Shown here: positions 1 to 64,000 of the stretch, in pieces
Numbering within the stretch: position 1 is the stretch's first letter
Layout: every line of letters begins with the position of its first letter
Source of the DNA: an archaeon GW2011_AR15
GTDB taxonomy: Archaea > Nanobdellota > Nanobdellia > Woesearchaeales > GW2011-AR15
Direction of reading: 5' to 3'
Length of the DNA: 64,000 nt
Assembly: GCA_000830295.1 (NCBI GenBank)
Contig: CP010425.1
Span: 1,093,691-1,157,690, forward strand
The notes under the pieces: model-generated
Told to the model about the DNA's origin: nothing
Databases searched by the model: none
What the model saw: the letters and a program-made list of their open reading frames with translations, nothing else
Made by a program: the position numbers and the translations under genes

Positions 1-7
1 TATCTAT

Positions 8-1225
8 GTGACTTACCAGAAAAACCTTCCTTTCAGGTATTATGAGGAAAGCAACAGGGACAGGTTCTATAATGTGGTTGTTCCATTGCTCCCTGTAAGC
101 GCAAGGACTGAAATAAATACGATAAGGAATATGGACATAAGCGACACTGAGAAGTGGAGCAGGATTTCCAATGTGCTTGAAGAAATGTACAGCGATATGG
201 ATGAGGACGACAAGCAGGAACTTGTTGAAGAAATAGAGGAAGCAGTGAATGAGTATGAAATAAAGCAGCAGGAGGAGAGGCAGAAAACCGTTATCCACAA
301 AATCGGGATTGACAATGGAGATATAACCTATGAAAGCAGAGGAGAAGTAAAAGGCTACCTTCTTGACCAGTTCTCAATGGATGAGCATGAAGGCAATCTG
401 AGAGTTGCAACCACATTCAGCACATGGCTTAGGGATGGCTCTGTTACCTACAATAATGTATATGTGCTTGATGAAGACCTTGAGATAATAGGCTCAGAAG
501 AAGAGATTGCGCCTGATGAAAGTATCTACTCAACAAGATTTATGGGAGACAGGCTTTACATGGTCACTTTCAGGCAGATTGACCCGTTCTTCGTGATTGA
601 CCTGTCTGATGCAGCAGACCCTGAGGTGCTAGGATATCTGAAAATCCCCGGATTCTCAGATTACCTCCATCCTTATGATGAAAATCACATAATAGGCGTA
701 GGAAAGGAAACAGGAGAGAACGAGTACGGCCAGACAACAGTCAAGGGCGTGAAAATAGCTTTGTTTGATGTATCTGATGTCTCCAGCCCTGAATTGGTTG
801 ACATGTATGAGATAGGAGAGCAGGGAACAGATTCAGAGGCGCTGTATGACCACAGGGCATTCCTGTTTGACAAGGAAAAGGGCCTTCTTGTGCTTCCTAT
901 AATGGAAATGAAAGGAAAACAGGAATACGACCCAAGGATGGGCTACTACAGGCAGGACACATGGCAGGGAGCCTATGTCTTTGATATAGACGAAAACGGC
1001 TTTGAGCTCAGGGGCAAAGTCTCTCACGATGAGGCTCTTGATTATTACTATGACTATCAGAACACTGTAAGGAGGTCATTGTTCATGGATGACGTGCTCT
1101 ACACAGTTTCCATGAAAGCAATCAAGATGAGCGACCTTGAAAGCCTTGAACTGCTGAATGAGGTTGAGCTTCCGTACACTAAGTATGATTACGGAAGGCC
1201 AATGCCATTAGTAGTTGCAGAATAA
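8..1225 (+). CDS. Beta-propeller domain-containing secreted protein (Beta_propel family), probably 5'-truncated by the window edge
   Basis: Motifs LDQFSMDEHEGNLRVATT, ESIYSTRFMGDRLYMVTFRQIDPFFVIDL, GYLKIPGFSDYLHP, DSEALYDHRAFLF typical of this family. Confidence 0.85.
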   Translation: MTYQKNLPFRYYEESNRDRFYNVVVPLLPVSARTEINTIRNMDISDTEKWSRISNVLEEMYSDMDEDDKQELVEEIEEAVNEYEIKQQEERQKTVIHKIGIDNGDITYESRGEVKGYLLDQFSMDEHEGNLRVATTFSTWLRDGSVTYNNVYVLDEDLEIIGSEEEIAPDESIYSTRFMGDRLYMVTFRQIDPFFVIDLSDAADPEVLGYLKIPGFSDYLHPYDENHIIGVGKETGENEYGQTTVKGVKIALFDVSDVSSPELVDMYEIGEQGTDSEALYDHRAFLFDKEKGLLVLPIMEMKGKQEYDPRMGYYRQDTWQGAYVFDIDENGFELRGKVSHDEALDYYYDYQNTVRRSLFMDDVLYTVSMKAIKMSDLESLELLNEVELPYTKYDYGRPMPLVVAE

Positions 1226-1230
1226 TTTTT

Positions 1231-1575
1231 TTATTTCTTTTTTGCTTTGCTTAAACTTTCCAGTTCAGCGGGATTATATTCCTGGTGAATCTTTTCATAG
1301 AGCAATTTTACAAATGAATCTTTATAATTGACTTCTTCTTCCCAGTCTTTATAAAACATGCCTGGCGCATTTACTCGAAGTATGGTGTATCCCCTTCCAA
1401 GAAACCCTTTCCCTATTATTGTTGCTGAGAGAACACCTTTTTCGTGGTTTGATCTGATATTTGATCTGTATTGAGAAAATCTCTCTTCTTTTAGCAGCTC
1501 ATTCAAAGCTGTTTCAAAATCCTCGGTCTTTACAACATTACCCTTAAGAAGATCAACTAGTGTTGTGCTACCCAT
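1231..1575 (-). CDS. Hypothetical protein
   Basis: 114-aa ORF with ATG start and TATA-like TTTAAATA ~25 nt upstream; no recognised motif. Confidence 0.6.
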   Translation of the reverse strand: MGSTTLVDLLKGNVVKTEDFETALNELLKEERFSQYRSNIRSNHEKGVLSATIIGKGFLGRGYTILRVNAPGMFYKDWEEEVNYKDSFVKLLYEKIHQEYNPAELESLSKAKKK

Positions 1576-1608
1576 AAAATCTTACAGTATTATCGTATAT
1601 TTAAATTT

Positions 1609-2145
1609 TTACTTTTCAACATTCCCTGAAAGAATCTCAGGAGCTTCTCCAATAATATCAAAAATTTCTTTTTCCAGCTTATAGACAAGCGCAATATCCT
1701 CTTTCCTGTTCTCGCTGTCTCTGGCCGGGTATTTTCTGTTTATGTAGTCATATCTTCCTTTCAGCGAAACTATCTTGTCGTGCAGGACTCTTTTGTCTGC
1801 ATAATAAATTATTTTTTCCTCCCAGGTCTTCAGGCTTTTTATGAAATCACCCCTGTGCTGCTTGGCATAAAATCCCAGTTCCGAATACCCTTTTTCTGCC
1901 AATATTTCTTCTGTCCTGAAACCATGCTTCACTGATTTATCATTTATACAGAGCCACTTGTCTAGGTCATGAAGAAGCGAGCCTTTGTCAACAGTTTCAG
2001 AATCTATTTCAATGCCTTTTTCTTTAAGTTTTTTGCAGAGAAAGACAGCAACTTTGTTCACCGCAATTACATGGTCTATTATATTCTGCGGTGTTCCAAG
2101 CTCTTTGTACCATCTCAGGCACTGTTCTCTTGTGGGAAATCTCAT
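1609..2145 (-). CDS. HD-domain phosphohydrolase
   Basis: H...LLHDLDK...H...H...ADKR metal-binding pattern; ATGA overlap with the upstream gene. Confidence 0.85.
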   Translation of the reverse strand: MRFPTREQCLRWYKELGTPQNIIDHVIAVNKVAVFLCKKLKEKGIEIDSETVDKGSLLHDLDKWLCINDKSVKHGFRTEEILAEKGYSELGFYAKQHRGDFIKSLKTWEEKIIYYADKRVLHDKIVSLKGRYDYINRKYPARDSENRKEDIALVYKLEKEIFDIIGEAPEILSGNVEK

Positions 2146-2714
2146 CTCAAATGCCCTGTGTTGTTTATCATGTGGATTCTATGTTTTTTATCTTCCGTTA
2201 TCTCAAATATGCTGATACTTGCATTTCCCAGCTCAGGCATCTCTTCAAGCCTTTTACCCTGTACCAGGGCAAGCATCTGCCTGCCTGCCCCTCCATGGCT
2301 TACAAATACAACAGTGGACTTTGGATATTTTTTATAGGTTTCATCTATGAATCCCCTTAGTCTTTTCTTTGTCTGCTCTTCAGATTCGACCCCTTCCGGC
2401 CTCTTATTTTTCCAATCAATTGGGCCGATTTCTGATTTCTTCTTCCCAGTAAGTATTCCCATGCTGAATTCCCTTAATGATTCAGTAAGAATAAGAGGTA
2501 CATCTCTATGATAGTGTCTTATTTCTTTTGCAGTGTCTGCTGCTCTCGCAAGATCGCTCGAAAATATTGCATCAATTTTTTCATTTTTCAGCCTAAGGGC
2601 TGCTTTTCTCGCCTGATCTATGCCCTGCTCTGTCAGCTTTCCATGAATATGCCCCTGGAAAATGCCCGCAGAATTCTCCTCTGTTTCGCCATGTCTTACC
2701 AGAATGACTTTCAT
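2142..2714 (-). CDS. Histidine phosphatase family protein (phosphoglycerate mutase-like)
   Basis: RHGET, SSDLARA, LRE, VSHGG motifs. Confidence 0.9.
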   Translation of the reverse strand: MKVILVRHGETEENSAGIFQGHIHGKLTEQGIDQARKAALRLKNEKIDAIFSSDLARAADTAKEIRHYHRDVPLILTESLREFSMGILTGKKKSEIGPIDWKNKRPEGVESEEQTKKRLRGFIDETYKKYPKSTVVFVSHGGAGRQMLALVQGKRLEEMPELGNASISIFEITEDKKHRIHMINNTGHLR

Positions 2715-2738
2715 AGTTAATCAGTTTCAAGTATAATG

Positions 2739-3377
2739 CTATATATCTAATTTTTTCTCATTTATAAATTCTTCAAAAACAGAAAGCCTGCTTGTATAAT
2801 CTGCCTCGGAAAGGTCAAAATTCAGCCTGTATGTTGAGTCAATATCATGCAGGATATCATGCCAGTCTGTTCTCAGGTCAGCATCCATATCAAGGTACAG
2901 AAAATAAAACACGTATATTACCTTACTCCTGGCTATAACTCTTCCATTCGCTTTGTCAATTACAAGGCTCCCGTATGCGCCCTTTGAGGGCATTATGTAA
3001 TCAGGCCTTTTTTCAGCAGCGCTTCCAAGAGTGCCGTTCTGTGCTGCATTATAAAACGCTTCTATAACCGGAACAAGAGCTGCAAGGCCATCATAACCCT
3101 CCTCGAGCAGGCTTTGCTCCAGAGGAAAGGTAGAGCCTTCGTGCAGTGTAAGAATATTAGCTCCGCAGCTCAGCCTGTTTTTTATGTCCGGCTTGGAAAC
3201 GCTCTCTTTTTCTAGGAAATCTTCAAGGTCCGTAAAGAATTTAGTCTGGCCAAGAAAAAATTCATCAAGATACAGAGCAAAAACTCCTTTTGAGTCTATA
3301 GCTGCAATCTTCCAGTTTTCCTGGTCATGAAGGGCATAGCCTGTTGGGAACCTTGGTGTATACCCTTTGTTATCCAT
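2739..3377 (-). CDS. Hypothetical protein, paralog of 3414..4052
   Basis: 212-aa ORF with its own TATA box; collinear similarity to the neighbour. Confidence 0.7.
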   Translation of the reverse strand: MDNKGYTPRFPTGYALHDQENWKIAAIDSKGVFALYLDEFFLGQTKFFTDLEDFLEKESVSKPDIKNRLSCGANILTLHEGSTFPLEQSLLEEGYDGLAALVPVIEAFYNAAQNGTLGSAAEKRPDYIMPSKGAYGSLVIDKANGRVIARSKVIYVFYFLYLDMDADLRTDWHDILHDIDSTYRLNFDLSEADYTSRLSVFEEFINEKKLDI

Positions 3378-3413
3378 CAGAAAACTAAGAGAAGAAATTA
3401 TATTTAAAGTATT

Positions 3414-4052
3414 CTATAGCTGAAATGCATCCGGCCTGCTATCGAAGAACTCTTGAAATGCAGCTAATGAGGGCCCAATAGGTTCCTCTTTCACGCTAAA
3501 GCTAGGAGTATATATCATGTCAACAGTTGCTTTGAGTGTCTCAATATCCTCTCCCTCGTCTCCCAGGTAAAAGAGATGGATATCATATTCAAGATCTTCC
3601 TCAATAATAGCCTTATTGCTCTCTCTGTCCAGACGTATTCTGCCTCTTGCACCCATTCCGCCAATCACGTAATCAGGAAGCTGGAAGGTTGAGTTCTGAA
3701 GTTCATTCTCGCACTTATCCTCTAGCTCCATGTAGAGCACCTTTATTATTGGATCAAGCGCTGCGGTGCCGTCAAGCCCCTGTGCAAGAAGATATTCATC
3801 TAATGAAAACTCTGCTCCTTTGTACAAAACAATTGTCCATGTATCGTATGAAAGCCTATTCACAATTGAAAGGTCAATGCCTTTCTCCCTGTTGATGAGG
3901 TCGTTAGCAGTAACGTGCTCCCTTGGCACATTCCCGAATGCCGCATCTATTCCCTGGAGCTTAAATACCCCGCCAGAGGCTATAACGCCTATAGGCCCAT
4001 ACCCGCTGTCCATAACAGTATGGATCATCTCACTGAATTTAGGCTTGTACAT
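3414..4052 (-). CDS. Hypothetical protein, paralog of 2739..3377 (start uncertain)
   Basis: 212-aa ORF; shared blocks GVF, NRLS, GxDGxAAL, PDY, FxEF. Confidence 0.7.
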   Translation of the reverse strand: MYKPKFSEMIHTVMDSGYGPIGVIASGGVFKLQGIDAAFGNVPREHVTANDLINREKGIDLSIVNRLSYDTWTIVLYKGAEFSLDEYLLAQGLDGTAALDPIIKVLYMELEDKCENELQNSTFQLPDYVIGGMGARGRIRLDRESNKAIIEEDLEYDIHLFYLGDEGEDIETLKATVDMIYTPSFSVKEEPIGPSLAAFQEFFDSRPDAFQL

Positions 4053-4129
4053 TTCCCCTGGGGGAGGAATAAATTATATTTAAATATTGCTTAATTAGTA
4101 ATAAGAATCAATCAGGAATGTTAACAGAA

Positions 4130-4441
4130 TTATACGTCAATCATCTCAATCTCAATATTAAGGCCGTCCGGGATAGGCACTCTCATAACAAGCCTCAGCG
4201 CCCTCTCATCGATGCCAAGATCAATCAATCTCTTGTGTATCCTCATCTCATAGCGCTCCCATGTTTCTGTTCCCTCTCCGTCCGGGCTTTTCCTTGTCGT
4301 AACCCTTAGTTTTTTTGTCGGAAGAGGTATGGGGCCACGTATCACTACCCCTGTCTTGTCTGCAATCTCTTTTATACTAGCACAAACCTGGTTCACCTTA
4401 TTGATGTCCATGCTTGCCAGTTTTATCCTTGCTTTCTGCAT
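4130..4441 (-). CDS. rps10: 30S ribosomal protein S10 (uS10)
   Basis: [27 protein letters not shown]; follows EF-1A. Confidence 0.97.
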
Positions 4442-4501
4442 CTTTTTTCTCCTGCATGATAAGTTTTAAATTATCATGAAAATAAAAAATAAAACATAAA
4501 T

Positions 4502-5797
4502 TTACTTCTTGTTCATGTCCTTTGCGACAAGGTCTATGCACATGCCTGCTGCGACTGTTGTTCCGCTGTCCCTGATTGCGAACCTTGACAGCTGCGGTAT
4601 GTCCTTCTGCCTCTCTATTACCAGAGGTGTTGTAGGCCTTATCTTTACTATGGCTGCGTCCCCGTTCTTTATGAAGTCAGGCTTTTCCTTAAGTGTTGCG
4701 CCTGTTCTTGGGTCCAGCTGCCTTACAATCTCAACTATCTGGCATGCAACCTGTGCTGTGTGGATGTGGAATACCGGAGTGTATCCTGCTGTGATAACAG
4801 TAGGGTGGTTAAGGACTACCATCTGTGCTGTAAACTCTGTAGCAACAGTAGGCCAGCTGTTAGGATGACCTATAACGTCTCCCCTTGCCAGGTCCTTCTT
4901 TCCCATTCCGCCGACTGAAAATCCGACGTTGTCCCCTGGTTCTGCCTTGTCAAGCTGCTCATGGTGCATTTCTATTGTCTTGCATTCTCCAAGAACTCCT
5001 TTTCCTTCTCTTCCCGGAACTGCAACAATCTTGTCCTTTGCTTTCATAACTCCTGTCTCTACCCTTCCTACCGGTACAACTCCTATACCTGTGATGTTAT
5101 AGACATCCTGGATAGGTAGCCTCAGCGGCAGGTTGACTGGTTTTTCCGGTACTTTGAAATTGTCAAGTCCCTCAACAAGTGTCGGACCTGCGTTCCATTT
5201 CAGGTTTTCTGACTTTTTGACAACATTGTCTCCCTTCAGGCCTGAAATCGGAATAAACTGCACTTCCTCTATCTTGTAGCCGACTGTCTTAAGCAGGCCT
5301 TCAACCTGTGACTTAACAGAATTGAATTTTGCCTGGTCATAGTTGACCATATCCATCTTGTTCACTGCTACTGCAAGCTGGTTGACACCGAGTGTCTTTG
5401 CAAGGAAAACGTGCTCCTTTGTCTGTGCCATGACTCCGTCAGTAACTGCAACTACAAGCACACCGCAGTCTGCCTGTGATGCTCCTGTAATCATGTTCTT
5501 GACGAAATCCCTGTGGCCTGGTGCGTCGATTATTGTGAAATCATATTTTGCTGTTGAGAATTTCTTGTGGGCAAGGTCGATTGTAATACCCCTTTCCCTC
5601 TCTTCCTTAAGGTTGTCCATGACATAAGCGAACTCAAATCCGCCTTTTCCCTGGGCATCTGCAAGCTCCTTAAGCTTTCTCAGCTGCTGCTCTGAAATAT
5701 TTCCTGAGTCGAATAGCAGCCTTCCTACTGTAGTTGATTTGCCGTGGTCAATATGACCAATAACAACGAGATTCAAATGTTCTTTTTGTTTTGCCAT
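4502..5797 (-). CDS. tuf: Translation elongation factor EF-1 alpha
   Basis: [29 protein letters not shown]. Confidence 0.98.
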
Positions 5798-5865
5798 TTT
5801 CTATCCTCCGAATTCAATCATTAGGTCTATTTTTAGGAAATTATAACACTTTATAAGCATTTCTC

Positions 5866-8052
5866 TTATTCTGCTGTAGTTTCCTCCTCGACAATTCCCT
5901 TTCTTGACCTTATCTGGTTTATTATTTTCTGCTGAAGCTCGTTTGGCAGCTTTTCGAATCCCTGGTCAACAACTGAAAAACTTGCCCTTCCCTCTGTTGA
6001 GCTTCTTATGTCGTTGCTTAATCCAAACATCTCTGCAACTGGAAGCTTACCTTTTATTGTTGTGAATTCTCCTCTGCTGTCCATCTCAAGCATCTGCCCT
6101 CTCTTTGATGAAAGCAGCTTTGAGACTTCTCCCATGAATCTTGTTGGGGTATCAAACTGGAGCACCTGCACTGGTTCATAAAGCACAGCCCCGCCGCCCC
6201 TTATAGCTGCCCTTATACCTTCCCTTACTGCAGGGTATACCTGTGCTGGCCCCCTGTGGATTGAATCCTCGTGCAGGCTCATGTCAGCCAGAGTTACAAG
6301 CAGACCTATGCATGGCTCTCTTGCCAGCGGCCCTGCTCTCATGACATCCTCAAACATATCGTTTATGAGCTCAATAACCTCTCCCATATGGACCTGACCA
6401 CGTGTGTCTTCTATGAGGATATTCCCTTTATAGATATTCTTGACCTTTCTTGCCTCTTTTGCATCAAATCCGAGTGATGAAAGCTTTTCCCATAGCTGCG
6501 GCACTTTCTTCTTGATTCTCCCTTCAGCAAGCTCTCCTGATTTTATTGCATCCCTTAGTTTTGGGTCAAGAGGAGCAACTTTGAAATAAAACTTGTTGTG
6601 CTTGTTCGGAGATTTTCCTTCATATTCCTGGGAAGGCTTTGTTACTGTCTCCCTGTATACGACAACAGGCGGGCTTGTCTTGACATCAAGGTGCTTCTCA
6701 GTCTTAATCCTGTTTTCTATGATTTCAAGATGCAGCTCTCCCATTCCTGACATCAGGTGCTCTCCTGTCTCCTCATTAATCTGGATTGTAATGGATGGGT
6801 CTTCCTTTCCAACCTTCTTCAGCACTTCAATTAGTTTTGGAAGGTCGCTAGGCTTTGTGGCCTCAACAGCCTTTGTAACAACAGGCTCAAATAAATGCTT
6901 GATCTGCTCAAAAGGCTCAGCGTCTGTGTCTTCTGCGACTGTCTCCCCTGCAAATCCTTTCTTGAACCCTGCAATGCCTATGATGTTTCCTGCGGGAACA
7001 TTGTCCACTACTTCTCTTTTTGCTCCGTTGAATATGTAGACCTGCTGTATTCTTGCAACTTCCTTTGCTGCAATAAGATGAACTGTCATCCCTTTTTTCA
7101 CTGTTCCTGAAAAAAGCCTGCCTGTGCATATCTCTCCTGCAAGAGGATCAACGACAATCTTTGTTATCACAAACCCTATTTTACCATTTGGATTGCAGCT
7201 CAGAAGGGATTTCCCGAAATCTGTCTCAACATCTCCCTGCCATATCTTCGGGATCCTGTATTTTTGTGCATCTATGGGATTTGGGAGGTGCTTTACTACT
7301 GCGTTTAGTATGACCAGATGGATCGGGGCTTTTTTCCTTAAAGCCTTGATGTCTTCTTCCTCTCCCTTGCTGTATGCGTCTATTATGTCATTGAAATTGA
7401 CATTGTTCTTCTGCATATAGGGTATGGAAAGCGCCCAGTTATGGAAAGCAGAGCCGAAGCAGACGCTCCCGTCCTGCACATTGACATCCCATTTTCCCCT
7501 GAATTCGTCAGGGCAGATGCTGTTGACAAACCTGTTTACCCCTGTGATAATTTTTGCGAATCTTTCCTGCATCTGTGCAGGTGTCAGCTGAAGCTCTTTT
7601 ATCAGCCTGTCAACTTTATTTATGAAAAGGATTGGCTTTACTCTTTCCCTAAGGGCCTGCCTCAGCACAGTCTCTGTCTGGGGCATCATGCCTTCTACAG
7701 CGCAGACAAGCACGATTGTTCCGTCTGCTGCTCTCATTGCCCTTGTGACGTCCCCTCCAAAATCAACGTGGCCTGGCGTATCCAGAAGATTGATCAGGTG
7801 CTCCTCGTTGTTGAGAGTGTGAACCATAGAAACTGCTGATGTGTCGATTGTGATGCCTCTCTGCTGCTCATCTTCGTGAAAATCAAGCACCTGCATCTTT
7901 CCTGCAAGGTCCTCTGAAATCATGCCTGCGCCTGCCAGGAGGTTATCTGAAAATGTTGTCTTCCCGTGGTCTATGTGAGCGCAAATAGCTATGTTCCTTA
8001 TATAAGTAGGTTTATTCATAATTGCTGTTACCCTGTCAACCATCTTTGCCAT
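5866..8052 (-). CDS. fusA: Translation elongation factor EF-2
   Basis: AHIDHGKTT, DTPGHVDF, NKVD, GMGELHLE, diphthamide loop HEDSIHRGPAQ. Confidence 0.98.
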   Translation of the reverse strand: MAKMVDRVTAIMNKPTYIRNIAICAHIDHGKTTFSDNLLAGAGMISEDLAGKMQVLDFHEDEQQRGITIDTSAVSMVHTLNNEEHLINLLDTPGHVDFGGDVTRAMRAADGTIVLVCAVEGMMPQTETVLRQALRERVKPILFINKVDRLIKELQLTPAQMQERFAKIITGVNRFVNSICPDEFRGKWDVNVQDGSVCFGSAFHNWALSIPYMQKNNVNFNDIIDAYSKGEEEDIKALRKKAPIHLVILNAVVKHLPNPIDAQKYRIPKIWQGDVETDFGKSLLSCNPNGKIGFVITKIVVDPLAGEICTGRLFSGTVKKGMTVHLIAAKEVARIQQVYIFNGAKREVVDNVPAGNIIGIAGFKKGFAGETVAEDTDAEPFEQIKHLFEPVVTKAVEATKPSDLPKLIEVLKKVGKEDPSITIQINEETGEHLMSGMGELHLEIIENRIKTEKHLDVKTSPPVVVYRETVTKPSQEYEGKSPNKHNKFYFKVAPLDPKLRDAIKSGELAEGRIKKKVPQLWEKLSSLGFDAKEARKVKNIYKGNILIEDTRGQVHMGEVIELINDMFEDVMRAGPLAREPCIGLLVTLADMSLHEDSIHRGPAQVYPAVREGIRAAIRGGGAVLYEPVQVLQFDTPTRFMGEVSKLLSSKRGQMLEMDSRGEFTTIKGKLPVAEMFGLSNDIRSSTEGRASFSVVDQGFEKLPNELQQKIINQIRSRKGIVEEETTAE

Positions 8053-8076
8053 TTTATTTAGTCACCTGTTTGAAAG

Positions 8077-8574
8077 TTAAAAAACATGCTTCTCATGCAC
8101 TGTCTTGTATGTATGAATCTCTTTGTCCGTAAACCACAAAGCAACTTCTTTTTTTGCATTTTCTGATGTATCTGAAGCATGAATGATGTTCTTCACTGCT
8201 GTGCCCTTATTGTCGGCATATGCATATGAATGATGCGCAAAATCCCCCCTTATTGTCCCTGGGAGAGCCTGCCTTGGCTCTGTGCTGCCTGTCATCTTCC
8301 TCACTACCTCAACTGCGTGTATACCTTCAACCGCTATAGCAACAACAGGCCCTGAGATTATGAACTCCTCAAGACTCCTGTAGAAAGCCTTCGCAACATG
8401 CTCTGAATAGTGCTTTTTTGAGAAAGCCTTGTCAACCCACACCATTTTCATGCCGACTATCTTAAGCCCGACATTCTCAAATCTGGTTATGATATTGCCC
8501 ACGATGCCCCGTTCAACTGCATCAGGTTTCAAAAGCACTAATGTCCTCTCTATAAGGTCTGGCATTTTTATCAT
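8077..8574 (-). CDS. ndk: Nucleoside diphosphate kinase
   Basis: ERTLVLLKPDAV, PGTIRGDF, NIIHASD with catalytic His. Confidence 0.96.
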   Translation of the reverse strand: MIKMPDLIERTLVLLKPDAVERGIVGNIITRFENVGLKIVGMKMVWVDKAFSKKHYSEHVAKAFYRSLEEFIISGPVVAIAVEGIHAVEVVRKMTGSTEPRQALPGTIRGDFAHHSYAYADNKGTAVKNIIHASDTSENAKKEVALWFTDKEIHTYKTVHEKHVF

Positions 8575-8577
8575 CTC

Positions 8578-8757
8578 CTATTGTTTCTTGTTTTTCCGGT
8601 GTTCTTCTGTCCACCTTGTCAACCTTGGCTTCCTGCTAAGCTTTATCATGTTCTTCTCGCATTTTCCTGAACAAAAATAAAGTATCTTTGCATCAGACTT
8701 GATGTACATCTTACCTGTTCCCGGAGTGAATTCCTTCCCGCAAAAAGTGCATTTCAT
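8578..8757 (-). CDS. rpl24e: 50S ribosomal protein L24e
   Basis: CTFCG...PGTG...FCSGKC; ATG at 8757 preceded by SD AGGAGGTG. Confidence 0.95.
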
Positions 8758-8808
8758 TTTCTTAAACACCTCCTGTGTTTGAGAATTGAAAATCTTTGAT
8801 TTTCATTT

Positions 8809-9111
8809 CTATCCACTCCCTCTTCCTGTCTTGTTAAGCGGACGGGCCTCAATTTCTGTCTCTCTCAGCATAAGGATATCTCCTGTCTGCACTGGCCCTA
8901 CGACATTCCTTCTTATTATCTTGTTGGCGTCCCTTCCTTCAAGAATCTTGCACCTAACCTGGGTAACTCCGCCTCTTGTGCCTGTCCTTCCAATTACTTC
9001 CTCGACTGTAGCAGGAACAGCAACTGTAAAGGTAACCTTGCCTCTTATTTCCTTTTCCTGCTCTGCTCCCTGTTTCTGCTCAGCCTGCTGAGTCTTTTCT
9101 TCTCTTGCCAT
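8809..9111 (-). CDS. rps28e: 30S ribosomal protein S28e with N-terminal extension
   Basis: [30 protein letters not shown]; synteny rpl7ae-rps28e-rpl24e-ndk. Confidence 0.95.
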
Positions 9112-9116
9112 GAAAA

Positions 9117-9437
9117 TCAGCCTTTCTTGTTGAATTCCTTAATCAGCGCTGATGCTTCCCCTGGTTCGGAAACTGCAATAGCGCTTGTCCCCACTTGTAA
9201 TCCTGCTGCTGCTCCAAGCTCTTCTTTGCTTGGCACTTCAACGCATGGTATCCCTTTCTCCTTGCAGAGCAAAGGAATGTGCATTATTACTTCTGGAGGA
9301 TTGACATCTTTTGCAAAGACTACAAGCTTTGCCGTGCCTCTCTCTATTGACTTTGTTACCTCATTGGTCCCTTTCTTAATCTTGCCGGTTGTCCTGGCAA
9401 CTTCAACTGCTTCGTAAGCTTTTTCACTTTCTGACAT
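9117..9437 (-). CDS. rpl7ae: 50S ribosomal protein L7Ae (K-turn binding)
   Basis: [28 protein letters not shown]. Confidence 0.96.
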
Positions 9438-9542
9438 TTGTTTTCACCTTTCCCCATTATTGGTAACCAGAATAAATGTTACCTTCTTTCGGGCCATCTG
9501 GCCGTCATAATTCATTAGGTATTTTAAAGGAAATTTGGGGTG

Positions 9543-9550
9543 TTTATAAA
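9543..9550 (-). promoter_or_regulatory. TATA box of the rpl7ae ribosomal/translation operon
   Basis: TTTATAAA ~105 nt upstream of the rpl7ae ATG, implying an ~80-nt 5' UTR. Confidence 0.55.
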
Positions 9551-9609
9551 TGTTACTGATAGAATAATTCTCCAGTTAATTTAAATATAAACAAAATTTA
9601 CATTGGGGT

Positions 9610-10050
9610 ATGGGAGATATTGCTGAATACATATTGGAACATGAGAATGGCGGGTATCGTATTGTCCAGGCCTATCAGCAATATACTGCTCACCTTGCAA
9701 AATATTTGCAGATTATTGGGGAGATGGATAGTTTAAAGGGAACAGGAGATTGGGTTCTCGGTATAAATGTTCCGGGCGTCGGGCCTGCATTAACTCTGAT
9801 TGACGGTGACGAGCCCTTTATTGGTCCAATGGGGAATGCAATGATGCATGAAGTTGGACAAGCAAAAACACATCTGCAAATACTGGTGGACAGTCATTGG
9901 GGGAATATTCCCTTAGTCAAGAAATATTATGGGAGATTAATGCAGCAACCATTCCCAGAGAATTACCAAGGATATGATATCCCCGCAGAATACATGATTG
10001 CTGATGGCAAACTTTCTCCTGGCAGGCCGCTGCACCTGCTTGAAGGTTAA
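9610..10050 (+). CDS. Hypothetical protein
   Basis: 146-aa ATG ORF with TTTAAATA ~25 nt upstream. Confidence 0.6.
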   Translation: MGDIAEYILEHENGGYRIVQAYQQYTAHLAKYLQIIGEMDSLKGTGDWVLGINVPGVGPALTLIDGDEPFIGPMGNAMMHEVGQAKTHLQILVDSHWGNIPLVKKYYGRLMQQPFPENYQGYDIPAEYMIADGKLSPGRPLHLLEG

Positions 10051-10102
10051 TTCTTTATCAATACTCAACTTTTATAAAGCTGTTGATTTTTCAGTTTTTC
10101 AG

Positions 10103-11332
10103 ATGGCACCCAAGAAAGAAGAATCAGCTCAGCCGGAAGTCAATATAGGCCTGGTGGGGCATGTGGACCACGGCAAGACAACGCTGACTGAAAAGCTTTC
10201 AGGAAAATGGACAGACACCCATTCCGAAGAGCTGAGGAGAGGGATAACCATCAGGCTGGGATATGCAGACACTGTTTTTGTGAAAGCCGGAAAAGAATAC
10301 ACAACAGAAGAGCTGGCCAAAAAAGCAAAGAAAAAGTATACTGTTCTGAGGAAAGTTTCTTTTGTGGATGCTCCCGGGCACGAGTCACTGATGGCAACAA
10401 TGCTCAGCGGAGCCAATGTGATGGATGGTGCCCTTCTTCTTGTTGCAGCAAACGAGAAGTGCCCACAGCCCCAGACACGGGAGCATCTGATGGCATTAAA
10501 AATAATCGGCATAAAAAATGTTGTCATAGTGCAGAACAAGATTGATATTGTTTCTGATGAAAAAGTCATGGCCAATTACAAGGAGATAAAGGAATTCCTG
10601 AAAGGGACTGATTATGAGGATTCCCCTATAATTCCTATCTCTGCCCAGCACAATATTAATGTGGATGCTGTTATAGAAGCTATTGAAACATACATACCTA
10701 CTCCTAAGAGGAACAGGGATGCTGACCTGAGGATGTTCGTGTCTAGGTCATTCGATATAAACAAGCCAGGCCAGGACATAAGCACACTGAAGGGAGGGGT
10801 GCTTGGAGGGGCAGTGCAGCAGGGGATGATAAAGACCGGAGATACCATTGAAATCAGGCCAGGACAAATTTATGAGGAGGCAAACAGGAAAGTCTGGAAG
10901 CCGATAAAGACCAATGTAAAGAAGATCATGACCGGCAGCAAAGAGATTAAGGAGGCAGGCCCGGGCGGCTCAATAGCCCTTCTTACAGACCTTGACCCGT
11001 CTGTTGTCAAATCAGACAGTTTCACAGGAAATATTGTAGGGTTTGAGGGCAAGCTGCCTGAAGTCTGGGATAACCTTATGCTTGAAGTTCACCTGCTTGA
11101 AAGAGTGGTAGGAACATCAGAGGATGCCAAAGTTGAGCCTCTGAAAATGGGAGAGGTACTTATGCTTAATGTCAACTCAGCTGCGACAGTCGGGGCTGTT
11201 GTAAAATTGGGAAAAAACAGGATAGACTGCAGGCTGAAGCTCCCGGTCTGCGCTGACAGGGGTTCAAGAGTTACAATATCAAGAAGAATCGGCACAAGGT
11301 TCAGGCTTATAGGCTACGGCATAATTTCTTAG
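10103..11332 (+). CDS. eif2g: Translation initiation factor aIF2 gamma subunit
   Basis: GHVDHGKTT, EELRRGITIRLGY, DAPGHESLM, QNKID; start moved to ATG 10103, ~25 nt after TTTATAAA. Confidence 0.96.
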   Translation: MAPKKEESAQPEVNIGLVGHVDHGKTTLTEKLSGKWTDTHSEELRRGITIRLGYADTVFVKAGKEYTTEELAKKAKKKYTVLRKVSFVDAPGHESLMATMLSGANVMDGALLLVAANEKCPQPQTREHLMALKIIGIKNVVIVQNKIDIVSDEKVMANYKEIKEFLKGTDYEDSPIIPISAQHNINVDAVIEAIETYIPTPKRNRDADLRMFVSRSFDINKPGQDISTLKGGVLGGAVQQGMIKTGDTIEIRPGQIYEEANRKVWKPIKTNVKKIMTGSKEIKEAGPGGSIALLTDLDPSVVKSDSFTGNIVGFEGKLPEVWDNLMLEVHLLERVVGTSEDAKVEPLKMGEVLMLNVNSAATVGAVVKLGKNRIDCRLKLPVCADRGSRVTISRRIGTRFRLIGYGIIS

Positions 11333-11336
11333 AACT

Positions 11337-11450
11337 GGAAGCACAAAGAGTTTATCTTGAGAATTTTGAGGTCAGTCGGCGTATCGCCTAGGGCACAGCC
11401 CCTTGTTTTTATTTAGAGCCTCTCTCTCAACAAGACCTTTTTGTGCTTCC
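11337..11450. ncRNA. Candidate structured RNA or long hairpin element (~114 nt), unknown family
   Basis: Ends pair (GGAAGCACAAAGAG / CTTTTTGTGCTTCC, then TTGAGA/TCTCAA and GAGG/CCTC) around hairpins GGCG-TAT-CGCC and GGGC-ACA-GCCC. Confidence 0.45.
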
Positions 11451-11541
11451 TATAGTTTAATATGTTTTCTGCATTTATAAATGTAACCTAAGCAGTCTAG
11501 GTAAAAATGAAAAATATTATATTGTACAATAATAACACAAT

Positions 11542-11919
11542 ATGCAGATGAACCAGCCTGCTTTTGATTATAGTGAGAAAATAATCCCTGAGCTTGATAA
11601 GTTTTCAGCGAGGGTTGATGAGATTGCAGGAGACGACAAGCGCCTCAGGGTATCCGTTGAGATGGAGTCGCTTGAATGGCACACTTCTATGTCAAAAGTG
11701 AAAAGAGAGCTGCTGATCATGGCTACCCAGCTGAAGGAAATGCATAAAAAGATGGAGTCCATGAAAACGGAATTTATAGAAACTGTCATGGATTTCAGGA
11801 CAAAAACAGACAAAGAAAATTTCGAAAAGCTGAAAAGGAAGCTTGAGAGGTTTAATTTTGAAGAATACATGACAAAGGAAGAATTCAGAAAACTTCTAGG
11901 CAAGAGCAGCCCCGAGTGA
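11542..11919 (+). CDS. Hypothetical coiled-coil protein
   Basis: 125-aa charged helical ORF. Confidence 0.65.
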   Translation: MQMNQPAFDYSEKIIPELDKFSARVDEIAGDDKRLRVSVEMESLEWHTSMSKVKRELLIMATQLKEMHKKMESMKTEFIETVMDFRTKTDKENFEKLKRKLERFNFEEYMTKEEFRKLLGKSSPE

Positions 11920-12741
11920 TTTTATAGCCACTTCAATCATGTCATCTGTCGGCTCTTTTGTGGTTATCTTCTGGATGAGCAGGCCAGGGGATATAATTAT
12001 CTTAACCAGGATATTGTCAAAATGCTTTCCTGCAAATTTCAGGAATTCATATGATACTCCTGCAATTACGGGCAGGAGGAGTATCCTGATGCCCAGTCTC
12101 TGGAAATAATTTCCTGCATCTACGAAAGTGAAAAAGACTATTGAAAGCACAAATACAATAAGTATGAAATTTGTGCCGCATCTCGGATGGAGTGTTGAGT
12201 ATTTCTTGACATTTTTTACTGTAAGCTTTTCCTTATTCTCATAGCAGTATACTGTCTTGTGCTCTGCACCATGATACTGGAATATCCTTCTTATATCAGG
12301 GATAAATGAGATTAGCAACAGGTATATCAGGAATATAGCTATCCTTACTATTCCGTCTATCAGGTTCAGCGCTGCTCCTGTGCTGCCTGCAAGGAATCTT
12401 GCGATAAAAAGAGGCGCGGCAAAGAAAAGGAGTATGGTCATTCCTACTGACAGAATAACTGTAAGCGCAATTTCCCATGAGGACATAACCTGGTTATCTT
12501 CTCCCTGGGATTCAAGTGCTGAATATGATATGCTGCTAACACCGATTGAGAGGGTTTCAGCAAACCTGTACACCCCCCTTACTACCGGAATCTTCGGGAA
12601 CCAGTGCTTCGGCTCCTGTATTTTCACTATTTTTGTAGAAATCTTTTTATCGGGCCTTCTTACGCATAGGGCATACTTGTCGCTGGAGCGCATCATGACT
12701 CCCTCAATCAAAGCCTGCCCCCCAATAGTTAGTTCCGGCAT
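11896..12741 (-). CDS. DUF1385 family membrane protein
   Basis: GGQALIEGVMM, FQYHGAEHK, HPRCGTNF, TTKEP; start set at ATG 12741. Confidence 0.9.
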   Translation of the reverse strand: MPELTIGGQALIEGVMMRSSDKYALCVRRPDKKISTKIVKIQEPKHWFPKIPVVRGVYRFAETLSIGVSSISYSALESQGEDNQVMSSWEIALTVILSVGMTILLFFAAPLFIARFLAGSTGAALNLIDGIVRIAIFLIYLLLISFIPDIRRIFQYHGAEHKTVYCYENKEKLTVKNVKKYSTLHPRCGTNFILIVFVLSIVFFTFVDAGNYFQRLGIRILLLPVIAGVSYEFLKFAGKHFDNILVKIIISPGLLIQKITTKEPTDDMIEVAIKSLGAALA

Positions 12742-12828
12742 CGCAAAAGGAATAGACGCCAAATATATAAATTTACTTAAAAAGGCTTAAGATATATAAA
12801 GAAAGCGAGATTCACCCAAAACACTAGA

Positions 12829-12840
12829 GGGGCTATGGTG
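12829..12840 (+). repeat. Direct repeat of the tRNA-Pro(GGG) 5' end
   Basis: GGGGCTATGGTG identical to 12919-12930, 90 bp upstream. Confidence 0.85.
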
Positions 12841-12918
12841 CAACTGCTATGCGTCAGTTGGCACCGCATGTGCGACATGCGCCTTTTCCAAAGGCTTAAT
12901 CCCACTAAAAGAAAATAA

Positions 12919-12991
12919 GGGGCTATGGTGTAGCTTGGTATCACACAAGGCTGGGGGTCTTGTAACCGCAGTTCGAATCTGCGTAGCCCCA
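12919..12991 (+). tRNA. tRNA-Pro (GGG)
   Basis: Acceptor GGGGCTA/TAGCCCC, anticodon arm CAAGG-CTGGGGG-TCTTG, T arm CGCAG-TTCGAAT-CTGCG; CCA not encoded. Confidence 0.95.
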
Positions 12992-13064
12992 TTTTTTCGT
13001 TCTGTTAGCCTGCTAACAGGACTGGGCCTGTTTGGCTCAAGCGTTTCTTAAAGGCTTGGTTTGT

Positions 13065-13080
13065 AATCTGCGTAGCCCCA
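13065..13080 (+). repeat. Direct repeat of the tRNA-Pro(GGG) 3' end
   Basis: AATCTGCGTAGCCCCA identical to 12976-12991. Confidence 0.9.
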
Positions 13081-13110
13081 CATTATTTATCGTTAACTTA
13101 ATAATACACT

Positions 13111-13137
13111 GGGTTGGTAAGGGTGAAACCCTTACGT
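13111..13137. repeat. Dispersed palindromic hairpin repeat (second copy at 39742-39768)
   Basis: GGGTTGGTAAGGGTGAAACCCTTACGT vs GGGATGATAAGGGTGAAACCCTTATGT, 24/27 identical. Confidence 0.85.
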
Positions 13138-13164
13138 CAAAAAAATATAGTGCTGTCTTTCTTA

Positions 13165-13446
13165 CTATTCATCTACAGTAAACAATTTAGAATCCTTAAC
13201 TTTAAACAGGCCGATCCTCGCGCCGGCATCCAGCCAGCCATGCGCATAGTTAAGGGCGGCAAATGCAGTGACCTTATCTCCCTTGCTGCGGAAATGCCCT
13301 GCATCGCTGAAATATCTTGAGGCCATATCAAAGAAATCCTCTGCCTCTTTTCTCCTCTCAGGATCAAACCTGCCTTCAGCCATTTTCAGGGCCTTTTCTG
13401 TGACTGAAAAATATCTTTTCAGCTTTTCATCTGTTATCCTATCCAT
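13165..13446 (-). CDS. DUF357 family protein
   Basis: MASRYFSDAGHF...AFAALNYAHGWLDAGARIG. Confidence 0.9.
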   Translation of the reverse strand: MDRITDEKLKRYFSVTEKALKMAEGRFDPERRKEAEDFFDMASRYFSDAGHFRSKGDKVTAFAALNYAHGWLDAGARIGLFKVKDSKLFTVDE

Positions 13447-13587
13447 CTGCTGAGGGATATATTCATGCTTTATTTATTTTATCATGTGTACTTATTTACA
13501 TTTTAGTATACTTTTTTCCATATTAATATACAAAAAATAGATAAATTTAAATACCTGTGTGATATATCCATAAATTCTGATAGTTAT

Positions 13588-14088
13588 ATGGATCAAAAAA
13601 AAGCATACCGAAAAATTGCTATCACTCTTTTCCTAGTCCTCGGCCTGCTGGTCGTGGTATTTGCAGCCATGCTCCTCTTTAATGTAACTGACTACGGAAT
13701 AACCATTGCATCATTCGGCGCAACAGTCATGATGATACTTTCAAAAAAGAAAGTTGAAAACAGGAAAATAATCGGGGCATATATAGCAGCCTCTGTAATC
13801 GGGTTTATCATGGCAAGAGTCCCAGGCTCAGTACTGTTTAATGTTGCCGTCGCTGGTGTAGCCTCAGTAATAGCAATGACTGTCTTGGAAATGCAGCATG
13901 CTCCTGCAATAGGTATTGCCATAGCAATGGTCCTTAACAATTTCTCATTCTGGACTGACGTGACTATAATATTTTCAATACTCCTTATCATCGGCATGGC
14001 TATGATACTGAAGTCATTCATCAGGAATCCTGAGAGAATACTGAACTTTGTGAAAATAGAAACAGAAAAGATAAACTGGGATTTCTAA
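13588..14088 (+). CDS. HPP family membrane protein
   Basis: Multiple TM segments, IASFGAT and HAPA motifs. Confidence 0.7.
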   Translation: MDQKKAYRKIAITLFLVLGLLVVVFAAMLLFNVTDYGITIASFGATVMMILSKKKVENRKIIGAYIAASVIGFIMARVPGSVLFNVAVAGVASVIAMTVLEMQHAPAIGIAIAMVLNNFSFWTDVTIIFSILLIIGMAMILKSFIRNPERILNFVKIETEKINWDF

Positions 14089-14126
14089 GAAAAATATATA
14101 AAACCCAACATTAATCAATAAGAATT

Positions 14127-14543
14127 ATGAAACAAGACCAGCTCCTGTTTTCATCGCTTTTCGCGGTTTTTTTTGGATTCCTTATATTCATACTCTCCAT
14201 AATGAACCAGGGCCTCAGGCTTATTGCCATATTCACAACATATTATGTGCTCTTTCTCCTCCTTGGGCTTGTGATAATGCTAACCGGCTTTGTATTCATG
14301 CTCATATGGCATGTAAGCAACAGGCAGCCCTTTGAGGATAAGGAAAATAAGAGAGAAAGCTTCTACGGGTATCTTGCACTGGGAATATTCTCACTGACAA
14401 TGGGCTTCCTTTACATGTTCTATTTCCATGACAGGAACACGACACTGTATTATGTTTTCATTTTCGTAAGCATCGGGGGAATAGCCCTGCTGGTAAAAGG
14501 CCTGAAAAATTTCTATATTAATGTTATCGAAAAAAAGATATGA
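14127..14543 (+). CDS. Hypothetical 4-TM membrane protein
   Basis: Four hydrophobic stretches. Confidence 0.7.
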   Translation: MKQDQLLFSSLFAVFFGFLIFILSIMNQGLRLIAIFTTYYVLFLLLGLVIMLTGFVFMLIWHVSNRQPFEDKENKRESFYGYLALGIFSLTMGFLYMFYFHDRNTTLYYVFIFVSIGGIALLVKGLKNFYINVIEKKI

Positions 14544-15330
14544 CATTGCTGAAATTCATCTTGACATAATCTGCCGGATCGAGTGATTTTTTCTTCAGCT
14601 CAAGCAGCCCTGATTCCACATTCGTGCTGCCGAAAGGAATGAAGAAACCTGCCTTGTGCTCAAGTTCCCTTATCTGTATCAGGGCAAAATACCTAGCAAT
14701 AATTGATGCCGCAGAAACTTCAGGGTATTTTGAATCCGCGTTCTTCTCCCTGATGTCCCCTACTGAGCAGCCGGGATACAAGTCAACTATATGAATAGCT
14801 TTTTTTGAAAGCTTGTTATAGCATTTAAGGTGGAGATTATCAAGAAGTTTTGTTGTGTTATTTTTTGCTATCATCGCATTGTATTCTCTTGGATATAAGG
14901 ATTCAACATGATAGTTCTTCGGGTATCTCCCGATAAGCTCTTCCCCCAGTTTCACTATCTGCGGCTTGAGCAGTTTTTTTGAGTCTTTTACGCCGAGTCC
15001 TTTAAGCTCCTTCCGTATCGTGTCATCTGCCATGAATGCCGCAACAACAATGCCACCGAACGTGTCTCCCTTCAGGGTTTCATCTGAACCGACTGACATA
15101 GGCCTGGATTTCTCTTTCTTTATTGCTCCTGTAAAAAGAAGAAGTTTCTCTGCCTCTGCTGTATTCTCCTTTTTGCCCTGCACAAGCAGCTTTCCCGTCT
15201 TGTAAAGGATTATGCTGCAGCTGCCGGAAAGCCTTATCTCCTCATGCTTTGATTTCGGCTTTTCCTCTTTAAATCCGTATTTTTTTATTTTTTTCAGGCC
15301 GGTTTTAGTCACATTGTCAAAGCTTGCCAT
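14524..15330 (-). CDS. Ribonuclease HIII-like protein (TBP-like N-domain plus RNase H2-type catalytic domain)
   Basis: ILYKTGKLLVQGK N-domain; GSDETLKGDTFG, GVKDSKKL, VSAASIIAR. Confidence 0.8.
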   Translation of the reverse strand: MASFDNVTKTGLKKIKKYGFKEEKPKSKHEEIRLSGSCSIILYKTGKLLVQGKKENTAEAEKLLLFTGAIKKEKSRPMSVGSDETLKGDTFGGIVVAAFMADDTIRKELKGLGVKDSKKLLKPQIVKLGEELIGRYPKNYHVESLYPREYNAMIAKNNTTKLLDNLHLKCYNKLSKKAIHIVDLYPGCSVGDIREKNADSKYPEVSAASIIARYFALIQIRELEHKAGFFIPFGSTNVESGLLELKKKSLDPADYVKMNFSNVISFFR

Positions 15331-15332
15331 TA

Positions 15333-15809
15333 TTATCCACTCTTCCCCTGGAAATCCTCATCTATAGCCTTAAGGTATTCCCTGAGCCTTTCAATAATGC
15401 TGGGCACAAGGAACCTCTCTATTTTTTCCCTGAATATGTCCTGGAGAGGAGAGAATTCGCTTATCCTGTATTCATTTTTGACCTTTTCCACAATAAGGAC
15501 TTTCCTCAGCCTTCTTACCTGCCTTCTTATGTTTGAGGCAGCTGCTCCTGCATCACCCAGCTTATATTCTTTTCTGAATGCCAGCACTTCATCCCTTATC
15601 CCGTCAGAAGAAAGCAGCTTATTTTCCTTTCTTGCCTCAAGCAATACATAAAGGACATCAACCACTATATCCCTTGAATCGCCCGGGTTGAGAAGCCCGA
15701 GGCTGAGGCATAATTTCCTTACAAGCTCCCTGCTGTTAAGATTATAGGGCTTTTCATATCTCCTTAATGTGATTTCTGCTAAGGGTGTGTCTACCTGCTT
15801 GGATTGCAT
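15333..15809 (-). CDS. Conserved hypothetical protein, probable winged HTH
   Basis: LRRYEKP, CLSLGLLNPGDSRD, SNIRRQVRRL helix followed by a beta-hairpin. Confidence 0.7.
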   Translation of the reverse strand: MQSKQVDTPLAEITLRRYEKPYNLNSRELVRKLCLSLGLLNPGDSRDIVVDVLYVLLEARKENKLLSSDGIRDEVLAFRKEYKLGDAGAAASNIRRQVRRLRKVLIVEKVKNEYRISEFSPLQDIFREKIERFLVPSIIERLREYLKAIDEDFQGKSG

Positions 15810-15858
15810 GATTAAATATTTTAATCATAAGTTTATAAATATTTTGGAACTCCAGAAG

Positions 15859-16161
15859 TCAGTTATCAAAGCTGCCGCCCGGCCTGCTTGCTTCCAGCCT
15901 GTACACATCCGGGCTATTTATTAAATCAGGCAGTTCTGCATAAGGCATGCCAATTGCATATATCCCGCCTATTCTACCCATTTTGCCTTTAAAATCCAGT
16001 CCGGATTTTGCCCGCATAAGAAAATGAACTTTTGTTGTATTCAGGTCAATGCCCGGATCTTTTGTCATGAGGATATGGTACTGGTGCATCATGTACGGGT
16101 CAACTTTCGGGGATTTAAGTGCCTCTTCAATTTTCTCCTTCAGAGAAGTTTGGTCCTGCAT
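15859..16161 (-). CDS. Small hypothetical protein, resembling a subtilase propeptide/inhibitor fold
   Basis: IGGIYAIGMPYAELPDLINSPDVYRLEAS pattern; TATA upstream. Confidence 0.5.
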   Translation of the reverse strand: MQDQTSLKEKIEEALKSPKVDPYMMHQYHILMTKDPGIDLNTTKVHFLMRAKSGLDFKGKMGRIGGIYAIGMPYAELPDLINSPDVYRLEASRPGGSFDN

Positions 16162-16240
16162 AGTTTCATTAATAAAACTAGTTTATATTTAAATTTTGTT
16201 AGCTACATTTTTATATAACATTGTATTCTTCTTTTCCTCT

Positions 16241-16441
16241 ATGGGGGACTATATTGATGCTTATGACCATGAAATTTATAGCAGGATCCTCTACAGGCAT
16301 GCGCTTGAAAGGGACCCTGTAACTGCTGCAGAGATTGCAAAGATGGCAGGATTGACAGGAGACCAAATTTCTAATATCAAATACGTTGGAAACGGTCAGA
16401 TCCATGCTGATATAAATCTTGAAAGAAGAGTTAGGGAGTAA
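16241..16441 (+). CDS. Small hypothetical protein
   Basis: ATG 16241 ~25 nt after TTTATATA; 66 aa. Confidence 0.5.
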   Translation: MGDYIDAYDHEIYSRILYRHALERDPVTAAEIAKMAGLTGDQISNIKYVGNGQIHADINLERRVRE

Positions 16442-16477
16442 GTCTTAGAAAACTTTAAGTATAACAATCTCATTGGA

Positions 16478-17257
16478 ATGGAAATGATTAATAGGCATAC
16501 AGGCATTGTTGCAGTTCTCATTGCCGGCGGAATTGTTCTCGCAGCATGTGCTTCTCCGGCACCTCAGCCTACTGTTACATTAGAGCCAACGGTAGCTTAT
16601 ACTGCAGCACCAACGGTAGCTTATACTGCAGCACCAACGGTAATCCCCACATCCACTCCAATGAATCTTCCGGTCAGAGATGCCATATCTGAAGCAAGAA
16701 CTGGTTTAATTAAGTCGTTTCAGGAAAATGGTGGCTATTTACTAGAAAGCGATTATGAGAACCATGTTGATGAAGAAATAAGGAGAACAGGACTTAATCC
16801 TAAAGAATGCAGTCCACTTGACTCTTGGATTTATTATGAACTTTTTTCAAACTCTCTCAGCATTGATAAAAAAATTGGCGCGGATGAAGATGCCCAATAT
16901 TACATCTATGATTATTCCGGCCTTCCAGAGAATGTTGAAAGAGCATCAATTAGATACGACAATTTGAGAGATGGACTTGAAGATTATTTATCTAAATTTA
17001 TGGGTGATGGGCCAATCCATATAATTGTCCTCATGGATATAGTAAGAGGGTATGTTGAGAGGACTAGCGACTATAAAGCATCAGAGCTTTGGAAAACTGA
17101 GCTTTGGGGAAGGCTGACATTGGATATGCGAGATGAATTATACGATGGAAAGGTTGAAGGGCTTCTAGAATTTAATTTTCCCCCTTATGTATGTGGGGTG
17201 CCATCTGATGAAATAAGAAATACCTTCAGAGAGTTGACTCCGACAGAGCAACCATAA
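16478..17257 (+). CDS. Putative lipoprotein with Pro/Thr-rich linker
   Basis: Hydrophobic signal ending in lipobox LAAC; PTVAYTAA repeats. Confidence 0.7.
   Translation: MEMINRHTGIVAVLIAGGIVLAACASPAPQPTVTLEPTVAYTAAPTVAYTAAPTVIPTSTPMNLPVRDAISEARTGLIKSFQENGGYLLESDYENHVDEEIRRTGLNPKECSPLDSWIYYELFSNSLSIDKKIGADEDAQYYIYDYSGLPENVERASIRYDNLRDGLEDYLSKFMGDGPIHIIVLMDIVRGYVERTSDYKASELWKTELWGRLTLDMRDELYDGKVEGLLEFNFPPYVCGVPSDEIRNTFRELTPTEQP
16586..16642 (+). repeat. 24-bp in-frame tandem repeat (~2.4 copies)
   Basis: CCAACGGTAGCTTATACTGCAGCA x2 followed by CCAACGGTA. Confidence 0.9.
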
Positions 17258-17334
17258 CTCTTTTTATCTTTTAATCACAAACTTTATAAAGCATCTCCTA
17301 ATCCAGAAAGTATACATTTTCGAGGTGTTATGAT

Positions 17335-17559
17335 ATGGAAAGCGCAAGACCACTGGATGCCCTTAACAAGGCAAGGAATAAAAGGGTAATAGTTGATTTA
17401 AAGAACGGCAAGCAGCTTGCGGGCAAGCTGAATGCTTTTGATATCCATATCAATGTTGTCCTTGATGAAACAGAAGAAATGGTTGACGGGCAGGTCAGCA
17501 GGAAGCTAGGCACTGTATTCATAAGAGGGGACACAATAATCCTGATTTCTGCAGAATAA
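17335..17559 (+). CDS. Sm-like (Lsm/SmAP) protein
   Basis: RPLDAL, GKLNAFDIHINVVL, FIRGDTI; upstream of rpl37e. Confidence 0.95.
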   Translation: MESARPLDALNKARNKRVIVDLKNGKQLAGKLNAFDIHINVVLDETEEMVDGQVSRKLGTVFIRGDTIILISAE

Positions 17560-17569
17560 GTGAGTTAAC

Positions 17570-17752
17570 ATGACAAAAGGAACGCCATCAATGGGTAAGA
17601 AGTCCGGTAAGACTACCCACATAAGGTGCAGGAGATGCGGACAGAAGACATACCACAGGAGAAAAAACAACTGCAGCTCATGCGGCTATGGCGTTTCCCC
17701 AAGGATAAGATCGTACGCCTGGATGAAAAAGAAAAAGCTCACACATTCTTAA
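17570..17752 (+). CDS. rpl37e: 50S ribosomal protein L37e
   Basis: [24 protein letters not shown]. Confidence 0.96.
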
Positions 17753-17832
17753 TTACTCTTTTCCTGCTATTTCAGTAAAATATTTAAAAGAAGTAAAAGT
17801 TCATTCATACACCCGGCGGAATCTATGTTTAT

Positions 17833-17968
17833 GCGGAGGTGCCGGAGCGGTCAAACGGGACAGGCTTAGGTCAGTCCAACACTATTAAGGTGTGCTGAGG
17901 CGAAAGCCGATGAATGTAAGACACCTGTTAGCTTAGTGCTTACCCAGGTTCGAATCCTGGCCTCCGCA
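17833..17968 (+). tRNA. tRNA-Leu (TAG) with a 52-nt intron (17871-17922) at canonical position 37/38
   Basis: Acceptor GCGGAGG/CCTCCGC, ACAGG/CCTGT anticodon stem, long variable arm, TTCGAAT loop; BHB with central helix CTTA/TAAG and bulges GGT and ACA. Confidence 0.92.
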
Positions 17969-18043
17969 CTTTTCTTTATGTGTGCTTGACGAACAGAGTG
18001 AGGAAACACACAGCTCCATCAATGCTGATAAGGATTGGTGGGT

Positions 18044-18058
18044 ATCCTGGCCTCCGCA
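18044..18058 (+). repeat. Direct repeat of the tRNA-Leu 3' end
   Basis: ATCCTGGCCTCCGCA identical to 17954-17968, followed by a T-tract. Confidence 0.9.
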
Positions 18059-18078
18059 TTTTTTATTCTAAAATTATG

Positions 18079-19056
18079 TCAGAAATATTTAAGTTTGAAT
18101 AGTACCCATATTGAGATAGAGGAGAAGATAAGCGATATCAGGACAACAATGCCGAATGCATGCGGGGACTGCTGGAAAGGCAGTGGTATGTTCATCCCGT
18201 ATATGCTTGCAATCAGCACAGGGAGCGAGATTATAAGTGTTATTGAAGTAAGGATTTTTATCACGACGTTCAGATTATTCGATATTATTGAGGCAAATGC
18301 ATCCAGAGTATTTGACAATATATTTGAGTAGATATCTGTCATCTGGATTGCCTGGTTTGTCTCATCTATGATTTTTGTAATAAGGTATTCATCCTCATCA
18401 GTCTTCACCCTTATGCCGTATTTTGAAACACCGTACTTGGTCCTTCCGTTTTCCTTGCGGCCTTTCTTCTTGCGCCCCTCCTCAGCAATCCTCTCAATCA
18501 GGATTTTATTTGACTTAAGCGACGTGTTGAAATATACAAAGCTCTTTTCAAGCTGGAGATAATCCATTACCAGTTCGTTTTTTTGTGATTCGGCAAGCTT
18601 GTCCTCAGCATTGTACATCTTGTTTTTAAGATCTAAAAGGTATGCCAGGTAGAGCCTGGCAGAAACCAAAAGCAGCCTGAAAACCAGCTGTGTCTTCCTA
18701 AAAGGAAAGTTCTGGGTCTTGAGTTTTGAAATAGTGTCGTTTTCGAAAAAGCAGATAGTAAGCACAAATTCATTTGTCGAAAATATCCCAAGCGGGACAG
18801 TATAGTATTCCAGATCCTTTCCCAGATTATTATATGGTGTCCTTATGATTATAAAAGTGAACTTCTCATAGTTTTCTATTGCAGGCACTTCATCAATATC
18901 CTTAAGCGATATGAGCAGCTCTTCCGGTATGTCGAGCATTGACTTTATTCTGGTGATTTCGCTTTCAGTCGGCGAGATAACGTTTACCCAGCAGTTTTTT
19001 TCAAGCCTATCTAGAACTTCAAGCTTTTTCTGGGTCGGGCGGAGTATCTCAATCAT
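18079..19056 (-). CDS. corA: CorA family Mg2+/Co2+ transporter
   Basis: SIISNNLN, YGMN signature between two C-terminal TM helices. Confidence 0.92.
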   Translation of the reverse strand: MIEILRPTQKKLEVLDRLEKNCWVNVISPTESEITRIKSMLDIPEELLISLKDIDEVPAIENYEKFTFIIIRTPYNNLGKDLEYYTVPLGIFSTNEFVLTICFFENDTISKLKTQNFPFRKTQLVFRLLLVSARLYLAYLLDLKNKMYNAEDKLAESQKNELVMDYLQLEKSFVYFNTSLKSNKILIERIAEEGRKKKGRKENGRTKYGVSKYGIRVKTDEDEYLITKIIDETNQAIQMTDIYSNILSNTLDAFASIISNNLNVVIKILTSITLIISLPVLIASIYGMNIPLPFQQSPHAFGIVVLISLIFSSISIWVLFKLKYF

Positions 19057-19179
19057 GTGATGCAGGTTATTCCGATGTCCCTTATAAATTTTTCTGCCTG
19101 TAATTTTTCATGCATAATCCCGGAAGCTATCCGGCTTTCCCGTTTATACCAATTTAAAACCCTGCGGTATCTTCATGGC

Positions 19180-20712
19180 ATGGCAGAAAGGAACAGCAGG
19201 AACGAGCTTGCATGGGGGGCTGAAAACCAGGAGAAGCTCAGGAAATCAAAGGTCCTTGTTGCCGGCACAGATATACTCGGCCAGATGGTGCTTGGAGGAC
19301 TTGCGGGACTGGGCATAGGCAGCATACATCTCATGGACAACAGGAGGGTAAGCAGGGGAGATTACGATTTTCTGTGCTCACAGACCAATACAGATATCGG
19401 GCAGAAAAAAACCAGCCATATCAGAAGCACGCTGGAAAGCATAAATCCTTCTATCGATGCGGTTGTAGCTATCCATTCCAGATTCTCTGAAGCCCTGGCC
19501 TATCCTCTCCGGCCGGATATAATAGTGGACGCGACTAACGACCGGCTAACAAAGAAAAAGACTTCTGAATATGCAGCCAAGTACAGGATTCCTGTTATAT
19601 CTGCCTCTTCAGGGAGTTCAAAAGCTGCTGTTTCTGTTTTTTCTCCGGCTAGGAAAATAAAACCAATGCACAGCTCTGCTGACCTTGATTCCCTTCTCAT
19701 GGATGAATTCTATAAAGAGACGCAGTCTCCTGTGGCGGGCGGGGTCATAGCAGGGATTGCATGCGAGGAAGTGAGGAAGCAGATATTTGCGTATGATAAA
19801 AAAGATACTCCCCTCCAAAACAGGAAAAAAATCATGTATAACCTGAATTCTGAGTCCAGGACAGGAGTTTCTGAACCACAAAACATAGCTTCGTATTTCA
19901 GGCACAGGAAAATGCTGGTTGCCGGGGCAGGGGGCATTGGAACTTTTGTATGCCTTAATCTTGCTCTGCTTGGTGTAGGCTCTATTGATATAGTGGATTT
20001 TGATTCTGTCGAAGAGCACAACCTGAACAGGCAGCTCCTTTTCTACGGCAGGCAGGGTGAGCTGAAGGCTGAAGTGATGGCTGGCAGGATAGCCCTAATA
20101 GACCCTCATGCAGATGCTTCTGCTTTTTCCGCCAGGGTTGGGAAGATAGACATGAAAAAGGACAGGCCATGGCTGGAAGAGCTGTATGAGACAGACAGGA
20201 AGCTGTGGGAGCAGGAAGACGATAATACAAGAGAGCCTGATTATCCTGGGTTTGAGGATTATGTAAAAAAGAATTTCGGCTATCAAAAGGACAGGCTGCT
20301 TGATGAGAAGATCGCAGAAAAAGGCTATGATATGATTTTCGGCTGCCTTGACAACAAGTATGCAAGAATATGGCTCAACAATTTCTCTGTTAATAACAAA
20401 ATACCCTATATTGACGGCGGAACCGCTGCCAGATCCGGCCAGGTTGCTGTGTATGTTCCCGGAAACACAAGCTGCGTGGACTGCCAGCTCGACCTGAAGC
20501 ATCTCAAAAGGATTCCCATGCACTGCCATGAGGCAGATGCCAGCGTGGTCATGTCAAATATGGTTATAGGAAGCGCAATGGTCGGCGAGGCAGTAAGGAT
20601 ATTTTCCGGTGCAGCCCCCCTGAACGGGATTCTGAGATATGACCCCTTCTCTGATTCGCGGCTGTATATAGATAATAAAAGAACAAGGTTTGCAAAAAAA
20701 CACGGGTGCTGA
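19180..20712 (+). CDS. Tandem ThiF-domain E1-like (ubiquitin-activating-like) enzyme
   Basis: Domain 1 degenerate (VAGTDILG, DATND); domain 2 intact (GAGGIG, DFDSVEEHNLNRQ, CLDN, CVDC, IPMHC); start set at ATG 19180 after TTTAAAA. Confidence 0.85.
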   Translation: MAERNSRNELAWGAENQEKLRKSKVLVAGTDILGQMVLGGLAGLGIGSIHLMDNRRVSRGDYDFLCSQTNTDIGQKKTSHIRSTLESINPSIDAVVAIHSRFSEALAYPLRPDIIVDATNDRLTKKKTSEYAAKYRIPVISASSGSSKAAVSVFSPARKIKPMHSSADLDSLLMDEFYKETQSPVAGGVIAGIACEEVRKQIFAYDKKDTPLQNRKKIMYNLNSESRTGVSEPQNIASYFRHRKMLVAGAGGIGTFVCLNLALLGVGSIDIVDFDSVEEHNLNRQLLFYGRQGELKAEVMAGRIALIDPHADASAFSARVGKIDMKKDRPWLEELYETDRKLWEQEDDNTREPDYPGFEDYVKKNFGYQKDRLLDEKIAEKGYDMIFGCLDNKYARIWLNNFSVNNKIPYIDGGTAARSGQVAVYVPGNTSCVDCQLDLKHLKRIPMHCHEADASVVMSNMVIGSAMVGEAVRIFSGAAPLNGILRYDPFSDSRLYIDNKRTRFAKKHGC

Positions 20713-20715
20713 AAA

Positions 20716-21816
20716 ATGAAACTGCTTGATGATATACTCAGTAAATATTTTTACAAAACTGCAGGCTCTTCTGGCTCTGATGCCTATGATTCGTCAAGAC
20801 CTGATTATTCTGAGAGGTTCAATTTAAGGGATGACGGTCCGGAGTATATCATGAAGATGCAGAGATATCAGTACAGGTTCAGGGAGTGTCTTGAATCCAG
20901 GCTTGAAAACCCGTCTGAGCCCGGAGAATACAGCAGCAGGATGATAAAGAGCACGGCAGCAATGACAGAGTTCTGTAATGACTATGGCTTTGACGTATCT
21001 TCCTATATCAGGAGCCGCGCGTTTAATGAAAGGAGAGAGCTGCTGAAAGAAAAGCTCAGGAGGAGGATTGCCAGAGATTCCAACAGGGAGATAGACAAGA
21101 CAGTTGCAGATGCTGCAAAGAGCATTAAGATAACAGATTACGCCCTGAAAAAAGCGAATTATGCTGCAAGAAAAATTTCAGAGCTTTCATCAAAAGCAGG
21201 GAAGCGCGGTTCGTACGAACTAGGCATGTACATGCTGAGCAGCTCTTTAAAGAATGACGATGATGTCGTGACTGATATTTATGTTGCACAGGAGCAGGTT
21301 GTGACCCAGGGCAGGTGCAACATAACCCCTGAGGGTGTGATGAAGTCGCTGAGAGATACAAAAAAATCAGGGAAGAGGATAATAGGCTGGGCCCATTCCC
21401 ACGGCGGCTTCAGCACATTCTTCTCAGCAGAGGATGATGAAACCCTTCTCGGCAGGAAAAATATAGCAGAGAGCTCTTTTTTCCCGATGTTCCTTGAGAA
21501 AAAGGTTAAGGGGCATTTAGCGCCTGATGATGTGGTAAAATATTTCCTTGCACTTGTGGTAAATGAGAAGAACGATGAGCCGGCCTACAGGATAGTGGCT
21601 GTCAAGCCGAGGTATTTTGTTGAAAACGGGAGACTCAGGAAAAAGACAGAAGTAATAGACCTTGAGAGGACTATATCAGAAAACAGCGGGGAGAACTGGC
21701 CTGCTGCTGAGATAGCGGAAGAGAAAAGCAGGGAAATTGATGCAGAGATAGCCGGCCGCGTAAAGTTCCAGGACGGCACAAGATTAAGTGATTATCAGCC
21801 TGTTGTGACTGAATAA
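20716..21816 (+). CDS. JAB/MPN+ (JAMM) metalloprotease with N-terminal helical extension
   Basis: YELGMYML...IIGWAHSHGGFSTFFSAED = E..HxHx7SxxD; 3 bp after the E1 stop. Confidence 0.85.
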   Translation: MKLLDDILSKYFYKTAGSSGSDAYDSSRPDYSERFNLRDDGPEYIMKMQRYQYRFRECLESRLENPSEPGEYSSRMIKSTAAMTEFCNDYGFDVSSYIRSRAFNERRELLKEKLRRRIARDSNREIDKTVADAAKSIKITDYALKKANYAARKISELSSKAGKRGSYELGMYMLSSSLKNDDDVVTDIYVAQEQVVTQGRCNITPEGVMKSLRDTKKSGKRIIGWAHSHGGFSTFFSAEDDETLLGRKNIAESSFFPMFLEKKVKGHLAPDDVVKYFLALVVNEKNDEPAYRIVAVKPRYFVENGRLRKKTEVIDLERTISENSGENWPAAEIAEEKSREIDAEIAGRVKFQDGTRLSDYQPVVTE

Positions 21817-23015
21817 GGCGTGCCGTAAATCCCAAGGTGGTTGGCAACTGGCCTGCCTCCCAGTTCCGCTGTATAGACAATGCCGCCTTTGTTCTCTATA
21901 ATCAGTGAGCTGGATCCCCCACCGTCCATATTGATTGCATGGCTTGCCTGGTTTTCCAGCAGTATATATGCAAGCTCCCTGAAATTGAGCCCTGGCATAT
22001 CTCCTGTATCCCCTACTGATATAACAAGTACAAGATGCTCATTCTCTTCATCCAGGCCTATTGATGTCCTCGGCCTTCTTGTCTCATACCCATCCTTGTG
22101 GTCAGGATGGCCCTTGTCCTTAACTTTTGCATTCACATCTCCTTTTACCACCAGTGTTGTCGAGCCTGAGATTGCATTGTAAACCACATTAGGCCTTTTT
22201 CCGATGCTGACTTCATTGTCTTCTGAGATGAAGATTGGCACTTCCCCTGAATCTTCCGGCCTTTCTGCATACAGGTCTCCGAGCGAGGCTGCCAGCCCTG
22301 CAACATCTGCGTTCGAGCTGTATACTGTGCCAGGAGGCCAGGGCCACTGGTCGCCGTTGATTGCTATCTGCACTCTCTGCTGCCTCTGGAAATCAATAGC
22401 CGGCTGCAGGCCTGTCTGATGAGGGGTCACAAGGAAGCTTGTCCCCGGGTCTCTTAATGCAATCTTTACGACGTAATAGTGCACAGGGAATCCCTCTTCT
22501 GTGATATAATCATCTTCCTTGTAGATTATATTCCTGTAAATCATCTCAAAGCCCTCGGGGATTTCCACTTTTTTGTAGTCCAGCTCCCTGTGCTCGAATG
22601 CCTCAAAGCTTGTTTTCTGCTCTGCTTTTGACAGCTCTATAGGGAAATCCAGGTATACAAAGAGGTTATTGCCTATGAATTCTGCTTCATAAGCTGGAGT
22701 CTGGTAATTTACGTTGTATTCCTTTTCTTTAAAGGTTTTAAAATCGTCAATGCAATCCATGTAGTGGTCTTTGAGATAGTCTTCCACTAATTCCGGGTCG
22801 TCAACAACCCACAGCTTCTCTTTCAGCTCCAATACTGTGAAATGCACGCACCCTGTCACGTAATCCTTTAATGATTCTTTTGTCTGAGTGAACAAAACTG
22901 CCTCTTCCCCCTCGTTCCGGAGGCTGTTAGGGTCTAAGGTGATGATGAATGCCACAATGAAGACCAGGAGAAGCCCTATTATAACGAATGCAGACGTCAT
23001 CCCTCTTTTGTCCAT
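21795..23015 (-). CDS. Exported phosphodiester glycosidase (NAGPA-like) domain protein
   Basis: N-terminal KRG plus hydrophobic helix; AINGD, RPRTSIG, AINMDGGGSS, RPVAN. Confidence 0.8.
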   Translation of the reverse strand: MDKRGMTSAFVIIGLLLVFIVAFIITLDPNSLRNEGEEAVLFTQTKESLKDYVTGCVHFTVLELKEKLWVVDDPELVEDYLKDHYMDCIDDFKTFKEKEYNVNYQTPAYEAEFIGNNLFVYLDFPIELSKAEQKTSFEAFEHRELDYKKVEIPEGFEMIYRNIIYKEDDYITEEGFPVHYYVVKIALRDPGTSFLVTPHQTGLQPAIDFQRQQRVQIAINGDQWPWPPGTVYSSNADVAGLAASLGDLYAERPEDSGEVPIFISEDNEVSIGKRPNVVYNAISGSTTLVVKGDVNAKVKDKGHPDHKDGYETRRPRTSIGLDEENEHLVLVISVGDTGDMPGLNFRELAYILLENQASHAINMDGGGSSSLIIENKGGIVYTAELGGRPVANHLGIYGTPYSVTTG

Positions 23016-23089
23016 GCAGGGTTTAGAGAAGGGGTGGTATATAAAGTTTGTTCAAAAAGATATTTATATTAGGGTTGCATATTGTCTTT

Positions 23090-23269
23090 GTGGTTAACAA
23101 AGAGCTGCTGAAATCACTCGGGTTTCTCGTACTGCTTTCTATCGGCTTTCCTTTAATCATGATACCCATATTCGAGAGTGTTCTGTACGGCATACTTGTC
23201 GGCCTGCTATTGGCATTCTTCGGGTTTGTGGTTATGTTGTTTTTTAAGAGTGATTCGGGGAAGCGTTAA
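23090..23269 (+). CDS. Small 2-TM membrane protein
   Basis: Two hydrophobic helices; GTG start after TTTATATT. Confidence 0.5.
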   Translation: MVNKELLKSLGFLVLLSIGFPLIMIPIFESVLYGILVGLLLAFFGFVVMLFFKSDSGKR

Positions 23270-23355
23270 GCTTATCATTACAGCAACCTTTATAAATGAC
23301 CACTGATTTTCCTGTAGCAGAGAGAGAAAAAACCGATTAGATCACTTTCTCAAGA

Positions 23356-23697
23356 GTGGCGGAGATGAAAGGAAAACCACTATTGCCTACATTAAGGATA
23401 AAAAAAAGATATGTCGTGTATGAGGTTGTCTCAGAGCAGGCTATAGACTCAAGGGAGGCTGTAAAGGCCATCATAGAGTCATATGCAAAGTGCTTCGGCA
23501 CATTCGGGCTTGCTGAAGCAGGAATACTCGACACAAGGATATATGCGGGCAGCAGGGGAATGCTCAAGATAAACCACAGATACGTAGATAACCTGAGGGC
23601 AGCAATGGCCATGATAAAAACAATAAACACCCAAAAAGTCATCATAAGGACCGCAGCTGTCTCGGGAATACTAAGAAAAGCAAAATTAAAGTTATAA
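23356..23697 (+). CDS. rnp2: RNase P protein component 2 (Pop5/Rpp14)
   Basis: LPTLRIKKRYVVYEV, VSGILRKA; precedes psmA. Confidence 0.9.
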   Translation: MAEMKGKPLLPTLRIKKRYVVYEVVSEQAIDSREAVKAIIESYAKCFGTFGLAEAGILDTRIYAGSRGMLKINHRYVDNLRAAMAMIKTINTQKVIIRTAAVSGILRKAKLKL

Positions 23698-23709
23698 GGA
23701 GGTCACAAA

Positions 23710-24426
23710 ATGCAACCACTACAGCACCAGATGATGGGTTATGATAGGGCAATTACAATGTTCTCTCCTGACGGGAGGTTATTGCAGGTAGAATATGCAA
23801 AGAAAACAGTAAGGCAGGGCAGCACTGCAATCGGAATAGTCTGCACTGACGGAATAATCCTTGTCACTGACAAGAGGATTGTCGACAAATTGATAGTCCC
23901 TGAGTCCGTCGAGAAGATATGGAAAATAGACGAGCACATAGGCGTCACAGCCTCAGGAATAATAAGCGACGGCAGGGTGCTTATAGAAAGGGCGCAGGTA
24001 TTGGCGCAGCAGCACAAGGTGACATACGACTCACCTATTGATATAATATCCATTGTAAAGGATGTCGCAAACCTGAAGCAGTGGACAACGCAGTCAGGAG
24101 GGTACAGGCCTTTCGGCGTCTCACTGCTGATAGCAGGCGTTGACAACGGCACTCCGAAATTATACGAGACAGACCCGACAGGAATATATTTCCAGTACAA
24201 GGCAACTGTGATAGGGGAAGGCGAGCCACAGGTCGAGGAAGTGCTTTACAAGGAATACAAGGAAAGCATGAACATGGAAGACGGCTTCAGGCTGGCAATG
24301 AGATGCCTCAAGAAAGCCCTTGACAAGAATTTTGACACTGAAAGGGTGGATGCGGCATTTATTTCCCTGAAGGACCAGAAATTCACAAAGGTGAAAAAGG
24401 AGAAACTTCTTGCATACGCAAAATGA
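23710..24426 (+). CDS. psmA: Proteasome alpha subunit
   Basis: GYDRAITMFSPDGRLLQVEYA, RPFGVSLL, ETDPTG. Confidence 0.97.
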   Translation: MQPLQHQMMGYDRAITMFSPDGRLLQVEYAKKTVRQGSTAIGIVCTDGIILVTDKRIVDKLIVPESVEKIWKIDEHIGVTASGIISDGRVLIERAQVLAQQHKVTYDSPIDIISIVKDVANLKQWTTQSGGYRPFGVSLLIAGVDNGTPKLYETDPTGIYFQYKATVIGEGEPQVEEVLYKEYKESMNMEDGFRLAMRCLKKALDKNFDTERVDAAFISLKDQKFTKVKKEKLLAYAK

Positions 24427-25136
24427 AGCCGACAGGTGTAATAGAAAAGGAAAGGATATCCCTCAACCTAGCCAAGCTGAAAAAGGGCGGGGAGCACTTC
24501 GAGGTAATCATAGACCCTGACAAGATTGTGCTTTACAGGAGCAAAAAGGCAGCTGCCAGGGAAGTCCTTATGTATGAAAAGATTTTCTCAGACGCAAAAA
24601 AAGGCTTTGAGGCTTCTTCTGAGCTTATCGGGAATGTGTTCGGCACAAATGACATACTGAAAGTGGCCGAGACAATCCTGAATGAGGGCGAAATACAGTT
24701 CACCCAGGAATACAGGGACAATAAGAGGAAGGAAAAGCTGAACAGAATAATAGACATGATCACAAGGAACGCGCTTGACCCTGTTTCAGGCCTGCCGCAT
24801 CCGAGGACAAGGATAGTGGCTGCAATGGAAGAGGCAAAAGTGAGGATTGATGATTTTAAGAGCGCTGAAGACCAGATAAACGATATAGTATCAAAGCTGA
24901 AGCCCATAATCCCGATAAAAATAGGGATGAAGGAGATACATGTGAGGATTCCCACACAGTATGCGGGGAAATCATATTCAACTGTAGAGAAATTCGGCAG
25001 GATACTTAACGACAGCTGGCTTACGGACGGCTCATGGGCGTGCACTGTCGAGATTCCGGCAGGGCTGCAGAACGATTTTTTCGACGCCTTAAACAAGCTG
25101 ACACACGGGTCAGTAGAATCAAAAATTTTGAAATAA
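24423..25136 (+). CDS. Ribosome maturation factor SBDS/Sdo1
   Basis: GEHFEVII, IFSDAKKG, GEIQFT, PHPRTRI. Confidence 0.95.
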   Translation: MKPTGVIEKERISLNLAKLKKGGEHFEVIIDPDKIVLYRSKKAAAREVLMYEKIFSDAKKGFEASSELIGNVFGTNDILKVAETILNEGEIQFTQEYRDNKRKEKLNRIIDMITRNALDPVSGLPHPRTRIVAAMEEAKVRIDDFKSAEDQINDIVSKLKPIIPIKIGMKEIHVRIPTQYAGKSYSTVEKFGRILNDSWLTDGSWACTVEIPAGLQNDFFDALNKLTHGSVESKILK

Positions 25137-25152
25137 ACGGTGAAACAAAAAA

Positions 25153-25893
25153 ATGGATAAAACAAACTTAAAAATAAATGATAAAGATGTTGTTGTTCCC
25201 GGTGAGATACTGGCAGAAGGAATGGATTACCTGCCGAGCCAGGGGACATACAGGAAGGATAACCATGTTATCGCTTCAATGCTGGGACTGGCAAGGATAG
25301 AGGGGAAAGTCATAAAGATAATCCCTCTCTCAGGAAACTATCTCCCCAAAAGAGGGGACGTGATAGTGGGAAAAGTGGCTGACATTAATTTCAGCGGATG
25401 GTCTGTTGAGACAAACTCCGCATATGCAGCAATGCTTTCCATGAAAGACGCAACCTCTGACTACATAAGGAGGGGGGAAGACCTTACAAAGTACTTCAAT
25501 ATAGGCGACTATATTGTCACAAAGATATACAACGTGACAAGCCAGAACCTGATTGACCTTACAATGAAAGGCCCCGGGCTGAGGAAGCTTACAACAGGAA
25601 GGATAATGAAAGTCGCCTCACCAAAAGTCCCAAGGATAATCGGGAAGCAGGGCTCAATGGTGAGCATGATAAAGAAAGCAACAAACTGCAATATAATTGT
25701 CGGGCAGAACGGCGTAGTCTGGATAAAGGGATTGAACCCTGAGGACGAGCTTATAACTGTCGAGACAATAAAGAAGATAGAAGACGAAAGCCATGTCTCC
25801 GGGCTTACAGGAATCATACAGAAATTCCTGGAAAGCAAGGGCCGGAAGGCAGTTTTGGAAACAGTAACAGAAGAAACTACAGGTGAGGCTTAA
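25153..25893 (+). CDS. rrp4: Exosome subunit Rrp4
   Basis: VVVPGE, YLPKRGDVIVG, PRIIGKQGSM, GQNGVVW. Confidence 0.96.
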   Translation: MDKTNLKINDKDVVVPGEILAEGMDYLPSQGTYRKDNHVIASMLGLARIEGKVIKIIPLSGNYLPKRGDVIVGKVADINFSGWSVETNSAYAAMLSMKDATSDYIRRGEDLTKYFNIGDYIVTKIYNVTSQNLIDLTMKGPGLRKLTTGRIMKVASPKVPRIIGKQGSMVSMIKKATNCNIIVGQNGVVWIKGLNPEDELITVETIKKIEDESHVSGLTGIIQKFLESKGRKAVLETVTEETTGEA

Positions 25894-26603
25894 TGGTTTA
25901 CAAGAAAAGACTTGACGGAAGGAAATTTGACGAGCTAAGGGAAATAGAAGCAAAAGTCGGCGTGATACAGAACGCCACAGGCTCAGCATATTTCAGGATT
26001 GGAAAGACTGTTGCATACGCAGCTGTTTACGGCCCAAGGGAACTCTATCCGAGATTCATGCAGGACCCTAAAAAAGGGCTGCTGAGATGCAACTACAACA
26101 TGCTTCCCTTCTCAGGCTCAGGCGAAAGAGTAAGGCCGGGTCCGAGCAGGAGAAGCAGGGAAATCTCGCTGGTGACAGACAAGGCATTGCTGCCTGTTGT
26201 TGACCTTGAGCAGTTCCCGAACTCTGTAGTGGATGTTTTCATAGAGCTTCCGCAGACAGACGCAGGCTCAAGATGTGCAGGCATATGCGCAGCCTCAATG
26301 GCTCTTGCTGACGCAGGCATAATAATGAAGGACCTTGTAGGAGCTGTCAGCGCAGGGGTAGTGGACGGCCAGGTAGTGCTGGACCTGAACTATGACGAAG
26401 AAGCTTACGAGGAAGGGGATGTCGCAGACATACCTGTCGCATACATACCAAGCCTTGACAAGTTCTCGCTGCTGCAGATGGACGGCAAGGTAAAAAAAGA
26501 AGACCTTGTAAAAGCCCTTGAGATGGCAAAAAAGGGTGCCATGCATATCATAGAAGTGCAGAAGAAAGCGCTTAAATCAAAATTTGAGGTTAGCAGAAAA
26601 TGA
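25893..26603 (+). CDS. rrp41: Exosome subunit Rrp41
   Basis: RLDGRKFDELR, AVYGPRE, RRSREIS, DAGSR, LQMDG. Confidence 0.96.
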   Translation: MVYKKRLDGRKFDELREIEAKVGVIQNATGSAYFRIGKTVAYAAVYGPRELYPRFMQDPKKGLLRCNYNMLPFSGSGERVRPGPSRRSREISLVTDKALLPVVDLEQFPNSVVDVFIELPQTDAGSRCAGICAASMALADAGIIMKDLVGAVSAGVVDGQVVLDLNYDEEAYEEGDVADIPVAYIPSLDKFSLLQMDGKVKKEDLVKALEMAKKGAMHIIEVQKKALKSKFEVSRK

Positions 26604-27373
26604 ACAAAGAAAAACAAGATCACGTCCTGAATTACCTTAACAAGAATGTGAGGTATGACGGAAGAAAAAAAGACGAGTACAGGAAAATCACAGTTGAAAC
26701 CGGGATAGCTGCAACAGCAGAAGGCTCTGCAAAAGTAACAATTGGTGAGACTGTTGTGCTGGCAGGAGTCAAGTTTGAAGTCGGCGCCCCATATCCGGAT
26801 CAGCTGGACAAGGGGACAATGATGGTGAACGCCGAGCTGCTTCCGATGAGCAACCCCAGGTTCGAATCAGGCCCTCCGAACATTGAATCAATAGAGCTTG
26901 CCCGTGTCGTTGACAGGGGAATAAGGGAGTCAAATGCAATCGACTACAAAAAGCTCTGCATAAAAGAAGGGGAGCTTGTATGGACTGTCATAGTTGACAT
27001 AACCCCTCTGAATGCTGACGGCAATCTTTTTGACGCATCTGCGCTTGCAGTGCTGCTTGCGATAAAAGACGCAAAAATGCCGAAGCTGAAGGACAACAAG
27101 ATAGATTACAAGTCAAAGACAGACCAGAAAGTCCCTATGCTTGAGGAACCCATATCAGTAACAGTTCTCAAAATAGGAAACCATTATATTGTGGACCCTG
27201 TTTCTGATGAGGAAGATGTCCTTGATGCAAGGCTGACAGTTGCCCTTACAAAGGACAACACAATCTGCGCCCTGCAGAAAGGCGGCGAGCAGCCTCTTTC
27301 AGAAAAGGAGATTGAGGAGATGGTTGACCTTGCTGTCAGGAAATCCAAAGAGCTGAGAGGATACTTAAGGTGA
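26600..27373 (+). CDS. rrp42: Exosome subunit Rrp42
   Basis: [36 protein letters not shown]. Confidence 0.96.
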
Positions 27374-27378
27374 AGGCA

Positions 27379-27609
27379 ATGGCAGAAGAGGAAATGAATT
27401 ACACAAAATACGAAAGAGCCAGGATGATCGGCGCAAGGGCACTGCAGCTTGCAATGGGGGCCCCTTTCATGATAAAGCTTTCAAAAAAAGAGATTGAAGA
27501 CATGAAATACAATCCCATCAAGATAGCAACGCTCGAGTTCGAGAAAAAACTTATTCCTATAGCTATCAGAAGGCCTTTGCCTGACACAAGAAGGAAAGCA
27601 GAAGCTTAG
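27379..27609 (+). CDS. rpoK: DNA-directed RNA polymerase subunit K (Rpo6)
   Basis: [31 protein letters not shown]. Confidence 0.95.
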
Positions 27610-27631
27610 ATTTCTGGTTTATTTTTCTGGT

Positions 27632-30223
27632 TTATTTTTCTGTTTTATTTTCTGTTTTGGTGTTTTCGCTTACAGCATAATTAAGCATCTGCATTGACAG
27701 GTTGTCGAGGAATGTCGTTTTCCTGGACACCGCCAGAGTAAATTCTTTAATATCAAGTATTGACGAGAGAGCATCGTATGCCGGGAACTTATCGCCGTTA
27801 TTAAACATGTAAAGCATATCTTCAAAGCTGTTGTGCCTGACATTCAGCAGGACTTTTGCATTATCTGTGCCGGGTTCTGTCTTGTATACAAAAAGCGGCT
27901 CTCCCCTGCCAAGAAGTGAGGTCTCTTTGCCGAGATAATACCCCATATTGTAGATTGCCAGCATTGTATTATCCCTATCCCTCCTGTCGTGGCCATAAGC
28001 AGGACTGCTGTGCTTCATAACCTCATATTCAATGCTGCCCTTATCATAATAGCCAAAGCATTTGATTATTTCGTCCCTGATAAAGTCTTTCAGCTTAGCT
28101 ATACCCGGGTATGTTGTTTCATCCGGGGTGTATTCTATTACAGTCGGGAACCGGGGCACGCCCTGTCTTTTGCCATTGCTCTGGTCCATTTTGCTTTTTA
28201 TTGTTTCCCCTACCCTTGCTATGCCATATATTGCCGCGCCTCCGACAGCCAGAGGAACCCCTATAGCCAGCACACCTGCCCCGACTGTCATGATTGTCAC
28301 TACTCCTGTGCCTATCAGAAAAGTCCCTCCAACCACAATTCCTGCGCCTCTTGCAACTCCTTTTACAGCATGCCCTGCTGCATATGCAGCATCCCTAGCT
28401 GCCCGGGTAGTCGCAGGTATTGTCCTTCTGAGTATTTCCATATCATAGTTCTTCATTTTGGTTGGTTTTGCGCTTTTTACAAGGTCTACAAGACCTCTGT
28501 CAAGCGGGTTCACCCTGATTATATTGCTCTTCTCCATCTGCGATATAAAAGGCGTCCATATGCTGTTAACCATGTAGCCGAATCTCGGGTTGTCAAGAAG
28601 AGAGACAAAATCCTCGAGCGTGATATTTTTGCTGTTTACATTGCTGAACATTACTGTTTTTGATATCCTGTCATACACTCCTGCTATTGTATCTTCGTTC
28701 TTGTATTCCCTGTTCTTTCCGTATGTGTGGTAAATCTTGGCAAAGTCAACAAGGTATTTCAGCGCGGCATTCTTTTCTGACATGCCCCCTTTTTTCATAA
28801 AATCAGGGAGCTGCACTACAAAATCCAGGTATTCCTTCTGGAGCTTTCTTATTATCCTGTTGTAAAGCGGGCTGGACTCGTTTACCTTATCCCAGAGCCA
28901 TCTGGTTACTTCAAGCTCTGGTGCTTCTATGGAAGCCTCTACCCCAAGCATTGAACCGGTGAACAGGTTCCTGTCAACCTTGTCTATGTAAACTCCCTCT
29001 TTCAGGAACTCCATGTTTCCTGTGAAAGAATGGCGCCGAGGCCTGAGAGGCATGCCGAAGAAGCCATGGAAATCCTTATCTTCTATCTCTGCCATGTAAA
29101 GATATCTCCCCTTCAGCCCTGGCTTTCTTTTTGGTGCCTCTATCCTTGCTTTGGCCTGCAATTCTTTACTGAATTCTTCACTGTAATCAACAAGCTTATC
29201 TCTGCTTCCGAGCAGCATCTGGATAGCGGCCGCTTCTTTCTGGCCAATAACAAGTGTAATGCCTCCGTCCAGACACTCATGCTTTTCTGCTTCAGATGTC
29301 GGGACATAGCGCACTTTCCTGTTTTTTATTGCATCTTCCAGCGATACTGCTTTTCCTGCAGTTGACATGAAAAACTTTGCCTCAAAGAAACTGTCACGGT
29401 CTGCGCCGAAAGTTTTTTCCTCGTAATCAAAATCATCATCTTTCTCCGGCCTATAGTGCGCCAGTGCCGAAATTATCCTTGGCCTCAGGTATTTCACATG
29501 CGCCCTTTCATTGTGGTCATACTTAGATGCCGCTTTTGCCAGGAATTTCGCAACTGCCTGGTCTGCTATGGTCTGTTTAATATGCTTTTCCTTGCCGTTG
29601 TCCAGGCCTGTAAATTTCTCATCGTATATCTGGTATTTTGTATTCATGACTATCTCCGTGGCCGGCAGGAGTGAGTAGTCCCTTATGGTATCAAGATAAC
29701 GGTCATGGTAGAGCACTGTTATATCTGAGCGGATTTCACTTTTCTCATCCATATTGAGTACATAGTCTGAATAGAAGGTCCCGTAGCTGCTGTAGTATAC
29801 AGAATTCATAATCGGTGTTTTCGGAACATAAAAATCAAACTGGTATCCTGAAAGTGAAACCGAGTCCTTAATCAGTATGTTCTTCTCTTTAAACTTAAAT
29901 TCAGGAGTGTCTTCAAGGAATCTCTGCCTGTAGACAGATGTCTGAAGGTCCTTGTTGACTTCATTAAGGTGCTGTATAGGGAATCCTTTGATTCCCTTCA
30001 GCTGTTGCAGAAGCTCCAGGAGCTCTCCATTCCCGATATATACTGCATCCGGTGCAATTTTCAGCGCCTTTGAGCCGATGAATCTCCTGTCTGTAACATA
30101 CTCTATCTCCCCTCCCGTCCGGCCTGCAAGTTTTACAAGCTCTTCAAGGTCAAGTGCTGTACCGTCCAGCTTCTTCACTCCCTCAATCTTCATGAGTTGA
30201 GATATCAATTGCTTGTCATTCAT
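27632..30223 (-). CDS. Large hypothetical protein with Hsp90-middle-like modules and a Gly-rich membrane segment
   Basis: 863 aa; FFMSTAGKAVSLEDA, MFSNVNSKNITLEDF, LLNVRH; hydrophobic AGIVVGGTFLIGTG...GGAAIYGIA. Confidence 0.6.
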   Translation of the reverse strand: MNDKQLISQLMKIEGVKKLDGTALDLEELVKLAGRTGGEIEYVTDRRFIGSKALKIAPDAVYIGNGELLELLQQLKGIKGFPIQHLNEVNKDLQTSVYRQRFLEDTPEFKFKEKNILIKDSVSLSGYQFDFYVPKTPIMNSVYYSSYGTFYSDYVLNMDEKSEIRSDITVLYHDRYLDTIRDYSLLPATEIVMNTKYQIYDEKFTGLDNGKEKHIKQTIADQAVAKFLAKAASKYDHNERAHVKYLRPRIISALAHYRPEKDDDFDYEEKTFGADRDSFFEAKFFMSTAGKAVSLEDAIKNRKVRYVPTSEAEKHECLDGGITLVIGQKEAAAIQMLLGSRDKLVDYSEEFSKELQAKARIEAPKRKPGLKGRYLYMAEIEDKDFHGFFGMPLRPRRHSFTGNMEFLKEGVYIDKVDRNLFTGSMLGVEASIEAPELEVTRWLWDKVNESSPLYNRIIRKLQKEYLDFVVQLPDFMKKGGMSEKNAALKYLVDFAKIYHTYGKNREYKNEDTIAGVYDRISKTVMFSNVNSKNITLEDFVSLLDNPRFGYMVNSIWTPFISQMEKSNIIRVNPLDRGLVDLVKSAKPTKMKNYDMEILRRTIPATTRAARDAAYAAGHAVKGVARGAGIVVGGTFLIGTGVVTIMTVGAGVLAIGVPLAVGGAAIYGIARVGETIKSKMDQSNGKRQGVPRFPTVIEYTPDETTYPGIAKLKDFIRDEIIKCFGYYDKGSIEYEVMKHSSPAYGHDRRDRDNTMLAIYNMGYYLGKETSLLGRGEPLFVYKTEPGTDNAKVLLNVRHNSFEDMLYMFNNGDKFPAYDALSSILDIKEFTLAVSRKTTFLDNLSMQMLNYAVSENTKTENKTEK

Positions 30224-32880
30224 CTGCTTCCACCGCCGAAAAAAGAAAATTTCCCCATTTTTGTGTAATTATATATCAGGAAGTTGGTCATGTTCTGGTT
30301 ATTTGTGCGCAGCTGAAAGAAGTTTATGAGGGGGTTCCCCACATATGTGCTGCAGAGCTGATTGAAGTATCCGACTGCCTCTTCACTGATTTTCTCGAGA
30401 AGGACAGAATATTCCGGGTTTCCCGAATCGATTTTCGCACCAGAGTATTCATCATCAAATATCATAGGCAGGTCAGGGGATTCAACAACAATTTCAAATC
30501 CTGAAACTGGCAGCTCTATAGTGGTTTCAGATACCTTTCTGTTATAATGCTTGAACTGGACTGTGTTTTTGCCGAATCTTTCAACGTCCCTTGAAATGCT
30601 CATAGACAGGTCGTATTGCGAGCCATCTATATCAAGGCTGACATTTTTGCCTGGGTTGTATGGGCTTCTCCAGAATGAATAGTATTCCGGCTTTCTTTCT
30701 TCAAATCTTCTTCTGGGGGTGTAATCATGCGGCGCCACTTCATATCCCATCTCCCCAAGCATGTCTGCGCAGAACTGCACTATCTTAGTGCCCTCATTCA
30801 TCAGGACAATCCTGTTCGACATGGTCTCATAGGTCTCATCTTTCCCAACCCAGCTGTCATAGAACAGCAGGCCCCTGTCCCTCTTCGGAGAATCCTCTAT
30901 GTCCTTTGCCAGCTTATTTATTGAAACCTTATCCTCACTTGTTGTTTTGAATATAGGAAATTCCCGGAATGAAGTGATAAGTTCTTCTCCTGAATTCCTG
31001 AATGATTCAGGGCTGTTTATTATGAAATCCCTGATCATGGCTTCCATTCTTTCGAAATCTGTCTTCTCTGAATCCCTGCTCCTTTCTGTGCTGTATGTCG
31101 GCTTGCTCTTTACTTTGAGGAAGGCATTTACATACAGCTCAGCTGCTGCCTTCTTCAGGTCAGCCATGAAATTCTCATTTTCCTTCTCTCCAGGCACAAG
31201 GTCTGTCATGGCATCTATAAGCCTCAGCTCGTCATTGTTAACTATACCGTAGAAAGGCAGGTCAAGTATCTCAGAAAATTTTATTTTCTTCACTTCACGG
31301 CCGTCATTAAGAATAGTTACCAGTCCATTTGCGGATTTGTTGACAGGTATTGCAAGTTCTCCTCTTGTCCTGCCATAGTCGAAGGATATCTTAAAGAACT
31401 GGTTCTTATCATAGTATGGCAGGATCGGGCTGAGCCTGATCTGCCTTTCAAACTGGTAAGCGCTGTATTCTACTGCAAGCGAATTTGTCAGATTGATAAA
31501 CTCTACTTTTTTTTTTGCCTCTTTAAATCTCTTCTCAATAAGGGCCATGACTACATCTTCCTTGCCTGAAAACGGCAGGTATTCTGCAAGCAGTTGCTCT
31601 CCTGTTGAGATAATTGAGAAAATATTTTTTATAGACCTGTGGAACAGTTCTTTTGACTTATCATACTCTCCTCTCACTGCCTGCAGTTCCGGGATGTACA
31701 CTAGTGGAATTCCTTCTTTCGGGAAGGGGAATGCTTCAGTTGTGTAGTATACTCTGGCTGTCTTGCTGCCTTTATTTTTCAGCAAAGCCTTGACAAGGCC
31801 TTCGTATGAATATGCATCCTTTCCTGTATGGTCCTGGAACAGCGGTGCAGAAAGCAGCGCTTTTATGGCTTTTTCCGAGATATGCTCTGTCTGGAACCCA
31901 AACATATTGCTGTATAAGACGCTGAATCCTGCTATCCTTGCTATCTCCTTTTTTTGTTTCTCGTATGCCATGTCCCCTTTTGTCGGCTTCTTGTATTTGG
32001 ACATGCTCCCTATATCGCTGAAATTCTTCCCAAGCTCAGCAAGGAATTCATCCACGTAGCCCCTTATAGCCATCCTCTCCTTATAAAAAGAGCCGGAGAT
32101 GACTTTGCCGCTGATATCCTTTTCAAGATCGTCAAAAGCAGCCATGCCTGACAGTGTTACCCCCGGGGCTACCTCAACAGCCGTGCTTGAGACTTTCTTT
32201 CCGAAATTCGTTATATCTATCCTGTGCTTTTCTGCGGGGTTCTCGAGTGCCAGTATTCCCTCAAGCCCGTCTGCAGAAAACCTGTGCTGGAAGCTTGAAT
32301 GGGGAAAATTAAACCCGACTGAGATGTCCTTTACATTGTTGTATTTTACTGGAATAGGTGAATACAGCTGGTCTTTTATTGCTTTGTATATAGGCCTGCG
32401 CTGCTCCGGGAGGACGCCCCTTGAAAGGTCATTCGAGAAGTATATCAATGTCGTTTCTTTCTTTTTTGGCCTGATGGTTTTTACAGCCAGGTCTTCGGCC
32501 TCTTTGCCTGCATCAAGGTTCGCTGCAAAGTGCTTTCCATTCCAGTGCGTATAGACATTCATGTTTTCTGCCCCGCCTATACCTATTATTCCTGCCACAG
32601 TTTTCTGGAATGCGTTGGAAACATTGAACAGCTCCTCCTCTGAGCCGTATATCCTGAACGGGTCTTCTATAATCTCCGGAGGTATCCCCTTCCCGTCAAA
32701 TTCAATTCTCGTGGAAAATACGCTTTCGGAGATATTGAAGAAACTCGCATTATTCCTGACTGCAATCTCATATAGGGAAAAAATAGATTCTGTCCATTCT
32801 GAAAGCGTTTCTTTAAGCAGCTTCCTTCTCCTTGCTGCTTCATCAATCCCTATTTTAAGCGTGCCGATTGCCTTTGACAT
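30220..32880 (-). CDS. Large protein with a degenerate GHKL-like N-domain and repeated Hsp90-middle-like modules
   Basis: 886 aa; SLYEIAVRNNA and FDGKGI in place of ExxxN and DxGxG; three beta-rich repeats. Confidence 0.6.
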   Translation of the reverse strand: MSKAIGTLKIGIDEAARRRKLLKETLSEWTESIFSLYEIAVRNNASFFNISESVFSTRIEFDGKGIPPEIIEDPFRIYGSEEELFNVSNAFQKTVAGIIGIGGAENMNVYTHWNGKHFAANLDAGKEAEDLAVKTIRPKKKETTLIYFSNDLSRGVLPEQRRPIYKAIKDQLYSPIPVKYNNVKDISVGFNFPHSSFQHRFSADGLEGILALENPAEKHRIDITNFGKKVSSTAVEVAPGVTLSGMAAFDDLEKDISGKVISGSFYKERMAIRGYVDEFLAELGKNFSDIGSMSKYKKPTKGDMAYEKQKKEIARIAGFSVLYSNMFGFQTEHISEKAIKALLSAPLFQDHTGKDAYSYEGLVKALLKNKGSKTARVYYTTEAFPFPKEGIPLVYIPELQAVRGEYDKSKELFHRSIKNIFSIISTGEQLLAEYLPFSGKEDVVMALIEKRFKEAKKKVEFINLTNSLAVEYSAYQFERQIRLSPILPYYDKNQFFKISFDYGRTRGELAIPVNKSANGLVTILNDGREVKKIKFSEILDLPFYGIVNNDELRLIDAMTDLVPGEKENENFMADLKKAAAELYVNAFLKVKSKPTYSTERSRDSEKTDFERMEAMIRDFIINSPESFRNSGEELITSFREFPIFKTTSEDKVSINKLAKDIEDSPKRDRGLLFYDSWVGKDETYETMSNRIVLMNEGTKIVQFCADMLGEMGYEVAPHDYTPRRRFEERKPEYYSFWRSPYNPGKNVSLDIDGSQYDLSMSISRDVERFGKNTVQFKHYNRKVSETTIELPVSGFEIVVESPDLPMIFDDEYSGAKIDSGNPEYSVLLEKISEEAVGYFNQLCSTYVGNPLINFFQLRTNNQNMTNFLIYNYTKMGKFSFFGGGSR

Positions 32881-32882
32881 TT

Positions 32883-35030
32883 TTATTTAACCCCGTATTC
32901 CAGTTTCAGGATTTTTGAATACATCTTTGCAGCCCTTCCCGGGTGCCCTGCATTTGACAGGGAAATGAATCTTCTGTTTCTCTCGTCATTATAATTAATA
33001 AAAAGCGTCCTCTGCCTTCCCTCAATTAATCTCCCTTCCTTTCCGACAGACGCAAAAAGCTCCCTGCTGATATTGTTCCAGTTCCCGTTGCCCTTGTAAT
33101 ACATCTCACCGCCTCCATTGCCGCTGGCAACAAGAATTTTCTCATATTCTATGCTGCCTGAAGCTGTAAAATCAGCAAACCTCACGTAATCAAAAGGAAG
33201 CTGCCTGACAAGGTAATCCAGGAATTTCTCTTCCCTGTCTGTAGGTTCAATTTGATTTGGGATGAAAAACAGGCCATTTATGTTCTCCGAGGATTCAAAG
33301 TTGAATATCCCCATGCTTCCCAGTTTTCTTGCATGCTGCGTGCCTGCCTTTATCACTGGAATGCTGTATTCGCCAAGTTTTTTTGCTATGCCTGTGTTAT
33401 CCTCCTGGCCCTCTGTGAAAATACAGCCGAATTCCTTCCTTACCCTGATAAGGTCATCAAGGGAGCATGACTTTGCTTCCTGGCTTTCAGCAAGGGGGAT
33501 GAATTTTGATTCGTATGCAAGTGAGTTTGTATAGCTCCCTACCAGCCTGATGGCTTTTTGCCTTATGCGGTTCTTATAAAAATCAGGGCTGATTATTTTA
33601 ACAGCCAGCCTGTTTCTGAAAGGGCCCATCGCACTTCCCTGCTTTACCCTCGAATCAATTGAGGTTACAAGCTCGAGTGCGGCAACTGCTATATCTGGTG
33701 ACAGGGGCAGCACTGGCTTTTCTTTTGAGGCGTCAATGGCTTCAAAGAATTTTGTGTATAGCCTCTTTTCCATCTCAGGAATCTGCTGGAGGATTGTCTT
33801 GTACTGCTTTCCTTTCTCCCCCTCCCTTGCTATCCCTTCTCTTGTCAGGTCATGGTGAATCATGGGAGAATCAATATAGATAGTGATATTGCTGCTTGGC
33901 AGGTCTTTTTCCTTGCCTTCCCACAGCAGAATCCCCTTGTTCCTTACTTCTATGGCAGTGTGCTCTTTTGTTTCTTTTCCTATGACCATTGATATTTTTG
34001 TGCCGTTGAATTCCTTGTCCAGCCTTATGCTGTCAAGCGCATCCAGCAGTTTCGCCCTGTATGAACCGTCTACTTTATCCTTATGCGCGAGTATCATTTT
34101 AGGGTTAAAGAAAGCCTGCGATCTCCAGCCGTATCTGGAAAGAGACCTGAATCCTTCAGGAACCACCCCCCTGAATTCAGGGGATACAAGTTTTGCAATT
34201 ATCCTGTCAAGCTCTGATTCATGGCTCGCTGCGATGTTCAGCCTTACAAATTCCGGCTTCGGCCCACTCACAATTTTATAGCTCCTGTATCCCTGGCCGT
34301 CATCTGCAAATCCCTTGTCATCATTGTTTATATCAAGGAATTCCCAGCCTTCGCCTTCCTCTTTCCGGGGGTCAAACGGGATTACTCCAAAATATAATGG
34401 GGCCTCAATTTTGCTCGTCCACCTCTGGATTACGCCCAGGACACTCTCAACAAACTTATCTTCCCTGTCGCTTGGTATCGGGTTAAACATCTGCATTATG
34501 GAAGTGCCGAAATTCTCAGGAATTACCCCCTTTGTGCCCTCTGACGACCAGAAATCCTCTTTTGTGAATATGTACTGCTCTATTCTCGGAAAATTTTTCT
34601 GGGGATTGTTGTCTGTGAATACAAGCCTGTATACAGGTGTTTCTCCCTTTGGGATACCCATCTCTGTCCAGTCCTTTTTCTCCCCGAACTTGGGCGTGGT
34701 GTTTACAATAGTGTATTTCCAGTCAAGGCCGAGCTTGCACATTGTTCCTATGCCGTACTTCCCGGTCTGTGTAAAGTCCTTGTCTTTTGTGCTTGAGAAC
34801 AGGACAAGATAATTTTCTTTCAGCACACTGTAGTCCATGCCTATCCCGTTATCATTATACATAACAAAAGGGTATACTATATTTTCAGACCGTATGCTTG
34901 TGAACCCGACAATTATCTCAAGCCTGCTTGATTTCGCATCCTGCATATTCTGTATCTCCTCCCTTGGGGCAAGCTCAGGCGGAACGTGCTTGATTATTTT
35001 CTGGTATTCTGCAAGGAGTTTCGTGTCCAT
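32883..35030 (-). CDS. GHKL (Hsp90/MORC-like) ATPase
   Basis: REEIQNMQDA, DNGIGM, FSSTK, TGKYGIG, FGT Bergerat-fold motifs. Confidence 0.85.
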   Translation of the reverse strand: MDTKLLAEYQKIIKHVPPELAPREEIQNMQDAKSSRLEIIVGFTSIRSENIVYPFVMYNDNGIGMDYSVLKENYLVLFSSTKDKDFTQTGKYGIGTMCKLGLDWKYTIVNTTPKFGEKKDWTEMGIPKGETPVYRLVFTDNNPQKNFPRIEQYIFTKEDFWSSEGTKGVIPENFGTSIMQMFNPIPSDREDKFVESVLGVIQRWTSKIEAPLYFGVIPFDPRKEEGEGWEFLDINNDDKGFADDGQGYRSYKIVSGPKPEFVRLNIAASHESELDRIIAKLVSPEFRGVVPEGFRSLSRYGWRSQAFFNPKMILAHKDKVDGSYRAKLLDALDSIRLDKEFNGTKISMVIGKETKEHTAIEVRNKGILLWEGKEKDLPSSNITIYIDSPMIHHDLTREGIAREGEKGKQYKTILQQIPEMEKRLYTKFFEAIDASKEKPVLPLSPDIAVAALELVTSIDSRVKQGSAMGPFRNRLAVKIISPDFYKNRIRQKAIRLVGSYTNSLAYESKFIPLAESQEAKSCSLDDLIRVRKEFGCIFTEGQEDNTGIAKKLGEYSIPVIKAGTQHARKLGSMGIFNFESSENINGLFFIPNQIEPTDREEKFLDYLVRQLPFDYVRFADFTASGSIEYEKILVASGNGGGEMYYKGNGNWNNISRELFASVGKEGRLIEGRQRTLFINYNDERNRRFISLSNAGHPGRAAKMYSKILKLEYGVK

Positions 35031-35031
35031 T

Positions 35032-35991
35032 TTACCTCCTGCCCGGGTAGTATATCTGCGGAGACCTGTCTATTCCGCTGTCTGCCAGCATTTCTGCAAG
35101 CTTGTCTGCAATTGCTTTCTCATGCACTGCATATATTGCCCCAAAATTGTAGCCTATGCTGTCCGGAAGTTTTGCCAGAATCTCTTCTTTAACAGGAGGA
35201 AGCATCATTGAGTTGAAATCAGGCACTGCAGTTTTCCTCTGTTTTATGTCTTCCCCTATTTCCTGGTAAGGAAAAACTGCAACCATGGCGTCATTCTCCC
35301 CTATAAAATCAGCAATCCAGTCGGGGTTTGCAGTCTGGGAAAAGTAAAAATATCCAAGGTTGCCAAAAGATATATTCCTGATCCTTATGTCCCCTGCCAT
35401 CTCTCTAATGTGGGGCCTGTGTCCGTAGCTGTCAAGGGCGTTATAGAAACTAAATCCATCCAGGGCCATGTTAGTCTTAAGGAATCCGCTGAATTCTGGC
35501 GTGGGCTCTACGGTTTTTTTCTTTTTGTTTACTTTGAAGAACCTGTCCAGCCTGCCCTGCCTGTGTTCTATATCAGCTTTGATGTGCGAAAATGTCGCGT
35601 ATGGCGTCATAATCTCAGCATCCAGAAGGTATGTTGCATAGCCTTCTGCATCAGGGTTTATTTTCCATCTCCACTGGGAATTGAAGTACCCCTTTATTTT
35701 ACTATCACCAAGTATGTCCGGGCTGCCCTTGGCATTCCTGAAATATTCTGCATAGTATATCACCTGCGGCATGCCTGTTGCAGCCATTATTGAGAGCCCG
35801 TTATCTGTATCAAGAGCATATCTGGCAACACTGCTTTTTGTGTTGCTGAATATATATTCAAATCTCTCTATTGCGTCATCCCTTTCAGGAAAATAGCTGT
35901 CGAGCGTCACTCCGGCCAGTATGCTGAGAAGCTGAGACTTGTATCTCTCAAATTCTTCATCTGCTATTATTTTTGTTATCAGCTCTGCCAT
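35032..35991 (-). CDS. Hypothetical protein (GHKL operon)
   Basis: 319-aa ORF ending 1 bp before the ATPase start; GGAGG SD within its 3' end. Confidence 0.75.
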   Translation of the reverse strand: MAELITKIIADEEFERYKSQLLSILAGVTLDSYFPERDDAIERFEYIFSNTKSSVARYALDTDNGLSIMAATGMPQVIYYAEYFRNAKGSPDILGDSKIKGYFNSQWRWKINPDAEGYATYLLDAEIMTPYATFSHIKADIEHRQGRLDRFFKVNKKKKTVEPTPEFSGFLKTNMALDGFSFYNALDSYGHRPHIREMAGDIRIRNISFGNLGYFYFSQTANPDWIADFIGENDAMVAVFPYQEIGEDIKQRKTAVPDFNSMMLPPVKEEILAKLPDSIGYNFGAIYAVHEKAIADKLAEMLADSGIDRSPQIYYPGRR

Positions 35992-36024
35992 CGCTTTCCC
36001 GTTAAAAAGTATAAAAAAGAAAAT

Positions 36025-37332
36025 TTATCCCTTCAGCTGCTTCCTGTTGCCTGGGCCTATCTTATATTGGCTTCTTGGCATCCTGTCCGGGACTATGTGA
36101 AGGGGATCCTCTCCAAGCATGAGAGTGGCGCCGCTTTCCAGCCTGAGGAATATCTGCCTGTTATCATCTACAAGCTGCCTTAGCTCAATCATTGAAGAGC
36201 GCAGTGTGGCATAGAGTGTTTCTTCCCTTTCAATATAGTTGTAGTTGCCCTGCTGTATTCCCTTCAGTATATCAGCTGACGCTGAGCCAAGTATCTGGGC
36301 AGGACCTGTCTGGAGCAGATCAATCGCGCTGTTTGTCCTTACTTTCCTTGATTCCTCAAGCGTTTTTTCATAGAAGTGATGCATTGCAGAATAGGCTTTC
36401 ATAAGCCCTTCCCTGGCATTGAAAAGCTGCCTGAATACCATTTTTGCAGATGCAGCCTGGCTCTCTCCTGTAACAAGCTCCCTCAGCACTTCATAATGCT
36501 CTTTTGTCTTTCCTCCTTTCTGGAAGACCTCATGTGCATTGCTTATCCCAAGCTGGCTGAATGCCTCTGCTCTTGCATTGCTCAATATCTCATATTTTTC
36601 TGAGGCGAGATCCACATTCTTTTCTGCTGTTGAAAGCACTGCAGCAAGATATGCCTGCTGGTCAACTATGAAATCCTGGAGTTTCCTGATAACTGTTTCC
36701 TGGTTGCCCATCTCATTAATATATCCAAGGTCTGTGTCCAGAAGCTCATAGGAAATTTCTGTTAATGTTTTGCCGCCTTTGAATAGTGGCTTAGGATCAA
36801 AAAGGCTTGCCAGCCCCTTTTCTTTTACATTGTCTACATATTTCTCAAGCCCGCGCTTTGAAGGAAGGCTGTCTCTGGCTTTGTCAACGAGTGCCATCGG
36901 ATTTATCTTCTTTTTAACGGCACTGACTCCCTCATCAATGCTTTCTCCCACATATGGAAGCATTGCAATCCTGGTCTGGGCATATGTGTACGGAGATTTC
37001 CTGTTGAATTCTTTCTGGAGTTTGTTTCTCTTTTTGGAAAGGTCTCTCATTGCATCTGTGGAATTTGAGACTGTCTTGACAATCTTCTCAAGATCAGGAA
37101 TTGAGTCCACCCATGCTATAAGTATGTTTGCAGCGTCATCATCTGCCTTGCCTGTTGGTGTAACCACAACCTGCTCATGCCTCAGCCGGTATCCTCCTAT
37201 CTCAAAATCCCCGTTTCCTTCGAATTTGGGAAAAAGCTCATACTCAATGCCCTTTGCTTCTTCCATAGCAGAAGCTATCTTCTGGAATATCTCATCAAAA
37301 TTGTATGTTTTGCCATCAATTACAGTTGTCAT
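36025..37332 (-). CDS. Helical/coiled-coil hypothetical protein (first gene of the GHKL operon)
   Basis: 435-aa ORF, SD GGGGGAG, long amphipathic helices. Confidence 0.75.
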   Translation of the reverse strand: MTTVIDGKTYNFDEIFQKIASAMEEAKGIEYELFPKFEGNGDFEIGGYRLRHEQVVVTPTGKADDDAANILIAWVDSIPDLEKIVKTVSNSTDAMRDLSKKRNKLQKEFNRKSPYTYAQTRIAMLPYVGESIDEGVSAVKKKINPMALVDKARDSLPSKRGLEKYVDNVKEKGLASLFDPKPLFKGGKTLTEISYELLDTDLGYINEMGNQETVIRKLQDFIVDQQAYLAAVLSTAEKNVDLASEKYEILSNARAEAFSQLGISNAHEVFQKGGKTKEHYEVLRELVTGESQAASAKMVFRQLFNAREGLMKAYSAMHHFYEKTLEESRKVRTNSAIDLLQTGPAQILGSASADILKGIQQGNYNYIEREETLYATLRSSMIELRQLVDDNRQIFLRLESGATLMLGEDPLHIVPDRMPRSQYKIGPGNRKQLKG

Positions 37333-37493
37333 TAAAGTCTCCCCCTCACATTATTTTTATTAGCCTAATTATATGACGGGAGAATCTCAGGCTATATTTA
37401 AAGCTATGGTGGTATTATTCACTCTATAGTGATGTCTTTTTGCAGTTAGAGATAACTAGAAATTTTATAAAGTAATTGTTTATTCTGATGCCT

Positions 37494-38258
37494 ATGAATA
37501 TACTTGTAGTCCGGCCAAGAGGATTTTACCTGGAAACTCTTGCAAGGCTGAAAAAGGTTCTTGGCGGCAATAAATATAATATTGTGGACAGGGAGGATCT
37601 TCTGGGATCCCATTACAACAATATTGAGCTTGTTATTGTAGTGGGCGGGGATGGGACTTTCCTGAGGGCAGGCCATTTCAATGACAAGATACCCATGTTC
37701 GGCATCAACCCTGCCCCAGGCGAGAAAGAAGGGTTTTTCATGCAGGCTGACAAAAATGATTTTGAGGAAAAAATAAAAAAAGTCCTTGGCGGAAAATACA
37801 GGCTGTCAAAGCTCCAGAGGCTGAGTGTTTTAATAAACGGGAAAGAGATAGAAGAGTTAGCACTTAATGAAGTCTACATCGGGGATGCAAAGCCCTATAC
37901 CATGTTCAATTATTTTATGAAAGTCGGAAAAGATACAGAATACCATAGGAGCTCCGGGGTATTGATAGGCACTGCCTCAGGAAGCCATGCCTGGTTAAAA
38001 TCTGCAGAAGGGAAAGTCATGAAAAAAGAGGAAAGGGGGATGCAGTATGCCTCAAGGGAATTGTATAAGGGCAGGCTGACTCCCGGCTACAGGCTAAAGA
38101 GCGGGATTCTTGCTGAAGGGGAAAAAATAGAAATAATCCCTGATATGCCTGCAATTGTTGTGGCTGACTCCGTGGGCAGAGAATACGCTGTAAAGAGAAA
38201 AGACAGGATTATAGTGACGACCTCAAAACATGATCTTAATCTTATAGAATTACTTTAA
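37494..38258 (+). CDS. nadK: NAD(+) kinase
   Basis: GGDGTFL, ALNE, GTASGSHAW motifs. Confidence 0.88.
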   Translation: MNILVVRPRGFYLETLARLKKVLGGNKYNIVDREDLLGSHYNNIELVIVVGGDGTFLRAGHFNDKIPMFGINPAPGEKEGFFMQADKNDFEEKIKKVLGGKYRLSKLQRLSVLINGKEIEELALNEVYIGDAKPYTMFNYFMKVGKDTEYHRSSGVLIGTASGSHAWLKSAEGKVMKKEERGMQYASRELYKGRLTPGYRLKSGILAEGEKIEIIPDMPAIVVADSVGREYAVKRKDRIIVTTSKHDLNLIELL

Positions 38259-39512
38259 GTTCTTCAGTGTTGGTGCAATTGTATTTTCAACAGCCAAATC
38301 TATGAGTTCTTTTGTCATTGCTCCGGGAGGAGGCGCTATTCTTGTGTATGCAACATCCTTTTCTTTATCATAATGGCCATGCTTCATGAAAATTCTCGGC
38401 TCTCTTTTTCCCAGGAGCATCTCCTGGCAGACGTGCTCTGCTGTTTTTACTCCTTTCAGCTCAACCCTTATCAGCAGGCCCCTGTTCTCAACAGCAATGC
38501 CGGGGATCTCCTTTCTCAGTTTCTGCACAAAATAATCCCCAAGCTCCCTTGATTTTTTCGGGATATCCTCCTCTTCAATATATTTCAGCGCTGCAACTGC
38601 TGCTGCGCATGCAATGGGATAGCCTCCATAGGTGCTACCGTCGCTTCCCGGCGTATACACTTTCATGAATTCTTCTGTGCCCACAACAGCTGAAACAGGG
38701 ATGATCCCGCCTCCCAATGCTTTCCCGAGAGTTACAAAATCAGGCCTTGCCTCTTCCCCGTATTCCTGCCATGCCATAATATAGCCGCATCTTCCGAGCC
38801 CGGTCTGTATCTCATCCAGCCCTAAAAACAAATTATGCACATCACAAAGTTTCTTCACTCCAACCAGGAATTCTTTTTTCGAAAATATCGGGCCGCCTTC
38901 CCCTTTATGTGTTTCTAAAAACATGCCGACTGTGTTTTTGTTTATCGCCTTTCCTATTGCCTCAAGGGTGTTGTCAACCACAACTATCCCCTGCGCCCTG
39001 GGAAGCCTCCTGAAAGACTGGTCAGAATCAAACAATGCGTTTGATGCGAATATCCATGTCCTGCCGTGGAAATAGTCCTTTGTGAGTATGACTTCCGGGT
39101 TTTTTATTCCCCTTTCATGGCCGTGCATCAATAATCCGCTTATTGCAGAATCTGCTGCTGAGCCTCCGTCGCTTTTTGGAAGCACCCGGTCATAGCCTGT
39201 CAGCCTTGTGACAGCCCTGACCATCTCAGCGAATCTTGCGCTGTACAATGCCCTGCTCACTAAGTCAGAGCCGTGCCTCATCTCATCTTCCACTGCTTTT
39301 ATTATTCCAGGATGCCTGTGGCTCAAAATTGCTGAATATGCTGACAGGAAGTCCAATGCTTTATTTCCCTCAGGATCAATAAGCCACGGGCCTTCTGCTT
39401 TTTCAACAACAAACGGATAAGGAGAATAATTGGTTGCACTGTACTTGTCTATTTCAGCTATTATTCTTGCGCTCTTCTCTCCCAAAGGACTGAACTTTTT
39501 ATCCTCACCCAT
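38250..39512 (-). CDS. rocD: Class III aminotransferase, ornithine aminotransferase-like
   Basis: DFLSAYSA, FHGRT, DEIQTGLGRCG, LGKALGGG, GSTYGG. Confidence 0.8.
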   Translation of the reverse strand: MGEDKKFSPLGEKSARIIAEIDKYSATNYSPYPFVVEKAEGPWLIDPEGNKALDFLSAYSAILSHRHPGIIKAVEDEMRHGSDLVSRALYSARFAEMVRAVTRLTGYDRVLPKSDGGSAADSAISGLLMHGHERGIKNPEVILTKDYFHGRTWIFASNALFDSDQSFRRLPRAQGIVVVDNTLEAIGKAINKNTVGMFLETHKGEGGPIFSKKEFLVGVKKLCDVHNLFLGLDEIQTGLGRCGYIMAWQEYGEEARPDFVTLGKALGGGIIPVSAVVGTEEFMKVYTPGSDGSTYGGYPIACAAAVAALKYIEEEDIPKKSRELGDYFVQKLRKEIPGIAVENRGLLIRVELKGVKTAEHVCQEMLLGKREPRIFMKHGHYDKEKDVAYTRIAPPPGAMTKELIDLAVENTIAPTLKNLK

Positions 39513-39611
39513 AAAGCTGGATTAAAATGCTACTGGTATATAAAGTTTACATAAACGGAACTTTTATTTAAGAAAAATTTAATAACAGGCGAAGTTTTTA
39601 AAATTCAAATC

Positions 39612-39685
39612 GGGGTTATGGTGTAGCTTGGCTATCATCCGTCGCTTGGGACGACGAGACCCAGGTTCAAATCCTGGTAACCCCA
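39612..39685 (+). tRNA. tRNA-Pro (TGG)
   Basis: Acceptor GGGGTTA/TAACCCC, CGTCG-CTTGGGA-CGACG, CCAGG-TTCAAAT-CCTGG. Confidence 0.95.
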
Positions 39686-39771
39686 TTTAACCTTACGGTT
39701 AATACCAAATATGGGCTATTCAGCGAAGCTGAATAGGGCACGGGATGATAAGGGTGAAACCCTTATGTGGT

Positions 39772-39790
39772 AATCCTGGTAACCCCACCA
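39772..39790 (+). repeat. Direct repeat of the tRNA-Pro(TGG) 3' end, extended by CCA
   Basis: AATCCTGGTAACCCCA identical to 39670-39685, followed by CCA. Confidence 0.9.
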
Positions 39791-39954
39791 TTTATTAAAC
39801 TCCCTGCTAAGGGTTGACCCTAGGGAGACTTCTGTGCACTTAGTCACTATATAGTAACAAGAATTTAGAAATATTTATATATCTCTAGCCCAATTAATCT
39901 AAGGATATCAGTAAGGGGACCACAGAGTAATTCTGTGTTCTTGTGGAGGGTTAA

Positions 39955-41538
39955 ATGACAAACATTGATCTGGTAGGGCAACCTATAGGCCATTTGCTGG
40001 ACAGGGATGCCAGACTTGAGACATATAAAAAAATAGACAATTTCTTGGCACTGCCTGATGGCTTTGACAAATCCAGTGTGCTGGACATGATGGCATACAT
40101 GAAAAACAGCCTGCCTGATAATCTTGAAGAAGTGCTGAAGGAAACAAAAGGCATGAGGATAGACACTATCGGCGGCGGCATTTCAGGAGTCATGACTGCC
40201 TACATGGCAGGAGAATTATCAAGGCTATATAATCTAAACTGGGAAATTCATGTCTGGGACAAAAATTCAGGGGCAGGGCTTGGGTCAACAATGGAGAGTG
40301 CTGCAAGGATAAGGACCTCCTTATACAGCAGGGAAGAAGTGAGAGGCTCAGCAGGCGCTTCAATGTTCTATGACAATCTTGCTGATATCCTGGCAAGAGG
40401 GGCAAGAGAATCAGGAGTTGAGTGGGTGCATGATGTCCATACAGGAATTGAGAGAGCCAGCTACCTGTGGCTTTTCGAGTCAAGGCACAAATGGGTGGAT
40501 GGTAAAAAAGTAGAGAATGGCGTGCTGGACGGAATAATAGAAAACCACAAAGTCCTGGCAGAGCTCGGCATACCTACATATGTTCTTACACCGGGCCAGG
40601 TGGAGATGCTGATGCCTGACCTCCAGATAAACAAGGAAAGTTTTGAGTTTGCCTACATGGGGCCTACAGACGGCCACATAGAGCCGACAAATGTAGTGAA
40701 TGCCCTGGAAAGATATGGGAAAGATGTCCTTGGGGTGAAGTTCCACTATGACCAGAGTGTTGAAGAGATAATAATCAATCCAGGGGAAAGGATAAGGTTC
40801 AGGACAAAATACACTGACCCAAGCGCACCAGAGGAAATGCAGGAGCATGAGACAGACAGGCTTAGCCTGACAACAGGCTCATTCACAGAATGGCTTAACG
40901 GGAGGGTAAAGCTGGACGGAAAAACTGTCGGGAAGCTTGACCTCAGCATCAGGCCTGTTGCAAGGCAGCTTACGCACATAGGGGGATATGATGAAAACGA
41001 GCTGAGACAGTTTGAGCCTTTCATTGTCTACATGACTTCAAATGAGCCCGGCAACAGCAAGCAGACAGGCGTCTACCTTTCAAGGGAATCAAGAGGAAGC
41101 AGCAGGATAATAGTGGGATGTGCGGGTGACAATGACCCCAGATTCGACCTTGAAAAGATGATGGCCGGAAAAGACCTGAAATTCAACGGCACAAGCCCAA
41201 ATCTTGATTACTTTATGGGCCTGATGATTGACAGCACAGGGATTATGGATGTCTTTCCTATTATCCTGGAAAAAATGAAAATAATAAAGCATACAGGCGC
41301 AACCTACGGCTACACAAAGGACGGCAGCTACCTTGCTGGCCCGCTTGACCAGCTGAATGCTGTCAACCCAAATGGACTGGTAACAATAGATGCAGGCCAC
41401 AACGGCCACGGGATAATGATATCGCCTGATACTGCGCTTTCAAACGTCCTATCAATGGTCGGGCTGGCAAATACTCCTGAGACAAACCATTACCATCCTT
41501 CAAGGGACATGTCAATGGCAGGCACAACCAGCATCTAG
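39955..41538 (+). CDS. FAD-dependent oxidoreductase, DAO/sarcosine oxidase beta/proline dehydrogenase-like
   Basis: IGGGISG, GSTMESAARIR, DGHIEP, YGYTKDG, GHNGHGIMISP. Confidence 0.8.
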   Translation: MTNIDLVGQPIGHLLDRDARLETYKKIDNFLALPDGFDKSSVLDMMAYMKNSLPDNLEEVLKETKGMRIDTIGGGISGVMTAYMAGELSRLYNLNWEIHVWDKNSGAGLGSTMESAARIRTSLYSREEVRGSAGASMFYDNLADILARGARESGVEWVHDVHTGIERASYLWLFESRHKWVDGKKVENGVLDGIIENHKVLAELGIPTYVLTPGQVEMLMPDLQINKESFEFAYMGPTDGHIEPTNVVNALERYGKDVLGVKFHYDQSVEEIIINPGERIRFRTKYTDPSAPEEMQEHETDRLSLTTGSFTEWLNGRVKLDGKTVGKLDLSIRPVARQLTHIGGYDENELRQFEPFIVYMTSNEPGNSKQTGVYLSRESRGSSRIIVGCAGDNDPRFDLEKMMAGKDLKFNGTSPNLDYFMGLMIDSTGIMDVFPIILEKMKIIKHTGATYGYTKDGSYLAGPLDQLNAVNPNGLVTIDAGHNGHGIMISPDTALSNVLSMVGLANTPETNHYHPSRDMSMAGTTSI

Positions 41539-41577
41539 GCATTGATTTTTATATAACTTTTATTTTTCATTTTTCGG

Positions 41578-42244
41578 GTGGTTAAAAATTGTATTTGTAA
41601 CAGGTATTGTTTTCAATGATAAGCATGCGCTTCTTGCGGCATACCAGCCTGCAGAAAACAGCTATGTTCCGGTAAAAAACCCTAATCTTGCAGACCCTCC
41701 TGGCTTTACTATCCTTAAATCCTATAATAATGGCTATGCCGGCGGAATAGGAAGCATGGATGCGCTGCAGTGGATAGACGGCTTTGAGCTGGATGCGCCT
41801 TTTTCTGCTGGTTATATGGAAAAAGCCCTGATGCACTCAAGGGCAAACTCAGGCAAGTTCAATAACCTCACCCAGGTTTTTGTGCAAACAGCAGGAGAAG
41901 AATACCCTGAGGCAACCCTGCTCGGATTGATAAAAGAAGAAAATGGACTGGGATTATACAAAGCCTCCATGATATTTCCGGCACCTCTTCCTGTCCACGA
42001 GCAATACGAGACTCTTGGTGATTATGGAGGGGTAATAGACAGGATGCTGGCAAAAATAGAGAATAATGATGCTTCAAAAACCCTTAAGGAATTGTCCTCT
42101 TTGGCAGAAGAGAAATACGGGTCGGGAGGCAGCTACAGGGTGGCTGTATTTGACGACCTTGGACACGGGGAATTCCGCGGGGAGGATATGAACCTCATTG
42201 TCCGGCTTATTGAAATGCGCAGAATTTCCGGAAAAAAACAATAA
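41578..42244 (+). CDS. Divergent Ntn-fold (proteasome-subunit-like) protein with an apparent frameshift near the start
   Basis: Frame of ORF 41756..42244 is open back to 41546; GTG at 41578 is out of frame by one A of an A5 run. Confidence 0.5.
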
Positions 42245-42280
42245 CATTTATATAGGAAATACACCATAGCTTAAAGTTCT

Positions 42281-42331
42281 ATGATAAAATTAGATTACAA
42301 TAAATCTTTATTGCCCCCCAGTTCTCTTTAG
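42281..42331 (+). promoter_or_regulatory. Putative proline-sensing leader peptide MIKLDYNKSLLPPSSL
   Basis: ATG...CCC CCC...TAG, ~26 nt after TTTATATA (42248-42255), 53 nt before proB. Confidence 0.55.
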
Positions 42332-42384
42332 TCATCGGCCTTTCAAAACATCATACTCTTTGAATATTCTGTTAAAAATAAACA

Positions 42385-43215
42385 ATGGTGGTTACGATTA
42401 CAAGCAGGAATCAGCTCAGGAAAACAAAAAGGATCATTGTCAAGATAGGGACAAGTACGCTTATGAGCAGCAACAGCTTCAACAGCGCTGTGATGGGCAG
42501 CATAGCAGAACAGGTGAAAGAGCTCAGGCAGAGCGGAAAGGAAGTTGTCATTGTAGCGAGCGGAGCCATAGGCCTGGGGATGACAAGCAGGCTAGCAGAC
42601 AGCAGCGACACATTAAAGCAGTGCTTTGCTTCAATAGGCCAGAACATGATGATGAGACACATCACAGACTGCTTCACACTGCATTCGCTCGATGTCTCGC
42701 AGATATTAGTAAACCATAAGGACCTTCTGGGGAATGAAAGCAGCCACATAAAAGACATGATAAATGCGCTTCTTGAGATGGAGATAATCCCTGTAATAAA
42801 CCAGAATGATGCGATCTCCAGGGAAGAGATAACAAAATACGATAATGACACACTTTCTGCACATGTAGCAAACCTCATAGGTGCAGAGCTTCTCATACTG
42901 CTCACTGATGTGGACGGGCTTTACAGGAGCGATAAAACAAAAGAAGTAATAGATTTTGTAGAGGAACTCAGCAGTGATATTTATAACTGCGTGAATCTTT
43001 CAGGCTCAGGACTTGGAAGGGGCGGGATGAAGTCAAAGATAAGTGCTGCGCGGATAATGAAAAAGCACACTGTGATTGCAAACGGCGCTTCAGAAGAGAT
43101 AATAAGTAAAATAGTGAGTGGCGAAATCATCGGCACTCATCTGGCACTGAACGGAGGAGAAAAAAGTGAGGATTGGACTGATAGGAGCAGGAAATCTTGG
43201 GAAATGTATGATTGA
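42385..43215 (+). CDS. proB: Glutamate 5-kinase (no PUA domain)
   Basis: IVKIGTS, VASGAI, PVINQND, DNDTLSA, LTDVDGLY, GRGGMKSK. Confidence 0.92.
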   Translation: MVVTITSRNQLRKTKRIIVKIGTSTLMSSNSFNSAVMGSIAEQVKELRQSGKEVVIVASGAIGLGMTSRLADSSDTLKQCFASIGQNMMMRHITDCFTLHSLDVSQILVNHKDLLGNESSHIKDMINALLEMEIIPVINQNDAISREEITKYDNDTLSAHVANLIGAELLILLTDVDGLYRSDKTKEVIDFVEELSSDIYNCVNLSGSGLGRGGMKSKISAARIMKKHTVIANGASEEIISKIVSGEIIGTHLALNGGEKSEDWTDRSRKSWEMYD

Positions 43216-43933
43216 TGCGCTTACCGATAATAAGATAACGCCTCTGGTGAGCGATGCCGTCGAGGGAGAATACAAAGGCATAGCCATAAAATCAGATAAT
43301 AAGTCTGTTATAGAGAATTCTGATATTGTAATACTGTGCGTCAAGCCCCAGGTAATGGCTGCTGTCTTAGAAGAAATAAAAGGCAGCCTGGACGGAAAGC
43401 TCACTATAACCTTCGCAGCAGGCCTTCCTCTTGAATTCTATGAATCGAGAGCAGAAGCAAGATTTGTGAGGGTAATGACAAACATGGCGCTGAAATACAG
43501 CCAGGGGGTCAACATATTCATTGCAGGGAAAAACTGCACTGAGGAAGACAAGAAAGCAGCTGAAAAAGTGCTGAAATGCTTCGGCTATGTCGCTGAAGCA
43601 GGCGATGAATCGCTTATAGACACTGTAACAGGGGTCTCAGGAAGCGCAATTGCCTATTTCATAAAAATAATTGATGTCTTCGTGAAATCTGCGCAGAAAT
43701 ACGATTTGAGCGAGGAAGAGGCAAAAAAAATAGTCTATGAAACTGTAAAAGGCGCAGTGAAGCTTATGGAGAGCGGGGAGCCTGCTGATTCCATCATCTC
43801 GAAGATTGCCTCAAAAGGAGGCACAACAGAGCAGGGGCTCAGGGAGATGGATGAGAAAGGGCTTTCTGATATACTGGAGAGCACTGTTGAGAAGACAATA
43901 GGGAAATGCAGGTCCCTGGCTGGCAAAAAATGA
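43166..43933 (+). CDS. proC: Pyrroline-5-carboxylate reductase
   Basis: IGAGNLG, LCVKPQ, RVMTN, GVSGS, ASKGGTT. Confidence 0.93.
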   Translation: MRIGLIGAGNLGKCMIDALTDNKITPLVSDAVEGEYKGIAIKSDNKSVIENSDIVILCVKPQVMAAVLEEIKGSLDGKLTITFAAGLPLEFYESRAEARFVRVMTNMALKYSQGVNIFIAGKNCTEEDKKAAEKVLKCFGYVAEAGDESLIDTVTGVSGSAIAYFIKIIDVFVKSAQKYDLSEEEAKKIVYETVKGAVKLMESGEPADSIISKIASKGGTTEQGLREMDEKGLSDILESTVEKTIGKCRSLAGKK

Positions 43934-45153
43934 TAACAGAGATGGCGGCAAAGGCAAGGGAAGCTTCATTAGAGCTTGCCAGGCTGACAGCTGAGCAGAA
44001 AAACAGGATTCTTCTGGATATGGCTGATTCGCTGGATAAAAACAGGGGCAGGATAATTGCAGCAAATAATACTGATGTTGGGAATGCAGTGGGCGTGATA
44101 AAAGACTCTTTAATCGACAGGCTGAAGCTGAACGAGAGCAGGATAGATTTAATGATAGAGTCGCTCAGGCAGCTTGCCGGGCTGAAAGATTATGTTGGAG
44201 AGATAATCAGCGAGAGAACGCTTGAAAACGGGCTTGTGCTTACTGAAAAAAGAGTCCCCTTCGGAGTTATAGGCATAATATATGAGTCAAGGCCGAACGT
44301 GACTGCTGATGTATGCGGAATCTGCCTGAAAAGCTCCTCTGCTGTAATACTCAAGGGAGGGAAAGAGGCAATTAACTCCAACAGGGTTCTTGTTGGGCTG
44401 CTTAGCAGGGCATGCCCTGTAAAAGATGCATTCCAGCTTGTTGAGTCATCTGACAGGGAGATAACAGCACAGATGATGAACTTAACAGGACATATAGACC
44501 TTATCATACCAAGAGGCGGGGAAGGCCTTATAAGATTTGTAAGGGAGAATTCCAAAATCCCTGTTATCGAGACAGGCACAGGAAACTGCCATATCTACCT
44601 TGATGAGGAGCATGACCCTGTAAAAGCCCTCAATATAATAATAAACGCAAAGACGCAGAGGCCAAGCGTATGCAATGCAGCTGAAAAGCTGCTTATACAC
44701 AAAAATGTGGGCCGGGATTTCATAAAAAAAATAGCTGGCGAGCTTAAAGAAAGGGGCGTTGAGATATTAGGCTGCGAAAGGACGCAGAAGATTATCGGCT
44801 GTTCTGCCGCCACAGAGAAAGACTGGCATACTGAATTCCTTGACCTTAAGATCGGAATAAAGATTGTTGATGATGCTGAGCAGGCAATAAGGCACATTAA
44901 CAAGTACGGCACAAGGCATTCAGAGGCAATAATAAGCAATAGCAGGGAAAACATAGATAAGTTCCTGAATGAAGTGGACGCTGCTGCGGTCTACTCAAAC
45001 GCCTCGACAAGATTTACAGACGGCTATGAATACGGGCTTGGCACAGAAATAGGGATAAGCACCCAGAAGCTCCATGCAAGAGGGCCGATGGGGCTGAAGG
45101 CAATGACAACAACCAAATATATCATTAAAGGGGACGGCCAGGTAAGAGAATAA
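43930..45153 (+). CDS. proA: Gamma-glutamyl phosphate reductase
   Basis: IYESRPNVT, IIPRGG, CNAAE, NASTRFTDG, ISTQKLHARGPMG; ATGA overlap with proC. Confidence 0.95.
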   Translation: MITEMAAKAREASLELARLTAEQKNRILLDMADSLDKNRGRIIAANNTDVGNAVGVIKDSLIDRLKLNESRIDLMIESLRQLAGLKDYVGEIISERTLENGLVLTEKRVPFGVIGIIYESRPNVTADVCGICLKSSSAVILKGGKEAINSNRVLVGLLSRACPVKDAFQLVESSDREITAQMMNLTGHIDLIIPRGGEGLIRFVRENSKIPVIETGTGNCHIYLDEEHDPVKALNIIINAKTQRPSVCNAAEKLLIHKNVGRDFIKKIAGELKERGVEILGCERTQKIIGCSAATEKDWHTEFLDLKIGIKIVDDAEQAIRHINKYGTRHSEAIISNSRENIDKFLNEVDAAAVYSNASTRFTDGYEYGLGTEIGISTQKLHARGPMGLKAMTTTKYIIKGDGQVRE

Positions 45154-45206
45154 TTTAAATATAGATGGCGGTTTCAGAATAGTTAGTATTGTGGTGATGG
45201 GATAGG

Positions 45207-46664
45207 ATGGCAAAAGAGGATAAAAAACAGACAACAGTAGGACTAAGCGTAAAAAAAGACGAAAATTCCAGCGAATGGTATACCCAGGTCATACAGAAAA
45301 CAGAGCTTGCTGATTATTCTGTTGTATCAGGCTGCATTGTATTCAGGCCTTATTCCTACCAGATATGGGACAACATAAAGAATTTCTTTGATGCAAAAAT
45401 AAGGAAGTCCGGAGTTGATAACGCATATTTTCCCATGTTCATCCCTGAATCGCTGCTTATGAAAGAGCAGGAGCATGTTGCAGGATTCACTCCTGAAGTT
45501 GCATGGGTGACTCATGCAGGAGACACGAAACTCAGCGAGAGGCTGGCCATCAGGCCGACTTCAGAGACAATAATGTATGACTCATACAGCAAATGGATAC
45601 GCTCATACAACGACCTTCCTCTGAGGATAAACCAGTGGAACTCTGTAGTGAGGTGGGAGTTCAAGCACGCTATCCCTTTCCTGAGGACAAGGGAGTTCCT
45701 GTGGCAGGAGGGCCACACAGTATTTGCAACACAGAAAGATGCAGGGGATGAAGTGCTTGAGATACTTGATTACTATGCCGAGGTTTTTGAAGACCTTCTG
45801 GCAATCCCCGTGATAAAAGGAAAAAAAACAGAGTCTGAAAAATTCGCAGGCGCTTTGTATTCAACAACAGTCGAGACTTACCTTCCTGTAAAAAAAGCAA
45901 TCCAGGGCGCGACATCCCACTGCCTTGGCCAGAATTTTGCAAAGGCGTTTGACATTAAGTTTGTGGACAGGGACGGAGAGACAAAGCTTGCATGGCAGAA
46001 CTCATGGGGGCTTTCAACAAGGACAATAGGGATAATGATCCTGATGCATGGGGATGATAAAGGCCTTGTGCTTCCGCCAAGGGTCGCACCTATAACCGCT
46101 GTTATCATACCCATTCTGTTTGACAAGACAAAAGACATGCTGCTGAAGAAGGCAAATGAGCTGAAGAAGATGCTTTCAGAAGATTACACAGTTAAGCTTG
46201 ATGACAGGGCTGACTACAGGCCCGGCTGGAAATTCAATGAATGGGAGCTTAAGGGCGTGCCTTTAAGGATTGAGCTCGGGCCAAAAGACCTTGAGAATGA
46301 GCAGGTCATGATAGCAAGAAGGGACACAGGAAAAAAGACAGCAGTAAAATGGAAGGACCTGAAGAAAGGCGTTGACAGGCTGCTGAATGAGATGCATAAA
46401 AACCTTTACGAAAAGGCAAAGGCGCACCTGAAGGAAAGCATCAGGGATGTAAAAGACTGGAAAGAATTCATGAAGGCGGTCCATGACAAGAAATGGGTTA
46501 AAGCGCATCACTGCGGCAATGCTGACTGCGAAGCCTCAATAAAAGAGAAAAGCGGCGGGCTTAAGACAAACTGCATACCTTTTGAGCAGCCGAAAAAATT
46601 AGGGAAGTGCGTGCTTTGCGGAAAGCCTGCAAAATACGAAGTTTTATTCGCCAAAAGCTACTGA
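45207..46664 (+). CDS. proS: Prolyl-tRNA synthetase (archaeal/eukaryotic type)
   Basis: RPTSETIMY, FLRTREFLWQEGH, QNSWGLSTR, C-terminal AKSY. Confidence 0.97.
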   Translation: MAKEDKKQTTVGLSVKKDENSSEWYTQVIQKTELADYSVVSGCIVFRPYSYQIWDNIKNFFDAKIRKSGVDNAYFPMFIPESLLMKEQEHVAGFTPEVAWVTHAGDTKLSERLAIRPTSETIMYDSYSKWIRSYNDLPLRINQWNSVVRWEFKHAIPFLRTREFLWQEGHTVFATQKDAGDEVLEILDYYAEVFEDLLAIPVIKGKKTESEKFAGALYSTTVETYLPVKKAIQGATSHCLGQNFAKAFDIKFVDRDGETKLAWQNSWGLSTRTIGIMILMHGDDKGLVLPPRVAPITAVIIPILFDKTKDMLLKKANELKKMLSEDYTVKLDDRADYRPGWKFNEWELKGVPLRIELGPKDLENEQVMIARRDTGKKTAVKWKDLKKGVDRLLNEMHKNLYEKAKAHLKESIRDVKDWKEFMKAVHDKKWVKAHHCGNADCEASIKEKSGGLKTNCIPFEQPKKLGKCVLCGKPAKYEVLFAKSY

Positions 46665-46720
46665 TTTCCTACTGCATATGAGTAAAATATATAAAGGAGG
46701 ATATACCTTTTAGTATAAGA

Positions 46721-48544
46721 ATGGGGGATAAACTAATAGTCAAGAAAGGGGCAGAAAAACTACCGGAGCCCCCTAAATTTGATGCTGAGGACTTGCCGCC
46801 TCCGCCGGATTTCTCAGAGATGGGAGAACCTCCAGTATCGAGTTCTGTTGAAACATTCCCGGGAGCAGAAAATTCAGAGACAATAGAAGAGGCTGCAGGA
46901 TTGCCTGAACTGCCAAAGGCAGAGGACAGTCCTTTGCCGCAGGATATGGTCTTCGGAGCGCTGCCAAAAAAAGAAAAAGCTTCTCCTGACAAGATACTTG
47001 ACAATATTGTTGAAAAGAGCAGCGGGTTGTTCTCAAAAATATTCAGAAAAAAATCAAAAGATGCGCAGGCATCCTTGCCGGGCCTTAACCTTGAAGCTCC
47101 TCCAAGCTTTGACGTGCCTGGTAGCAGTGCATCCGGGGAAGAACCTGGTTGGATGGAAGAAGGAAAGAAATTCAGGGAAGAGGAAATGGCTGCTGAAGGC
47201 GAGTCTTTCAGAGAGAATGAAATGGAAGAAGAGGGGGAGAGCTACCTTGCAAAGACAACCCCGCTTACTGAAGTGAAAGGCATCGGCCCGAAGATTGAGA
47301 AAAAGCTGAAAAAAGCAGGCATAAAGAGCGCAGAGCATCTTGCAGCCCATGACCATGTGCATATTGCAAAAAAAGCAAAGATACCTATAAGCCAGGCTAA
47401 AAAAATAGTCAGCCATGCAAAGAAGATAACTTCCTCAAAGGCGCAAAGGAGAGAGTCAATTTCCGATATTATAAAAGGGCTGGAAGAAGAAAAGAAAACT
47501 CTTGAGAGCGCAAAAGATTCTGAATTCAGGGGCGAGAAAATTGTTGACCTTGAAGGCCATAATGAGGTAGTCCAGGTTCTGGAAAGGCTTGAAAGCAAGA
47601 GAAATGAGCTCCTGAATATGCAGAAAAAGCTTGAGGAAAAAGAGAAGAAGCTGCAGGGGCATGATGACGTCTACAGGAGAGACATGGATTATGTCGACAA
47701 GATGAAAAGGAACGTTGATCATGATATAAGGGAAAGGACTGGCCACCTTATAGAGCTTGAAAGGGAATATTTCCAGAAGGCCCAGACACTGGCAAAGGAG
47801 AGGGCGGAGATTGAGGTGCTTTCAAAAAAGCTTGACGAAAAGGAGAAAACACTGAAAGATAAAGAGAACGAGCTAAAGAAAGAGCTGAATGACCTTGAGG
47901 ACAGGGAGATAACTGTCAGCACAAAAGAGAAGAAGTTCCAGAAGATAATGGAAGAAATAGAGAAGCACAATCATATACTGAAAGAGAAAGAAGACGACCT
48001 TGAGAAGAGGGAAGCTGAATACATGAAAAAGCTTGATATACTTGAAAACCACGAGAGGAATATACTAAAAAATCTCGAGAATAAAAGAGTATCTCTTGAA
48101 AAGAAAGAAAAAGAAGTGAAGCTGAGAGAAGAGCAGATTTACAAGAGACAGAGAAATGTTGACAAGAAAAGTGTGGCAGTTGAATACGCCAAGAACATAA
48201 TTGAAGAAGAGAAAGGCAAGCTTGTTGATGATGAGTTCAGCCACTATGTGCATGACCAGGTGAACAGGCCCGGCTCCGGCGTGAATTACAGCGATGTTAA
48301 GCTTATGAACAGCCTGAATGTTGCAGATGTTGAAAAAGGGACAAAATCAATCTACCAGCTTGCAGATGAGATAAAAAGGATGCTGGGCAGCAACAGGGTT
48401 GAAGAGGCTAAGATATATTACAACCAGCTGAGGGAAAGGTATTACGATACTAAATTCTCAAACCAGCAGGAGCAGGAAGCTGTGCATAATCTTATAAGGA
48501 CATTGTATGACGATATCAACCTTGCTGATATAGGCAGGAGATAA
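46721..48544 (+). CDS. Coiled-coil protein with a helix-hairpin-helix domain and Pro-rich acidic N-terminus
   Basis: LTEVKGIGPKIEKKLKKAGI HhH; long E/K heptad region. Confidence 0.75.
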   Translation: MGDKLIVKKGAEKLPEPPKFDAEDLPPPPDFSEMGEPPVSSSVETFPGAENSETIEEAAGLPELPKAEDSPLPQDMVFGALPKKEKASPDKILDNIVEKSSGLFSKIFRKKSKDAQASLPGLNLEAPPSFDVPGSSASGEEPGWMEEGKKFREEEMAAEGESFRENEMEEEGESYLAKTTPLTEVKGIGPKIEKKLKKAGIKSAEHLAAHDHVHIAKKAKIPISQAKKIVSHAKKITSSKAQRRESISDIIKGLEEEKKTLESAKDSEFRGEKIVDLEGHNEVVQVLERLESKRNELLNMQKKLEEKEKKLQGHDDVYRRDMDYVDKMKRNVDHDIRERTGHLIELEREYFQKAQTLAKERAEIEVLSKKLDEKEKTLKDKENELKKELNDLEDREITVSTKEKKFQKIMEEIEKHNHILKEKEDDLEKREAEYMKKLDILENHERNILKNLENKRVSLEKKEKEVKLREEQIYKRQRNVDKKSVAVEYAKNIIEEEKGKLVDDEFSHYVHDQVNRPGSGVNYSDVKLMNSLNVADVEKGTKSIYQLADEIKRMLGSNRVEEAKIYYNQLRERYYDTKFSNQQEQEAVHNLIRTLYDDINLADIGRR

Positions 48545-49601
48545 TATTCTGTTTAGTTTTGAATTTCACATCCAGGAATTTTTCAATGACATGCATGTTT
48601 GTCTTTGCGTGCTCTGTGATTTCAGAAACCTTTATTTCTCCTCCTGAAAATGCCAGATAGGGAAGCAGCTGGTCTGCAAGGTATTTATCGACTGGAGCAT
48701 TGCTGTCAATCTGCCTGGCCAGCCTCTCTGCCGCCTCCATGCCTACGTTCTCTGCTTTTTTCCCGCGCTCACCGAGGGAATCTGCACCAAGTATAACTGG
48801 ATCTGAAAAATCCATCTCATCCCTGTCAGAAAACATTGCCCACAATGTTATGCCTGAACCGGCTGAAAGCGTGTCAGAATACTGCACGCTTATCTTTGCT
48901 GATGCATCATATTTCCCAAGCAGAAATTTCGCTGATTTTGCCTGCCTTTCCGCAACATTCGCCTTCATGAGGTCCTTTGAAGCGTGGCTTACCCCGAACA
49001 CTGCAACGAGCCTGCTCTGCTCTGTAATTTTTATTGGATTTCCTCTCAGCTGAGAGAGAATTTCTGAAAACCCTTTTTTTCCTAATTCATGTTTTGGGGC
49101 CAGCCTTATTGTTAAGCGGCCGCCCCCTTTCGGATAATATCCCCTTTTTTCCAGAGTAATTTCAAAGTCCGCATATCTCCTGAGATGGGGAACAAGGACA
49201 TTGATAAAATAATCAACAGGCATACTGTGCTCTGTATCTGTGCCACCTTTAACCTGTATCTTCATTTTCCTGTCTGCAAAAAGGCATACAGGAAGCACTG
49301 CCTGGAGCAGCAATGTTATTGAGCCTGCTGTGCCTATGTCAATATTCAGGTTTCTGAAGTCTATTTTTTCTGGATAATACTCAAGAAAGCCGCTGCCTGG
49401 CTCAGCTCCTTTTACCTCTGCATTGCACATCCCTGCAAGGGTTTTTATTGCTGTAAGGTGCTGGTTTTTTAATCCGGATTTAGGCCTGCCTTTCCTTATG
49501 TCCTTTACTTTAAATGGCCTGCCTGTCAGTGTGGAGAGTGCAAGCGCTGTCCTCACTATCTGGCCGCCGCCCTCAAGATATGAGCCGTCTATCTCAATCA
49601 T
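48516..49601 (-). CDS. rtcA: RNA 3'-terminal phosphate cyclase
   Basis: DGSYLEGGGQIVR, RGYYPKGGG, DKYLADQL, TEHAKTN. Confidence 0.95.
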   Translation of the reverse strand: MIEIDGSYLEGGGQIVRTALALSTLTGRPFKVKDIRKGRPKSGLKNQHLTAIKTLAGMCNAEVKGAEPGSGFLEYYPEKIDFRNLNIDIGTAGSITLLLQAVLPVCLFADRKMKIQVKGGTDTEHSMPVDYFINVLVPHLRRYADFEITLEKRGYYPKGGGRLTIRLAPKHELGKKGFSEILSQLRGNPIKITEQSRLVAVFGVSHASKDLMKANVAERQAKSAKFLLGKYDASAKISVQYSDTLSAGSGITLWAMFSDRDEMDFSDPVILGADSLGERGKKAENVGMEAAERLARQIDSNAPVDKYLADQLLPYLAFSGGEIKVSEITEHAKTNMHVIEKFLDVKFKTKQNIISCLYQQG

Positions 49602-49675
49602 GAATGATGGTAGGCGGTTTCCAGTTATTAAGCATTTCCAAAAAATTTATAACCCGTGCAGGATATTCATGGTCC

Positions 49676-50212
49676 ATGAATCCAAAGGAGATTGCAATTA
49701 CATTTGCCGTTGCTGTGCTTTTTACCATGTTTGTGATAGTTACTGTAGATGCTTTCTATCCAAAGCCCGAGATTGATGATTTCTGCAATAGCCAAAGGCC
49801 CTTTCTCAGCCCTGTAAAAACTGATGAACAGTGCAACATAACACTAACAGAGCAGGAGAATGAGTGCTATGACAGCGGTGGAAGCCCAGAATACGGCGTT
49901 GATGCTGAAGGGTGCAGGACATTCGAGATGTGCAATTTCTGTTATTCAGAATTCGACAAGGCAGACAAAGGCTATTCCAATAATCTGTTTCTCGTGCTTG
50001 CCCCTCTTGGTGCGCTTGCAATAATCTTCGGGGTGTATTTCAGGCCTGAATTCATCGGCTCTGGCTTTATGTACTCTGGAATCATAATAATGGTCTATGG
50101 GACTATCCGGAATTTCGGAGAGCTGAACAGATACCTGAAATCACTGATCTTATTGCTGGAGCTTGCTCTTGTGCTGTTTATAGCATATAAGAAGATAATA
50201 AACAAGAAATGA
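49676..50212 (+). CDS. Membrane protein with a Cys-containing extracellular loop
   Basis: TM, loop with six Cys, three more TMs; start at ATG 49676. Confidence 0.7.
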   Translation: MNPKEIAITFAVAVLFTMFVIVTVDAFYPKPEIDDFCNSQRPFLSPVKTDEQCNITLTEQENECYDSGGSPEYGVDAEGCRTFEMCNFCYSEFDKADKGYSNNLFLVLAPLGALAIIFGVYFRPEFIGSGFMYSGIIIMVYGTIRNFGELNRYLKSLILLLELALVLFIAYKKIINKK

Positions 50213-51022
50213 TTACTTATACTCTTCAATAAATCTTCTCAGCCTTTTGATGTACTCCTCAGCTTCAGCGAAATACCTGTCGTAATCCTTTCCGCTTATT
50301 TCTTTTATCTCCCTGTACTCCACTTTCTTGCTGAGGTCATAGAATTTCTTTGCTGTATTTGCATACTTCTTCTCAATAAGGCCTGCCTTTACAAGCTTTT
50401 CATTTATCATATCTGCAACGTGGGCAGGCGAAGGGGGTATCTCATTTATTCTCATGAGCGCTGCATGGCTTGCATCAATGACTGCCCAGTAAAGGTCCAT
50501 CACTGCTGAGATCATCCTGAACTTTGAGCCATGGAGGGTCTGGGAGCTTTTTGAGTAGTAGTTCCAGACTGATTCCTGGGAAGGCCTTATCCTTCCCTGG
50601 TAAAGCAATAGCTGCAGCGGCCTGAAGAACTCCCTGTCTGCTATAGGCACGCCGTCCCTAAGTATGTTGATGGCAATAGGGTCTCCGCTTCTTACAAATT
50701 CCCAGAATGATGTATATTTGAATGTTGTTACATGCAGCCTCTTTGAAATTTTCCCGACAAGGTTCTGCACTATTATCCTGTATGTCTGCACAAACTCCCT
50801 GCTGACAAATATGCTGACATCATCAATTATGACCAGGATATCAATATCGTGCGCCTCTTTGCTCTTTCTTGCCCTGCTGCCGAAAAGTATTATCCCCTTT
50901 ACGAAGTTTCCCATCTCTCTTGTAAGCTCTGCTGAGAACCTGTAGGCGTGCTTGAGATCATCATCCGGATACTGGCTCTTGTTCCTGTTGTCAAGATCCT
51001 TCTCCTTTATTTCAGCTTCCAT
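50213..51022 (-). CDS. Minimal nucleotidyltransferase fused to a HEPN-like domain
   Basis: ILFGSRAR...HDIDILVIIDD; helical C-terminus LYWAVIDASHAALM; start ATG 51022 with GAGGA SD. Confidence 0.8.
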   Translation of the reverse strand: MEAEIKEKDLDNRNKSQYPDDDLKHAYRFSAELTREMGNFVKGIILFGSRARKSKEAHDIDILVIIDDVSIFVSREFVQTYRIIVQNLVGKISKRLHVTTFKYTSFWEFVRSGDPIAINILRDGVPIADREFFRPLQLLLYQGRIRPSQESVWNYYSKSSQTLHGSKFRMISAVMDLYWAVIDASHAALMRINEIPPSPAHVADMINEKLVKAGLIEKKYANTAKKFYDLSKKVEYREIKEISGKDYDRYFAEAEEYIKRLRRFIEEYK

Positions 51023-51065
51023 TATGTTTCTCCTCTTGTTTTTGAGTTTATTAATCTTTTGATTT

Positions 51066-53078
51066 CTATTCCAGTGACAATCCTGAATAGAATGGTGAGC
51101 CCTTGTACTCCTCGCTTGGCGCCATGTCTCCCACCAGGTATCTTGGGCCTTCTGTTCTTCCGAAATAGCTCCTGTAGACATCTCCCCATGCTGGCCTTGC
51201 GCTCGGGTCTGTCCAGTTGTCATGCGTAAAGCCTGCAACATGTATGCCGTAGACCGGGCTGTTGAAATGCATCCATGTATCCGGCAGGCTTGTCAGAGGG
51301 TTGAAAGAACCGGACTCAACTATGAATTCGCTCATGCCTGCTTTTTTTGCCTGCTCGACAAACTCTTTTATCGGTGCATTGCCGTCCCCTGCAGTAAGAT
51401 GCTCATCATGAAAGCCGTAGTTGTCGCTTATGTGGATGTGGCCTACAATCCCGTCCTTTATCAGCCCCTGTGTCTTGTCCAGCAGCCATTTGTTGAACCT
51501 CTTGTCCCTGTCTTCAAGGGATTCTCCTTCCTTGCTCTTGAAATATTTCCTCCATATGTTGATATGCCCTATATCAAAAGTCGCCTTTATGTGCTTTTCA
51601 GCCAGCTTCTTTGCCTCTTCTTCATTCTTTCCGTATTTGGACTTCAGCTCTTTTGCCATGGCTGCCCTTCCGTCCTGCACCAGTTTCCTCAGCTCATCCG
51701 GATGGCTCCCATACATCTCGGGGAACAGGTTTTCAGGGGCAAGGTAAAGATCATTTTTCAGCTTCATGGGTGTGTCTCCCTGCTGCTTCTTTGCTTTTTC
51801 AGACATCTGCCATGTGTAAATCCCAAGGTCTGCCATTGACTTTGAGCTTTCTTCAACTGCAAAATCTGATGCGGGTTTTAGCCTCTCAACCATCTCAAGA
51901 GTCTCCATTGACTGCCTCTTGCCCATTATATCATACTCAGTATGCCTCTGTATATTCCTGTCCACCTGTGAAACCATCTCTTCAAGATATTCGACGGGGT
52001 CTACTACATTAGGAGGGATAAACAGCCCCACTTGCGTCTCGCGCTGGACCTGCCACCAGTCTTTTTCAGGCACTCTTTTTTTCAGGTCCCTGTAAAACAC
52101 CAGTGCTTTCTGGATCTTTTCCCTTTCCTCAAGCATTTTCTCATAAGCCCCTTTATGGAACCTGCCGAAGTTTATGTAATACTGGACCTGATTGAGGGCC
52201 TGGGTCCTGTAGAAATCCTTAAAGTATTCTGATTCACTCCGGGGGACTGACTGGCCTGCTGCCTCATATTCCTTTTTTCTGTGCCCAACCCAGTCATTGT
52301 ATTTCATAAGGTTGACTTTGACTGTGCCGTCTTTTTCCAGTTCATACACTGGCGTCTTCCCTTTGTGCACGTGGTCATATTTTTTCAATGACTCATCCAC
52401 AATATAATTGCCGTTTTCATCTTTCAGGTAGACGAACCTGCCGCTCTCTCTTTTTATTATCGGCACCGGTATAAGGTCGTTTCTTTTTACGCCCACTACT
52501 CTCTTTGTCAGCGGGTCTGCGAGGAAGAACTGCTCCCTTTCTTTTTCTTCAGGGTACATCTCAAACAGCTTATCGCCGTTTCTTGCATTGTCCGGAAGCT
52601 GGGAGTAGAATGACCTTGGAGCCTCTCCTGTATGGAAAACTATTGCTCCTCCTGTTGTTGCCTCTGCTGCGAAATGGACTGCTCGCTTTATCTCATCGAT
52701 TGCGTGCTTCCTCTGCTCATCTGAAAATGCCTGCTGCCTCATATCCAGCCCTGAAAGCCCCTGGACGCCGACTGTTGCGTGCGTCGTTGTCTCTACCTTG
52801 TTGAACTCTGCCAGCTCTCTCATATCCCTCCTTTCCCTCTTACCGAATGTTTCCGGAGTTGGGTTTTCTTTCCTGCCCTTTTCAGTGCCGAAAAAAGTCA
52901 TTTCCACCCTGTTGGCTCCGTGAAAAATCCTTGCCTTAAGCGCATCTGTCTGGTGCTGGAACGGGTTGGAGGTTGTTCCGATCTCCTCAATCCCGACATC
53001 CATGGCCCTGTCTATCTCTTTCATCTCCCTGCTTTGCGGAGCCATTTCCCTGTCCATGTTAGTGTAATATTCATTCAT
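51066..53078 (-). CDS. Xylose isomerase/AP endonuclease 2-type TIM barrel with a large insertion
   Basis: TTHA, IVFHTGE, LAPEN, TFDIGH, HIHISDNYGFHDEHL-GDG, VE. Confidence 0.8.
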   Translation of the reverse strand: MNEYYTNMDREMAPQSREMKEIDRAMDVGIEEIGTTSNPFQHQTDALKARIFHGANRVEMTFFGTEKGRKENPTPETFGKRERRDMRELAEFNKVETTTHATVGVQGLSGLDMRQQAFSDEQRKHAIDEIKRAVHFAAEATTGGAIVFHTGEAPRSFYSQLPDNARNGDKLFEMYPEEKEREQFFLADPLTKRVVGVKRNDLIPVPIIKRESGRFVYLKDENGNYIVDESLKKYDHVHKGKTPVYELEKDGTVKVNLMKYNDWVGHRKKEYEAAGQSVPRSESEYFKDFYRTQALNQVQYYINFGRFHKGAYEKMLEEREKIQKALVFYRDLKKRVPEKDWWQVQRETQVGLFIPPNVVDPVEYLEEMVSQVDRNIQRHTEYDIMGKRQSMETLEMVERLKPASDFAVEESSKSMADLGIYTWQMSEKAKKQQGDTPMKLKNDLYLAPENLFPEMYGSHPDELRKLVQDGRAAMAKELKSKYGKNEEEAKKLAEKHIKATFDIGHINIWRKYFKSKEGESLEDRDKRFNKWLLDKTQGLIKDGIVGHIHISDNYGFHDEHLTAGDGNAPIKEFVEQAKKAGMSEFIVESGSFNPLTSLPDTWMHFNSPVYGIHVAGFTHDNWTDPSARPAWGDVYRSYFGRTEGPRYLVGDMAPSEEYKGSPFYSGLSLE

Positions 53079-53085
53079 TTTTTAC

Positions 53086-54792
53086 CTACTGCCCAGGATC
53101 AATCCAGTACAGGTTGCCGCCCGGGCCCATCTTATATCTCATGTATCCTTCAAAGCACGCCTCAACTGCAAAATGCTCTGCCCTGTGATGGATTTTATGG
53201 TGCTTGAATGCCTCTTTTGCATCAGGCTTCTTATGGCCGTGGCCTCCGTCATGGTCGTCTTTTTTCTCTTTTTTTGCCGGGCTGCCTGTAAATCCCTTTG
53301 CTATATCCCCGAATCCCCTGAATATTGAGACAAAGGGGTCAAGCACATCAGGGAGTTTCATGCCCTCTTTCTCATGCTTGTAGTGCTCTTCCTCATCCCC
53401 CGGGAAATGCAAAGTTGGGTCTGCCTCTTTCAGGTATTTTTTCAGGTCATCTCCAAGTGCATTCATTGCTGCCTCAACAGAGCCGTCTATGGCACTCATA
53501 AGGTCAATCTCATCATCCTGCCTGTATTTCTTGTAGTTCTCAATCTGCTCATGGTCCCATGCATAAGCCCTCAAAGTGATATCTGCCATTCCTGCATATA
53601 TCGGGCCCTTGTGCTGGTATTCATAGCTGTGGAAAGAAAGCTCGGGCTTTACCCTGAAGAAAAGGTGCATTGAGACAACAGCAGCAGAATGCCCCTGTTT
53701 CCCGCCTGCCCCGAAATCATCCCTTATGAAGAGAAGCTCAAGCTCTATTATCTGCGACTCGAATGCATTTATTATCTCTGCCCTCTCCATGTTCTTCTCA
53801 TAGAGCTGCAGCCTTCTTGCATTTCTTAAATACGGCTTTACCCATGCCATGTACATCTTGATAGTATCATAATGCTGCTTGAAGTATTTTATTTCAAAGT
53901 CCCTCCTTACTTCCAGCTCCTTTTTTGTCCTCCATTTCCACTCGTAATACTGCCTCAGCTTTCTCTTCAGGACTTCCTTGATTTTCTCATTGAATTTTAT
54001 GGCATCAACCTCTTTCTCCAGGCTTTTCCTGTCTTTTATCTGTATCCTGAAGAACAAATCAGGAAGTATGGTGAACCCCATTGTTGCAGAAAGCCCGTAT
54101 ATTGAGCCGGGGTTCTTGGAGCCGCCTTCAACCTGGTCAACCCACAATCCTTTCAGGACAATCTCTGAGCTTAATGCATTTTCAGGAAAGCCTTTTTTAT
54201 CCCCGTCGCTGTCATAATAATACTGGAGCCTCTCATCTATGATCCTCAGCTCCCTTACCATCTGGAACAGTCCCTTTATCATGTCGCTTATTCCTTTCAG
54301 GTATTGCGATGCCTGCCCCTGCTGCGCCCCCAGCCTGGTCTGCATGTTTCCGAATGTGCTGGATGCAACGCTTGATGCATGCGTGTCAATTACTTTGTCC
54401 ACTCTTTCAAATCCCCATGACTCATTGAAATAACGCAGGAACCAGTAATATGTCTGCTCTATGTTGAATTCCGGGTATTCAAGAACCAGCCTGAATCTTC
54501 TTGCAGGATCCGGAAATTCTGTAGGCACTATCCTGTGCTGGAATTTCTCGAATGATTCCTGGTCTGCATCATCAGCTTTAAGCTCTCCTGCCTTGATAAG
54601 GTCTCCTTTTACAGGATTTTTTGCGTTTACAAATCCGTATTTCCTCAGGCGTGACTGCACCGGGTCTCCCCCTGAAGTAACTCCTGTCTTTTTATCCAGC
54701 TCATACTCGAGGTGGTGTATCTCTTTCCTCAAGTCTTCAGAAGTCTTCTCTTTTTTCTTCTTTTTCTGCAGGAAGGGTATCTTGAGTTCCAT
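53086..54792 (-). CDS. Conserved hypothetical protein with His-rich C-terminus
   Basis: 568-aa ORF co-oriented with the TIM barrel gene (7-bp gap). Confidence 0.75.
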   Translation of the reverse strand: MELKIPFLQKKKKKEKTSEDLRKEIHHLEYELDKKTGVTSGGDPVQSRLRKYGFVNAKNPVKGDLIKAGELKADDADQESFEKFQHRIVPTEFPDPARRFRLVLEYPEFNIEQTYYWFLRYFNESWGFERVDKVIDTHASSVASSTFGNMQTRLGAQQGQASQYLKGISDMIKGLFQMVRELRIIDERLQYYYDSDGDKKGFPENALSSEIVLKGLWVDQVEGGSKNPGSIYGLSATMGFTILPDLFFRIQIKDRKSLEKEVDAIKFNEKIKEVLKRKLRQYYEWKWRTKKELEVRRDFEIKYFKQHYDTIKMYMAWVKPYLRNARRLQLYEKNMERAEIINAFESQIIELELLFIRDDFGAGGKQGHSAAVVSMHLFFRVKPELSFHSYEYQHKGPIYAGMADITLRAYAWDHEQIENYKKYRQDDEIDLMSAIDGSVEAAMNALGDDLKKYLKEADPTLHFPGDEEEHYKHEKEGMKLPDVLDPFVSIFRGFGDIAKGFTGSPAKKEKKDDHDGGHGHKKPDAKEAFKHHKIHHRAEHFAVEACFEGYMRYKMGPGGNLYWIDPGQ

Positions 54793-54923
54793 TTTAGCCT
54801 TATAGCTCTAAATAATATACTAATTTCTATACTAACATATTGTTTTGGATATAAATAGTTTTCTATTTGCTGCCCTGCTCAGCATACAAACATATAAAAA
54901 TAATCGTGATTTAGCTAATCCCC

Positions 54924-56456
54924 ATGGATATGCTTGAGCTGTCAAGGAAACTTCACCCCCTTGAAAGGAAAGTTCTCCCCAATCTTGAAAAAACCATTTC
55001 TTTTGAGCAGCTTGTCGAGAAGTGCGGCATGCAGGAAGTAGAGGTTATGAGGGCAGTCCAGTGGATGGAGAACAAGGGGATTGTCACAGTAAAGAAAGAG
55101 GAAAAAGAGATTATATCTCTTGACAGGAACGGGCTTGACTACAAGAAAAACGGGCTGCCTGAAAAAAGATTTCTGGATGCTGTAAAGGACAAGGCGCTTT
55201 CGCTTGCTGAAATAGGGAAGAAGGCAGGCCTTGACCAGAATGAATTGAGTATCTCTATGGGGCTTCTGAGGAAAAAAAATGCAATTGATGTAAAGAAAGA
55301 CAAAGAGCTCATTGTAAGCATATCAAAAGAAGGAAAAGAGTTCCTCAAAAAAGAGACAGCTGAAGAAAAGTTCCTGGACCTGCACTTCCCGGTTGAGGAA
55401 TCAAAGCTTGAAAAGGACCAGAAGGCTGTATTTGACGAATTCATGAAAAGAAAGGAGATTGTCAAAAAAGACAGGAGGGCCATGAGGGAGATTTCATTGA
55501 CAGGGACAGGAGAAAAGCTCTCAAAGCTCAAGATTTCTGATAATGTTGCAGACAAGCTGACATCAAAAATGCTGAAAGAGGGATCGTGGCAGAAAAAAGA
55601 GTTCAGGAAATACGATGTCGAGATCAATGTGCCAAAAATATCAGGAGGAAAAAGGCATTTCACCAACCAGGCGGTTGAATACATAAAAAATATCTGGCTG
55701 GACCTTGGATTCAGGGAGATGACCGGAAACATGGTGCAGACAAGCTTCTGGGACCTTGATGCCCTCTTTGTTCCTCAGGACCATCCTGCAAGGGATATGC
55801 AGGACACATTCTACCTGAAAACCCCGAAAAAAGGAAAGCTGCCGGACGCACGGTTTGTGAAAAGAGTGAAGGCAACCCATGAGAACGGCTGGACAACAGG
55901 CTCGCAGGGATGGAAATCTGCATGGGATGCTGAGAAAGCAAAGGAGAACCTTCTGAGGACGCATACAACCGTATTAAGTGCGCAGACAATTGCCTCACTG
56001 AAAAAAGAAGACCTGCCTGCCAAGTTTTTCGCAGTGGGAAAATGCTTCAGGAACGAAACAATGGACTGGAAGCACTTATTTGAGTTCTACCAGGTTGAGG
56101 GGATTGTTGTTGACCCTGATGCAAATTTCAGGAATCTCCTGGGCTACCTTAAAGAATTTTTCAGGAAAATGGGCTACCCTGATGTCAGGATAAGGCCCGG
56201 CCATTTCCCCTATACAGAGCCTTCTGCTGAAGTGGATGTGTGGCATCCTGTAAAAAAAGAGTGGGTTGAGCTTGGGGGAAGCGGGATTTTCAGGCCGGAA
56301 GTAACAAAACCCCTCTTCGGCACAGAAGTCCCTGTCCTCGCATGGGGGCTTGGGCTTGACAGGATAATAAAGGAAAACTGGAATATAAAAGACATAAGAG
56401 AGCTTTACAAGAATGACCTTAAGCAGCTAAGGGAAATGAAGATATGGCTGAAATAG
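54924..56456 (+). CDS. pheS: Phenylalanyl-tRNA synthetase alpha subunit
   Basis: PQDHPARDMQDTF, LRTHTT, FPYTEPS, AWGLGLDR. Confidence 0.97.
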   Translation: MDMLELSRKLHPLERKVLPNLEKTISFEQLVEKCGMQEVEVMRAVQWMENKGIVTVKKEEKEIISLDRNGLDYKKNGLPEKRFLDAVKDKALSLAEIGKKAGLDQNELSISMGLLRKKNAIDVKKDKELIVSISKEGKEFLKKETAEEKFLDLHFPVEESKLEKDQKAVFDEFMKRKEIVKKDRRAMREISLTGTGEKLSKLKISDNVADKLTSKMLKEGSWQKKEFRKYDVEINVPKISGGKRHFTNQAVEYIKNIWLDLGFREMTGNMVQTSFWDLDALFVPQDHPARDMQDTFYLKTPKKGKLPDARFVKRVKATHENGWTTGSQGWKSAWDAEKAKENLLRTHTTVLSAQTIASLKKEDLPAKFFAVGKCFRNETMDWKHLFEFYQVEGIVVDPDANFRNLLGYLKEFFRKMGYPDVRIRPGHFPYTEPSAEVDVWHPVKKEWVELGGSGIFRPEVTKPLFGTEVPVLAWGLGLDRIIKENWNIKDIRELYKNDLKQLREMKIWLK

Positions 56457-56466
56457 ATGGTGAAAA

Positions 56467-58122
56467 ATGCCGACAATAACAATTAACAGGAAAGTGCTGG
56501 ACAAAATAATAGGGAAGAAACTGCCTGATAAAAAGCTAAAAGACAGGATCTCAATGCTCGGCACTGACCTTGAGAGCGTGGGAGAAGATGATATCATTGT
56601 GGAGATATTCCCCAACAGGCCGGATATGCTCTCAGAGCAGGGATTCGGAAGGGCGCTGAGCTCATTCATAGGGGAGAAAACAGGCCTGAGAAAATACACT
56701 GTGAAAAAATCAGGGGAAAAAGTCATTGTTTCAAAGGAAATGAAGAGCGTGCGTCCCTACACTGTGTGCGCACTGATAAAAAACCTTAAGCTGGACGATG
56801 AGAAAGTAAGGGAGATAATACAGATACAGGAAAAGCTGCACATAACCTTCTGCAGGAGAAGGAAAAAAGCAGCAATCGGAATCTATCCGCTGGAGAACAT
56901 AAAACTGCCCATATATTTCTGCGCGAGAAAGCCCGAGGATATTGTTTTCAGGCCCCTTGAATGGAAGAAAGAGATTAATGCAAAGCAGATACTTGAGCAG
57001 CATCCTACAGGGATTGAATATAAGCATCTTGTAAAAGGCATGAAAAAGTATGCAGTATTCCACGGTTCAGATAATGAGATATTAAGTTTTACTCCTGTTA
57101 TAAACTCCCACCACACAGGGAAGATTACAGACAGGACAAAAGAGGCATTTTTAGAAGTGAGCGGCTCTGACCTCCACACTGCAAATTATGTGCTGAACAT
57201 AATGGCTGCCAGCCTTGCGGACATGGGCGCTGATATCTACTCAATGGAGGTTGTCTATCCTGATAAAACCCTTGTCACTCCTGACCTTTCAGCAAGAAAA
57301 ATGAAATTCAGCGTTTCCTACATAAACAAGTGGCTCGGCCTGGCTCTTGATGAGAAAAAGCTGAAAAGCCTGCTCGAAAAAATGGGTTATGGCTATGAAA
57401 AAGGTCATGCTTTAATTCCCTGCTACAGGCCCGATGTCATACACCCTGTTGACCTGGCAGAGGACATTGCCATTGCATACGGCTATGAGAATTTTAGGCC
57501 AGAGCTGTCCACAAAAGGCACAGTGGCAAAAGAGGATGAGTTTGAAAAATTCAGGAAAAAAGTATCCAGCCTGCTGGCCGGCCTCAATCTTCTTGAGCTA
57601 AACTCATATCATATTTCAGGAAAAGATATCCAGTTCAGGCTCATGGAATTGAAGGCAGAAGATTATGTTGAACTGGAAAATTCAAAGTCAGAGGAGTACA
57701 ATATAATGCGGCATTCAATGCTTGCAAACCTCATGCAGGTGCTTAAGGAGAACACGCACAACGAATACCCACAGAACATTTTTGAGTCAGGCTATGTTTT
57801 CAGGACAGGGGATTCTGAGACCGGAGTTATTGAAGAAAACAAGGTTGCTGTTGTGCTCTGCGACAGGGATGCTGATTACACAAAGATCCGGCAGGTCCTT
57901 GATTACCTGATTGCCTCTCTCGGGCTTGAATGCGCTGTAAAAGAAGCCAGCCACCCGAGCTTCATTGAAGGCAGGTGCGGAAAAGTGGTTTGCGGAAAGA
58001 CAGAGATAGGGGTAATAGGTGAAGTCAGCCCTAAGGTAATAAGCAATTTCTCTGTTGAGATGCCTGCTGCTGCTTTTGAAATAAGTCTGAGTGCGCTCTT
58101 TGGCATGATTGAGAAAGTTTAA
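56467..58122 (+). CDS. pheT: Phenylalanyl-tRNA synthetase beta subunit
   Basis: PNRPDML, QEKLH, RPDVIHPVDLAEDIAIAYGY. Confidence 0.97.
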   Translation: MPTITINRKVLDKIIGKKLPDKKLKDRISMLGTDLESVGEDDIIVEIFPNRPDMLSEQGFGRALSSFIGEKTGLRKYTVKKSGEKVIVSKEMKSVRPYTVCALIKNLKLDDEKVREIIQIQEKLHITFCRRRKKAAIGIYPLENIKLPIYFCARKPEDIVFRPLEWKKEINAKQILEQHPTGIEYKHLVKGMKKYAVFHGSDNEILSFTPVINSHHTGKITDRTKEAFLEVSGSDLHTANYVLNIMAASLADMGADIYSMEVVYPDKTLVTPDLSARKMKFSVSYINKWLGLALDEKKLKSLLEKMGYGYEKGHALIPCYRPDVIHPVDLAEDIAIAYGYENFRPELSTKGTVAKEDEFEKFRKKVSSLLAGLNLLELNSYHISGKDIQFRLMELKAEDYVELENSKSEEYNIMRHSMLANLMQVLKENTHNEYPQNIFESGYVFRTGDSETGVIEENKVAVVLCDRDADYTKIRQVLDYLIASLGLECAVKEASHPSFIEGRCGKVVCGKTEIGVIGEVSPKVISNFSVEMPAAAFEISLSALFGMIEKV

Positions 58123-58147
58123 ATATTGGTTCTGAAATTACTTAGAT

Positions 58148-58795
58148 ATGGGGCCTCCAAGAAAAAAACATTATTCTCTTGAGCAGGTGGTTGCGGGCTG
58201 CTCTGTTATCGCAGGCCAGATAGCTGAAGTCTACAATAAGCTGGGCTCTGATGAAATAAATATCCTCTATATAAAAAACGGGGGCAGCCTGCCCGGGGAA
58301 ATCCTGGGGCATATGCTCACAGAAAGGGGCTTTTTTGTCAACCTTTATTCGCCTCATTACGGAAGATATGATGAGAGCGGCTTTGGCGGAAAAATAGAGA
58401 TAAAAAAAGACCTTAGCCGGCTAGACAAGATAATGATAGCAAAGAGCATAAACAGGGACAACCTGGCTATACACCTTGATGAGCTTGCTGACAAGGGCGA
58501 GACCCTTGAGTTTGCAAGAGAGGATATAAAGGGGTATGGGAATATAGATGAAGAAAAGTTCAGCAATTATGTTTTCACTGCTGTGCTCTGCAGGAAGCCT
58601 GATTTTGCCGCTCTCCCGGATAACAATCCGTTAAAAGCTTCTCTCAAGTTTTGTGCATATCCTGACGCACCAAACAGATGGCTGACATTCCCATGGGAAA
58701 AAGACTCCAAGTTTTACAGGAAGAAGATTGCTAATCTTGTGTATAATGCTCCTGTTTCAGAATTAAGGGAATTTGCAGGGACGCTGGTTAAATAA
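58148..58795 (+). CDS. Type I phosphoribosyltransferase family protein
   Basis: IKNGG, LDELADKGETL PRPP-loop, WLTFPWE. Confidence 0.75.
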   Translation: MGPPRKKHYSLEQVVAGCSVIAGQIAEVYNKLGSDEINILYIKNGGSLPGEILGHMLTERGFFVNLYSPHYGRYDESGFGGKIEIKKDLSRLDKIMIAKSINRDNLAIHLDELADKGETLEFAREDIKGYGNIDEEKFSNYVFTAVLCRKPDFAALPDNNPLKASLKFCAYPDAPNRWLTFPWEKDSKFYRKKIANLVYNAPVSELREFAGTLVK

Positions 58796-58961
58796 GCCCT
58801 TCTTTCTTCCACTGCACTTCCTTGACTTTTCTCCTGTAATCCGCGTATTTGTCTTCAGGGCTGTATTTTGGAGGCTTGTTCTCTATTGCCTTCCCGCCGC
58901 ACCCGCATTTCTCAGAAAGAGTGTATTTGCCGCAGCTCTGGCATTTTAGGATGTGTTTCAT
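58788..58961 (-). CDS. nop10: H/ACA RNP protein Nop10 (below the ORF-track length cutoff)
   Basis: MKHILKCQSCGKYTLSEKCGCGGKAIENKPPKYSPEDKYADYRR; follows eIF2-alpha. Confidence 0.93.
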   Translation of the reverse strand: MKHILKCQSCGKYTLSEKCGCGGKAIENKPPKYSPEDKYADYRRKVKEVQWKKEGLI

Positions 58962-59031
58962 TTTTCATATGTGGGGCTGAGCTTTTAGCGAATGCCGCAC
59001 CTGTTTTGTCCTCTGTTTTATTAAAACAGAG

Positions 59032-59057
59032 TGGCATTTTAGAATATGTTTCATTTT
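59032..59057 (-). repeat. Imperfect duplicate of the nop10 5' end
   Basis: 24/26 identity to 58939-58964, 93 bp apart. Confidence 0.85.
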
Positions 59058-59060
59058 AAA

Positions 59061-59837
59061 TTATTTCTTCTCAGTTCTCTTGAACTCTGCCTGTCCCTTG
59101 TGCTTCAGCACATACTCAACTGCAATCTCAGATGCCTGCTTCAGCTTCGGCTCTGCTTCCTTGTAGTCCGGAGCAGTAACAGAAAACCTGTACTTGCCTC
59201 CTCCCAGGTATGTGATCCTGACCCCTTTTATTTTCTCTGCGCCTGTTAAGGCGCCTTTAATTGTCTCTATGCCGTTCCCCTCATACGTTGAAAGGCTTGC
59301 AACGCCTGAAATCTCAATATCTTTGGGAGTAAACCTCTGCCTAATGAGCTCTTCCATCTGAGGAGCAAATTTTTTGTCTGCAAAATCAGAAACAGAAAGG
59401 TGGCCTGCAATGACATCCTCAAAAGCGTGGTGGATATAGCTGTAATCTTTGAAAAGCTTCCCGGAAATCTCGTCATAGAGCTTTTTTGTGTCAATCTTGT
59501 TCTGCCTGGCAATATAATCAATTATCGACTCTGCCTTCTGCTCAAGCTTTATCTCATTGACCTTCTGCTTCCTCTGGCTCTCGTTTACCCTCCTCAAAGA
59601 AAGGTCAACATGGCCCCTTGCCTCATTGATCCTGAGAACCTTGCAGGCGACTTTCTTGCCTTCCTTTACATAATCCCTTATGTTCCTTATACGGCCTGCA
59701 GCAATCTCAGAAATATGTATCATGCCTGAGATGTTGTAATCATCAATCTTCACGAAAACGCTTGAATACTGTATATTCGTAACTGTACACATCACGATTT
59801 CAGATTCCTCAGGAAATCCTGTTTTGCTGTAAAACAT
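59061..59837 (-). CDS. eif2a: Translation initiation factor aIF2 alpha subunit
   Basis: S1 domain GMIHISEIAAGRIRNIRD, HVDLSLRRV, APDYKEAE. Confidence 0.95.
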   Translation of the reverse strand: MFYSKTGFPEESEIVMCTVTNIQYSSVFVKIDDYNISGMIHISEIAAGRIRNIRDYVKEGKKVACKVLRINEARGHVDLSLRRVNESQRKQKVNEIKLEQKAESIIDYIARQNKIDTKKLYDEISGKLFKDYSYIHHAFEDVIAGHLSVSDFADKKFAPQMEELIRQRFTPKDIEISGVASLSTYEGNGIETIKGALTGAEKIKGVRITYLGGGKYRFSVTAPDYKEAEPKLKQASEIAVEYVLKHKGQAEFKRTEKK

Positions 59838-60014
59838 TTATTCAAGTACCTCTAAGACTCTTGCATCAACCTTTATCTTTCCGCCTGTTGGCTGCGCAAT
59901 TGGCTTGCCGCACACAAGGCAGTTGACTACAGAAGCTGCTTTCCCGAACACAATCTGCTCGTTCTTGCACTTCCCGCATCTTACTTTGATAAATTTTGAA
60001 TCCGGTTCTCTCAT
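59838..60014 (-). CDS. rps27e: 30S ribosomal protein S27e
   Basis: SKFIKVRCGKCKNEQIVF, CLVCG, PTGGK. Confidence 0.95.
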   Translation of the reverse strand: MREPDSKFIKVRCGKCKNEQIVFGKAASVVNCLVCGKPIAQPTGGKIKVDARVLEVLE

Positions 60015-60145
60015 GAATATCACCAGAGTGAAGAAAACGCGGTTCATTTATAAATATATTGCATAAGGGAAAAATAGAGAATAAAAGGCCGCGGGATATC
60101 CGCAACCCAATTTTAAAAAAACCCCTGGTCTTTGTGTTTACTATT

Positions 60146-61009
60146 CTATTGTAGTTGTAATTTAAATACTTTTTGGTTGTCTGAATGCATTATTCTGTCT
60201 AATGGGCTCTTTGTTTTTATCAGCCTTGGCTTTGCGGCGTGCGAATACCCAAATGTTGTTTCCGGATGCACATGGCCGAGCAGGGCCTGGACTGTAGATA
60301 TGTCTTCATCTGATTCTAAAAGGTGTGTGGTGAATGAGTGCCTGAACATATGCGGGTGGAGATGCCTGCCCAGCCTGGATGATTTTCCTGCTTTCCTGAC
60401 AATCTCCTGCACAGCCTTTACTGACAGATGAGCACGATTTCTTCCCGGAAAAATATAGCTGTCAGACTGGCCAGCAAGTTCTTTCAATGGCTTTTCCAAG
60501 ACTTCCGGAATGATAAAAGGCCTGTCTTTCCCTCCTTTGCCCTGCCTTACCCAGCCGACAAGGCCCTCAAAATCAAAATCTGATTTTTTCAGCCGGACAG
60601 CCTCCCCCACCCTCAGGCCTGCCCCGTACATTAGGGCAACAATCAGCCAGTGCTTTTTATTGCTGATGGCCTCCAGCACCTGCTTAATCTCCTGCTCTGT
60701 CAAAAAATCAGGTTTTTTCACAGGTATTTTGCTGAACCTGATCTTGAGATACATTGCCTTATGCAGGATATCAACCATCATGAAGCGCAGGGCATTATGG
60801 GCCACATTGAGAGTGCTCCCGCTCACTCCCTTTTCCTGCATCCTGTATAAAAAAGCCCTTACATCTTTTTTTGAGAATTCCCTTGGAGATTTTTCTTTTG
60901 CAAACAGCAGGAATTTCTTCACGTAAATCAGGTATGTTTTGACTGTTTTCCTGCTCATGCCCCTGCGAAGCATCTCTCTCCTCATGTTGTAGATTATATC
61001 AACAGCCAT
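60146..61009 (-). CDS. Tyrosine recombinase, XerA/integron-integrase-like
   Basis: SAM-like N-domain; intact R (GLRVGE), K (GKGGKDR), HxxR (HMFRHSF), H (LLGH), Y (TFGY); likely start ATG 61009. Confidence 0.92.
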   Translation of the reverse strand: MAVDIIYNMRREMLRRGMSRKTVKTYLIYVKKFLLFAKEKSPREFSKKDVRAFLYRMQEKGVSGSTLNVAHNALRFMMVDILHKAMYLKIRFSKIPVKKPDFLTEQEIKQVLEAISNKKHWLIVALMYGAGLRVGEAVRLKKSDFDFEGLVGWVRQGKGGKDRPFIIPEVLEKPLKELAGQSDSYIFPGRNRAHLSVKAVQEIVRKAGKSSRLGRHLHPHMFRHSFTTHLLESDEDISTVQALLGHVHPETTFGYSHAAKPRLIKTKSPLDRIMHSDNQKVFKLQLQ

Positions 61010-61171
61010 TAAATGCCACAACCGGCCTGCCTTAATATGCCCCACCATTAAAAACTCGAAAAAATGCTTCTCCTTGCCGGTTATTTTTACCACTCTGTCA
61101 TCCAAACACTTTTTCTGCCCCAGATATCCAGAACCAAACCACTAACGCCCCGAATCCCCCAAAACCAGCCT

Positions 61172-61199
61172 TCTTCGCATATAAAGTGTTAAGTTCAAT
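61172..61199 (+). other. dif-like Xer recombination site (11-6-11)
   Basis: TCTTCGCATAT-AAAGTG-TTAAGTTCAAT, at the transition to AT-rich DNA. Confidence 0.55.
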
Positions 61200-61276
61200 A
61201 AAATTTGAGTTCCTTTTGACTAAAACGAGGGGGTTCCTGTCCTTCGGACATATTGCCTTTTGCTTCGCAAAAGAAA

Positions 61277-61576
61277 TTATTTTTTACTAAGGGGCACACT
61301 TTTTTTAACAGAAATACCGCCAGAACATTTTTTAACATCAATCTCGATTCCACTCGACCATGTTAATTTATCAATAAGACTTACAGGTATTGTAATCATA
61401 TATGATGAACCTATATTTAACAATTTATTGAGTGAATTTTTAGATTTTTTTATAATTAATTCGCCATTATTAATAGATATATCTAACAAATCATTCTTTT
61501 GCCATTCTACTTTTCTCATTATGTGTAGAGGAATTGCTATTCTAAAAACCCTCCATCTTATTTGTCTTAATTTCAT
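61277..61576 (-). CDS. Tandem AbrB/MazE (SpoVT)-like DNA-binding protein
   Basis: Two repeats, FRIAIPLHIMRKVEWQKNDLL and YMITIPVSLIDKLTWSSGIEI. Confidence 0.7.
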   Translation of the reverse strand: MKLRQIRWRVFRIAIPLHIMRKVEWQKNDLLDISINNGELIIKKSKNSLNKLLNIGSSYMITIPVSLIDKLTWSSGIEIDVKKCSGGISVKKSVPLSKK

Positions 61577-61854
61577 TTTTCAAGTTTTAACTGATATACA
61601 ATCTTATTCTTTTCTTCATCGTATAATTTTTTTAAATAACCTGTTTTTGTAAGTTTTTCAAGTGCCTTATGTGTGGACTGCCTATTTAGGAAAATTTCAT
61701 TCTTTTTCGCAAATGAATGTATCTCATCCATGCTTAGGTTTTGATTCTTCTCAACAAAGAGTAGTATTTTAATATGTTTTTCATTTTTTAATGCTCCAAA
61801 TTTTTTAGCACTATCTTTCACATTATCTTGATTAACCTTTATTCTTACTTCCAT
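61573..61854 (-). CDS. Winged-HTH (ArsR-like) regulator
   Basis: FGALKNEKHIKIL...STHKALEKLTKTGYL; ATGA overlap with the AbrB-like gene. Confidence 0.7.
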   Translation of the reverse strand: MEVRIKVNQDNVKDSAKKFGALKNEKHIKILLFVEKNQNLSMDEIHSFAKKNEIFLNRQSTHKALEKLTKTGYLKKLYDEEKNKIVYQLKLEK

Positions 61855-61944
61855 AATATACTAAATAAGTATATCCATATTTAATGATTTGTCTCCACTT
61901 TTGCTGACAAGATTTTATATCTTATTGGAAATACCAATAATTAT

Positions 61945-62604
61945 ATGGACGTTCCTAATAATGCTCAAATAAAGCGAGATTTTGAAGCTATGCAAAAAAT
62001 CTCTAAGGCAATCAAGAAAGTCATAGTCAAAATTGGAGATATCTCTATTATTAAGGAAGAATTAGCCCCCGAAGGATTAAAACCTCTTGCCCGTTCAGTA
62101 AGTTGGTTAGTGGAACAAATAATGGTTCAAAATATAAGGAAGTATAAAGATGAATTAGGTATTGAAAAAGTTGAAGACCCCCCAAGTAATGTAAGCTTAT
62201 ATGATTGTTCGATCAAGTTTAGAGGAGAATCTAAAATATATTATCTTAATCTTAAAACTAGTAGTGCTGGTGCAAAAAAGACAAAAGATGATATTTCAAA
62301 AGCAGATAAATTAATAGAGTTATATCAGAGTGATTCAGATTATACCTTATTTGTTGCTGTTTTAAAAGTGATATTTAAAAATACTCACTTAATATTAAAT
62401 CACGAAAATAATTTAATAATATTTAATATCGCATGGATTCCTGATATATACTGTAACCCAAGAAACAATAATTTACAATCAAGTGAGTATGACCAAACTC
62501 AATTTAGAACTAATCAAGAGTTCCTTCAACAAATAAAGGCACACTATAAAGTGTCTGTTGAGAAAAAAAGAAATCAAGTGAGCCAAACTACTTTAGAATC
62601 TTAG
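61945..62604 (+). CDS. Putative type II restriction endonuclease (PD-(D/E)xK-like)
   Basis: LVE...YDCSI...YYLNLKTS pattern; convergent with the methyltransferase. Confidence 0.6.
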   Translation: MDVPNNAQIKRDFEAMQKISKAIKKVIVKIGDISIIKEELAPEGLKPLARSVSWLVEQIMVQNIRKYKDELGIEKVEDPPSNVSLYDCSIKFRGESKIYYLNLKTSSAGAKKTKDDISKADKLIELYQSDSDYTLFVAVLKVIFKNTHLILNHENNLIIFNIAWIPDIYCNPRNNNLQSSEYDQTQFRTNQEFLQQIKAHYKVSVEKKRNQVSQTTLES

Positions 62605-64000
62605 AAAGAATATCATTAATTTGTTTTAATAAGTGTGAATTTTCTTCAGATTTACGTGCTAATCGCGTTGCCTCATCAAATTTTTCTGCAATAAGGTCAA
62701 TATCATTTTGACTAACTTTATTCATATCAGGAACTAATATATTTTCAATATCCTTTGGCTGTAATTTATCTAATCCTCCACCCATAGGACTTATCACTCT
62801 TTTGATTAATTCCTTACAAATTGATGAATTTAGAAAAGCTACAAGAAACTTGATAGTATTTTCATCTTTTGTTTTAGGATAAATGCCATGAAAAGTAGTT
62901 AAATTAAGACAATTAGAATTATTTAAAATAAATTTTACACCATCTCTGCTAAATGTGCCCGCCCAAATTCTTGCAGGTTCTCGTTTTTCCATTGAATACC
63001 AAGGATTTCTTTTTGATGGCAAATATTTATCTGGTATTTTTTGGGCTTCACCATGTTTAATATATTTTAATAGGTTATTAGATGGTTGAGAAAAAACATA
63101 TAATAAATATGCAGGTTTGTTTGTAATAACAATATTATTAAAATCTGATTCATTGAAAGTATGAAATTTACAGTTTAAAGATTTCTCTAAAACAGGACGC
63201 GTGAAGTTTTCTTCAATCCCCCAGTTAGAAAGGTCTGATTTGGATAAAATATAATATTCATTAGCTCCAGTAGCAATTCCTCTACACACTCTTGCATAAT
63301 TAGACAATTTTACGAGATTATGTTTTGTCTCGTTAAAAGTCTCATTCACTTCAAAATAATTATTCCATTTCTCTTTATAATTTAAATCATGTTGCTTATA
63401 CTTAAATAATCTAATTGTGGTGGAAGTAGGATTATTATCATGTAATGTATCTAATAATATTTTTTCATCCCACCTACTTAGCTTTATCATTTTAGCTTCT
63501 TTAGTTTTAATATCAGAACTGCTTTTAGTCAAAATTGTAATACACGCAGAAGACAAATTATCCTCAAAAATTAAAGAACCGTTATCAAAAGTTATTATTG
63601 ATTCTACTTCACAATTTTTTTTTATGAAACTTTTCAAATCTACACCATAGTTAAAATTTAAATAATCACTAGGCGTAATAAAGACTAATCTTCCATTCTC
63701 TTTGAGCATGGAAATAGCCCTATAAAAAAAGAGTGCATAATAGTTAACTAATCTACTTACTTTAATATAGAGCTCATTTTCTAATTGGGTAATTATTTGG
63801 TCTCGTTCACCTACGCCTTGAAACCTAATGTACGGCGGATTAGCAATAATTAAGTCGTATTTTTTTTTATTTTTGAAAAATAGAAAATCTTCATTTAGGT
63901 AGTTAACTTTAATTTTTTTATTACGAGAAAGATTTATTCTTGACATAAATAAACAAAGAGGGTCTTTTTCTATAATATCACATTCTATTTGCTTATCATT
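62588..64000 (-). CDS. N6-adenine DNA methyltransferase (gamma class, Eco57I/TaqI-like), 5'-truncated
   Basis: DLIIANPPY, GRLVFITP, RGIATGAN; frame open to the window edge (IIEKD upstream of ATG 63946). Confidence 0.9.
   Translation of the reverse strand, partial: NDKQIECDIIEKDPLCLFMSRINLSRNKKIKVNYLNEDFLFFKNKKKYDLIIANPPYIRFQGVGERDQIITQLENELYIKVSRLVNYYALFFYRAISMLKENGRLVFITPSDYLNFNYGVDLKSFIKKNCEVESIITFDNGSLIFEDNLSSACITILTKSSSDIKTKEAKMIKLSRWDEKILLDTLHDNNPTSTTIRLFKYKQHDLNYKEKWNNYFEVNETFNETKHNLVKLSNYARVCRGIATGANEYYILSKSDLSNWGIEENFTRPVLEKSLNCKFHTFNESDFNNIVITNKPAYLLYVFSQPSNNLLKYIKHGEAQKIPDKYLPSKRNPWYSMEKREPARIWAGTFSRDGVKFILNNSNCLNLTTFHGIYPKTKDENTIKFLVAFLNSSICKELIKRVISPMGGGLDKLQPKDIENILVPDMNKVSQNDIDLIAEKFDEATRLARKSEENSHLLKQINDILSKILK

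What the first reader, a model, noticed from the sequence alone, without database searches (positions are those of the whole stretch)
12829..59057. Recurrent ~90-bp hairpin-packed inserts that duplicate gene ends (candidate undescribed micro-element system)
Seen: five loci share one architecture, a direct repeat of a gene end with a spacer made largely of 2-3 short hairpins. They are tRNA-Pro(GGG) 5' (12 bp, period 90), tRNA-Pro(GGG) 3' (16 bp, period 89), tRNA-Leu 3' (15 bp, period 90), tRNA-Pro(TGG) 3' (16 bp, period 102) and nop10 5' (26 bp, period 93). All tRNA 3' copies begin in the T-loop and are preceded by GT. Many stems have 3-nt loops (GCGAAGC, GT-GAA-AC, T-GCG-A), and similar TTC/GAA triloop hairpins follow the dif-like site at 61237-61272. 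Established: T-loop-to-3'-end duplications are the footprint of tyrosine-integrase att sites, GNA triloops are very stable in ssDNA, and enterobacterial tRNA-linked repeats exist. Inference: a non-autonomous micro-element, or a size-constrained integration scar, that leaves essential genes intact; it might act as att decoys or RNA-processing signals.
Basis: partly seen in the sequence, partly recalled or inferred. Interest (0 to 1): 0.8.

Follow-up and report, generated by a model that had tools for sequence, protein, structure and literature searches.

The report
Hairpin micro-elements that duplicate gene ends
A small groundwater archaeon carries dozens of tiny hairpin-forming DNA inserts at the very ends of tRNA and conserved protein genes, each flanked by a second copy of the gene end so the gene stays whole; they behave like a mobile element of a kind not matched by any family I could test.

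Summary
All five loci are in the sequence as described.

- **Scale.** The five loci are part of a genome-wide system of about 35 events in a 1.16-Mb archaeal genome. 17 of 39 called tRNAs carry a downstream copy of their 3' end; the wrong-side control gave 0 of 39.
- **The inserts are a sequence family.** About 24 copies share a variable hairpin H1, a GTTTCC linker and a conserved hairpin H2. H2 shows covariation and G.U pairs on one strand only.
- **Architecture.** The inserts are oriented: H1 faces the intact gene in 20 of 20 copies. At tRNAs the repeat starts at position 58/59. At protein genes the repeats span starts or stops and are 21-60 bp long.
- **Spread.** Inserts 91-93% identical sit at three different tRNAs, each flanked by its own tRNA's end. 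This points to spread within the genome with a fresh duplication at each target.
- **Recurrence.** Relatives show empty sites, unrelated inserts at the same site, and arrays of inserts. The H2 motif is patchy: 3 of 151 genomes of the order, yet present in MAGs of other archaeal phyla.
- **No known mobilising enzyme.** Searches found no Cas1, reverse transcriptase, IS200/605, TnpB, DDE, rve or IS110 gene.
- **Unexplained.** 13 of 14 differences between the duplicated coding ends fall at third codon positions, so the outer copies are not decaying freely.

Verdict: a real mobile micro-element system of unknown mechanism, and not an integrase scar.

The parts
12828..12840 (+). Outer (non-functional) copy of the 5' end of tRNA-Pro(GGG), covering positions -1 to 12
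   Evidence: Repeat family D5. An orthologous outer copy exists in relative G012.
12841..12917 (+). 77-nt insert upstream of tRNA-Pro(GGG) with three small hairpins; a weak member of the family
   Evidence: Fold (z -1.56). nhmmer E 0.22. 75% identical to the insert at the same place in G012.
12919..12991 (+). Intact tRNA-Pro(GGG) gene. Its first 12 nt and its last 16 nt (12976-12991) are the inner repeat copies.
12992..13064 (+). 73-nt family-A insert: T run, hairpin H1 (12999-13022), small hairpin, GTTTGG linker, hairpin H2 (13038-13058), tail GGTTTGT
   Evidence: nhmmer E 1.4e-9; MFE -25.3, z -3.0.
13065..13080 (+). Outer copy of the tRNA-Pro(GGG) 3' end (positions 58-73), 16 of 16 identical
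   Evidence: Repeat family D7.
13118..13137 (+). Solitary hairpin (stem TAAGGGT, loop GAA) of the same type as the last hairpin of the tRNA-Pro(TGG) insert
   Evidence: Read. The related pattern is found at two places in the genome.
17833..17969 (+). tRNA-Leu(TAG) with a 52-nt intron. The inner repeat copy is 17954-17968.
   Evidence: ARAGORN intron mode, genome 1111523-1111659. Repeat family D2.
17969..18043 (+). 75-nt family-A insert: H1 17979-18012, H2 with extended stem 18015-18042
   Evidence: E 2e-10; forward -23.3 kcal/mol against reverse -13.3.
18044..18058 (+). Outer copy of the tRNA-Leu 3' end (from position 59)
39612..39685 (+). tRNA-Pro(TGG). The inner repeat copy is 39670-39685.
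39686..39771 (+). 86-nt insert of another subfamily with three hairpins (39687-39702, 39716-39736, 39748-39766)
   Evidence: z -3.1. Its last hairpin is shared with the tRNA-Thr(GGT) insert.
39772..39787 (+). Outer copy of the tRNA-Pro(TGG) 3' end (positions 58-73)
   Evidence: Repeat family D8.
58788..58961 (-). nop10 gene. The inner repeat copy 58939-58964 covers 3 nt upstream of the ATG plus the first 23 nt of the coding sequence (codons 1-7 and two bases of codon 8).
   Evidence: Pfam Nop10p. Translation.
58965..59031 (+). 67-nt family-A insert lying antisense to nop10: H1 58967-59004, H2 59011-59031
   Evidence: E 6.4e-9; z -3.1. 87% identical to the insert at genome 1013648.
59032..59057 (-). 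Outer copy of the nop10 start. It opens a 29-codon upstream reading frame that runs through the insert and stops 4 nt before the real ATG. It differs from the inner copy at two third-codon positions.

Best explanation
These are copies of a small, non-autonomous mobile element.

**What the element is**
- It is 30-140 bp long and built from hairpin modules.
- The commonest family has a variable hairpin H1, a GTTTCC linker and a conserved hairpin H2 (TCAA-N-GCTTT ... AAAGG-N-TTG[G]).

**Where it inserts**
- It inserts in one orientation at the termini of genes.
- In tRNA genes it enters the T loop, at position 58/59.
- In conserved protein genes it enters a few codons inside the start or the stop.

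**What the insertion does**
- Each insertion is accompanied by a fresh direct duplication of the gene terminus, 11-60 bp long.
- The copy on the H1 side stays joined to the gene body, so the gene remains intact.
- The other copy is pushed outward.
- At tRNAs the element brings a T run directly behind the intact tRNA.
- At protein-gene starts the displaced start opens a short reading frame. In 4 of 5 cases this frame runs through the insert and ends next to the real start codon.

**Shown**
- Family membership.
- Structure-preserving covariation on the forward strand.
- Orientation.
- Spread to different targets within the genome.
- Recurrence at the same targets in other lineages.
- Arrays in which the outermost copy is the most diverged.

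**Inferred**
- The intermediate is single-stranded, either RNA or ssDNA of the forward strand.
- It is put in by a mechanism that makes long duplications of variable length.
- Candidate mechanisms are two nicks at a variable distance with target-primed copying, or copying round a small hairpin or circular template.
- The machinery is not one of the known transposases I tested.
For: **The inserts are a family.**
- The alignment of 16 inserts shows a common architecture.
- Iterative nhmmer finds 24 copies at E 0.01 or better.

**H2 is a conserved hairpin of the forward strand.**
- Pair 16-32 is UA in 10, CG in 6 and GC in 5 of 21 copies, and is never unpaired.
- The covariation score is 0.333 against 0.139 in shuffles (0 of 500 reach it).
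- Pair 12-36 is U.G in 9 of 21 copies. This is a mismatch on the other strand.
- The forward strand folds better than the reverse strand.

**Targeting.**
- 17 of 39 tRNA calls have a downstream copy of their 3' 13-mer, against 0 of 39 upstream.
- Three more, plus one uncalled tRNA, appear once mismatches are allowed.
- Repeats start at tRNA position 58/59.
- H1 faces the gene body in 20 of 20 family-A copies that have repeats (my count).

**Spread within the genome.** Inserts at tRNA-Arg(CCT), tRNA-Ile and tRNA-Val are 91-93% identical, and each is flanked by its own tRNA's end.

**Independent gains in relatives.**
- tRNA-Pro(GGG) orthologs are empty in G016, carry an unrelated insert in G005 and carry two nested inserts in G018.
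- The dnaK start is occupied in 2 of 16 family genomes. Both inserts sit at the same nucleotide but have unrelated sequences.
- The Pth2 end is occupied in G000 only, of 12 loci read.

**Arrays.** The outermost copy is the most diverged at tRNA-Phe and tRNA-His.

**Short forms.** H2-only inserts with repeats of 15-39 bp occur in other MAGs.

**Not an assembly artefact.** Contigs from three further metagenome runs cover the window loci with no differences.
Against: **No mobilising enzyme was found.**
- The genome gave zero matches for Cas1, RVT_1, Y1_Tnp, the TnpB zinc ribbon, DDE_Tnp_1, IS110 and rve.
- There is no multi-copy insertion sequence.

**No direct sign of movement was seen.**
- No empty allele and no excised form appeared in the four runs laid. 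These runs are contigs, which drop rare variants.

**The outer copies do not look like freely decaying target duplications.**
- 13 of 14 differences in coding blocks of G000 are at codon position 3.
- The displaced Pth2 tail is a diverged but intact C-terminus ending in a stop codon at the same place.
- A simple cut-and-fill model does not predict either result.

**Target choice is unexplained.**
- I found no common sequence motif next to the protein-gene targets.
- How so many different sites are chosen, and chosen again in other lineages, remains open.
Confidence: 0.6

Rival explanations
1. **Homology-arm integrative micro-circles.** The mobile unit is a small circle or hairpin DNA of about 60-150 nt that carries its own copy of a gene end together with the hairpins. 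It integrates by a single crossover inside that homology (Campbell type). It uses general recombination or annealing rather than a site-specific enzyme. The two repeats are therefore hybrids of element and host sequence.
For: - Differences between the copies are those expected of two functional alleles. 13 of 14 are at codon position 3 in G000.
- The enolase start in another MAG differs at 8 synonymous codons and 1 conservative codon (the frame was read by me).
- The Pth2 tails are GITSELKLM-stop against KITGSLKLI-stop.
- L190 and L080 keep the stop codon in place.
- Whole units are repeated in tandem in L034.
- The repeat can be longer than the insert, as in L134.
- The same conserved targets recur across lineages.
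- In the 5' insert shared with G012, the outer copy tracks its own genome's tRNA at position 9.
Against: - The insert type is specific to the genome, not to the target. G015's dnaK insert resembles G015's own tRNA insert and does not resemble G000's dnaK insert.
- Near-identical inserts in G000 carry three different tRNA ends, so new arms must be made often and this model does not say how.
- 16-nt arms are short for homologous recombination.
- No circle junction has been observed.
Confidence: 0.2
2. **Integrase scars.** Each repeat pair is the attL/attR left by a larger tyrosine-integrase element that integrated into the gene end and later lost its interior. The 60-90 bp are its two fused ends.
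For: - A duplication running from the T loop to the 3' end is the classic sublocation for integrase att sites in tRNA genes (recalled, not from a call).
- One Xer-like recombinase lies at window 60146-61105.
- Replacement of gene ends by slightly different copies is typical of integrative elements (recalled).
Against: - The size range is narrow and the insert architecture is shared.
- More than 30 different target sequences occur in one 1.16-Mb genome that has a single full recombinase.
- Identical inserts sit at different tRNAs.
- Most remote copies of tRNA ends are other tRNA genes; the remaining copies were not inspected, and none was seen to bracket a longer element.
- 5' ends and protein starts are used as well.
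Confidence: 0.08
3. **Functional RNA or DNA modules.** The hairpins are terminators, processing signals or protein-binding sites kept by selection at gene ends. The repeats are by-products of local tandem duplication and not signs of mobility.
For: - The structure is conserved, with covariation and G.U pairs on the strand that is co-transcribed with tRNAs and with the 3' ends of protein genes.
- A T run follows the tRNA.
- The same modules occur as tRNA introns: tRNA-Gly(CCC), and H2 alone in tRNA-Thr(TGT).
- The H2 sequence is conserved in MAGs of several phyla.
Against: - At gene starts the element lies antisense to the mRNA.
- Orthologous sites in most relatives lack it.
- The exact H2 pattern occurs in only 3 of 151 genomes of the order.
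- Local duplication cannot place 91-93% identical inserts at unlinked tRNAs.
Confidence: 0.1
4. The pattern is due to chance or to an assembly artefact.
For: None found.
Against: - The genome has 63 repeats against 2-6 in shuffles.
- Contigs from other runs are identical across the loci.
- The same architecture is seen in relatives and in other MAGs.
Confidence: 0.01

Closest known systems
MITEs (miniature inverted-repeat transposable elements) of bacteria and archaea
   Same: - Small, non-coding and multi-copy.
- Structured.
- Flanked by direct repeats.
- Patchy among genomes.
   Different: - No terminal inverted repeats; the element is asymmetric (H1 differs from H2).
- Repeats are 11-60 bp, variable, and made of gene ends, instead of a fixed 2-10 bp.
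- Orientation relative to the gene is strict.
- No parent insertion sequence or DDE transposase is present in the genome.
Casposons and CRISPR spacer integration (Cas1 integrases)
   Same: - Preference for 3' ends of tRNA or conserved genes, and duplications of 14-15 bp (casposons) or of a whole repeat (CRISPR); these figures are recalled.
- Arrays grow next to the recognised side.
   Different: - No Cas1 in the genome.
- No terminal inverted repeats.
- Duplication length is not fixed.
- The cargo is a 30-140 bp hairpin family.
SINEs and other target-primed retroposons of eukaryotes
   Same: - Small structured RNA-like units with a conserved 3' stem-loop.
- Variable-length target duplications.
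- Truncated copies that keep one end (H2-only copies).
- A T-rich junction at the other end.
- The strand with G.U pairs would be the RNA.
   Different: - No reverse transcriptase found.
- No A tail.
- Strict preference for gene termini.
- No such element is known in archaea (recalled; my searches found none).
att duplications of tyrosine-integrase elements, and their integrase-less derivatives (CIMEs)
   Same: - Duplication runs from the T loop to the 3' end.
- The gene end is restored.
- The displaced copy looks like an allele and not like a decayed duplicate.
   Different: - The insert is 30-140 bp.
- Dozens of unrelated targets.
- The same insert sits at different tRNAs.
- Only a Xer-like recombinase is present.
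IS200/IS605-derived palindromic elements and REP/REPIN-RAYT systems
   Same: - Hairpins conserved in structure more than in sequence.
- One strand matters.
- Very small size.
   Different: - Those elements make no target duplication.
- They need a Y1 HUH transposase, which is absent here.
Repeats linked to tRNA genes in enterobacteria (tyrT locus; recalled, with one passage on rtT read in preprint 10.1101/2024.07.17.603846)
   Same: The last ~19 nt of a tRNA are repeated downstream at a regular spacing.
   Different: - That unit is ~178 bp and confined to a few operons.
- No shared hairpin family.
- No protein-gene targets.
- Its origin is unknown.

Membership tests
MITE | Terminal inverted repeats matching a parent insertion sequence | tested here: not met
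   The alignment shows unlike ends. Self-BLAST finds no multi-copy insertion sequence.
MITE | Short target duplication of fixed length | tested here: not met
   Repeats range from 11 to 60 bp.
MITE | A DDE transposase that can act in trans | tested here: not met
   DDE_Tnp_1 and rve gave 0 matches. Other DDE families were not searched.
Casposon / Cas1-mediated integration | A Cas1-family integrase | tested here: not met
   PF01867 gave 0 matches, while the control rang in 7 genomes.
Casposon / Cas1-mediated integration | A 14-15 bp duplication and terminal inverted repeats | tested here: not met
   tRNA repeats are 15-22 bp and protein-gene repeats 21-60 bp. There are no inverted termini.
Retroposon (SINE-like, target-primed) | A reverse transcriptase available in the cell | tested here: not met
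   PF00078 gave 0 matches in a genome that is 96.8% complete. A source outside the genome cannot be excluded.
Retroposon (SINE-like, target-primed) | Variable target duplications and copies truncated from one end | tested here: met
   H2-only copies L134, L055 and L052.
Retroposon (SINE-like, target-primed) | An RNA intermediate | not testable with these tools
   No RNA run is available for this organism.
Tyrosine-integrase att scar / CIME | One conserved core site per integrase, and a cognate integrase | tested here: not met
   More than 30 unrelated repeats, but only one full Phage_integrase gene and one sub-threshold match.
Tyrosine-integrase att scar / CIME | Full-length relatives between the same repeats | tested here: not met
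   Most remote copies of tRNA ends are other tRNA genes; the remaining copies were not inspected, and none was seen to bracket a long element.
IS200/IS605-type palindromic element / REPIN | A Y1 HUH transposase or RAYT | tested here: not met
   PF01797 gave 0 matches. The TnpB zinc ribbon gave 0 matches.
IS200/IS605-type palindromic element / REPIN | No target duplication | tested here: not met
   Repeats flank 19-20 of 23 family-A copies.
Archaeal bulge-helix-bulge intron | Two 3-nt bulges separated by a 4-bp helix at the two junctions | tested here: inconclusive
   Inspecting the tRNA-Pro and tRNA-Leu junctions by eye gave no such motif, and no program was run. The same sequence does form the intron of tRNA-Gly(CCC), in antisense.
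Known RNA family (Rfam) | A match at the gathering score | tested here: not met
   Only the two tRNAs matched in the window. The best sub-threshold match on the insert had E 0.11.

The most novel reading that the evidence does not exclude
This would be a new class of prokaryotic mobile element.
- It is a hairpin RNA or ssDNA of 30-140 nt that copies itself onto the termini of genes without a transposase of its own.
- It could do so by target-primed copying, or by rolling round a circle of about 100 nt, using host replication, repair or RNA-processing enzymes.
- It keeps cycling between inserted and free states.
- That cycling would explain why the displaced gene ends stay under coding constraint and why the same gene ends are hit again and again in different archaeal lineages.
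Probability: 0.3. Interest if true: 0.92.

Novelty: new variant of a known kind. Interest (0 to 1): 0.78.

Why it matters
- **A new way of moving DNA.** If these elements move as I infer, they insert into the most conserved and essential genes of a minimal genome without harming them. Every tRNA 3' end, and the starts of dnaK, groEL and nop10, become landing pads. No recognisable transposase is involved, which points either to an unknown enzyme or to mobility driven by host machinery.
- **Annotation.** The elements create pseudo-starts, upstream reading frames and tRNA fragments in DPANN and other archaeal MAGs.
- **Origin of disrupted tRNA genes.** The same modules occur as tRNA introns, so the elements may bear on how disrupted tRNA genes arise.
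- **Population history.** The displaced gene ends are dated fossils, or foreign alleles, and could be used to study recombination among uncultured archaea.
- **Tools.** The precise and recurrent choice of gene termini could become a targeting principle once the mechanism is known.

Tried and rejected
**RNA evidence**
- No RNA holder is listed among the 20 runs found, so expression could not be examined.

**Read laying**
- The four DNA runs are kept as contigs.
- Same-strain contigs cover the inserts unchanged, and no empty allele or excised form was seen.
- The many joints at tRNA-Leu come from other organisms' tRNA genes.
- One joint (17954 to 18045, with 34 other letters in between) may be a T-loop insertion in another organism's tRNA-Leu. 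Its short side is only 19-20 nt.

**Viral contigs**
- The first pattern gave 14 loci. All are chance matches without the rest of the element.
- The stricter pattern gave 4 loci, of which only L146 looks like a real H2.

**Rfam**
- No family matches the inserts.

**Enzymes**
- The Resolvase hit at genome 470331 lies in a 257-aa frame that I read as a TrmB-like regulator. That reading is by eye and was not scanned.
- The Viral_Rep search is uninformative because its control rang nowhere.

**Ideas considered and dropped**
- *Bulge-helix-bulge splicing of repeat plus insert.* I dropped this after inspecting two tRNA junctions by eye. At gene starts the hairpins are also antisense to the mRNA.
- *Origin of the outer tRNA copy from mature tRNA by reverse transcription.* I rejected this because the copies lack CCA and include trailer T's.
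- *A decayed tandem tRNA gene.* I rejected this because no acceptor 5' strand is present in the insert.
- *A common target motif next to protein-gene repeats.* None was found beyond a weak preference for A before the repeat.

**Literature**
- Five searches found no description of such elements.
- PMC3293823 (outline and abstract read) concerns a 1.8-kb recombinase element.
- PMC9897764 (passages read) concerns tRNA fragments left by large integrated islands.
- Subscription journals are not covered by the library.

**Other**

Full report
**1. Setting**

The window is bases 1093691-1157690 of a single-contig genome of 1,157,790 bases. The genome has 42.5% G+C and 100 N at its end. It is archaeal.
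- It encodes nop10 and aIF2-alpha.
- 25 of 39 ARAGORN tRNA calls carry introns.
- The DNA occurs in groundwater and soil metagenome runs.
- MAGs with the same element are mostly labelled Candidatus Woesearchaeota or Nanoarchaeota.
- I therefore take it to be a DPANN archaeon of that kind. This is an inference, because the genome itself carries no name.

**2. The observation**

The spacers fold into two or three hairpins. As forward-strand RNA, four of the five have z-scores between -2.6 and -3.1, and the fifth has -1.6.

**3. The phenomenon is genome-wide and not chance**
- Exact direct repeats of 12 nt or more peak at spacings of 80-109: 41 of 209 pairs within 30-400.
- The genome has 63 exact repeats of 13 nt or more at spacing 50-170.
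- Ten local shuffles gave 2-6 and eight first-order Markov simulations gave 1-6. The observed figure printed is wrong, as explains.
- 16 of the 63 spacers fold below the 5th percentile of 400 random 70-nt segments.
- 17 of 39 tRNA calls have a copy of their 3' 13-mer, with at most 2 mismatches, within 350 nt downstream. None of 39 has one upstream.
- 2 of 39 have an upstream copy of their 5' 13-mer, and none has one downstream.
- Allowing more mismatches adds tRNA-Ile, tRNA-Ser(TGA), tRNA-Ser(GCT) and one tRNA that ARAGORN missed.
- Protein genes are hit as well (gene names other than nop10 rest on my reading of the translations):
  - At the start: dnaK (45 bp with mismatches), groEL (48), a pilin-like gene (21 and 37, two successive inserts) and nop10 (26).
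  - At the stop: an Asn/Asp-tRNA-synthetase-like gene (39), peptidyl-tRNA hydrolase Pth2 (30, or 60 counting the diverged tail), a histone-fold-like gene (23) and an HExxH protein (56).

**4. The inserts are a family**
- Sixteen inserts align to one plan: an often T-rich start, a hairpin H1 of variable sequence, the linker (c)TGTTTCC, and a hairpin H2 with the consensus TCAA-N-GCTTT ... AAAGG-N-TTG(G).
- H1 comes in at least four types that recur.
- Inserts next to tRNAs end in the tail GTGNG(T).
- Iterated nhmmer finds 24 copies at E 0.01 or better.
- Other subfamilies exist. One is a ~45-nt unit at tRNA-Ser/Glu/Thr(TGT). One is a 60-period unit at two tRNA-Arg genes. One ends in a TAAGGGT-NNN-ACCCTTA hairpin at tRNA-Pro(TGG) and tRNA-Thr(GGT).
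- H2 is supported by covariation.
  - 81.5% of cells are paired, against 71.3% in shuffles.
  - The covariation score is 0.333 against 0.139, reached by 0 of 500 shuffles.
  - Pair 16-32 is UA in 10, CG in 6 and GC in 5 copies.
  - Pair 18-30 is CG in 14 and UA in 5 copies.
  - Pair 12-36 is U.G in 9 of 21 copies, which pairs only on the forward strand. The forward strand also folds more stably.
  - The hairpin therefore acts as a single strand of defined polarity, either RNA or ssDNA.

**5. Architecture rules**
- *Orientation.* In all 20 family-A copies that have repeats, H1 faces the intact gene. These are 12 tRNA 3' ends, 4 protein 3' ends and 4 protein 5' ends. At 3' ends the forward strand is therefore the gene's sense strand, and at 5' ends it is the antisense strand (the count is mine).
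- *Repeat boundaries at tRNAs.* The repeat begins at position 58 or 59 in the T loop. It ends at the discriminator base or up to six T's later.
- *Repeat boundaries at protein 3' ends.* The repeat ends at the stop codon or within 4 nt of it in 4 of 4 cases.
- *Arrays.* tRNA-Phe and tRNA-His have three copies of the 3' end. The outermost copy is the most diverged, so new inserts enter next to the gene.
- *Upstream reading frames.* At 5' ends the outer start opens a reading frame through the insert. It stops within 5 nt of the real start in 4 of 5 cases: groEL, dnaK, nop10 and the second pilin copy, but not the outermost pilin copy. In G015 it stops inside the insert.

**6. Evidence of mobility**
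- Inserts at tRNA-Arg(CCT), tRNA-Ile and tRNA-Val are 91-93% identical. The groEL and HExxH-gene inserts are 87% identical. The nop10 and histone-fold-gene inserts are 87% identical. Each is flanked by its own gene's end.
- Nine orthologs of tRNA-Pro(GGG) in relatives show every state.
  - No insert in G016.
  - A 3' insert of unrelated sequence with a perfect repeat in G005 and G034.
  - Two nested 3' copies in G018.
  - 5' and 3' inserts in G012, where the 5' one is homologous to that of the window (75% identity).
  - A 5' insert only in G015.
  - A long, degenerate one in G001.
  - G007 was unclear to me.
- Of 16 dnaK loci in the family, only G000 and G015 carry an insert. Both sit after the same nucleotide of codon 7 but have unrelated insert sequences. 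G015's dnaK insert resembles G015's own tRNA-Pro 5' insert.
- None of the 11 relatives whose Pth2 end I could read has the insert; in 3 further loci my motif search failed.
- The exact H2 pattern occurs in 3 of 151 genomes sampled across the order: 7, 3 and 1 copies.
Many are in MAGs labelled Woesearchaeota, Nanoarchaeota, Altiarchaeota, Parvarchaeota, Methanophagales, Methanosarcinales or Thermoplasmatales (labels as given by the records).
- In those loci I saw the same repeat-insert-repeat plan at tRNA ends (L031, L033, L039, L054, L127) and at the same synthetase end (L040).
- I also saw whole units in tandem (L034), and H2-only inserts of 28-49 bp with repeats of 15-39 bp (L134, L055, L052).
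- The bacterial hits have shorter gaps and no hairpin context, and they look like chance.

**7. What could move them**
- The genome gave no match to Cas1, RVT_1, Y1_Tnp, the TnpB zinc ribbon, DDE_Tnp_1, IS110 or rve.
- The Viral_Rep search had a silent control.
- The Resolvase hit is in a regulator-like frame.
- There is one full Xer-like tyrosine recombinase (window 60146-61105) and one sub-threshold match.
- No sequence of 150 bp or more is present in more than two copies.
- The mobilising activity is therefore unknown. It may be a family I did not search, host machinery, or an agent outside this genome.

**8. An unexplained constraint on the outer copies**

If the repeats were plain target duplications, the outer copy should decay at random. 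It does not.
- In G000, 13 of 14 differences inside coding blocks fall at third codon positions: nop10 2, groEL 2, synthetase 1, HExxH gene 2, histone-fold gene 3 and Pth2 3. The fourteenth changes TAA to TGA.
- By my arithmetic, the chance of 13 or more out of 14 at one third each is about 6e-6.
- The displaced Pth2 end continues as a diverged but intact tail. It has 5 of 9 residues identical to the real tail, and a stop codon at the same codon.
- In other MAGs, the outer enolase start differs at eight synonymous codons and one Lys/Arg codon. L190 and L080 keep a stop in place with conservative changes. L040, by contrast, has two Pro-to-Ser changes next to the insert (frames read by me).
- Over all cases I counted 27 of 39 differing bases at position 3.
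- In the 5' insert shared by G000 and G012, each outer copy carries its own genome's base at tRNA position 9.
- Possible readings:
  - The outer copy comes from another strain's functional allele, through recombination between strains or an element that carries a homology arm.
  - The locus cycles between inserted and excised states, so that both copies are regularly exposed to selection.
- I could test neither reading.

**9. Links to tRNA introns**
- The 80-nt intron of tRNA-Gly(CCC) is a complete family-A element in antisense, without repeats (nhmmer E 2.3e-14).
- The 28-nt intron of tRNA-Thr(TGT) is an H2 module.
- Five other introns carry a UGAUGA ... GAUGA hairpin that resembles some H1 types. 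The resemblance to K-turn motifs is my reading and was not tested.

**10. Conclusion**
- The best-supported account is a mobile hairpin micro-element that duplicates gene termini on insertion and spares the gene.
- The integrase-scar reading fails several tests.
- The mechanism is open.
- The codon-position bias of the outer copies is the main observation that no simple model explains.

Noticed in passing
window 16586-16633: A perfect tandem duplication of a 24-nt unit (two copies, 100% identical).
   Followed up: no
window 60146-64000: A Xer-like tyrosine recombinase (60146-61105, minus strand) is followed by a low-G+C stretch (28% in 62001-64000). That stretch holds a MazE/AbrB-like frame, a winged-helix frame, a SwaI-like endonuclease candidate (below the curated cut-off) and an Eco57I-type methyltransferase. 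It may be an integrated island.
   Followed up: partly
window 17833-17969: tRNA-Leu(TAG) carries a 52-nt intron. Default ARAGORN and Rfam at the gathering score both missed it.
   Followed up: yes
window 17954-18045 (contigs of runs X8 and X9): A contig of another organism matches tRNA-Leu up to the T loop, then has 34 unrelated letters, then the tRNA 3' end. This may be a T-loop insertion or an intron without duplication.
   Followed up: no
genome 617016-617166, 765400-765500 and five other tRNAs (outside the window): Some tRNA introns are built from the same modules as the inserts. Five introns share a UGAUGA ... GAUGA hairpin.
   Followed up: partly
genome 24565-24687 (outside the window): The 123-nt spacer between tRNA-Ala(GGC) and tRNA-Thr(GGT) is filled by a family-A element in reverse orientation, with no detectable repeat (a 'solo' copy).
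   Followed up: partly
genome 186591-186735 and 863004-863176 (outside the window): Two longer hairpin-rich inserts (117 and 139 nt) with exact repeats of 14 and 17 nt. They do not match the family-A profile.
   Followed up: no
genome 179899-179984 (outside the window): ARAGORN calls a 'tRNA-Stop (tta)' with a 13-nt intron. Both of its ends are identical to those of tRNA-Gln(CTG) at 225865. It may be a miscalled tRNA-Gln(TTG).
   Followed up: no

Follow-up and report, generated by a model that had tools for sequence, protein, structure and literature searches.

Complete ubiquitin-like cascades are also found outside the eukaryotes, in a few archaea (Caldiarchaeum, Asgard) and in bacterial defence (Bil, CBASS, Bub). 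The ubiquitin operon of Caldiarchaeum subterraneum and the Asgard archaea consists of ubiquitin, an E1-like protein, an E2-like protein, a small RING finger protein and Rpn11. The archaeal UbaA-SAMP-JAMM1 system uses UbaA, which we take to be a single-domain enzyme that needs no E2. According to the published accounts, the Caldiarchaeum JAMM protease removes the tail of the pro-modifier after its GG (PMC5654768) and JAMM1 reverses SAMPylation (PMC4443979). The bacterial Bil cassette has been described as modifier, E2, JAB/JAMM protease and E1, with the protease pre-processing the modifier (10.1101/2023.09.26.559546). In the same report its E1, BilD, is a single chain with an inactive and an active adenylation domain, which is presented as a striking eukaryote-like trait (10.1101/2023.09.26.559546). 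As such an E1 has been published for bacterial Bil, the original prediction for the locus described here started from an outdated premise, namely that every prokaryotic E1 is a single-domain homodimer.

The locus belongs to the archaeon GW2011_AR15 and lies in a window of 64,000 nucleotides (contig CP010425.1, positions 1,093,691 to 1,157,690 of the forward strand), the stretch of DNA from which the analysis set out; its features are collected in Table 1. The ORF coordinates place the JAMM gene, with a complete motif, 3 bases (AAA) after the E1 gene, and the start of psmA (Pfam Proteasome, E 1.4e-55), at 23710, is 1894 bases past the JAMM stop, in agreement with the arrangement first proposed. 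E1 and JAMM are the only cassette parts at this locus. No ubiquitin-like, E2 or E3 gene was found inside the window, as had been noted before, and profiles built from cassette neighbours match only outside it. The architecture of the domains, the conserved motifs, the linkage of the genes and their co-occurrence make it likely that the pair encodes an E1 and a JAMM protease that serve ubiquitin-like conjugation in a system restricted to a minority of DPANN (Nanoarchaeota/Woesearchaeota-type) archaea, with the modifier and the E2-like protein encoded elsewhere in the genome. It would be an archaeal form of an already known type of ubiquitin-like system.

Table 1. Coordinates of the E1 and JAMM features in the window (position 1 is its first nucleotide).
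Feature	Position	Strand	Basis or remark
E1-like activating enzyme, 510 aa (P0001)	19180..20712	+	inactive + active ThiF domains, one chain
Inactive adenylation domain of E1, about residues 1-225	19180..19854	+	nucleotide motifs degenerate
Active adenylation domain of E1, about residues 232-510	19873..20709	+	GAGGIG, NLNRQ, K296, D391
Helical insertion of E1, residues 317-383, no Cys	20128..20328	+	specific to one sub-clade
E1 CVDC (432-435) plus short loop with candidate catalytic Cys449	20473..20526	+	conservation, model
E1 C-terminal H508-G-C510	20701..20709	+	putative second zinc half-site with CVDC
JAMM/MPN+ metalloprotease, 366 aa (P0002)	20716..21816	+	Pfam Prok-JAB, family profile
JAMM catalytic residues E168, H227, H229, S237, D240	21217..21435	+	motif, alignment

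Two ThiF domains in one chain, the first degenerate and the second intact, had been proposed for the E1, and motifs, Pfam and a structural model agree on this. Pfam ThiF matches the protein at E 6.7e-66 in three stretches, which were read as two ThiF domains. The first half has VAGTDILG at the GxGxxG position and DYDFLCSQ at the NLNRQ position, and the second carries GAGGIG, NLNRQ, K296, D391, CVDC and Cys449 within IPMHC. An alignment of 92 full-length family members has ten invariant columns, and all 92 have G249, G251, N281, R284, Q285, K296 and D391. Cys449, whose conservation had been set as a check on the prediction, is kept in 91. Residues of the inactive domain are also conserved (G29 and K125 in 92/92, N120 in 86/92, R7 in 79/92), and R7 corresponds to the position reported as Arg9 in BilD (10.1101/2023.09.26.559546). 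The recurrence of the fused architecture in 92 homologues is well beyond chance, and the E1 represents a conserved family and not an oddity.

The insertion, the CVDC motif and the candidate cysteine in IPMHC that were noted earlier are all present, with the Cys-free insertion measuring about 62 aa instead of ~55 aa. A comparably long insertion (at least 45 residues between 318 and 380) is found in 25 of the 92 members. C432 and C435 occur in 69 members each and C510 in 66, and position 508 is Cys in 43 and His in 13. By analogy with BilD, for which zinc binding is reported by a pair of cysteines in the crossover loop and a further pair close to the C-terminus (10.1101/2023.09.26.559546), H508-G-C510 and CVDC of the window E1 probably form a zinc site.

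The AlphaFold2 model of the E1 (pLDDT 93.3, pTM 0.94) consists of two Rossmann-like halves with insertion helices at 325-345 and 358-366, and its pLDDT goes down to 73 in residues 441-450, the loop of Cys449. In VIA-align comparisons the model matches UBA1 along the whole chain (Z 33.0, 429 aligned residues, rmsd 3.0, 20-22% identity), BilD 8tz0_A with Z 32.5 (380 aligned, rmsd 2.7) and MoeB with Z 25.4 over one domain only. Pfam, the model and the whole-chain Z score thus all give the window E1 a single-chain IAD-AAD architecture. It is not a single-domain homodimer of the MoeB/ThiF/UbaA kind, as each chain has two domains and the first lacks GxGxxG and NLNRQ. The crossover loop holds no separate helical Cys domain: Cys449 is located on a loop 14 residues past CVDC, and the sole insertion (317-383) is at another place in the chain. 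A C-terminal ubiquitin-fold domain, which recruits the E2 in canonical eukaryotic E1s, is likewise absent, with the chain stopping at 510 directly after the active domain. The inactive-plus-active core of UBA1, UBA6 and UBA7 superposes on the window E1 along its whole chain, but the window E1 is half the size and lacks FCCH, the SCCH/Cys domain and the ubiquitin-fold domain. Similarly, BilD is reported to have a helical Cys domain of ~80 aa in the crossover loop, whereas Cys449 of the window E1 is on a short loop.

By sequence, the best solved matches of the active domain are SAE2 (3.1e-15), UBA3 (1.5e-14), UBA1 (1.8e-13) and MoeB (5.4e-13), and BilD is absent from the 60 solved chains that match the E1 at E <= 0.001. 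In a limited tree, the inactive E1 domains form one clade (SH-aLRT 99) and the active domain is apart from the UBA3 sequences, three of which make up the eukaryotic set. When sequences of UBA1 type or with longer fusions were sought, only two NRPS-type proteins came up. The description of this E1 as eukaryote-like therefore holds for its two-domain core only, and does not extend to a Cys domain, a ubiquitin-fold domain or a grouping with the three UBA3 sequences in the limited tree. The E1-E2 (Cap2-type) models of PADLOC match the E1, chiefly across residues ~235-325, with E values of 1.8e-19 and weaker.

A broader evolutionary reading would be that the DPANN E1 is a minimal surviving form of the ancestor from which every canonical E1 descends, with its cysteine still on a loop and neither a Cys nor a ubiquitin-fold domain, and that it shares its ancient duplication with the eukaryotic E1s and BilD. 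Its partners would then be previously unmodelled E2 and modifier families, and these symbionts might turn the system on host or viral proteins. This reading is compatible with the data because the inactive domains form one old clade and the fold fits UBA1 and BilD equally, but we regard it as unlikely.

It seems highly improbable that the E1 is a duplicated ordinary sulfur-transfer or cofactor/tRNA-modification adenylyltransferase of the MoeB/ThiF/TcdA type, with a JAMM neighbour unrelated to protein tagging. Such an enzyme would be in keeping with the best NCBIfam rows, which are ThiF (1.7e-42) and MoeB (4.2e-41), and with the t6A-dehydratase-type (TcdA-like) chains 8ide_A (2.9e-7) and 9hmp_A (5.6e-4) among the best solved matches of the inactive domain. 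However, every NCBIfam model stays far below its own cut-off, the nucleotide motifs are lost from the first domain, and the genome has a separate canonical pair of ThiF and ThiS. Moreover, the E1 family travels with JAMM, an HPx..IC protein and GG-ended proteins.

The protease has the E...HxH-x7-S-x2-D zinc site in full, with E168 and H227-S-H229-x7-S237-x2-D240 in a GWAHSH context, and matches Pfam Prok-JAB at E 3.2e-6 (27.5 bits versus a cut-off of 25). Across 21 aligned family members E168, H227 and H229 do not vary, whereas S237 and D240 are each retained in 90% or more. The protein has an N-terminal extension of ~150 aa and is shorter (366 aa) than its two closest relatives (526 and 577 aa), whose C-terminal extension of ~160-210 aa it lacks. 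The family profile finds the Caldiarchaeum Rpn11-like protease as its best solved chain (E 3.6e-12), so "Rpn11-like" was a fair label, followed by CSN5, BRCC36, PfJAMM1 and Rpn11 at 1.8e-7 to 7e-7, whereas BilC of the Bil system is reached only at E 0.62. No PADLOC model matches the JAMM protein as a JAB or defence protease.

Gene neighbourhoods were compared at 22 loci, two from the own genome and 20 from other genomes. The usual cassette order is a small protein with a near-terminal GG, an E2-like protein and the E1, with a JAMM gene beside the E1. The E1-JAMM pairing, the conservation of which had been named as a further check, recurs: a JAMM-family gene is located within three genes of the E1 at 20 loci and directly adjoins it at 18. 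The E2-like family is present at 19 of the 22 loci, and 13 have an upstream small protein in the cluster whose sequence carries GG close to the terminus; a RING-type E3 was not seen in any cassette. The nearness to the proteasome genes that the original prediction pointed out is true of this locus, but a psmA-like neighbour occurs at only two of the 22 loci and linkage to the proteasome was discarded as a conserved trait.

Among 300 other sampled genomes of the phylum, the E1 family is found in 36, the E2-like domain in 40 and both in 35. The modifier profile matches 21 of the 300, all within the E1-positive or E2-positive set. Mobile elements were also searched. A tblastn search of plasmids with the E1 gave no match at 1e-8, no relative was seen on viral contigs, and phage records held no match for the E2 domain and two partial, MoeB-annotated matches for the E1.

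The E2-like protein is about 415-420 aa long and carries an invariant HPx..IC motif (HPFV..x..IC in the own genome). All of 20 members have H317, I326 and C327, and 90% or more have P318; the family has an HPN-type motif and a cysteine at the catalytic position. In the 965-kb copy the His and Cys are 10 residues apart, which we take to be the usual UBC spacing, and F takes the place of N. The long N-terminal part is modelled as beta-plus-coiled-coil. Of the 49 Foldseek matches listed, 41 are UBC E2s or UFC1, at E 0.098-0.54 and none at E <= 0.001, and VIA-align of E2s against the protein gives Z 6.2-7.1. ESM Atlas neighbours belong to Prok-E2_D, UQ_con, E2-CBASS and UFC1 clusters, all below threshold. 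The family, which has 689 representatives at E <= 0.001, falls outside the curated E2 family profiles: no Pfam E2 family was found in the own copies or in the best 108 of the 689 representatives, nothing in the genome matches PF00179 or PF14460 at E <= 10, and the family profile gave no match to solved sequences.

The candidate modifier of the own genome was found by searching the genome with a neighbour-built profile (E 1.3e-29). It is a protein of 143 aa ending in ENASGG plus an 8-aa tail (LKWQAYKV), encoded at 1082757-1083185 within a profile match at 1082667-1083185, which is ~10.9 kb before the window start and 30 kb upstream of the E1 gene. Only one column is invariant among 15 modifier sequences, that of the second G in the GG. 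The tails after it are 0 to about 16 residues long, one sequence ending in GG and another in GGK, and the family has a C-terminal Gly-Gly that is exposed or followed by a putatively removable tail. The modifier has no Pfam match, its profile finds nothing below E 0.059 among solved structures, and nothing in the genome matches Pfam PF00240 (ubiquitin). The ESM Atlas model is poor (pLDDT 0.40) and the Atlas gave no usable match. The suggestion that the locus encodes a conjugation/deconjugation module with a modifier encoded elsewhere is supported by this candidate and by the E2-like gene in the same genome, and a modifier supplied by a host is not needed to explain the locus.

Taken together, we infer adenylation, thioester formation, transfer to the E2-like protein, tail trimming and the pairing of this E1 with the modifier. 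The E1 would act as a single-chain pseudo-dimer in which the degenerate N-terminal domain is a scaffold and probably the donor of Arg7. The C-terminal domain would bind ATP/Mg and adenylate the C-terminal Gly-Gly of the ~140-aa modifier, which would be taken up as a thioester on Cys449 in the short crossover-type loop. It would next be handed over to the ~415-aa E2-like protein, at its invariant Cys, and then to target lysines. The JAMM protease would trim the tail after the GG of the precursor (LKWQAYKV here) and probably also remove conjugates. Possible cellular roles are protein turnover or regulation, or virus defence as in the bacterial Bil systems.

Judged by the published description of Bil, the DPANN cassette has the same four parts, and its E1 core fold matches BilD 8tz0_A. 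The hosts, however, are archaeal and not bacterial, and the DPANN E2-like protein is ~415 aa with a long N-terminal part. The Caldiarchaeum/Asgard systems are likewise archaeal, have a tail after the GG and include an Rpn11-type protease that is the closest solved relative of the DPANN JAMM family. They differ in that the DPANN cassettes show no RING-type E3 and have modifier and E2-like proteins that are unrecognised by Pfam ubiquitin and UQ_con, as well as in cassette order and modifier size (~140 aa in DPANN). A literature search found no paper on a DPANN two-domain E1 or cassette; archaeal members might be listed in tables that supplement the Bil and Caldiarchaeum papers. These comparisons would place a BilD/UBA1-type E1 core in DPANN archaea, in its simplest form and with an Rpn11-like protease, and add a data point on the origin of the E1 pseudo-dimer and the Cys domain. 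In addition, three families of hypothetical proteins gain a likely function.

Neighbour-built profiles located two E2-like genes in the own genome, at 965163-966410 (E 2.2e-72; gene coordinates 965163-966407) and at 135093-136436 (E 2.5e-97), the first of which is 147 kb from the window E1 gene. We infer that the 1083-kb modifier and the 965-kb E2-like gene belong to the window E1 by best-match grouping only: all three have their best matches in the same group of cassettes (L042, L043, L047, L049, L046 and L050). A second, clustered paralogous cassette is located at 134-139 kb. The three genes group with the same foreign cassettes, whereas its parts are their most distant relatives.

With the modifier and E2-like genes missing beside the window genes, the pair might instead use another substrate, either the modifier of the second cassette or a ThiS/SAMP-like protein at 461 kb, perhaps without an E2 as in archaeal SAMPylation. 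We consider this doubtful. The second cassette includes a 205-aa ORF with the end ..AGKGGR, to which the modifier profile has no significant similarity (hhalign E 0.038, probability 1.4%), but it has its own E1 and JAMM genes. Similarly, the ThiS-family match (461156-461296, E 1.5e-6) adjoins a strong single-domain ThiF (223 bits) of its own. The window E1 resembles the UbaA-SAMP-JAMM1 system in its ThiF-type adenylation domain, its JAMM protease and the position of Cys449, which is on a short loop and not in a separate Cys domain, an arrangement also found in single-domain E1-like enzymes. However, it is a two-domain protein, and the single-domain ThiF beside the ThiS-like gene is separate from it. 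The shared cassette group of the window E1, the 965-kb E2-like protein and the 1083-kb modifier argues instead for these three as partners.

The absence of the modifier and E2-like genes from the window locus could also mean that the E1-JAMM pair is a decaying, non-functional remnant of a once-complete cassette, although this is very unlikely. In keeping with decay, the closest relatives of the JAMM protein are longer, and the E1 family was not found in three of three sampled genomes of the same genus, an absence that makes the family dispensable. However, both reading frames are open with full-length cores and all conserved catalytic residues, and intact partner genes are present elsewhere in the genome. 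The conjugation system described here would be one whose parts can be scattered over a genome, so that operon-based surveys would miss such systems. A further argument against decay comes from the sister genome G036, where the system is split in the same way: one contig carries JAMM-E1-JAMM and a different one E2-modifier-E2.

Pfam matches ThiF to the window E1 in three stretches (E 6.7e-66) and Prok-JAB to residues 155-244 of the adjoining JAMM metalloprotease (27.5 bits against a cut-off of 25). The first ThiF half of the E1 carries VAGTDILG and DYDFLCSQ at the positions of the second half's GAGGIG and NLNRQ, and that second half further contains K296, D391, CVDC and Cys449; the protease has E168 together with HSH-x7-S-x2-D. 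The original prediction, which described two such ThiF halves beside a JAMM motif, is confirmed as an observation, since ORFs, motifs and Pfam matches agree with it. Its interpretation as a conjugation and deconjugation module was right at its core, but not in its premise on prokaryotic E1s or in the meaning given to the proteasome gene. The window protease lacks a C-terminal extension present in its closest relatives. Over window positions 60001-64000, the G+C content falls from about 0.44 through 0.38 to 0.28 at the window end, 100 bases from the contig end.

The two-domain fusion defines a conserved family, with about 90 full-length homologues of the same two-domain build (425-622 aa) found in a protein search. 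Where the source gives a name, they are from Woesearchaeota, Nanoarchaeota or Nanobdellota, and one-domain ThiF proteins rank below them. In an alignment of 92 members, the invariant residues include G249, G251, N281, R284, Q285, K296 and D391; C449 is present in 91 and R7 in 79, while the CxxC pair occurs in 69 and the terminal Cys in 66. The first domain retains only G29 of the glycine motif, and an insertion of about 62 aa, free of Cys, is confined to 25 of the 92. A quick maximum-likelihood tree of inactive and active domains (80 rows) places every inactive domain, also the one from the genome's second paralogue, in a single clade (SH-aLRT 99), and the active domains cluster with seven short ThiF proteins that the search returned. 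Three eukaryotic UBA3 sequences fall outside the active-domain group of this tree, which holds no UBA1, SAE, NAE1 or BilD because a search for longer E1 relatives returned none. Five one-domain ThiF proteins of about 300 aa (P0095, P0100, P0101, P0104 and P0106) are nested in the active-domain clade and could be split or ancestral forms.

The AlphaFold2 model of the window E1 (pLDDT 93.3, pTM 0.94) finds UBA1, UBA7 and UBA6 as its best solved matches in Foldseek (E ~1e-22). With VIA-align, UBA1 (Z 33.0, 429 residues, rmsd 3.0) and the Bil E1 from bacteria (8tz0_A, 8tyz_A; Z 32.5, 380 residues, rmsd 2.7) count as equal under the criterion built into that tool, and one-domain MoeB reaches Z 25.4. 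By sequence, the best solved matches are SAE2 (3.1e-15), UBA3, UBA1 and MoeB (5.4e-13), and the 60 solved chains that match at E <= 0.001 do not include BilD, the Bil E1. In the model, the Cys449 loop holds no inserted domain (pLDDT drops to 73 there) and the chain stops directly after the active domain; the protein is therefore predicted to have neither a Cys domain nor a ubiquitin-fold domain, and is the simplest two-domain E1 among those compared. The Chambers/Corbett preprint describes bacterial BilD as pairing an inactive and an active adenylation domain in one chain, with an Arg contributed by the inactive domain, a zinc site of two crossover-loop and two C-terminal Cys, and a helical Cys domain of about 80 aa (10.1101/2023.09.26.559546). 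At sequence level, the DPANN E1 has in common with BilD the inactive and active pairing, a conserved Arg in the inactive domain and the Cys of a putative zinc site, but lacks the helical Cys domain. Pairing of inactive and active domains is thus no longer a eukaryote-only trait, and the premise that it was is outdated. The cassette system is an archaeal variant of an already known kind of system.

ORFs were called and clustered in 22 loci, two from this genome and 20 that surround homologues in other genomes, the latter taken at up to 18 kb each. In 20 of these loci the E1 has a JAMM-family gene no more than three genes away, directly adjoining it in 18; none was found at L043 and L045. Its family profile scores best against a Caldiarchaeum Rpn11-like protease (3.6e-12), followed by CSN5, BRCC36, PfJAMM1 and Rpn11, with BilC, the Bil protease, at 0.62. 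In other genomes, two JAMM paralogues flank the E1 at L041, L042 and L051 and stand in tandem downstream of it at L046, some with substitutions in the motif (S to T, D to E), an arrangement that recalls active/inactive MPN pairs. The proximity to the proteasome gene psmA, which starts 1894 bases past the JAMM stop, appears incidental, a psmA-like neighbour being present in only 2/22 loci.

A family of about 350-620 aa without a Pfam match occupies 19 of the 22 loci (missing at the window locus, L041 and L056), and in 13 a clustered protein of 130-160 aa lies upstream of it. The only invariant column of this small protein, the candidate modifier, is the second G of a near-terminal GG, followed by tails of 0 to about 16 residues. 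In the larger family, H317, I326 and C327 are invariant and P318 nearly so (HPFV..x..IC). The model of its C-terminal domain (pLDDT 82.8) has UBC E2s or UFC1 in 41 of 49 listed Foldseek rows, none at E <= 0.001; alignments to E2s reach Z 6.2-7.1 amid coiled-coil noise of up to 8.9 (VIA-align), and in the Atlas its neighbours by structure include clusters of Prok-E2_D, UQ_con, E2-CBASS and UFC1, none of which reaches the threshold of the tool. With moderate confidence, this family is an E2-like enzyme. A set of 1.84 billion clustered proteins contains 689 representatives of its domain at E <= 0.001, and the best 108 of these have no Pfam E2 match. The E2-like and modifier families are two partner families not yet modelled in curated libraries.

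Profiles built from these cassette neighbours were run on the GW2011_AR15 genome (one contig, 1.16 Mb, 96.8% complete), and partner genes were found away from the window E1 (table).

Window genes and related genes elsewhere in the GW2011_AR15 genome (w, window; g, genome)
Feature	Position	Strand	Score	Remarks
E1-like ORF	w 19180-20712	+		510 aa
JAMM ORF	w 20716-21816	+		366 aa; starts three bases past E1 ORF
CorA gene	w, upstream of E1 ORF			divergent
NAGPA-family (phosphodiester glycosidase) gene	w 21795-23015	-		convergent to JAMM gene, overlapping its last 22 bases
Rpp14/Pop5, then psmA	w, downstream of NAGPA-family gene			
ORF	w 27632-30223	-		863 aa; directly after exosome/RNA-polymerase-subunit gene run
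Second cassette	g 134479-138984 (L009 2479-6984)			clustered
E2-like gene of second cassette	g 135093-136436			448 aa
E2-like C-terminal domain alone	g 175172-175792 by profile, ORF 175172-175768 (L063 5172-5768)	-		199 aa; invariant Cys to Ala (HPFV...ELAY)
One-domain ThiF	g 460-461 kb (L010, 460075-462175)		223 bits	beside and divergent from ThiS-family ORF
E2-like gene	g 965163-966410		E 2.2e-72	
Modifier candidate	g 1082667-1083185		E 1.3e-29	143 aa from ATG; ends ENASGG-LKWQAYKV

The modifier candidate adjoins a lipoprotein-like gene, and in the sister genome G036 homologues of that gene flank the E1-JAMM pair. For the window E1, for the 965-kb E2-like gene and for this modifier, the best matches lie in one and the same set of foreign cassettes; the parts of the second cassette are the most distant. 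The second cassette runs from a 205-aa ORF ending AGKGGR through the E2-like gene and a JAMM-like gene (384 aa, HFH-x8-S-x2-D) to a two-domain E1 of 463 aa, which shares 30% identity with the window E1 and has neither CxxC nor the insertion. Since G036, of the same taxonomic family, also separates E1 and JAMM from E2 and modifier (JAMM-E1-JAMM on one contig, E2-modifier-E2 on another), the split layout is inherited and not an assembly accident. Judging from its substituted Cys, the short E2-like copy at 175 kb may be a UEV-like variant without catalytic activity; short copies, with reading frames of 212 and 263 aa, occur in G036 as well. At L010, a protein with an SGGKDS motif, which we take to be a PP-loop, comes after the ThiF/ThiS-family pair, and the whole looks like a separate sulfur-relay set.

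Among 300 other genomes of the phylum, the E1 (E <= 1e-20) occurs in 36 and the E2-like domain in 40, both together in 35, the E1 only in 1 and the E2-like domain only in 5, a pattern and not a statistic as related genomes are not independent. The modifier profile matches 21 of the 300, all inside the E1/E2-like-positive sets. At the same threshold, no E1 is found in three genomes from the genus of GW2011_AR15, and one of six from other genera of the family has it. A literature search, whose scope excluded supplementary tables, found no paper on a DPANN two-domain E1 or its cassette.

From family knowledge, we infer the following chemistry. The JAMM protease would trim the modifier precursor to GG, the active domain of the E1 would adenylate it, Cys449 would take it as a thioester and the E2-like Cys would then take it over; lysines would be modified, and the protease could reverse the modification. 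A role in conflict or defence would fit the patchy distribution, the presence of several cassettes in one genome and the Bil-like layout; the housekeeping neighbours of the window genes, the Rpn11-like protease and the AAA ATPase cassettes fit protein turnover. These ATPase cassettes (L052, L055 and L056, from other genomes) belong to another modifier sub-type, and in each the AAA ATPase immediately precedes the modifier on its upstream side, the one in L055 matching Pfam AAA at E 5e-34 and, weakly and below the cut-off, a proteasomal-ATPase OB domain at E 0.0013.

What the first reader, a model, noticed from the sequence alone, without database searches (positions are those of the whole stretch)
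27632..37332. Five-gene, ~9.7 kb operon built around divergent Hsp90/GHKL paralogs (candidate novel system)
Seen: co-oriented genes of 435, 319, 715, 886 and 863 aa with gaps of 33, 1 and 2 bp and a 4-bp overlap. The 715-aa protein has intact GHKL motifs. The 886-aa protein starts with a degenerate version (FDGKG, no ExxxN). The 863-aa protein has no ATPase domain but has a membrane segment. The first gene is a long helical protein. No nuclease, helicase or methylase motif is recognisable. Established: GHKL ATPases (Hsp90, MORC, MutL, sacsin) work as dimers and occur in conflict systems. Inference: an active/inactive ATPase heterocomplex tethered to the membrane, acting as a specialised chaperone, a defence sensor or a host-interaction machine.
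Basis: partly seen in the sequence, partly recalled or inferred. Interest (0 to 1): 0.8.

Follow-up and report, generated by a model that had tools for sequence, protein, structure and literature searches.

The report
Orphan archaeal operon with GHKL ATPase
A small archaeal genome carries a species-specific five-gene insertion whose proteins have no detectable relatives anywhere; one is an intact Hsp90/MORC-type ATPase and one is membrane-anchored, but its function remains unknown.

Summary
Five co-oriented minus-strand ORFs (435/319/715/886/863 aa) lie exactly as described, far longer than chance ORFs.

The 715-aa protein is a GHKL ATPase with all three nucleotide motifs intact. The 886-aa protein has degenerate motifs; only ESM Atlas neighbours call it GHKL-like. 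The 863-aa protein has one Gly-rich 46-residue hydrophobic hairpin, and its Hsp90-like fold is only weakly hinted.

The operon is a 10-kb insertion between Rrp42 and NAD kinase, which lie within 1.3 kb in 7 of 8 same-family genomes. Its composition and codon usage are native.

All five proteins are sequence orphans in every search run. None matches PADLOC, NCBIfam or PDB. Co-occurrence elsewhere therefore cannot be shown, and paralogy among the three large proteins is not supported by sequence.

Best guess (0.35): a lineage-specific, membrane-anchored, ATP-driven conflict module. The nearest known relative is the GHKL head of phage rIIA, and only at that domain. Structure prediction failed, and the complex job never ran.

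The parts
37333..37410 (-). Upstream region of the first gene. It holds a TATA-like A/T box about 65 nt before the ATG and a purine-rich Shine-Dalgarno-like run 6-14 nt before it.
   Evidence: Sequence read. Promoter function is inferred, not tested.
36025..37332 (-). Gene 1 (P0001, 435 aa). Soluble orphan protein, pI 6.2, no TM segment.
   Evidence: No family hit. The three weak hits in 300 phylum genomes are an M29 peptidase, a glutamine synthetase and a MacB/FtsX permease, so they are spurious.
35992..36024 (-). 33-nt spacer with a T4-C-T6 run and an A/T box about 23 nt before the gene-2 ATG. It could be an attenuator/terminator or an internal promoter.
   Evidence: Sequence read. Function is inferred only.
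35032..35991 (-). Gene 2 (P0002, 319 aa). Soluble orphan protein, pI 5.3.
   Evidence: One chance-level hit (E 0.0099) in 300 phylum genomes. No similarity to two rIIB proteins. The AF2 model is unusable, pLDDT 38.
32883..35030 (-). Gene 3 (P0003, 715 aa). GHKL ATPase of the HATPase_c_3 type, followed by about 600 residues with no family assignment.
   Evidence: It is the best hit of my rIIA N-terminal HMM among 6514 own-genome ORFs (E 3.3e-4, residues 24-122).
34731..34961 (-). Bergerat-fold nucleotide-binding core of P0003 (residues 24-100), with the N-box, DxGxG and GxxGxG motifs intact.
   Evidence: Pfam match, motifs read, alignment to the rIIA profile.
30220..32880 (-). Gene 4 (P0004, 886 aa). 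Candidate GHKL-like pseudo-ATPase and a sequence orphan.
   Evidence: ESM Atlas neighbours. Exhaustive phmmer over 1.84 billion representatives found only itself and two repeat proteins. Residues 1-480 found only itself at E<=10.
32572..32769 (-). Degenerate motif region of P0004 (residues 38-103). The catalytic Glu/Asn box is out of register, the second motif reads F-D-G-K-G instead of DxGxG, and GxxGxG is kept.
   Evidence: Sequence; pattern test.
27632..30223 (-). Gene 5 (P0005, 863 aa). Orphan protein with large N-terminal (about 620 aa) and C-terminal (about 190 aa) domains on either side of a membrane hairpin.
   Evidence: Only itself in the word-indexed search. Four chance-level hits in 300 genomes. 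ESM Atlas neighbours are weak.
28211..28348 (-). Gly-rich hydrophobic stretch (residues 626-671). It is long enough for two TM helices with almost no loop, and has Arg/Lys on both flanks.
   Evidence: Hydropathy scan and sequence. The topology (both large domains cytoplasmic) is inferred from the positive-inside rule.

Best explanation
This is a lineage-specific accessory operon inserted into a conserved housekeeping neighbourhood. It probably encodes a cytoplasmic, membrane-anchored, ATP-driven protein machine.

Shown:
- P0003 carries a complete GHKL (HATPase_c_3) nucleotide-binding site.
- P0005 carries a single Gly-rich hydrophobic hairpin.
- The five genes are packed as one unit.
- They are absent from the syntenic site of relatives.

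Inferred:
- P0003 works as GHKL ATPases do, by ATP-dependent closure of an N-terminal dimer clamp.
- P0004 is a non-catalytic GHKL-like partner or scaffold.
- P0005 holds the assembly at the inner face of the membrane, or is the output that perturbs or protects the membrane.
- P0001 and P0002 are adaptors.

The role I think most likely is biological conflict: sensing or resisting a virus or mobile element, in the manner of abortive infection or membrane protection. I favour this because non-housekeeping HATPase_c_3 proteins of prokaryotes and phages (MORC-like, Tiamat, rIIA) act in conflicts, and because extreme divergence with patchy presence is typical of such genes.
For: - Operon anatomy, with a plausible promoter and ribosome-binding site.
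- Intact GHKL motifs and a Pfam hit above the cut-off.
- The P0003 GHKL head is nearer to phage rIIA than any other own-genome protein is (E 3.3e-4 against 0.064 for the next). PHROGs gives RIIA at E 0.0056, and hhalign gives 94% probability over residues 20-112.
- The ESM Atlas neighbours of P0004 that carry a family are all GHKL-type. P0004 and P0005 share the same best structural neighbour cluster (819 aa, 112 members).
- TM hairpin in P0005.
- Insertion: Rrp42 and NAD kinase lie 290-420 bp apart in 6 same-family genomes and 1.24 kb apart in a seventh, out of 8. They are 10.1 kb apart here.
- The genes are real and maintained. Codon usage is typical of the genome (percentiles 3-45). Near-identical copies occur in other assemblies and in 4 laid DNA runs.
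- No match to any family of known function other than GHKL.
- The conflict role of Tiamat and MORC-type GHL ATPases comes from the abstract and section 21 of preprint 10.64898/2026.09.30.754977. That of rIIA comes from passages of PMC7824862.
Against: - No homologue exists, so there is no comparative evidence of co-occurrence, of linkage to defence genes or of a defence-island context.
- The neighbours are translation, exosome and proteasome genes. PADLOC finds nothing beside the operon.
- No recognisable effector domain (nuclease, protease, pore-former).
- The GHKL nature of P0004 rests on one source, the ESM Atlas. Profile methods fail, and its DxGxG motif is shifted.
- No mobile-element hallmarks or flanking repeats, and native composition.
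- No expression evidence.
Confidence: 0.35

Rival explanations
1. Virus-derived rII-like module. The operon would be a captured or domesticated piece of a virus of this lineage. Its GHKL protein would work like phage T4 rIIA, a membrane-associated protector against host or prophage abortive infection, or a superinfection-exclusion factor.
For: - The only family-level neighbour of P0003 among phage proteins is RIIA.
- P0003 (715 aa) and P0002 (319 aa) are of similar size to T4 rIIA (725 aa) and to the 331-aa rIIB of phage TunaTartare.
- rIIA homologues are 677-886 aa with variable C-termini (PMC7824862 passage).
- Orphan status and native composition fit genes from a virus adapted to this host.
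Against: - Similarity stops at the GHKL motifs, residues 20-122. The rest of the rIIA N-terminal profile does not align.
- P0002 shows no similarity to two rIIB proteins, and the gene order is reversed.
- No relative of four of the proteins in IMG/VR (P0003 was not scanned there), and for P0003 only E 0.2-0.3 in 50,697 phage records.
- No integrase, capsid or att repeats at the locus.
Confidence: 0.15
2. Specialised chaperone or membrane-protein quality-control machine: an Hsp90-like ATPase with a non-catalytic partner tethered to the membrane, serving a lineage-specific client.
For: - ESM Atlas structural neighbours of P0004 and P0005 include HtpG clusters.
- The location is cytoplasmic and membrane-anchored.
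- The operon has native codon usage and sits among housekeeping genes.
Against: - The Pfam HSP90 model finds nothing in the genome at E<=10.
- My own HtpG profile (3 sequences) hits none of the five proteins.
- The Hsp90 catalytic-loop motif I thought I saw is at chance level: rank about 65 of 6519 sequences scanned, E 49.
- A housekeeping chaperone would be expected in congeners, but the site is empty there and P0003 is not found in 40 relatives.
Confidence: 0.15
3. DNA-acting GHKL system (MORC/MutL/topoisomerase-like), for example a DNA clamp or compaction module linked to restriction of foreign DNA.
For: - HATPase_c_3 is the MORC-type GHKL family.
- GyrB/Topo IV-B clusters appear among the structural neighbours of P0004 (TM 0.29-0.30).
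- A same-family relative carries a paired HATPase_c_3 locus beside a HerA-like ATPase.
Against: - No Toprim, S5, nuclease, helicase, methylase or DNA-binding family is detected in any of the five proteins, even in fragments at E<=10.
- The membrane hairpin has no obvious role in such a system.
- The relative's paired-GHKL proteins are unrelated to P0004 and P0005.
Confidence: 0.1
4. The genes are not a functional unit: a decaying remnant, or five unrelated orphan genes that happen to be adjacent.
For: There is no conservation outside one species-level population and no RNA evidence.
Against: - Five intact ORFs of 319-886 aa, against a maximum of 226 aa in shuffles.
- Genome-typical codon usage in frame.
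- At most 3 amino-acid differences among the cluster members compared (0-3 per comparison).
- Intact catalytic motifs.
- 1-2 bp spacers and a 4-bp overlap.
Confidence: 0.05

Closest known systems
Phage T4 rIIA (RIIA lysis inhibitor, PHROG 612) with rIIB
   Same: - An N-terminal GHKL head of the same subtype. The alignment matches RE..N..DA, DxGxG, the S-T-K segment and GxxGxG.
- Similar protein length (715 aa against 677-886 aa).
- A partner gene of about 320 aa next door.
- Membrane association of the system. For rIIA this comes from the T4 record's note 'membrane integrity protector'.
   Different: - Similarity ends after about residue 122.
- P0002 is not rIIB-like, and the gene order is opposite.
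- The operon is cellular, archaeal and five genes long.
- rIIA/rIIB has no equivalents of P0004 or P0005.
Tiamat and sacsin-like GHL ATPases (defence protein TmtA; SACS family)
   Same: - An Hsp90-like HATPase_c_3 head. NCBIfam's sacsin ATP-binding model is the only other weak hit of P0003 (E 0.016, below the cut-off).
- Atlas neighbours of P0004 include clusters in which 10-30% of members carry the SACS family.
- A conflict role is documented for Tiamat (preprint abstract).
   Different: - No DUF3684 core and no NOV_C/PD-(D/E)xK or other effector domain is detected.
- No PADLOC model hits.
- Tiamat is a single large protein, not a five-gene operon with a membrane protein.
Hsp90/HtpG
   Same: The GHKL superfamily, and HtpG clusters among the predicted-structure neighbours of P0004 and, weakly, P0005.
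   Different: The Pfam HSP90 model and my own HtpG profile do not match. There is no shared middle or C-terminal domain signal.
Prokaryotic MORC/paraMORC GHKL modules
   Same: The HATPase_c_3 family, and presence as an accessory gene cluster.
   Different: No S5-fold, nuclease or helicase partner is detected.

Membership tests
GHKL / Bergerat ATPase, HATPase_c_3 (P0003) | Family HMM above the curated threshold | tested here: met
   PF13589 at 26.1 bits against a cut-off of 25, E 9.3e-6, residues 24-100.
GHKL / Bergerat ATPase, HATPase_c_3 (P0003) | Motif I ExxxNxxD, motif II DxGxG, motif III GxxGxG | tested here: met
   E24/N28/D31, D60-G62-G64 and G90-G93-G95 in the sequence. P0003 matches the pattern that 5 of 1341 ORFs match.
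GHKL / Bergerat ATPase, HATPase_c_3 (P0003) | ATP binding and hydrolysis | not testable with these tools
   Needs biochemistry.
GHKL / Bergerat ATPase (P0004) | Family HMM or profile match | tested here: not met
   No Pfam hit, whole or in fragments, at E<=10. No hit to my rIIA N-terminal or HtpG profiles. No similarity to P0003.
GHKL / Bergerat ATPase (P0004) | Catalytic motifs I and II | tested here: not met
   No ExxxN in residues 1-60, and F-D-G-K-G in place of DxGxG. GxxGxG is kept at residues 97-102.
GHKL / Bergerat ATPase (P0004) | Bergerat fold | tested here: inconclusive
   ESM Atlas: all feature hits that carry a family are HATPase_c_3 (0.95-0.96). TM by query is 0.29-0.38, and 0.36-0.67 by the neighbour row, over residues about 5-470. 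I obtained no usable model of my own.
Hsp90/HtpG | HSP90 middle and C-terminal region (PF00183) | tested here: not met
   No match in the whole genome at E<=10, while the model hit 5 of 14 control genomes. My own HtpG HMM gave no hit.
Hsp90/HtpG | Middle-domain catalytic loop with Arg | tested here: inconclusive
   The resemblances I saw by eye in P0003, P0004 and P0005 score at chance level with a loop HMM built from three HtpG sequences.
rIIA (PHROG 612) | Match across the conserved N-terminal region of about 300 residues | tested here: not met
   Only HMM positions 48-143 of 357 align. PHROG E 0.0056 over 43 residues. The full-length rIIA HMM gives E 2.
rIIA (PHROG 612) | Adjacent rIIB partner | tested here: not met
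   P0002 against two rIIB proteins: hhalign probability 0.2-0.4%.
Tiamat (TmtA) | Defence-system HMM, DUF3684 core and a C-terminal nuclease domain | tested here: not met
   No PADLOC model at E<=1. That PADLOC 2.0 holds a Tiamat model is recalled, not checked. No Pfam DUF3684 or DUF3883. The architecture is taken from the preprint.
MutL | DNA_mis_repair transducer domain and a MutL C-terminal domain | tested here: not met
   No such Pfam hit in P0003, P0004 or P0005. The genome has other GHKL genes elsewhere, which I did not identify individually.

The most novel reading that the evidence does not exclude
The operon encodes a previously unseen three-part GHKL-fold machine: one active ATPase, one pseudo-ATPase and one membrane-hairpin protein of related fold, plus two adaptors. 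It would be a new class of archaeal membrane-tethered conflict or remodelling system. It would be remotely akin to unannotated large protein families of Myxococcota and Vulcanimicrobiota that only language-model and structure comparison can link.
Probability: 0.15. Interest if true: 0.7.

Novelty: new variant of a known kind. Interest (0 to 1): 0.42.

Why it matters
If the reading is right, this is a GHKL-ATPase module with an architecture not seen before: an active and a degenerate ATPase plus a membrane-hairpin protein. It sits in a streamlined 1.16-Mb archaeal genome, where 9.7 kb of private genes is a notable investment. It could extend the set of Hsp90/MORC-type conflict systems to archaea. 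It could also tie in large unannotated bacterial families that sequence searches cannot reach. Its value is limited for now because nothing comparable exists elsewhere to test generality, and no function is shown.

Tried and rejected
1. AlphaFold2 without an alignment: P0003 gave pLDDT 32 and P0002 gave pLDDT 38. Both models are unusable, so I ran no fold search.

2. Complex prediction for P0003 residues 1-470 with P0004 residues 1-480 was never accepted. The job was not sent on. The heterodimer is therefore untested.

3. My by-eye idea was that P0003, P0004 (twice) and P0005 carry the Hsp90 middle-domain catalytic loop seen in three HtpG sequences. A loop HMM ranks the P0004 site about 65th of 6519 sequences scanned (E 49) and does not pick the P0003 site. 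I rejected it as evidence.

4. Full-length rIIA HMM (59 sequences): P0003 scores E 2.

5. hhalign of P0001, P0002, P0004 and P0005 against my rIIA N-terminal and HtpG alignments found nothing.

6. Other GHKL loci of relatives (L017-L026) are unrelated to the five proteins.

7. Weak genome-search hits were rejected:
- P0001 hit an M29 peptidase, a glutamine synthetase and a MacB/FtsX permease.
- P0002 had one hit at E 0.0099.
- P0005 had four hits at E 9e-4 to 4e-3 among 300 genomes.

8. P0004 residues 1-480 found nothing in 101 genomes of the phylum of G046, whose record title reads Eremiobacteraceae. That does not bear on the Atlas lead.

9. The P0004 hits P0006 and P0007 are a tandem-repeat protein and a TPR-like repeat protein, matched in many short stretches. 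I judged them spurious.

10. No RNA holder was listed among the sequencing runs.

11. No joint skipping the island appeared among the 15 joints listed for 4 DNA runs; 2 more joints were not shown.

12. No flanking direct or inverted repeats beyond chance-like short matches.

13. Taxon naming: the ProRS scan gave at most 60% identity to MAGs titled Nanoarchaeota, Woesearchaeota, Aenigmatarchaeota, Bathyarchaeia and 'Methanosarcinales'. The taxon is not settled; 'DPANN-like' is an inference.

14. Paper searches for DPANN+GHKL and for rIIA+Hsp90+GHKL+membrane returned nothing describing such an operon (listings only).

Full report
**What is there**

The five ORFs lie on the minus strand exactly as described: 36025-37332 (435 aa, P0001), 35032-35991 (319 aa, P0002), 32883-35030 (715 aa, P0003), 30220-32880 (886 aa, P0004) and 27632-30223 (863 aa, P0005). 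The spacers are 33, 1 and 2 bp, followed by a 4-bp overlap (translations). Chance does not give such ORFs: in 30 shuffles of the window the longest stop-to-stop ORF averaged 163 aa and never exceeded 226 aa.

Codon usage of all five genes is typical of the genome. They fall at percentiles 3-45 of distance among genes of similar length, with GC3 of 0.46-0.52 against a genome median of 0.47. Upstream of gene 1 lie an A/T box about 65 nt and a purine-rich run 6-14 nt before the ATG. The 33-nt spacer after gene 1 holds a T4-C-T6 run and an A/T box about 23 nt before the gene-2 ATG. Gene 1 may therefore be attenuated or separately transcribed; that is inference only.

**The proteins**

P0003 is a GHKL ATPase. 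Pfam HATPase_c_3 scores 26.1 bits against a cut-off of 25 (E 9.3e-6, residues 24-100). The sequence shows E24-x3-N28-x2-D31-A, D60-x-G-x-G64 and G90-x2-G-x-G95. The remaining 600 or so residues match nothing, even as fragments at E<=10.

P0004 has F-D-G-K-G at residues 61-65, no ExxxN before it, and G-x2-G-x-G at 97-102. It fails the motif pattern that picks P0003 and the ORFs I take for GyrB and Topo VI-B (5 of 1341 ORFs match), and it fails every profile test. The ESM Atlas supports a GHKL-like fold:
- The top feature hits (0.97-0.98) are unannotated Myxococcota and Vulcanimicrobiota clusters.
- All hits that carry a family are HATPase_c_3 (0.95-0.96).
- The structural neighbours over residues about 5-470 are HATPase_c_3, HtpG and GyrB clusters. 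TM is 0.29-0.38 by query and up to 0.67 by the neighbour row.

That is one source and a lead, not proof.

P0005 has no ATPase motif. It has one hydrophobic, Gly-rich stretch at residues 626-671 with Arg/Lys on both sides. I read this as a two-helix hairpin that leaves both large domains in the cytoplasm (positive-inside rule; inference). Its Atlas neighbours are weak: features at most 0.86, and TM 0.24-0.29 to HtpG clusters. Its best structural neighbour is the same 819-aa cluster as for P0004.

P0001 and P0002 are soluble, Cys-free orphans.

BLASTP and hhalign find no similarity among P0003, P0004 and P0005. 'Paralogs' is therefore not shown at the sequence level.

**Context**

The window is archaeal housekeeping DNA:
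- proteasome alpha, SBDS, Rrp4, Rrp41 and Rrp42 immediately downstream of the operon's end;
- NAD kinase upstream of it;
- EF-1alpha, EF-2, eIF2 subunits, ProRS, PheRS and proline-synthesis genes around.

The genome is a single contig of 1,157,790 bp, 96.8% complete.

Rrp42 and NAD kinase lie on the same strand 290-420 bp apart in 6 same-family genomes (G001, G003, G004, G005, G006, G007) and 1.24 kb apart in a seventh (G008), out of 8. In the eighth (G002) they are rearranged. In 4 genomes of other families they lie on different contigs. Here they are 10.1 kb apart, so the operon is an insertion specific to this lineage.

There are no flanking repeats and no integrase at the locus. Composition is native: the tetranucleotide distance is at the 48th percentile of genome windows, and GC is 0.445 against a median of 0.427. 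PADLOC finds no defence gene beside it.

The sequence is present, essentially unchanged, in other assemblies and runs:
- The 90%-identity clusters hold 2-5 members, which differ from the window's protein by 0-3 residues.
- Four laid DNA runs give island pieces without differences, apart from one single-contig change at 27705.
- Contigs bridge the gene-1/NAD-kinase junction.
- No joint skipping the island is listed.
- The holders are groundwater and soil metagenomes.

**Orphan status**

- P0003: only itself among 7999 scored candidates of the 5.8-billion-protein index. It was not found in 40 relatives or in genome contigs.
- P0004: exhaustive phmmer over 1.84 billion representatives gave itself and two repeat proteins that I judge spurious. 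Residues 1-480 gave only itself at E<=10.
- P0005: only itself, plus chance-level hits in 4 of 300 phylum genomes.
- P0002: one chance-level hit in 300 genomes.
- P0001: three weak hits in 300 genomes, which Pfam shows to be unrelated enzymes.
- No paralogue in the own genome.
- No relative of P0001, P0002, P0004 or P0005 in IMG/VR; P0003 was not scanned there.
- Nothing in PDB sequences, NCBIfam or PADLOC.

**Nearest known**

Among phage families P0003 weakly matches RIIA (PHROG 612, E 0.0056). The best tblastn rows in phage records are mostly rIIA genes (4 of 6 rows, from two phages), at E 0.2-0.3.

I built an N-terminal rIIA profile from 59 sequences: 56 IMG/VR loci plus T4, TunaTartare and RHEph10. 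P0003 is its best hit among 6514 own-genome ORFs (E 3.3e-4, against 0.064 for the next). Only profile positions 48-143 align, which is the nucleotide-binding core. hhalign agrees.

P0002 is not rIIB-like. The Pfam HSP90 model finds nothing in the genome, and my own HtpG profile fails. The Hsp90 catalytic-loop resemblance I thought I saw is at chance level.

Tiamat, as described in the preprint, is a GHL ATPase with a DUF3684 core and a nuclease (abstract and section 21). Those parts are not detected here.

**What it most likely does**

Shown: an operon-like unit, a competent GHKL site, a membrane hairpin, and lineage-specific insertion.

Inferred: an ATP-driven clamp (P0003) working with a non-catalytic GHKL-like partner (P0004), held at or acting on the membrane through P0005, with P0001 and P0002 as adaptors. 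A conflict role is my preferred reading (0.35). It rests on the known roles of non-housekeeping HATPase_c_3 proteins and on the extreme divergence and patchy presence of these genes. Against it stand the housekeeping neighbourhood, the lack of any effector domain and the complete lack of comparative evidence.

Rivals, with my confidence in each:
- a virus-derived rII-like membrane-protection module (0.15);
- a specialised chaperone (0.15);
- a DNA-acting GHKL system (0.10);
- no function (0.05).

**Limits**

Both AlphaFold2 jobs, run without alignments because no relatives exist, gave unusable models. The complex prediction was never accepted, so the heterocomplex is untested. No RNA run was available. 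The helical nature of P0001 was not checked. The taxon is not settled by my calls. 'DPANN-like' is an inference from genome size and from the many small-genome families in the group.

Noticed in passing
window 27380-27608 (+): A small ORF just after Rrp42, converging on the operon's end with 23 bp between the stop codons. By eye it looks like RNA polymerase subunit K/Rpo6. I did not test this with any tool.
   Followed up: no
window 19057-21816 (+): A 551-aa protein with tandem ThiF/E1 domains hits PADLOC 'E1-E2' (Cap2-like) models at E 1.8e-19. It is followed by a 366-aa Prok-JAB protein. This may be a ubiquitin-like conjugation or deconjugation pair.
   Followed up: partly
window 60146-63946: A low-GC end of the window (0.28-0.38) carries a tyrosine recombinase (Phage_integrase), a weak SwaI-like endonuclease hit and an Eco57I-type Type II methyltransferase. 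It looks like a small restriction-modification island.
   Followed up: partly
L017 (G006:C19) 6850-12358: A same-family relative has two adjacent, co-oriented HATPase_c_3 proteins of 545 and 711 aa. Both have intact GHKL motifs and they are true paralogues of each other (hhalign 96.5%). A divergent HerA/DUF87 ATPase gene lies beside them. They are unrelated to P0004 and P0005.
   Followed up: partly
window 50213-51241 (-): A 342-aa nucleotidyltransferase-domain protein hits the PADLOC candidate family PDC-S09 (E 7.3e-9).
   Followed up: no
window 27609-27660: The 3' end of gene 5 is a short imperfect tandem of a T-rich unit on the plus strand. It encodes a Lys/Glu/Asn/Thr-rich tail.
   Followed up: no
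window 12919-12991 and 39612-39685: Two tRNA-Pro genes (anticodons GGG and UGG). The second lies 2.3 kb upstream of the operon, beyond NAD kinase and an aminotransferase, and is not at the insertion boundary.
   Followed up: no
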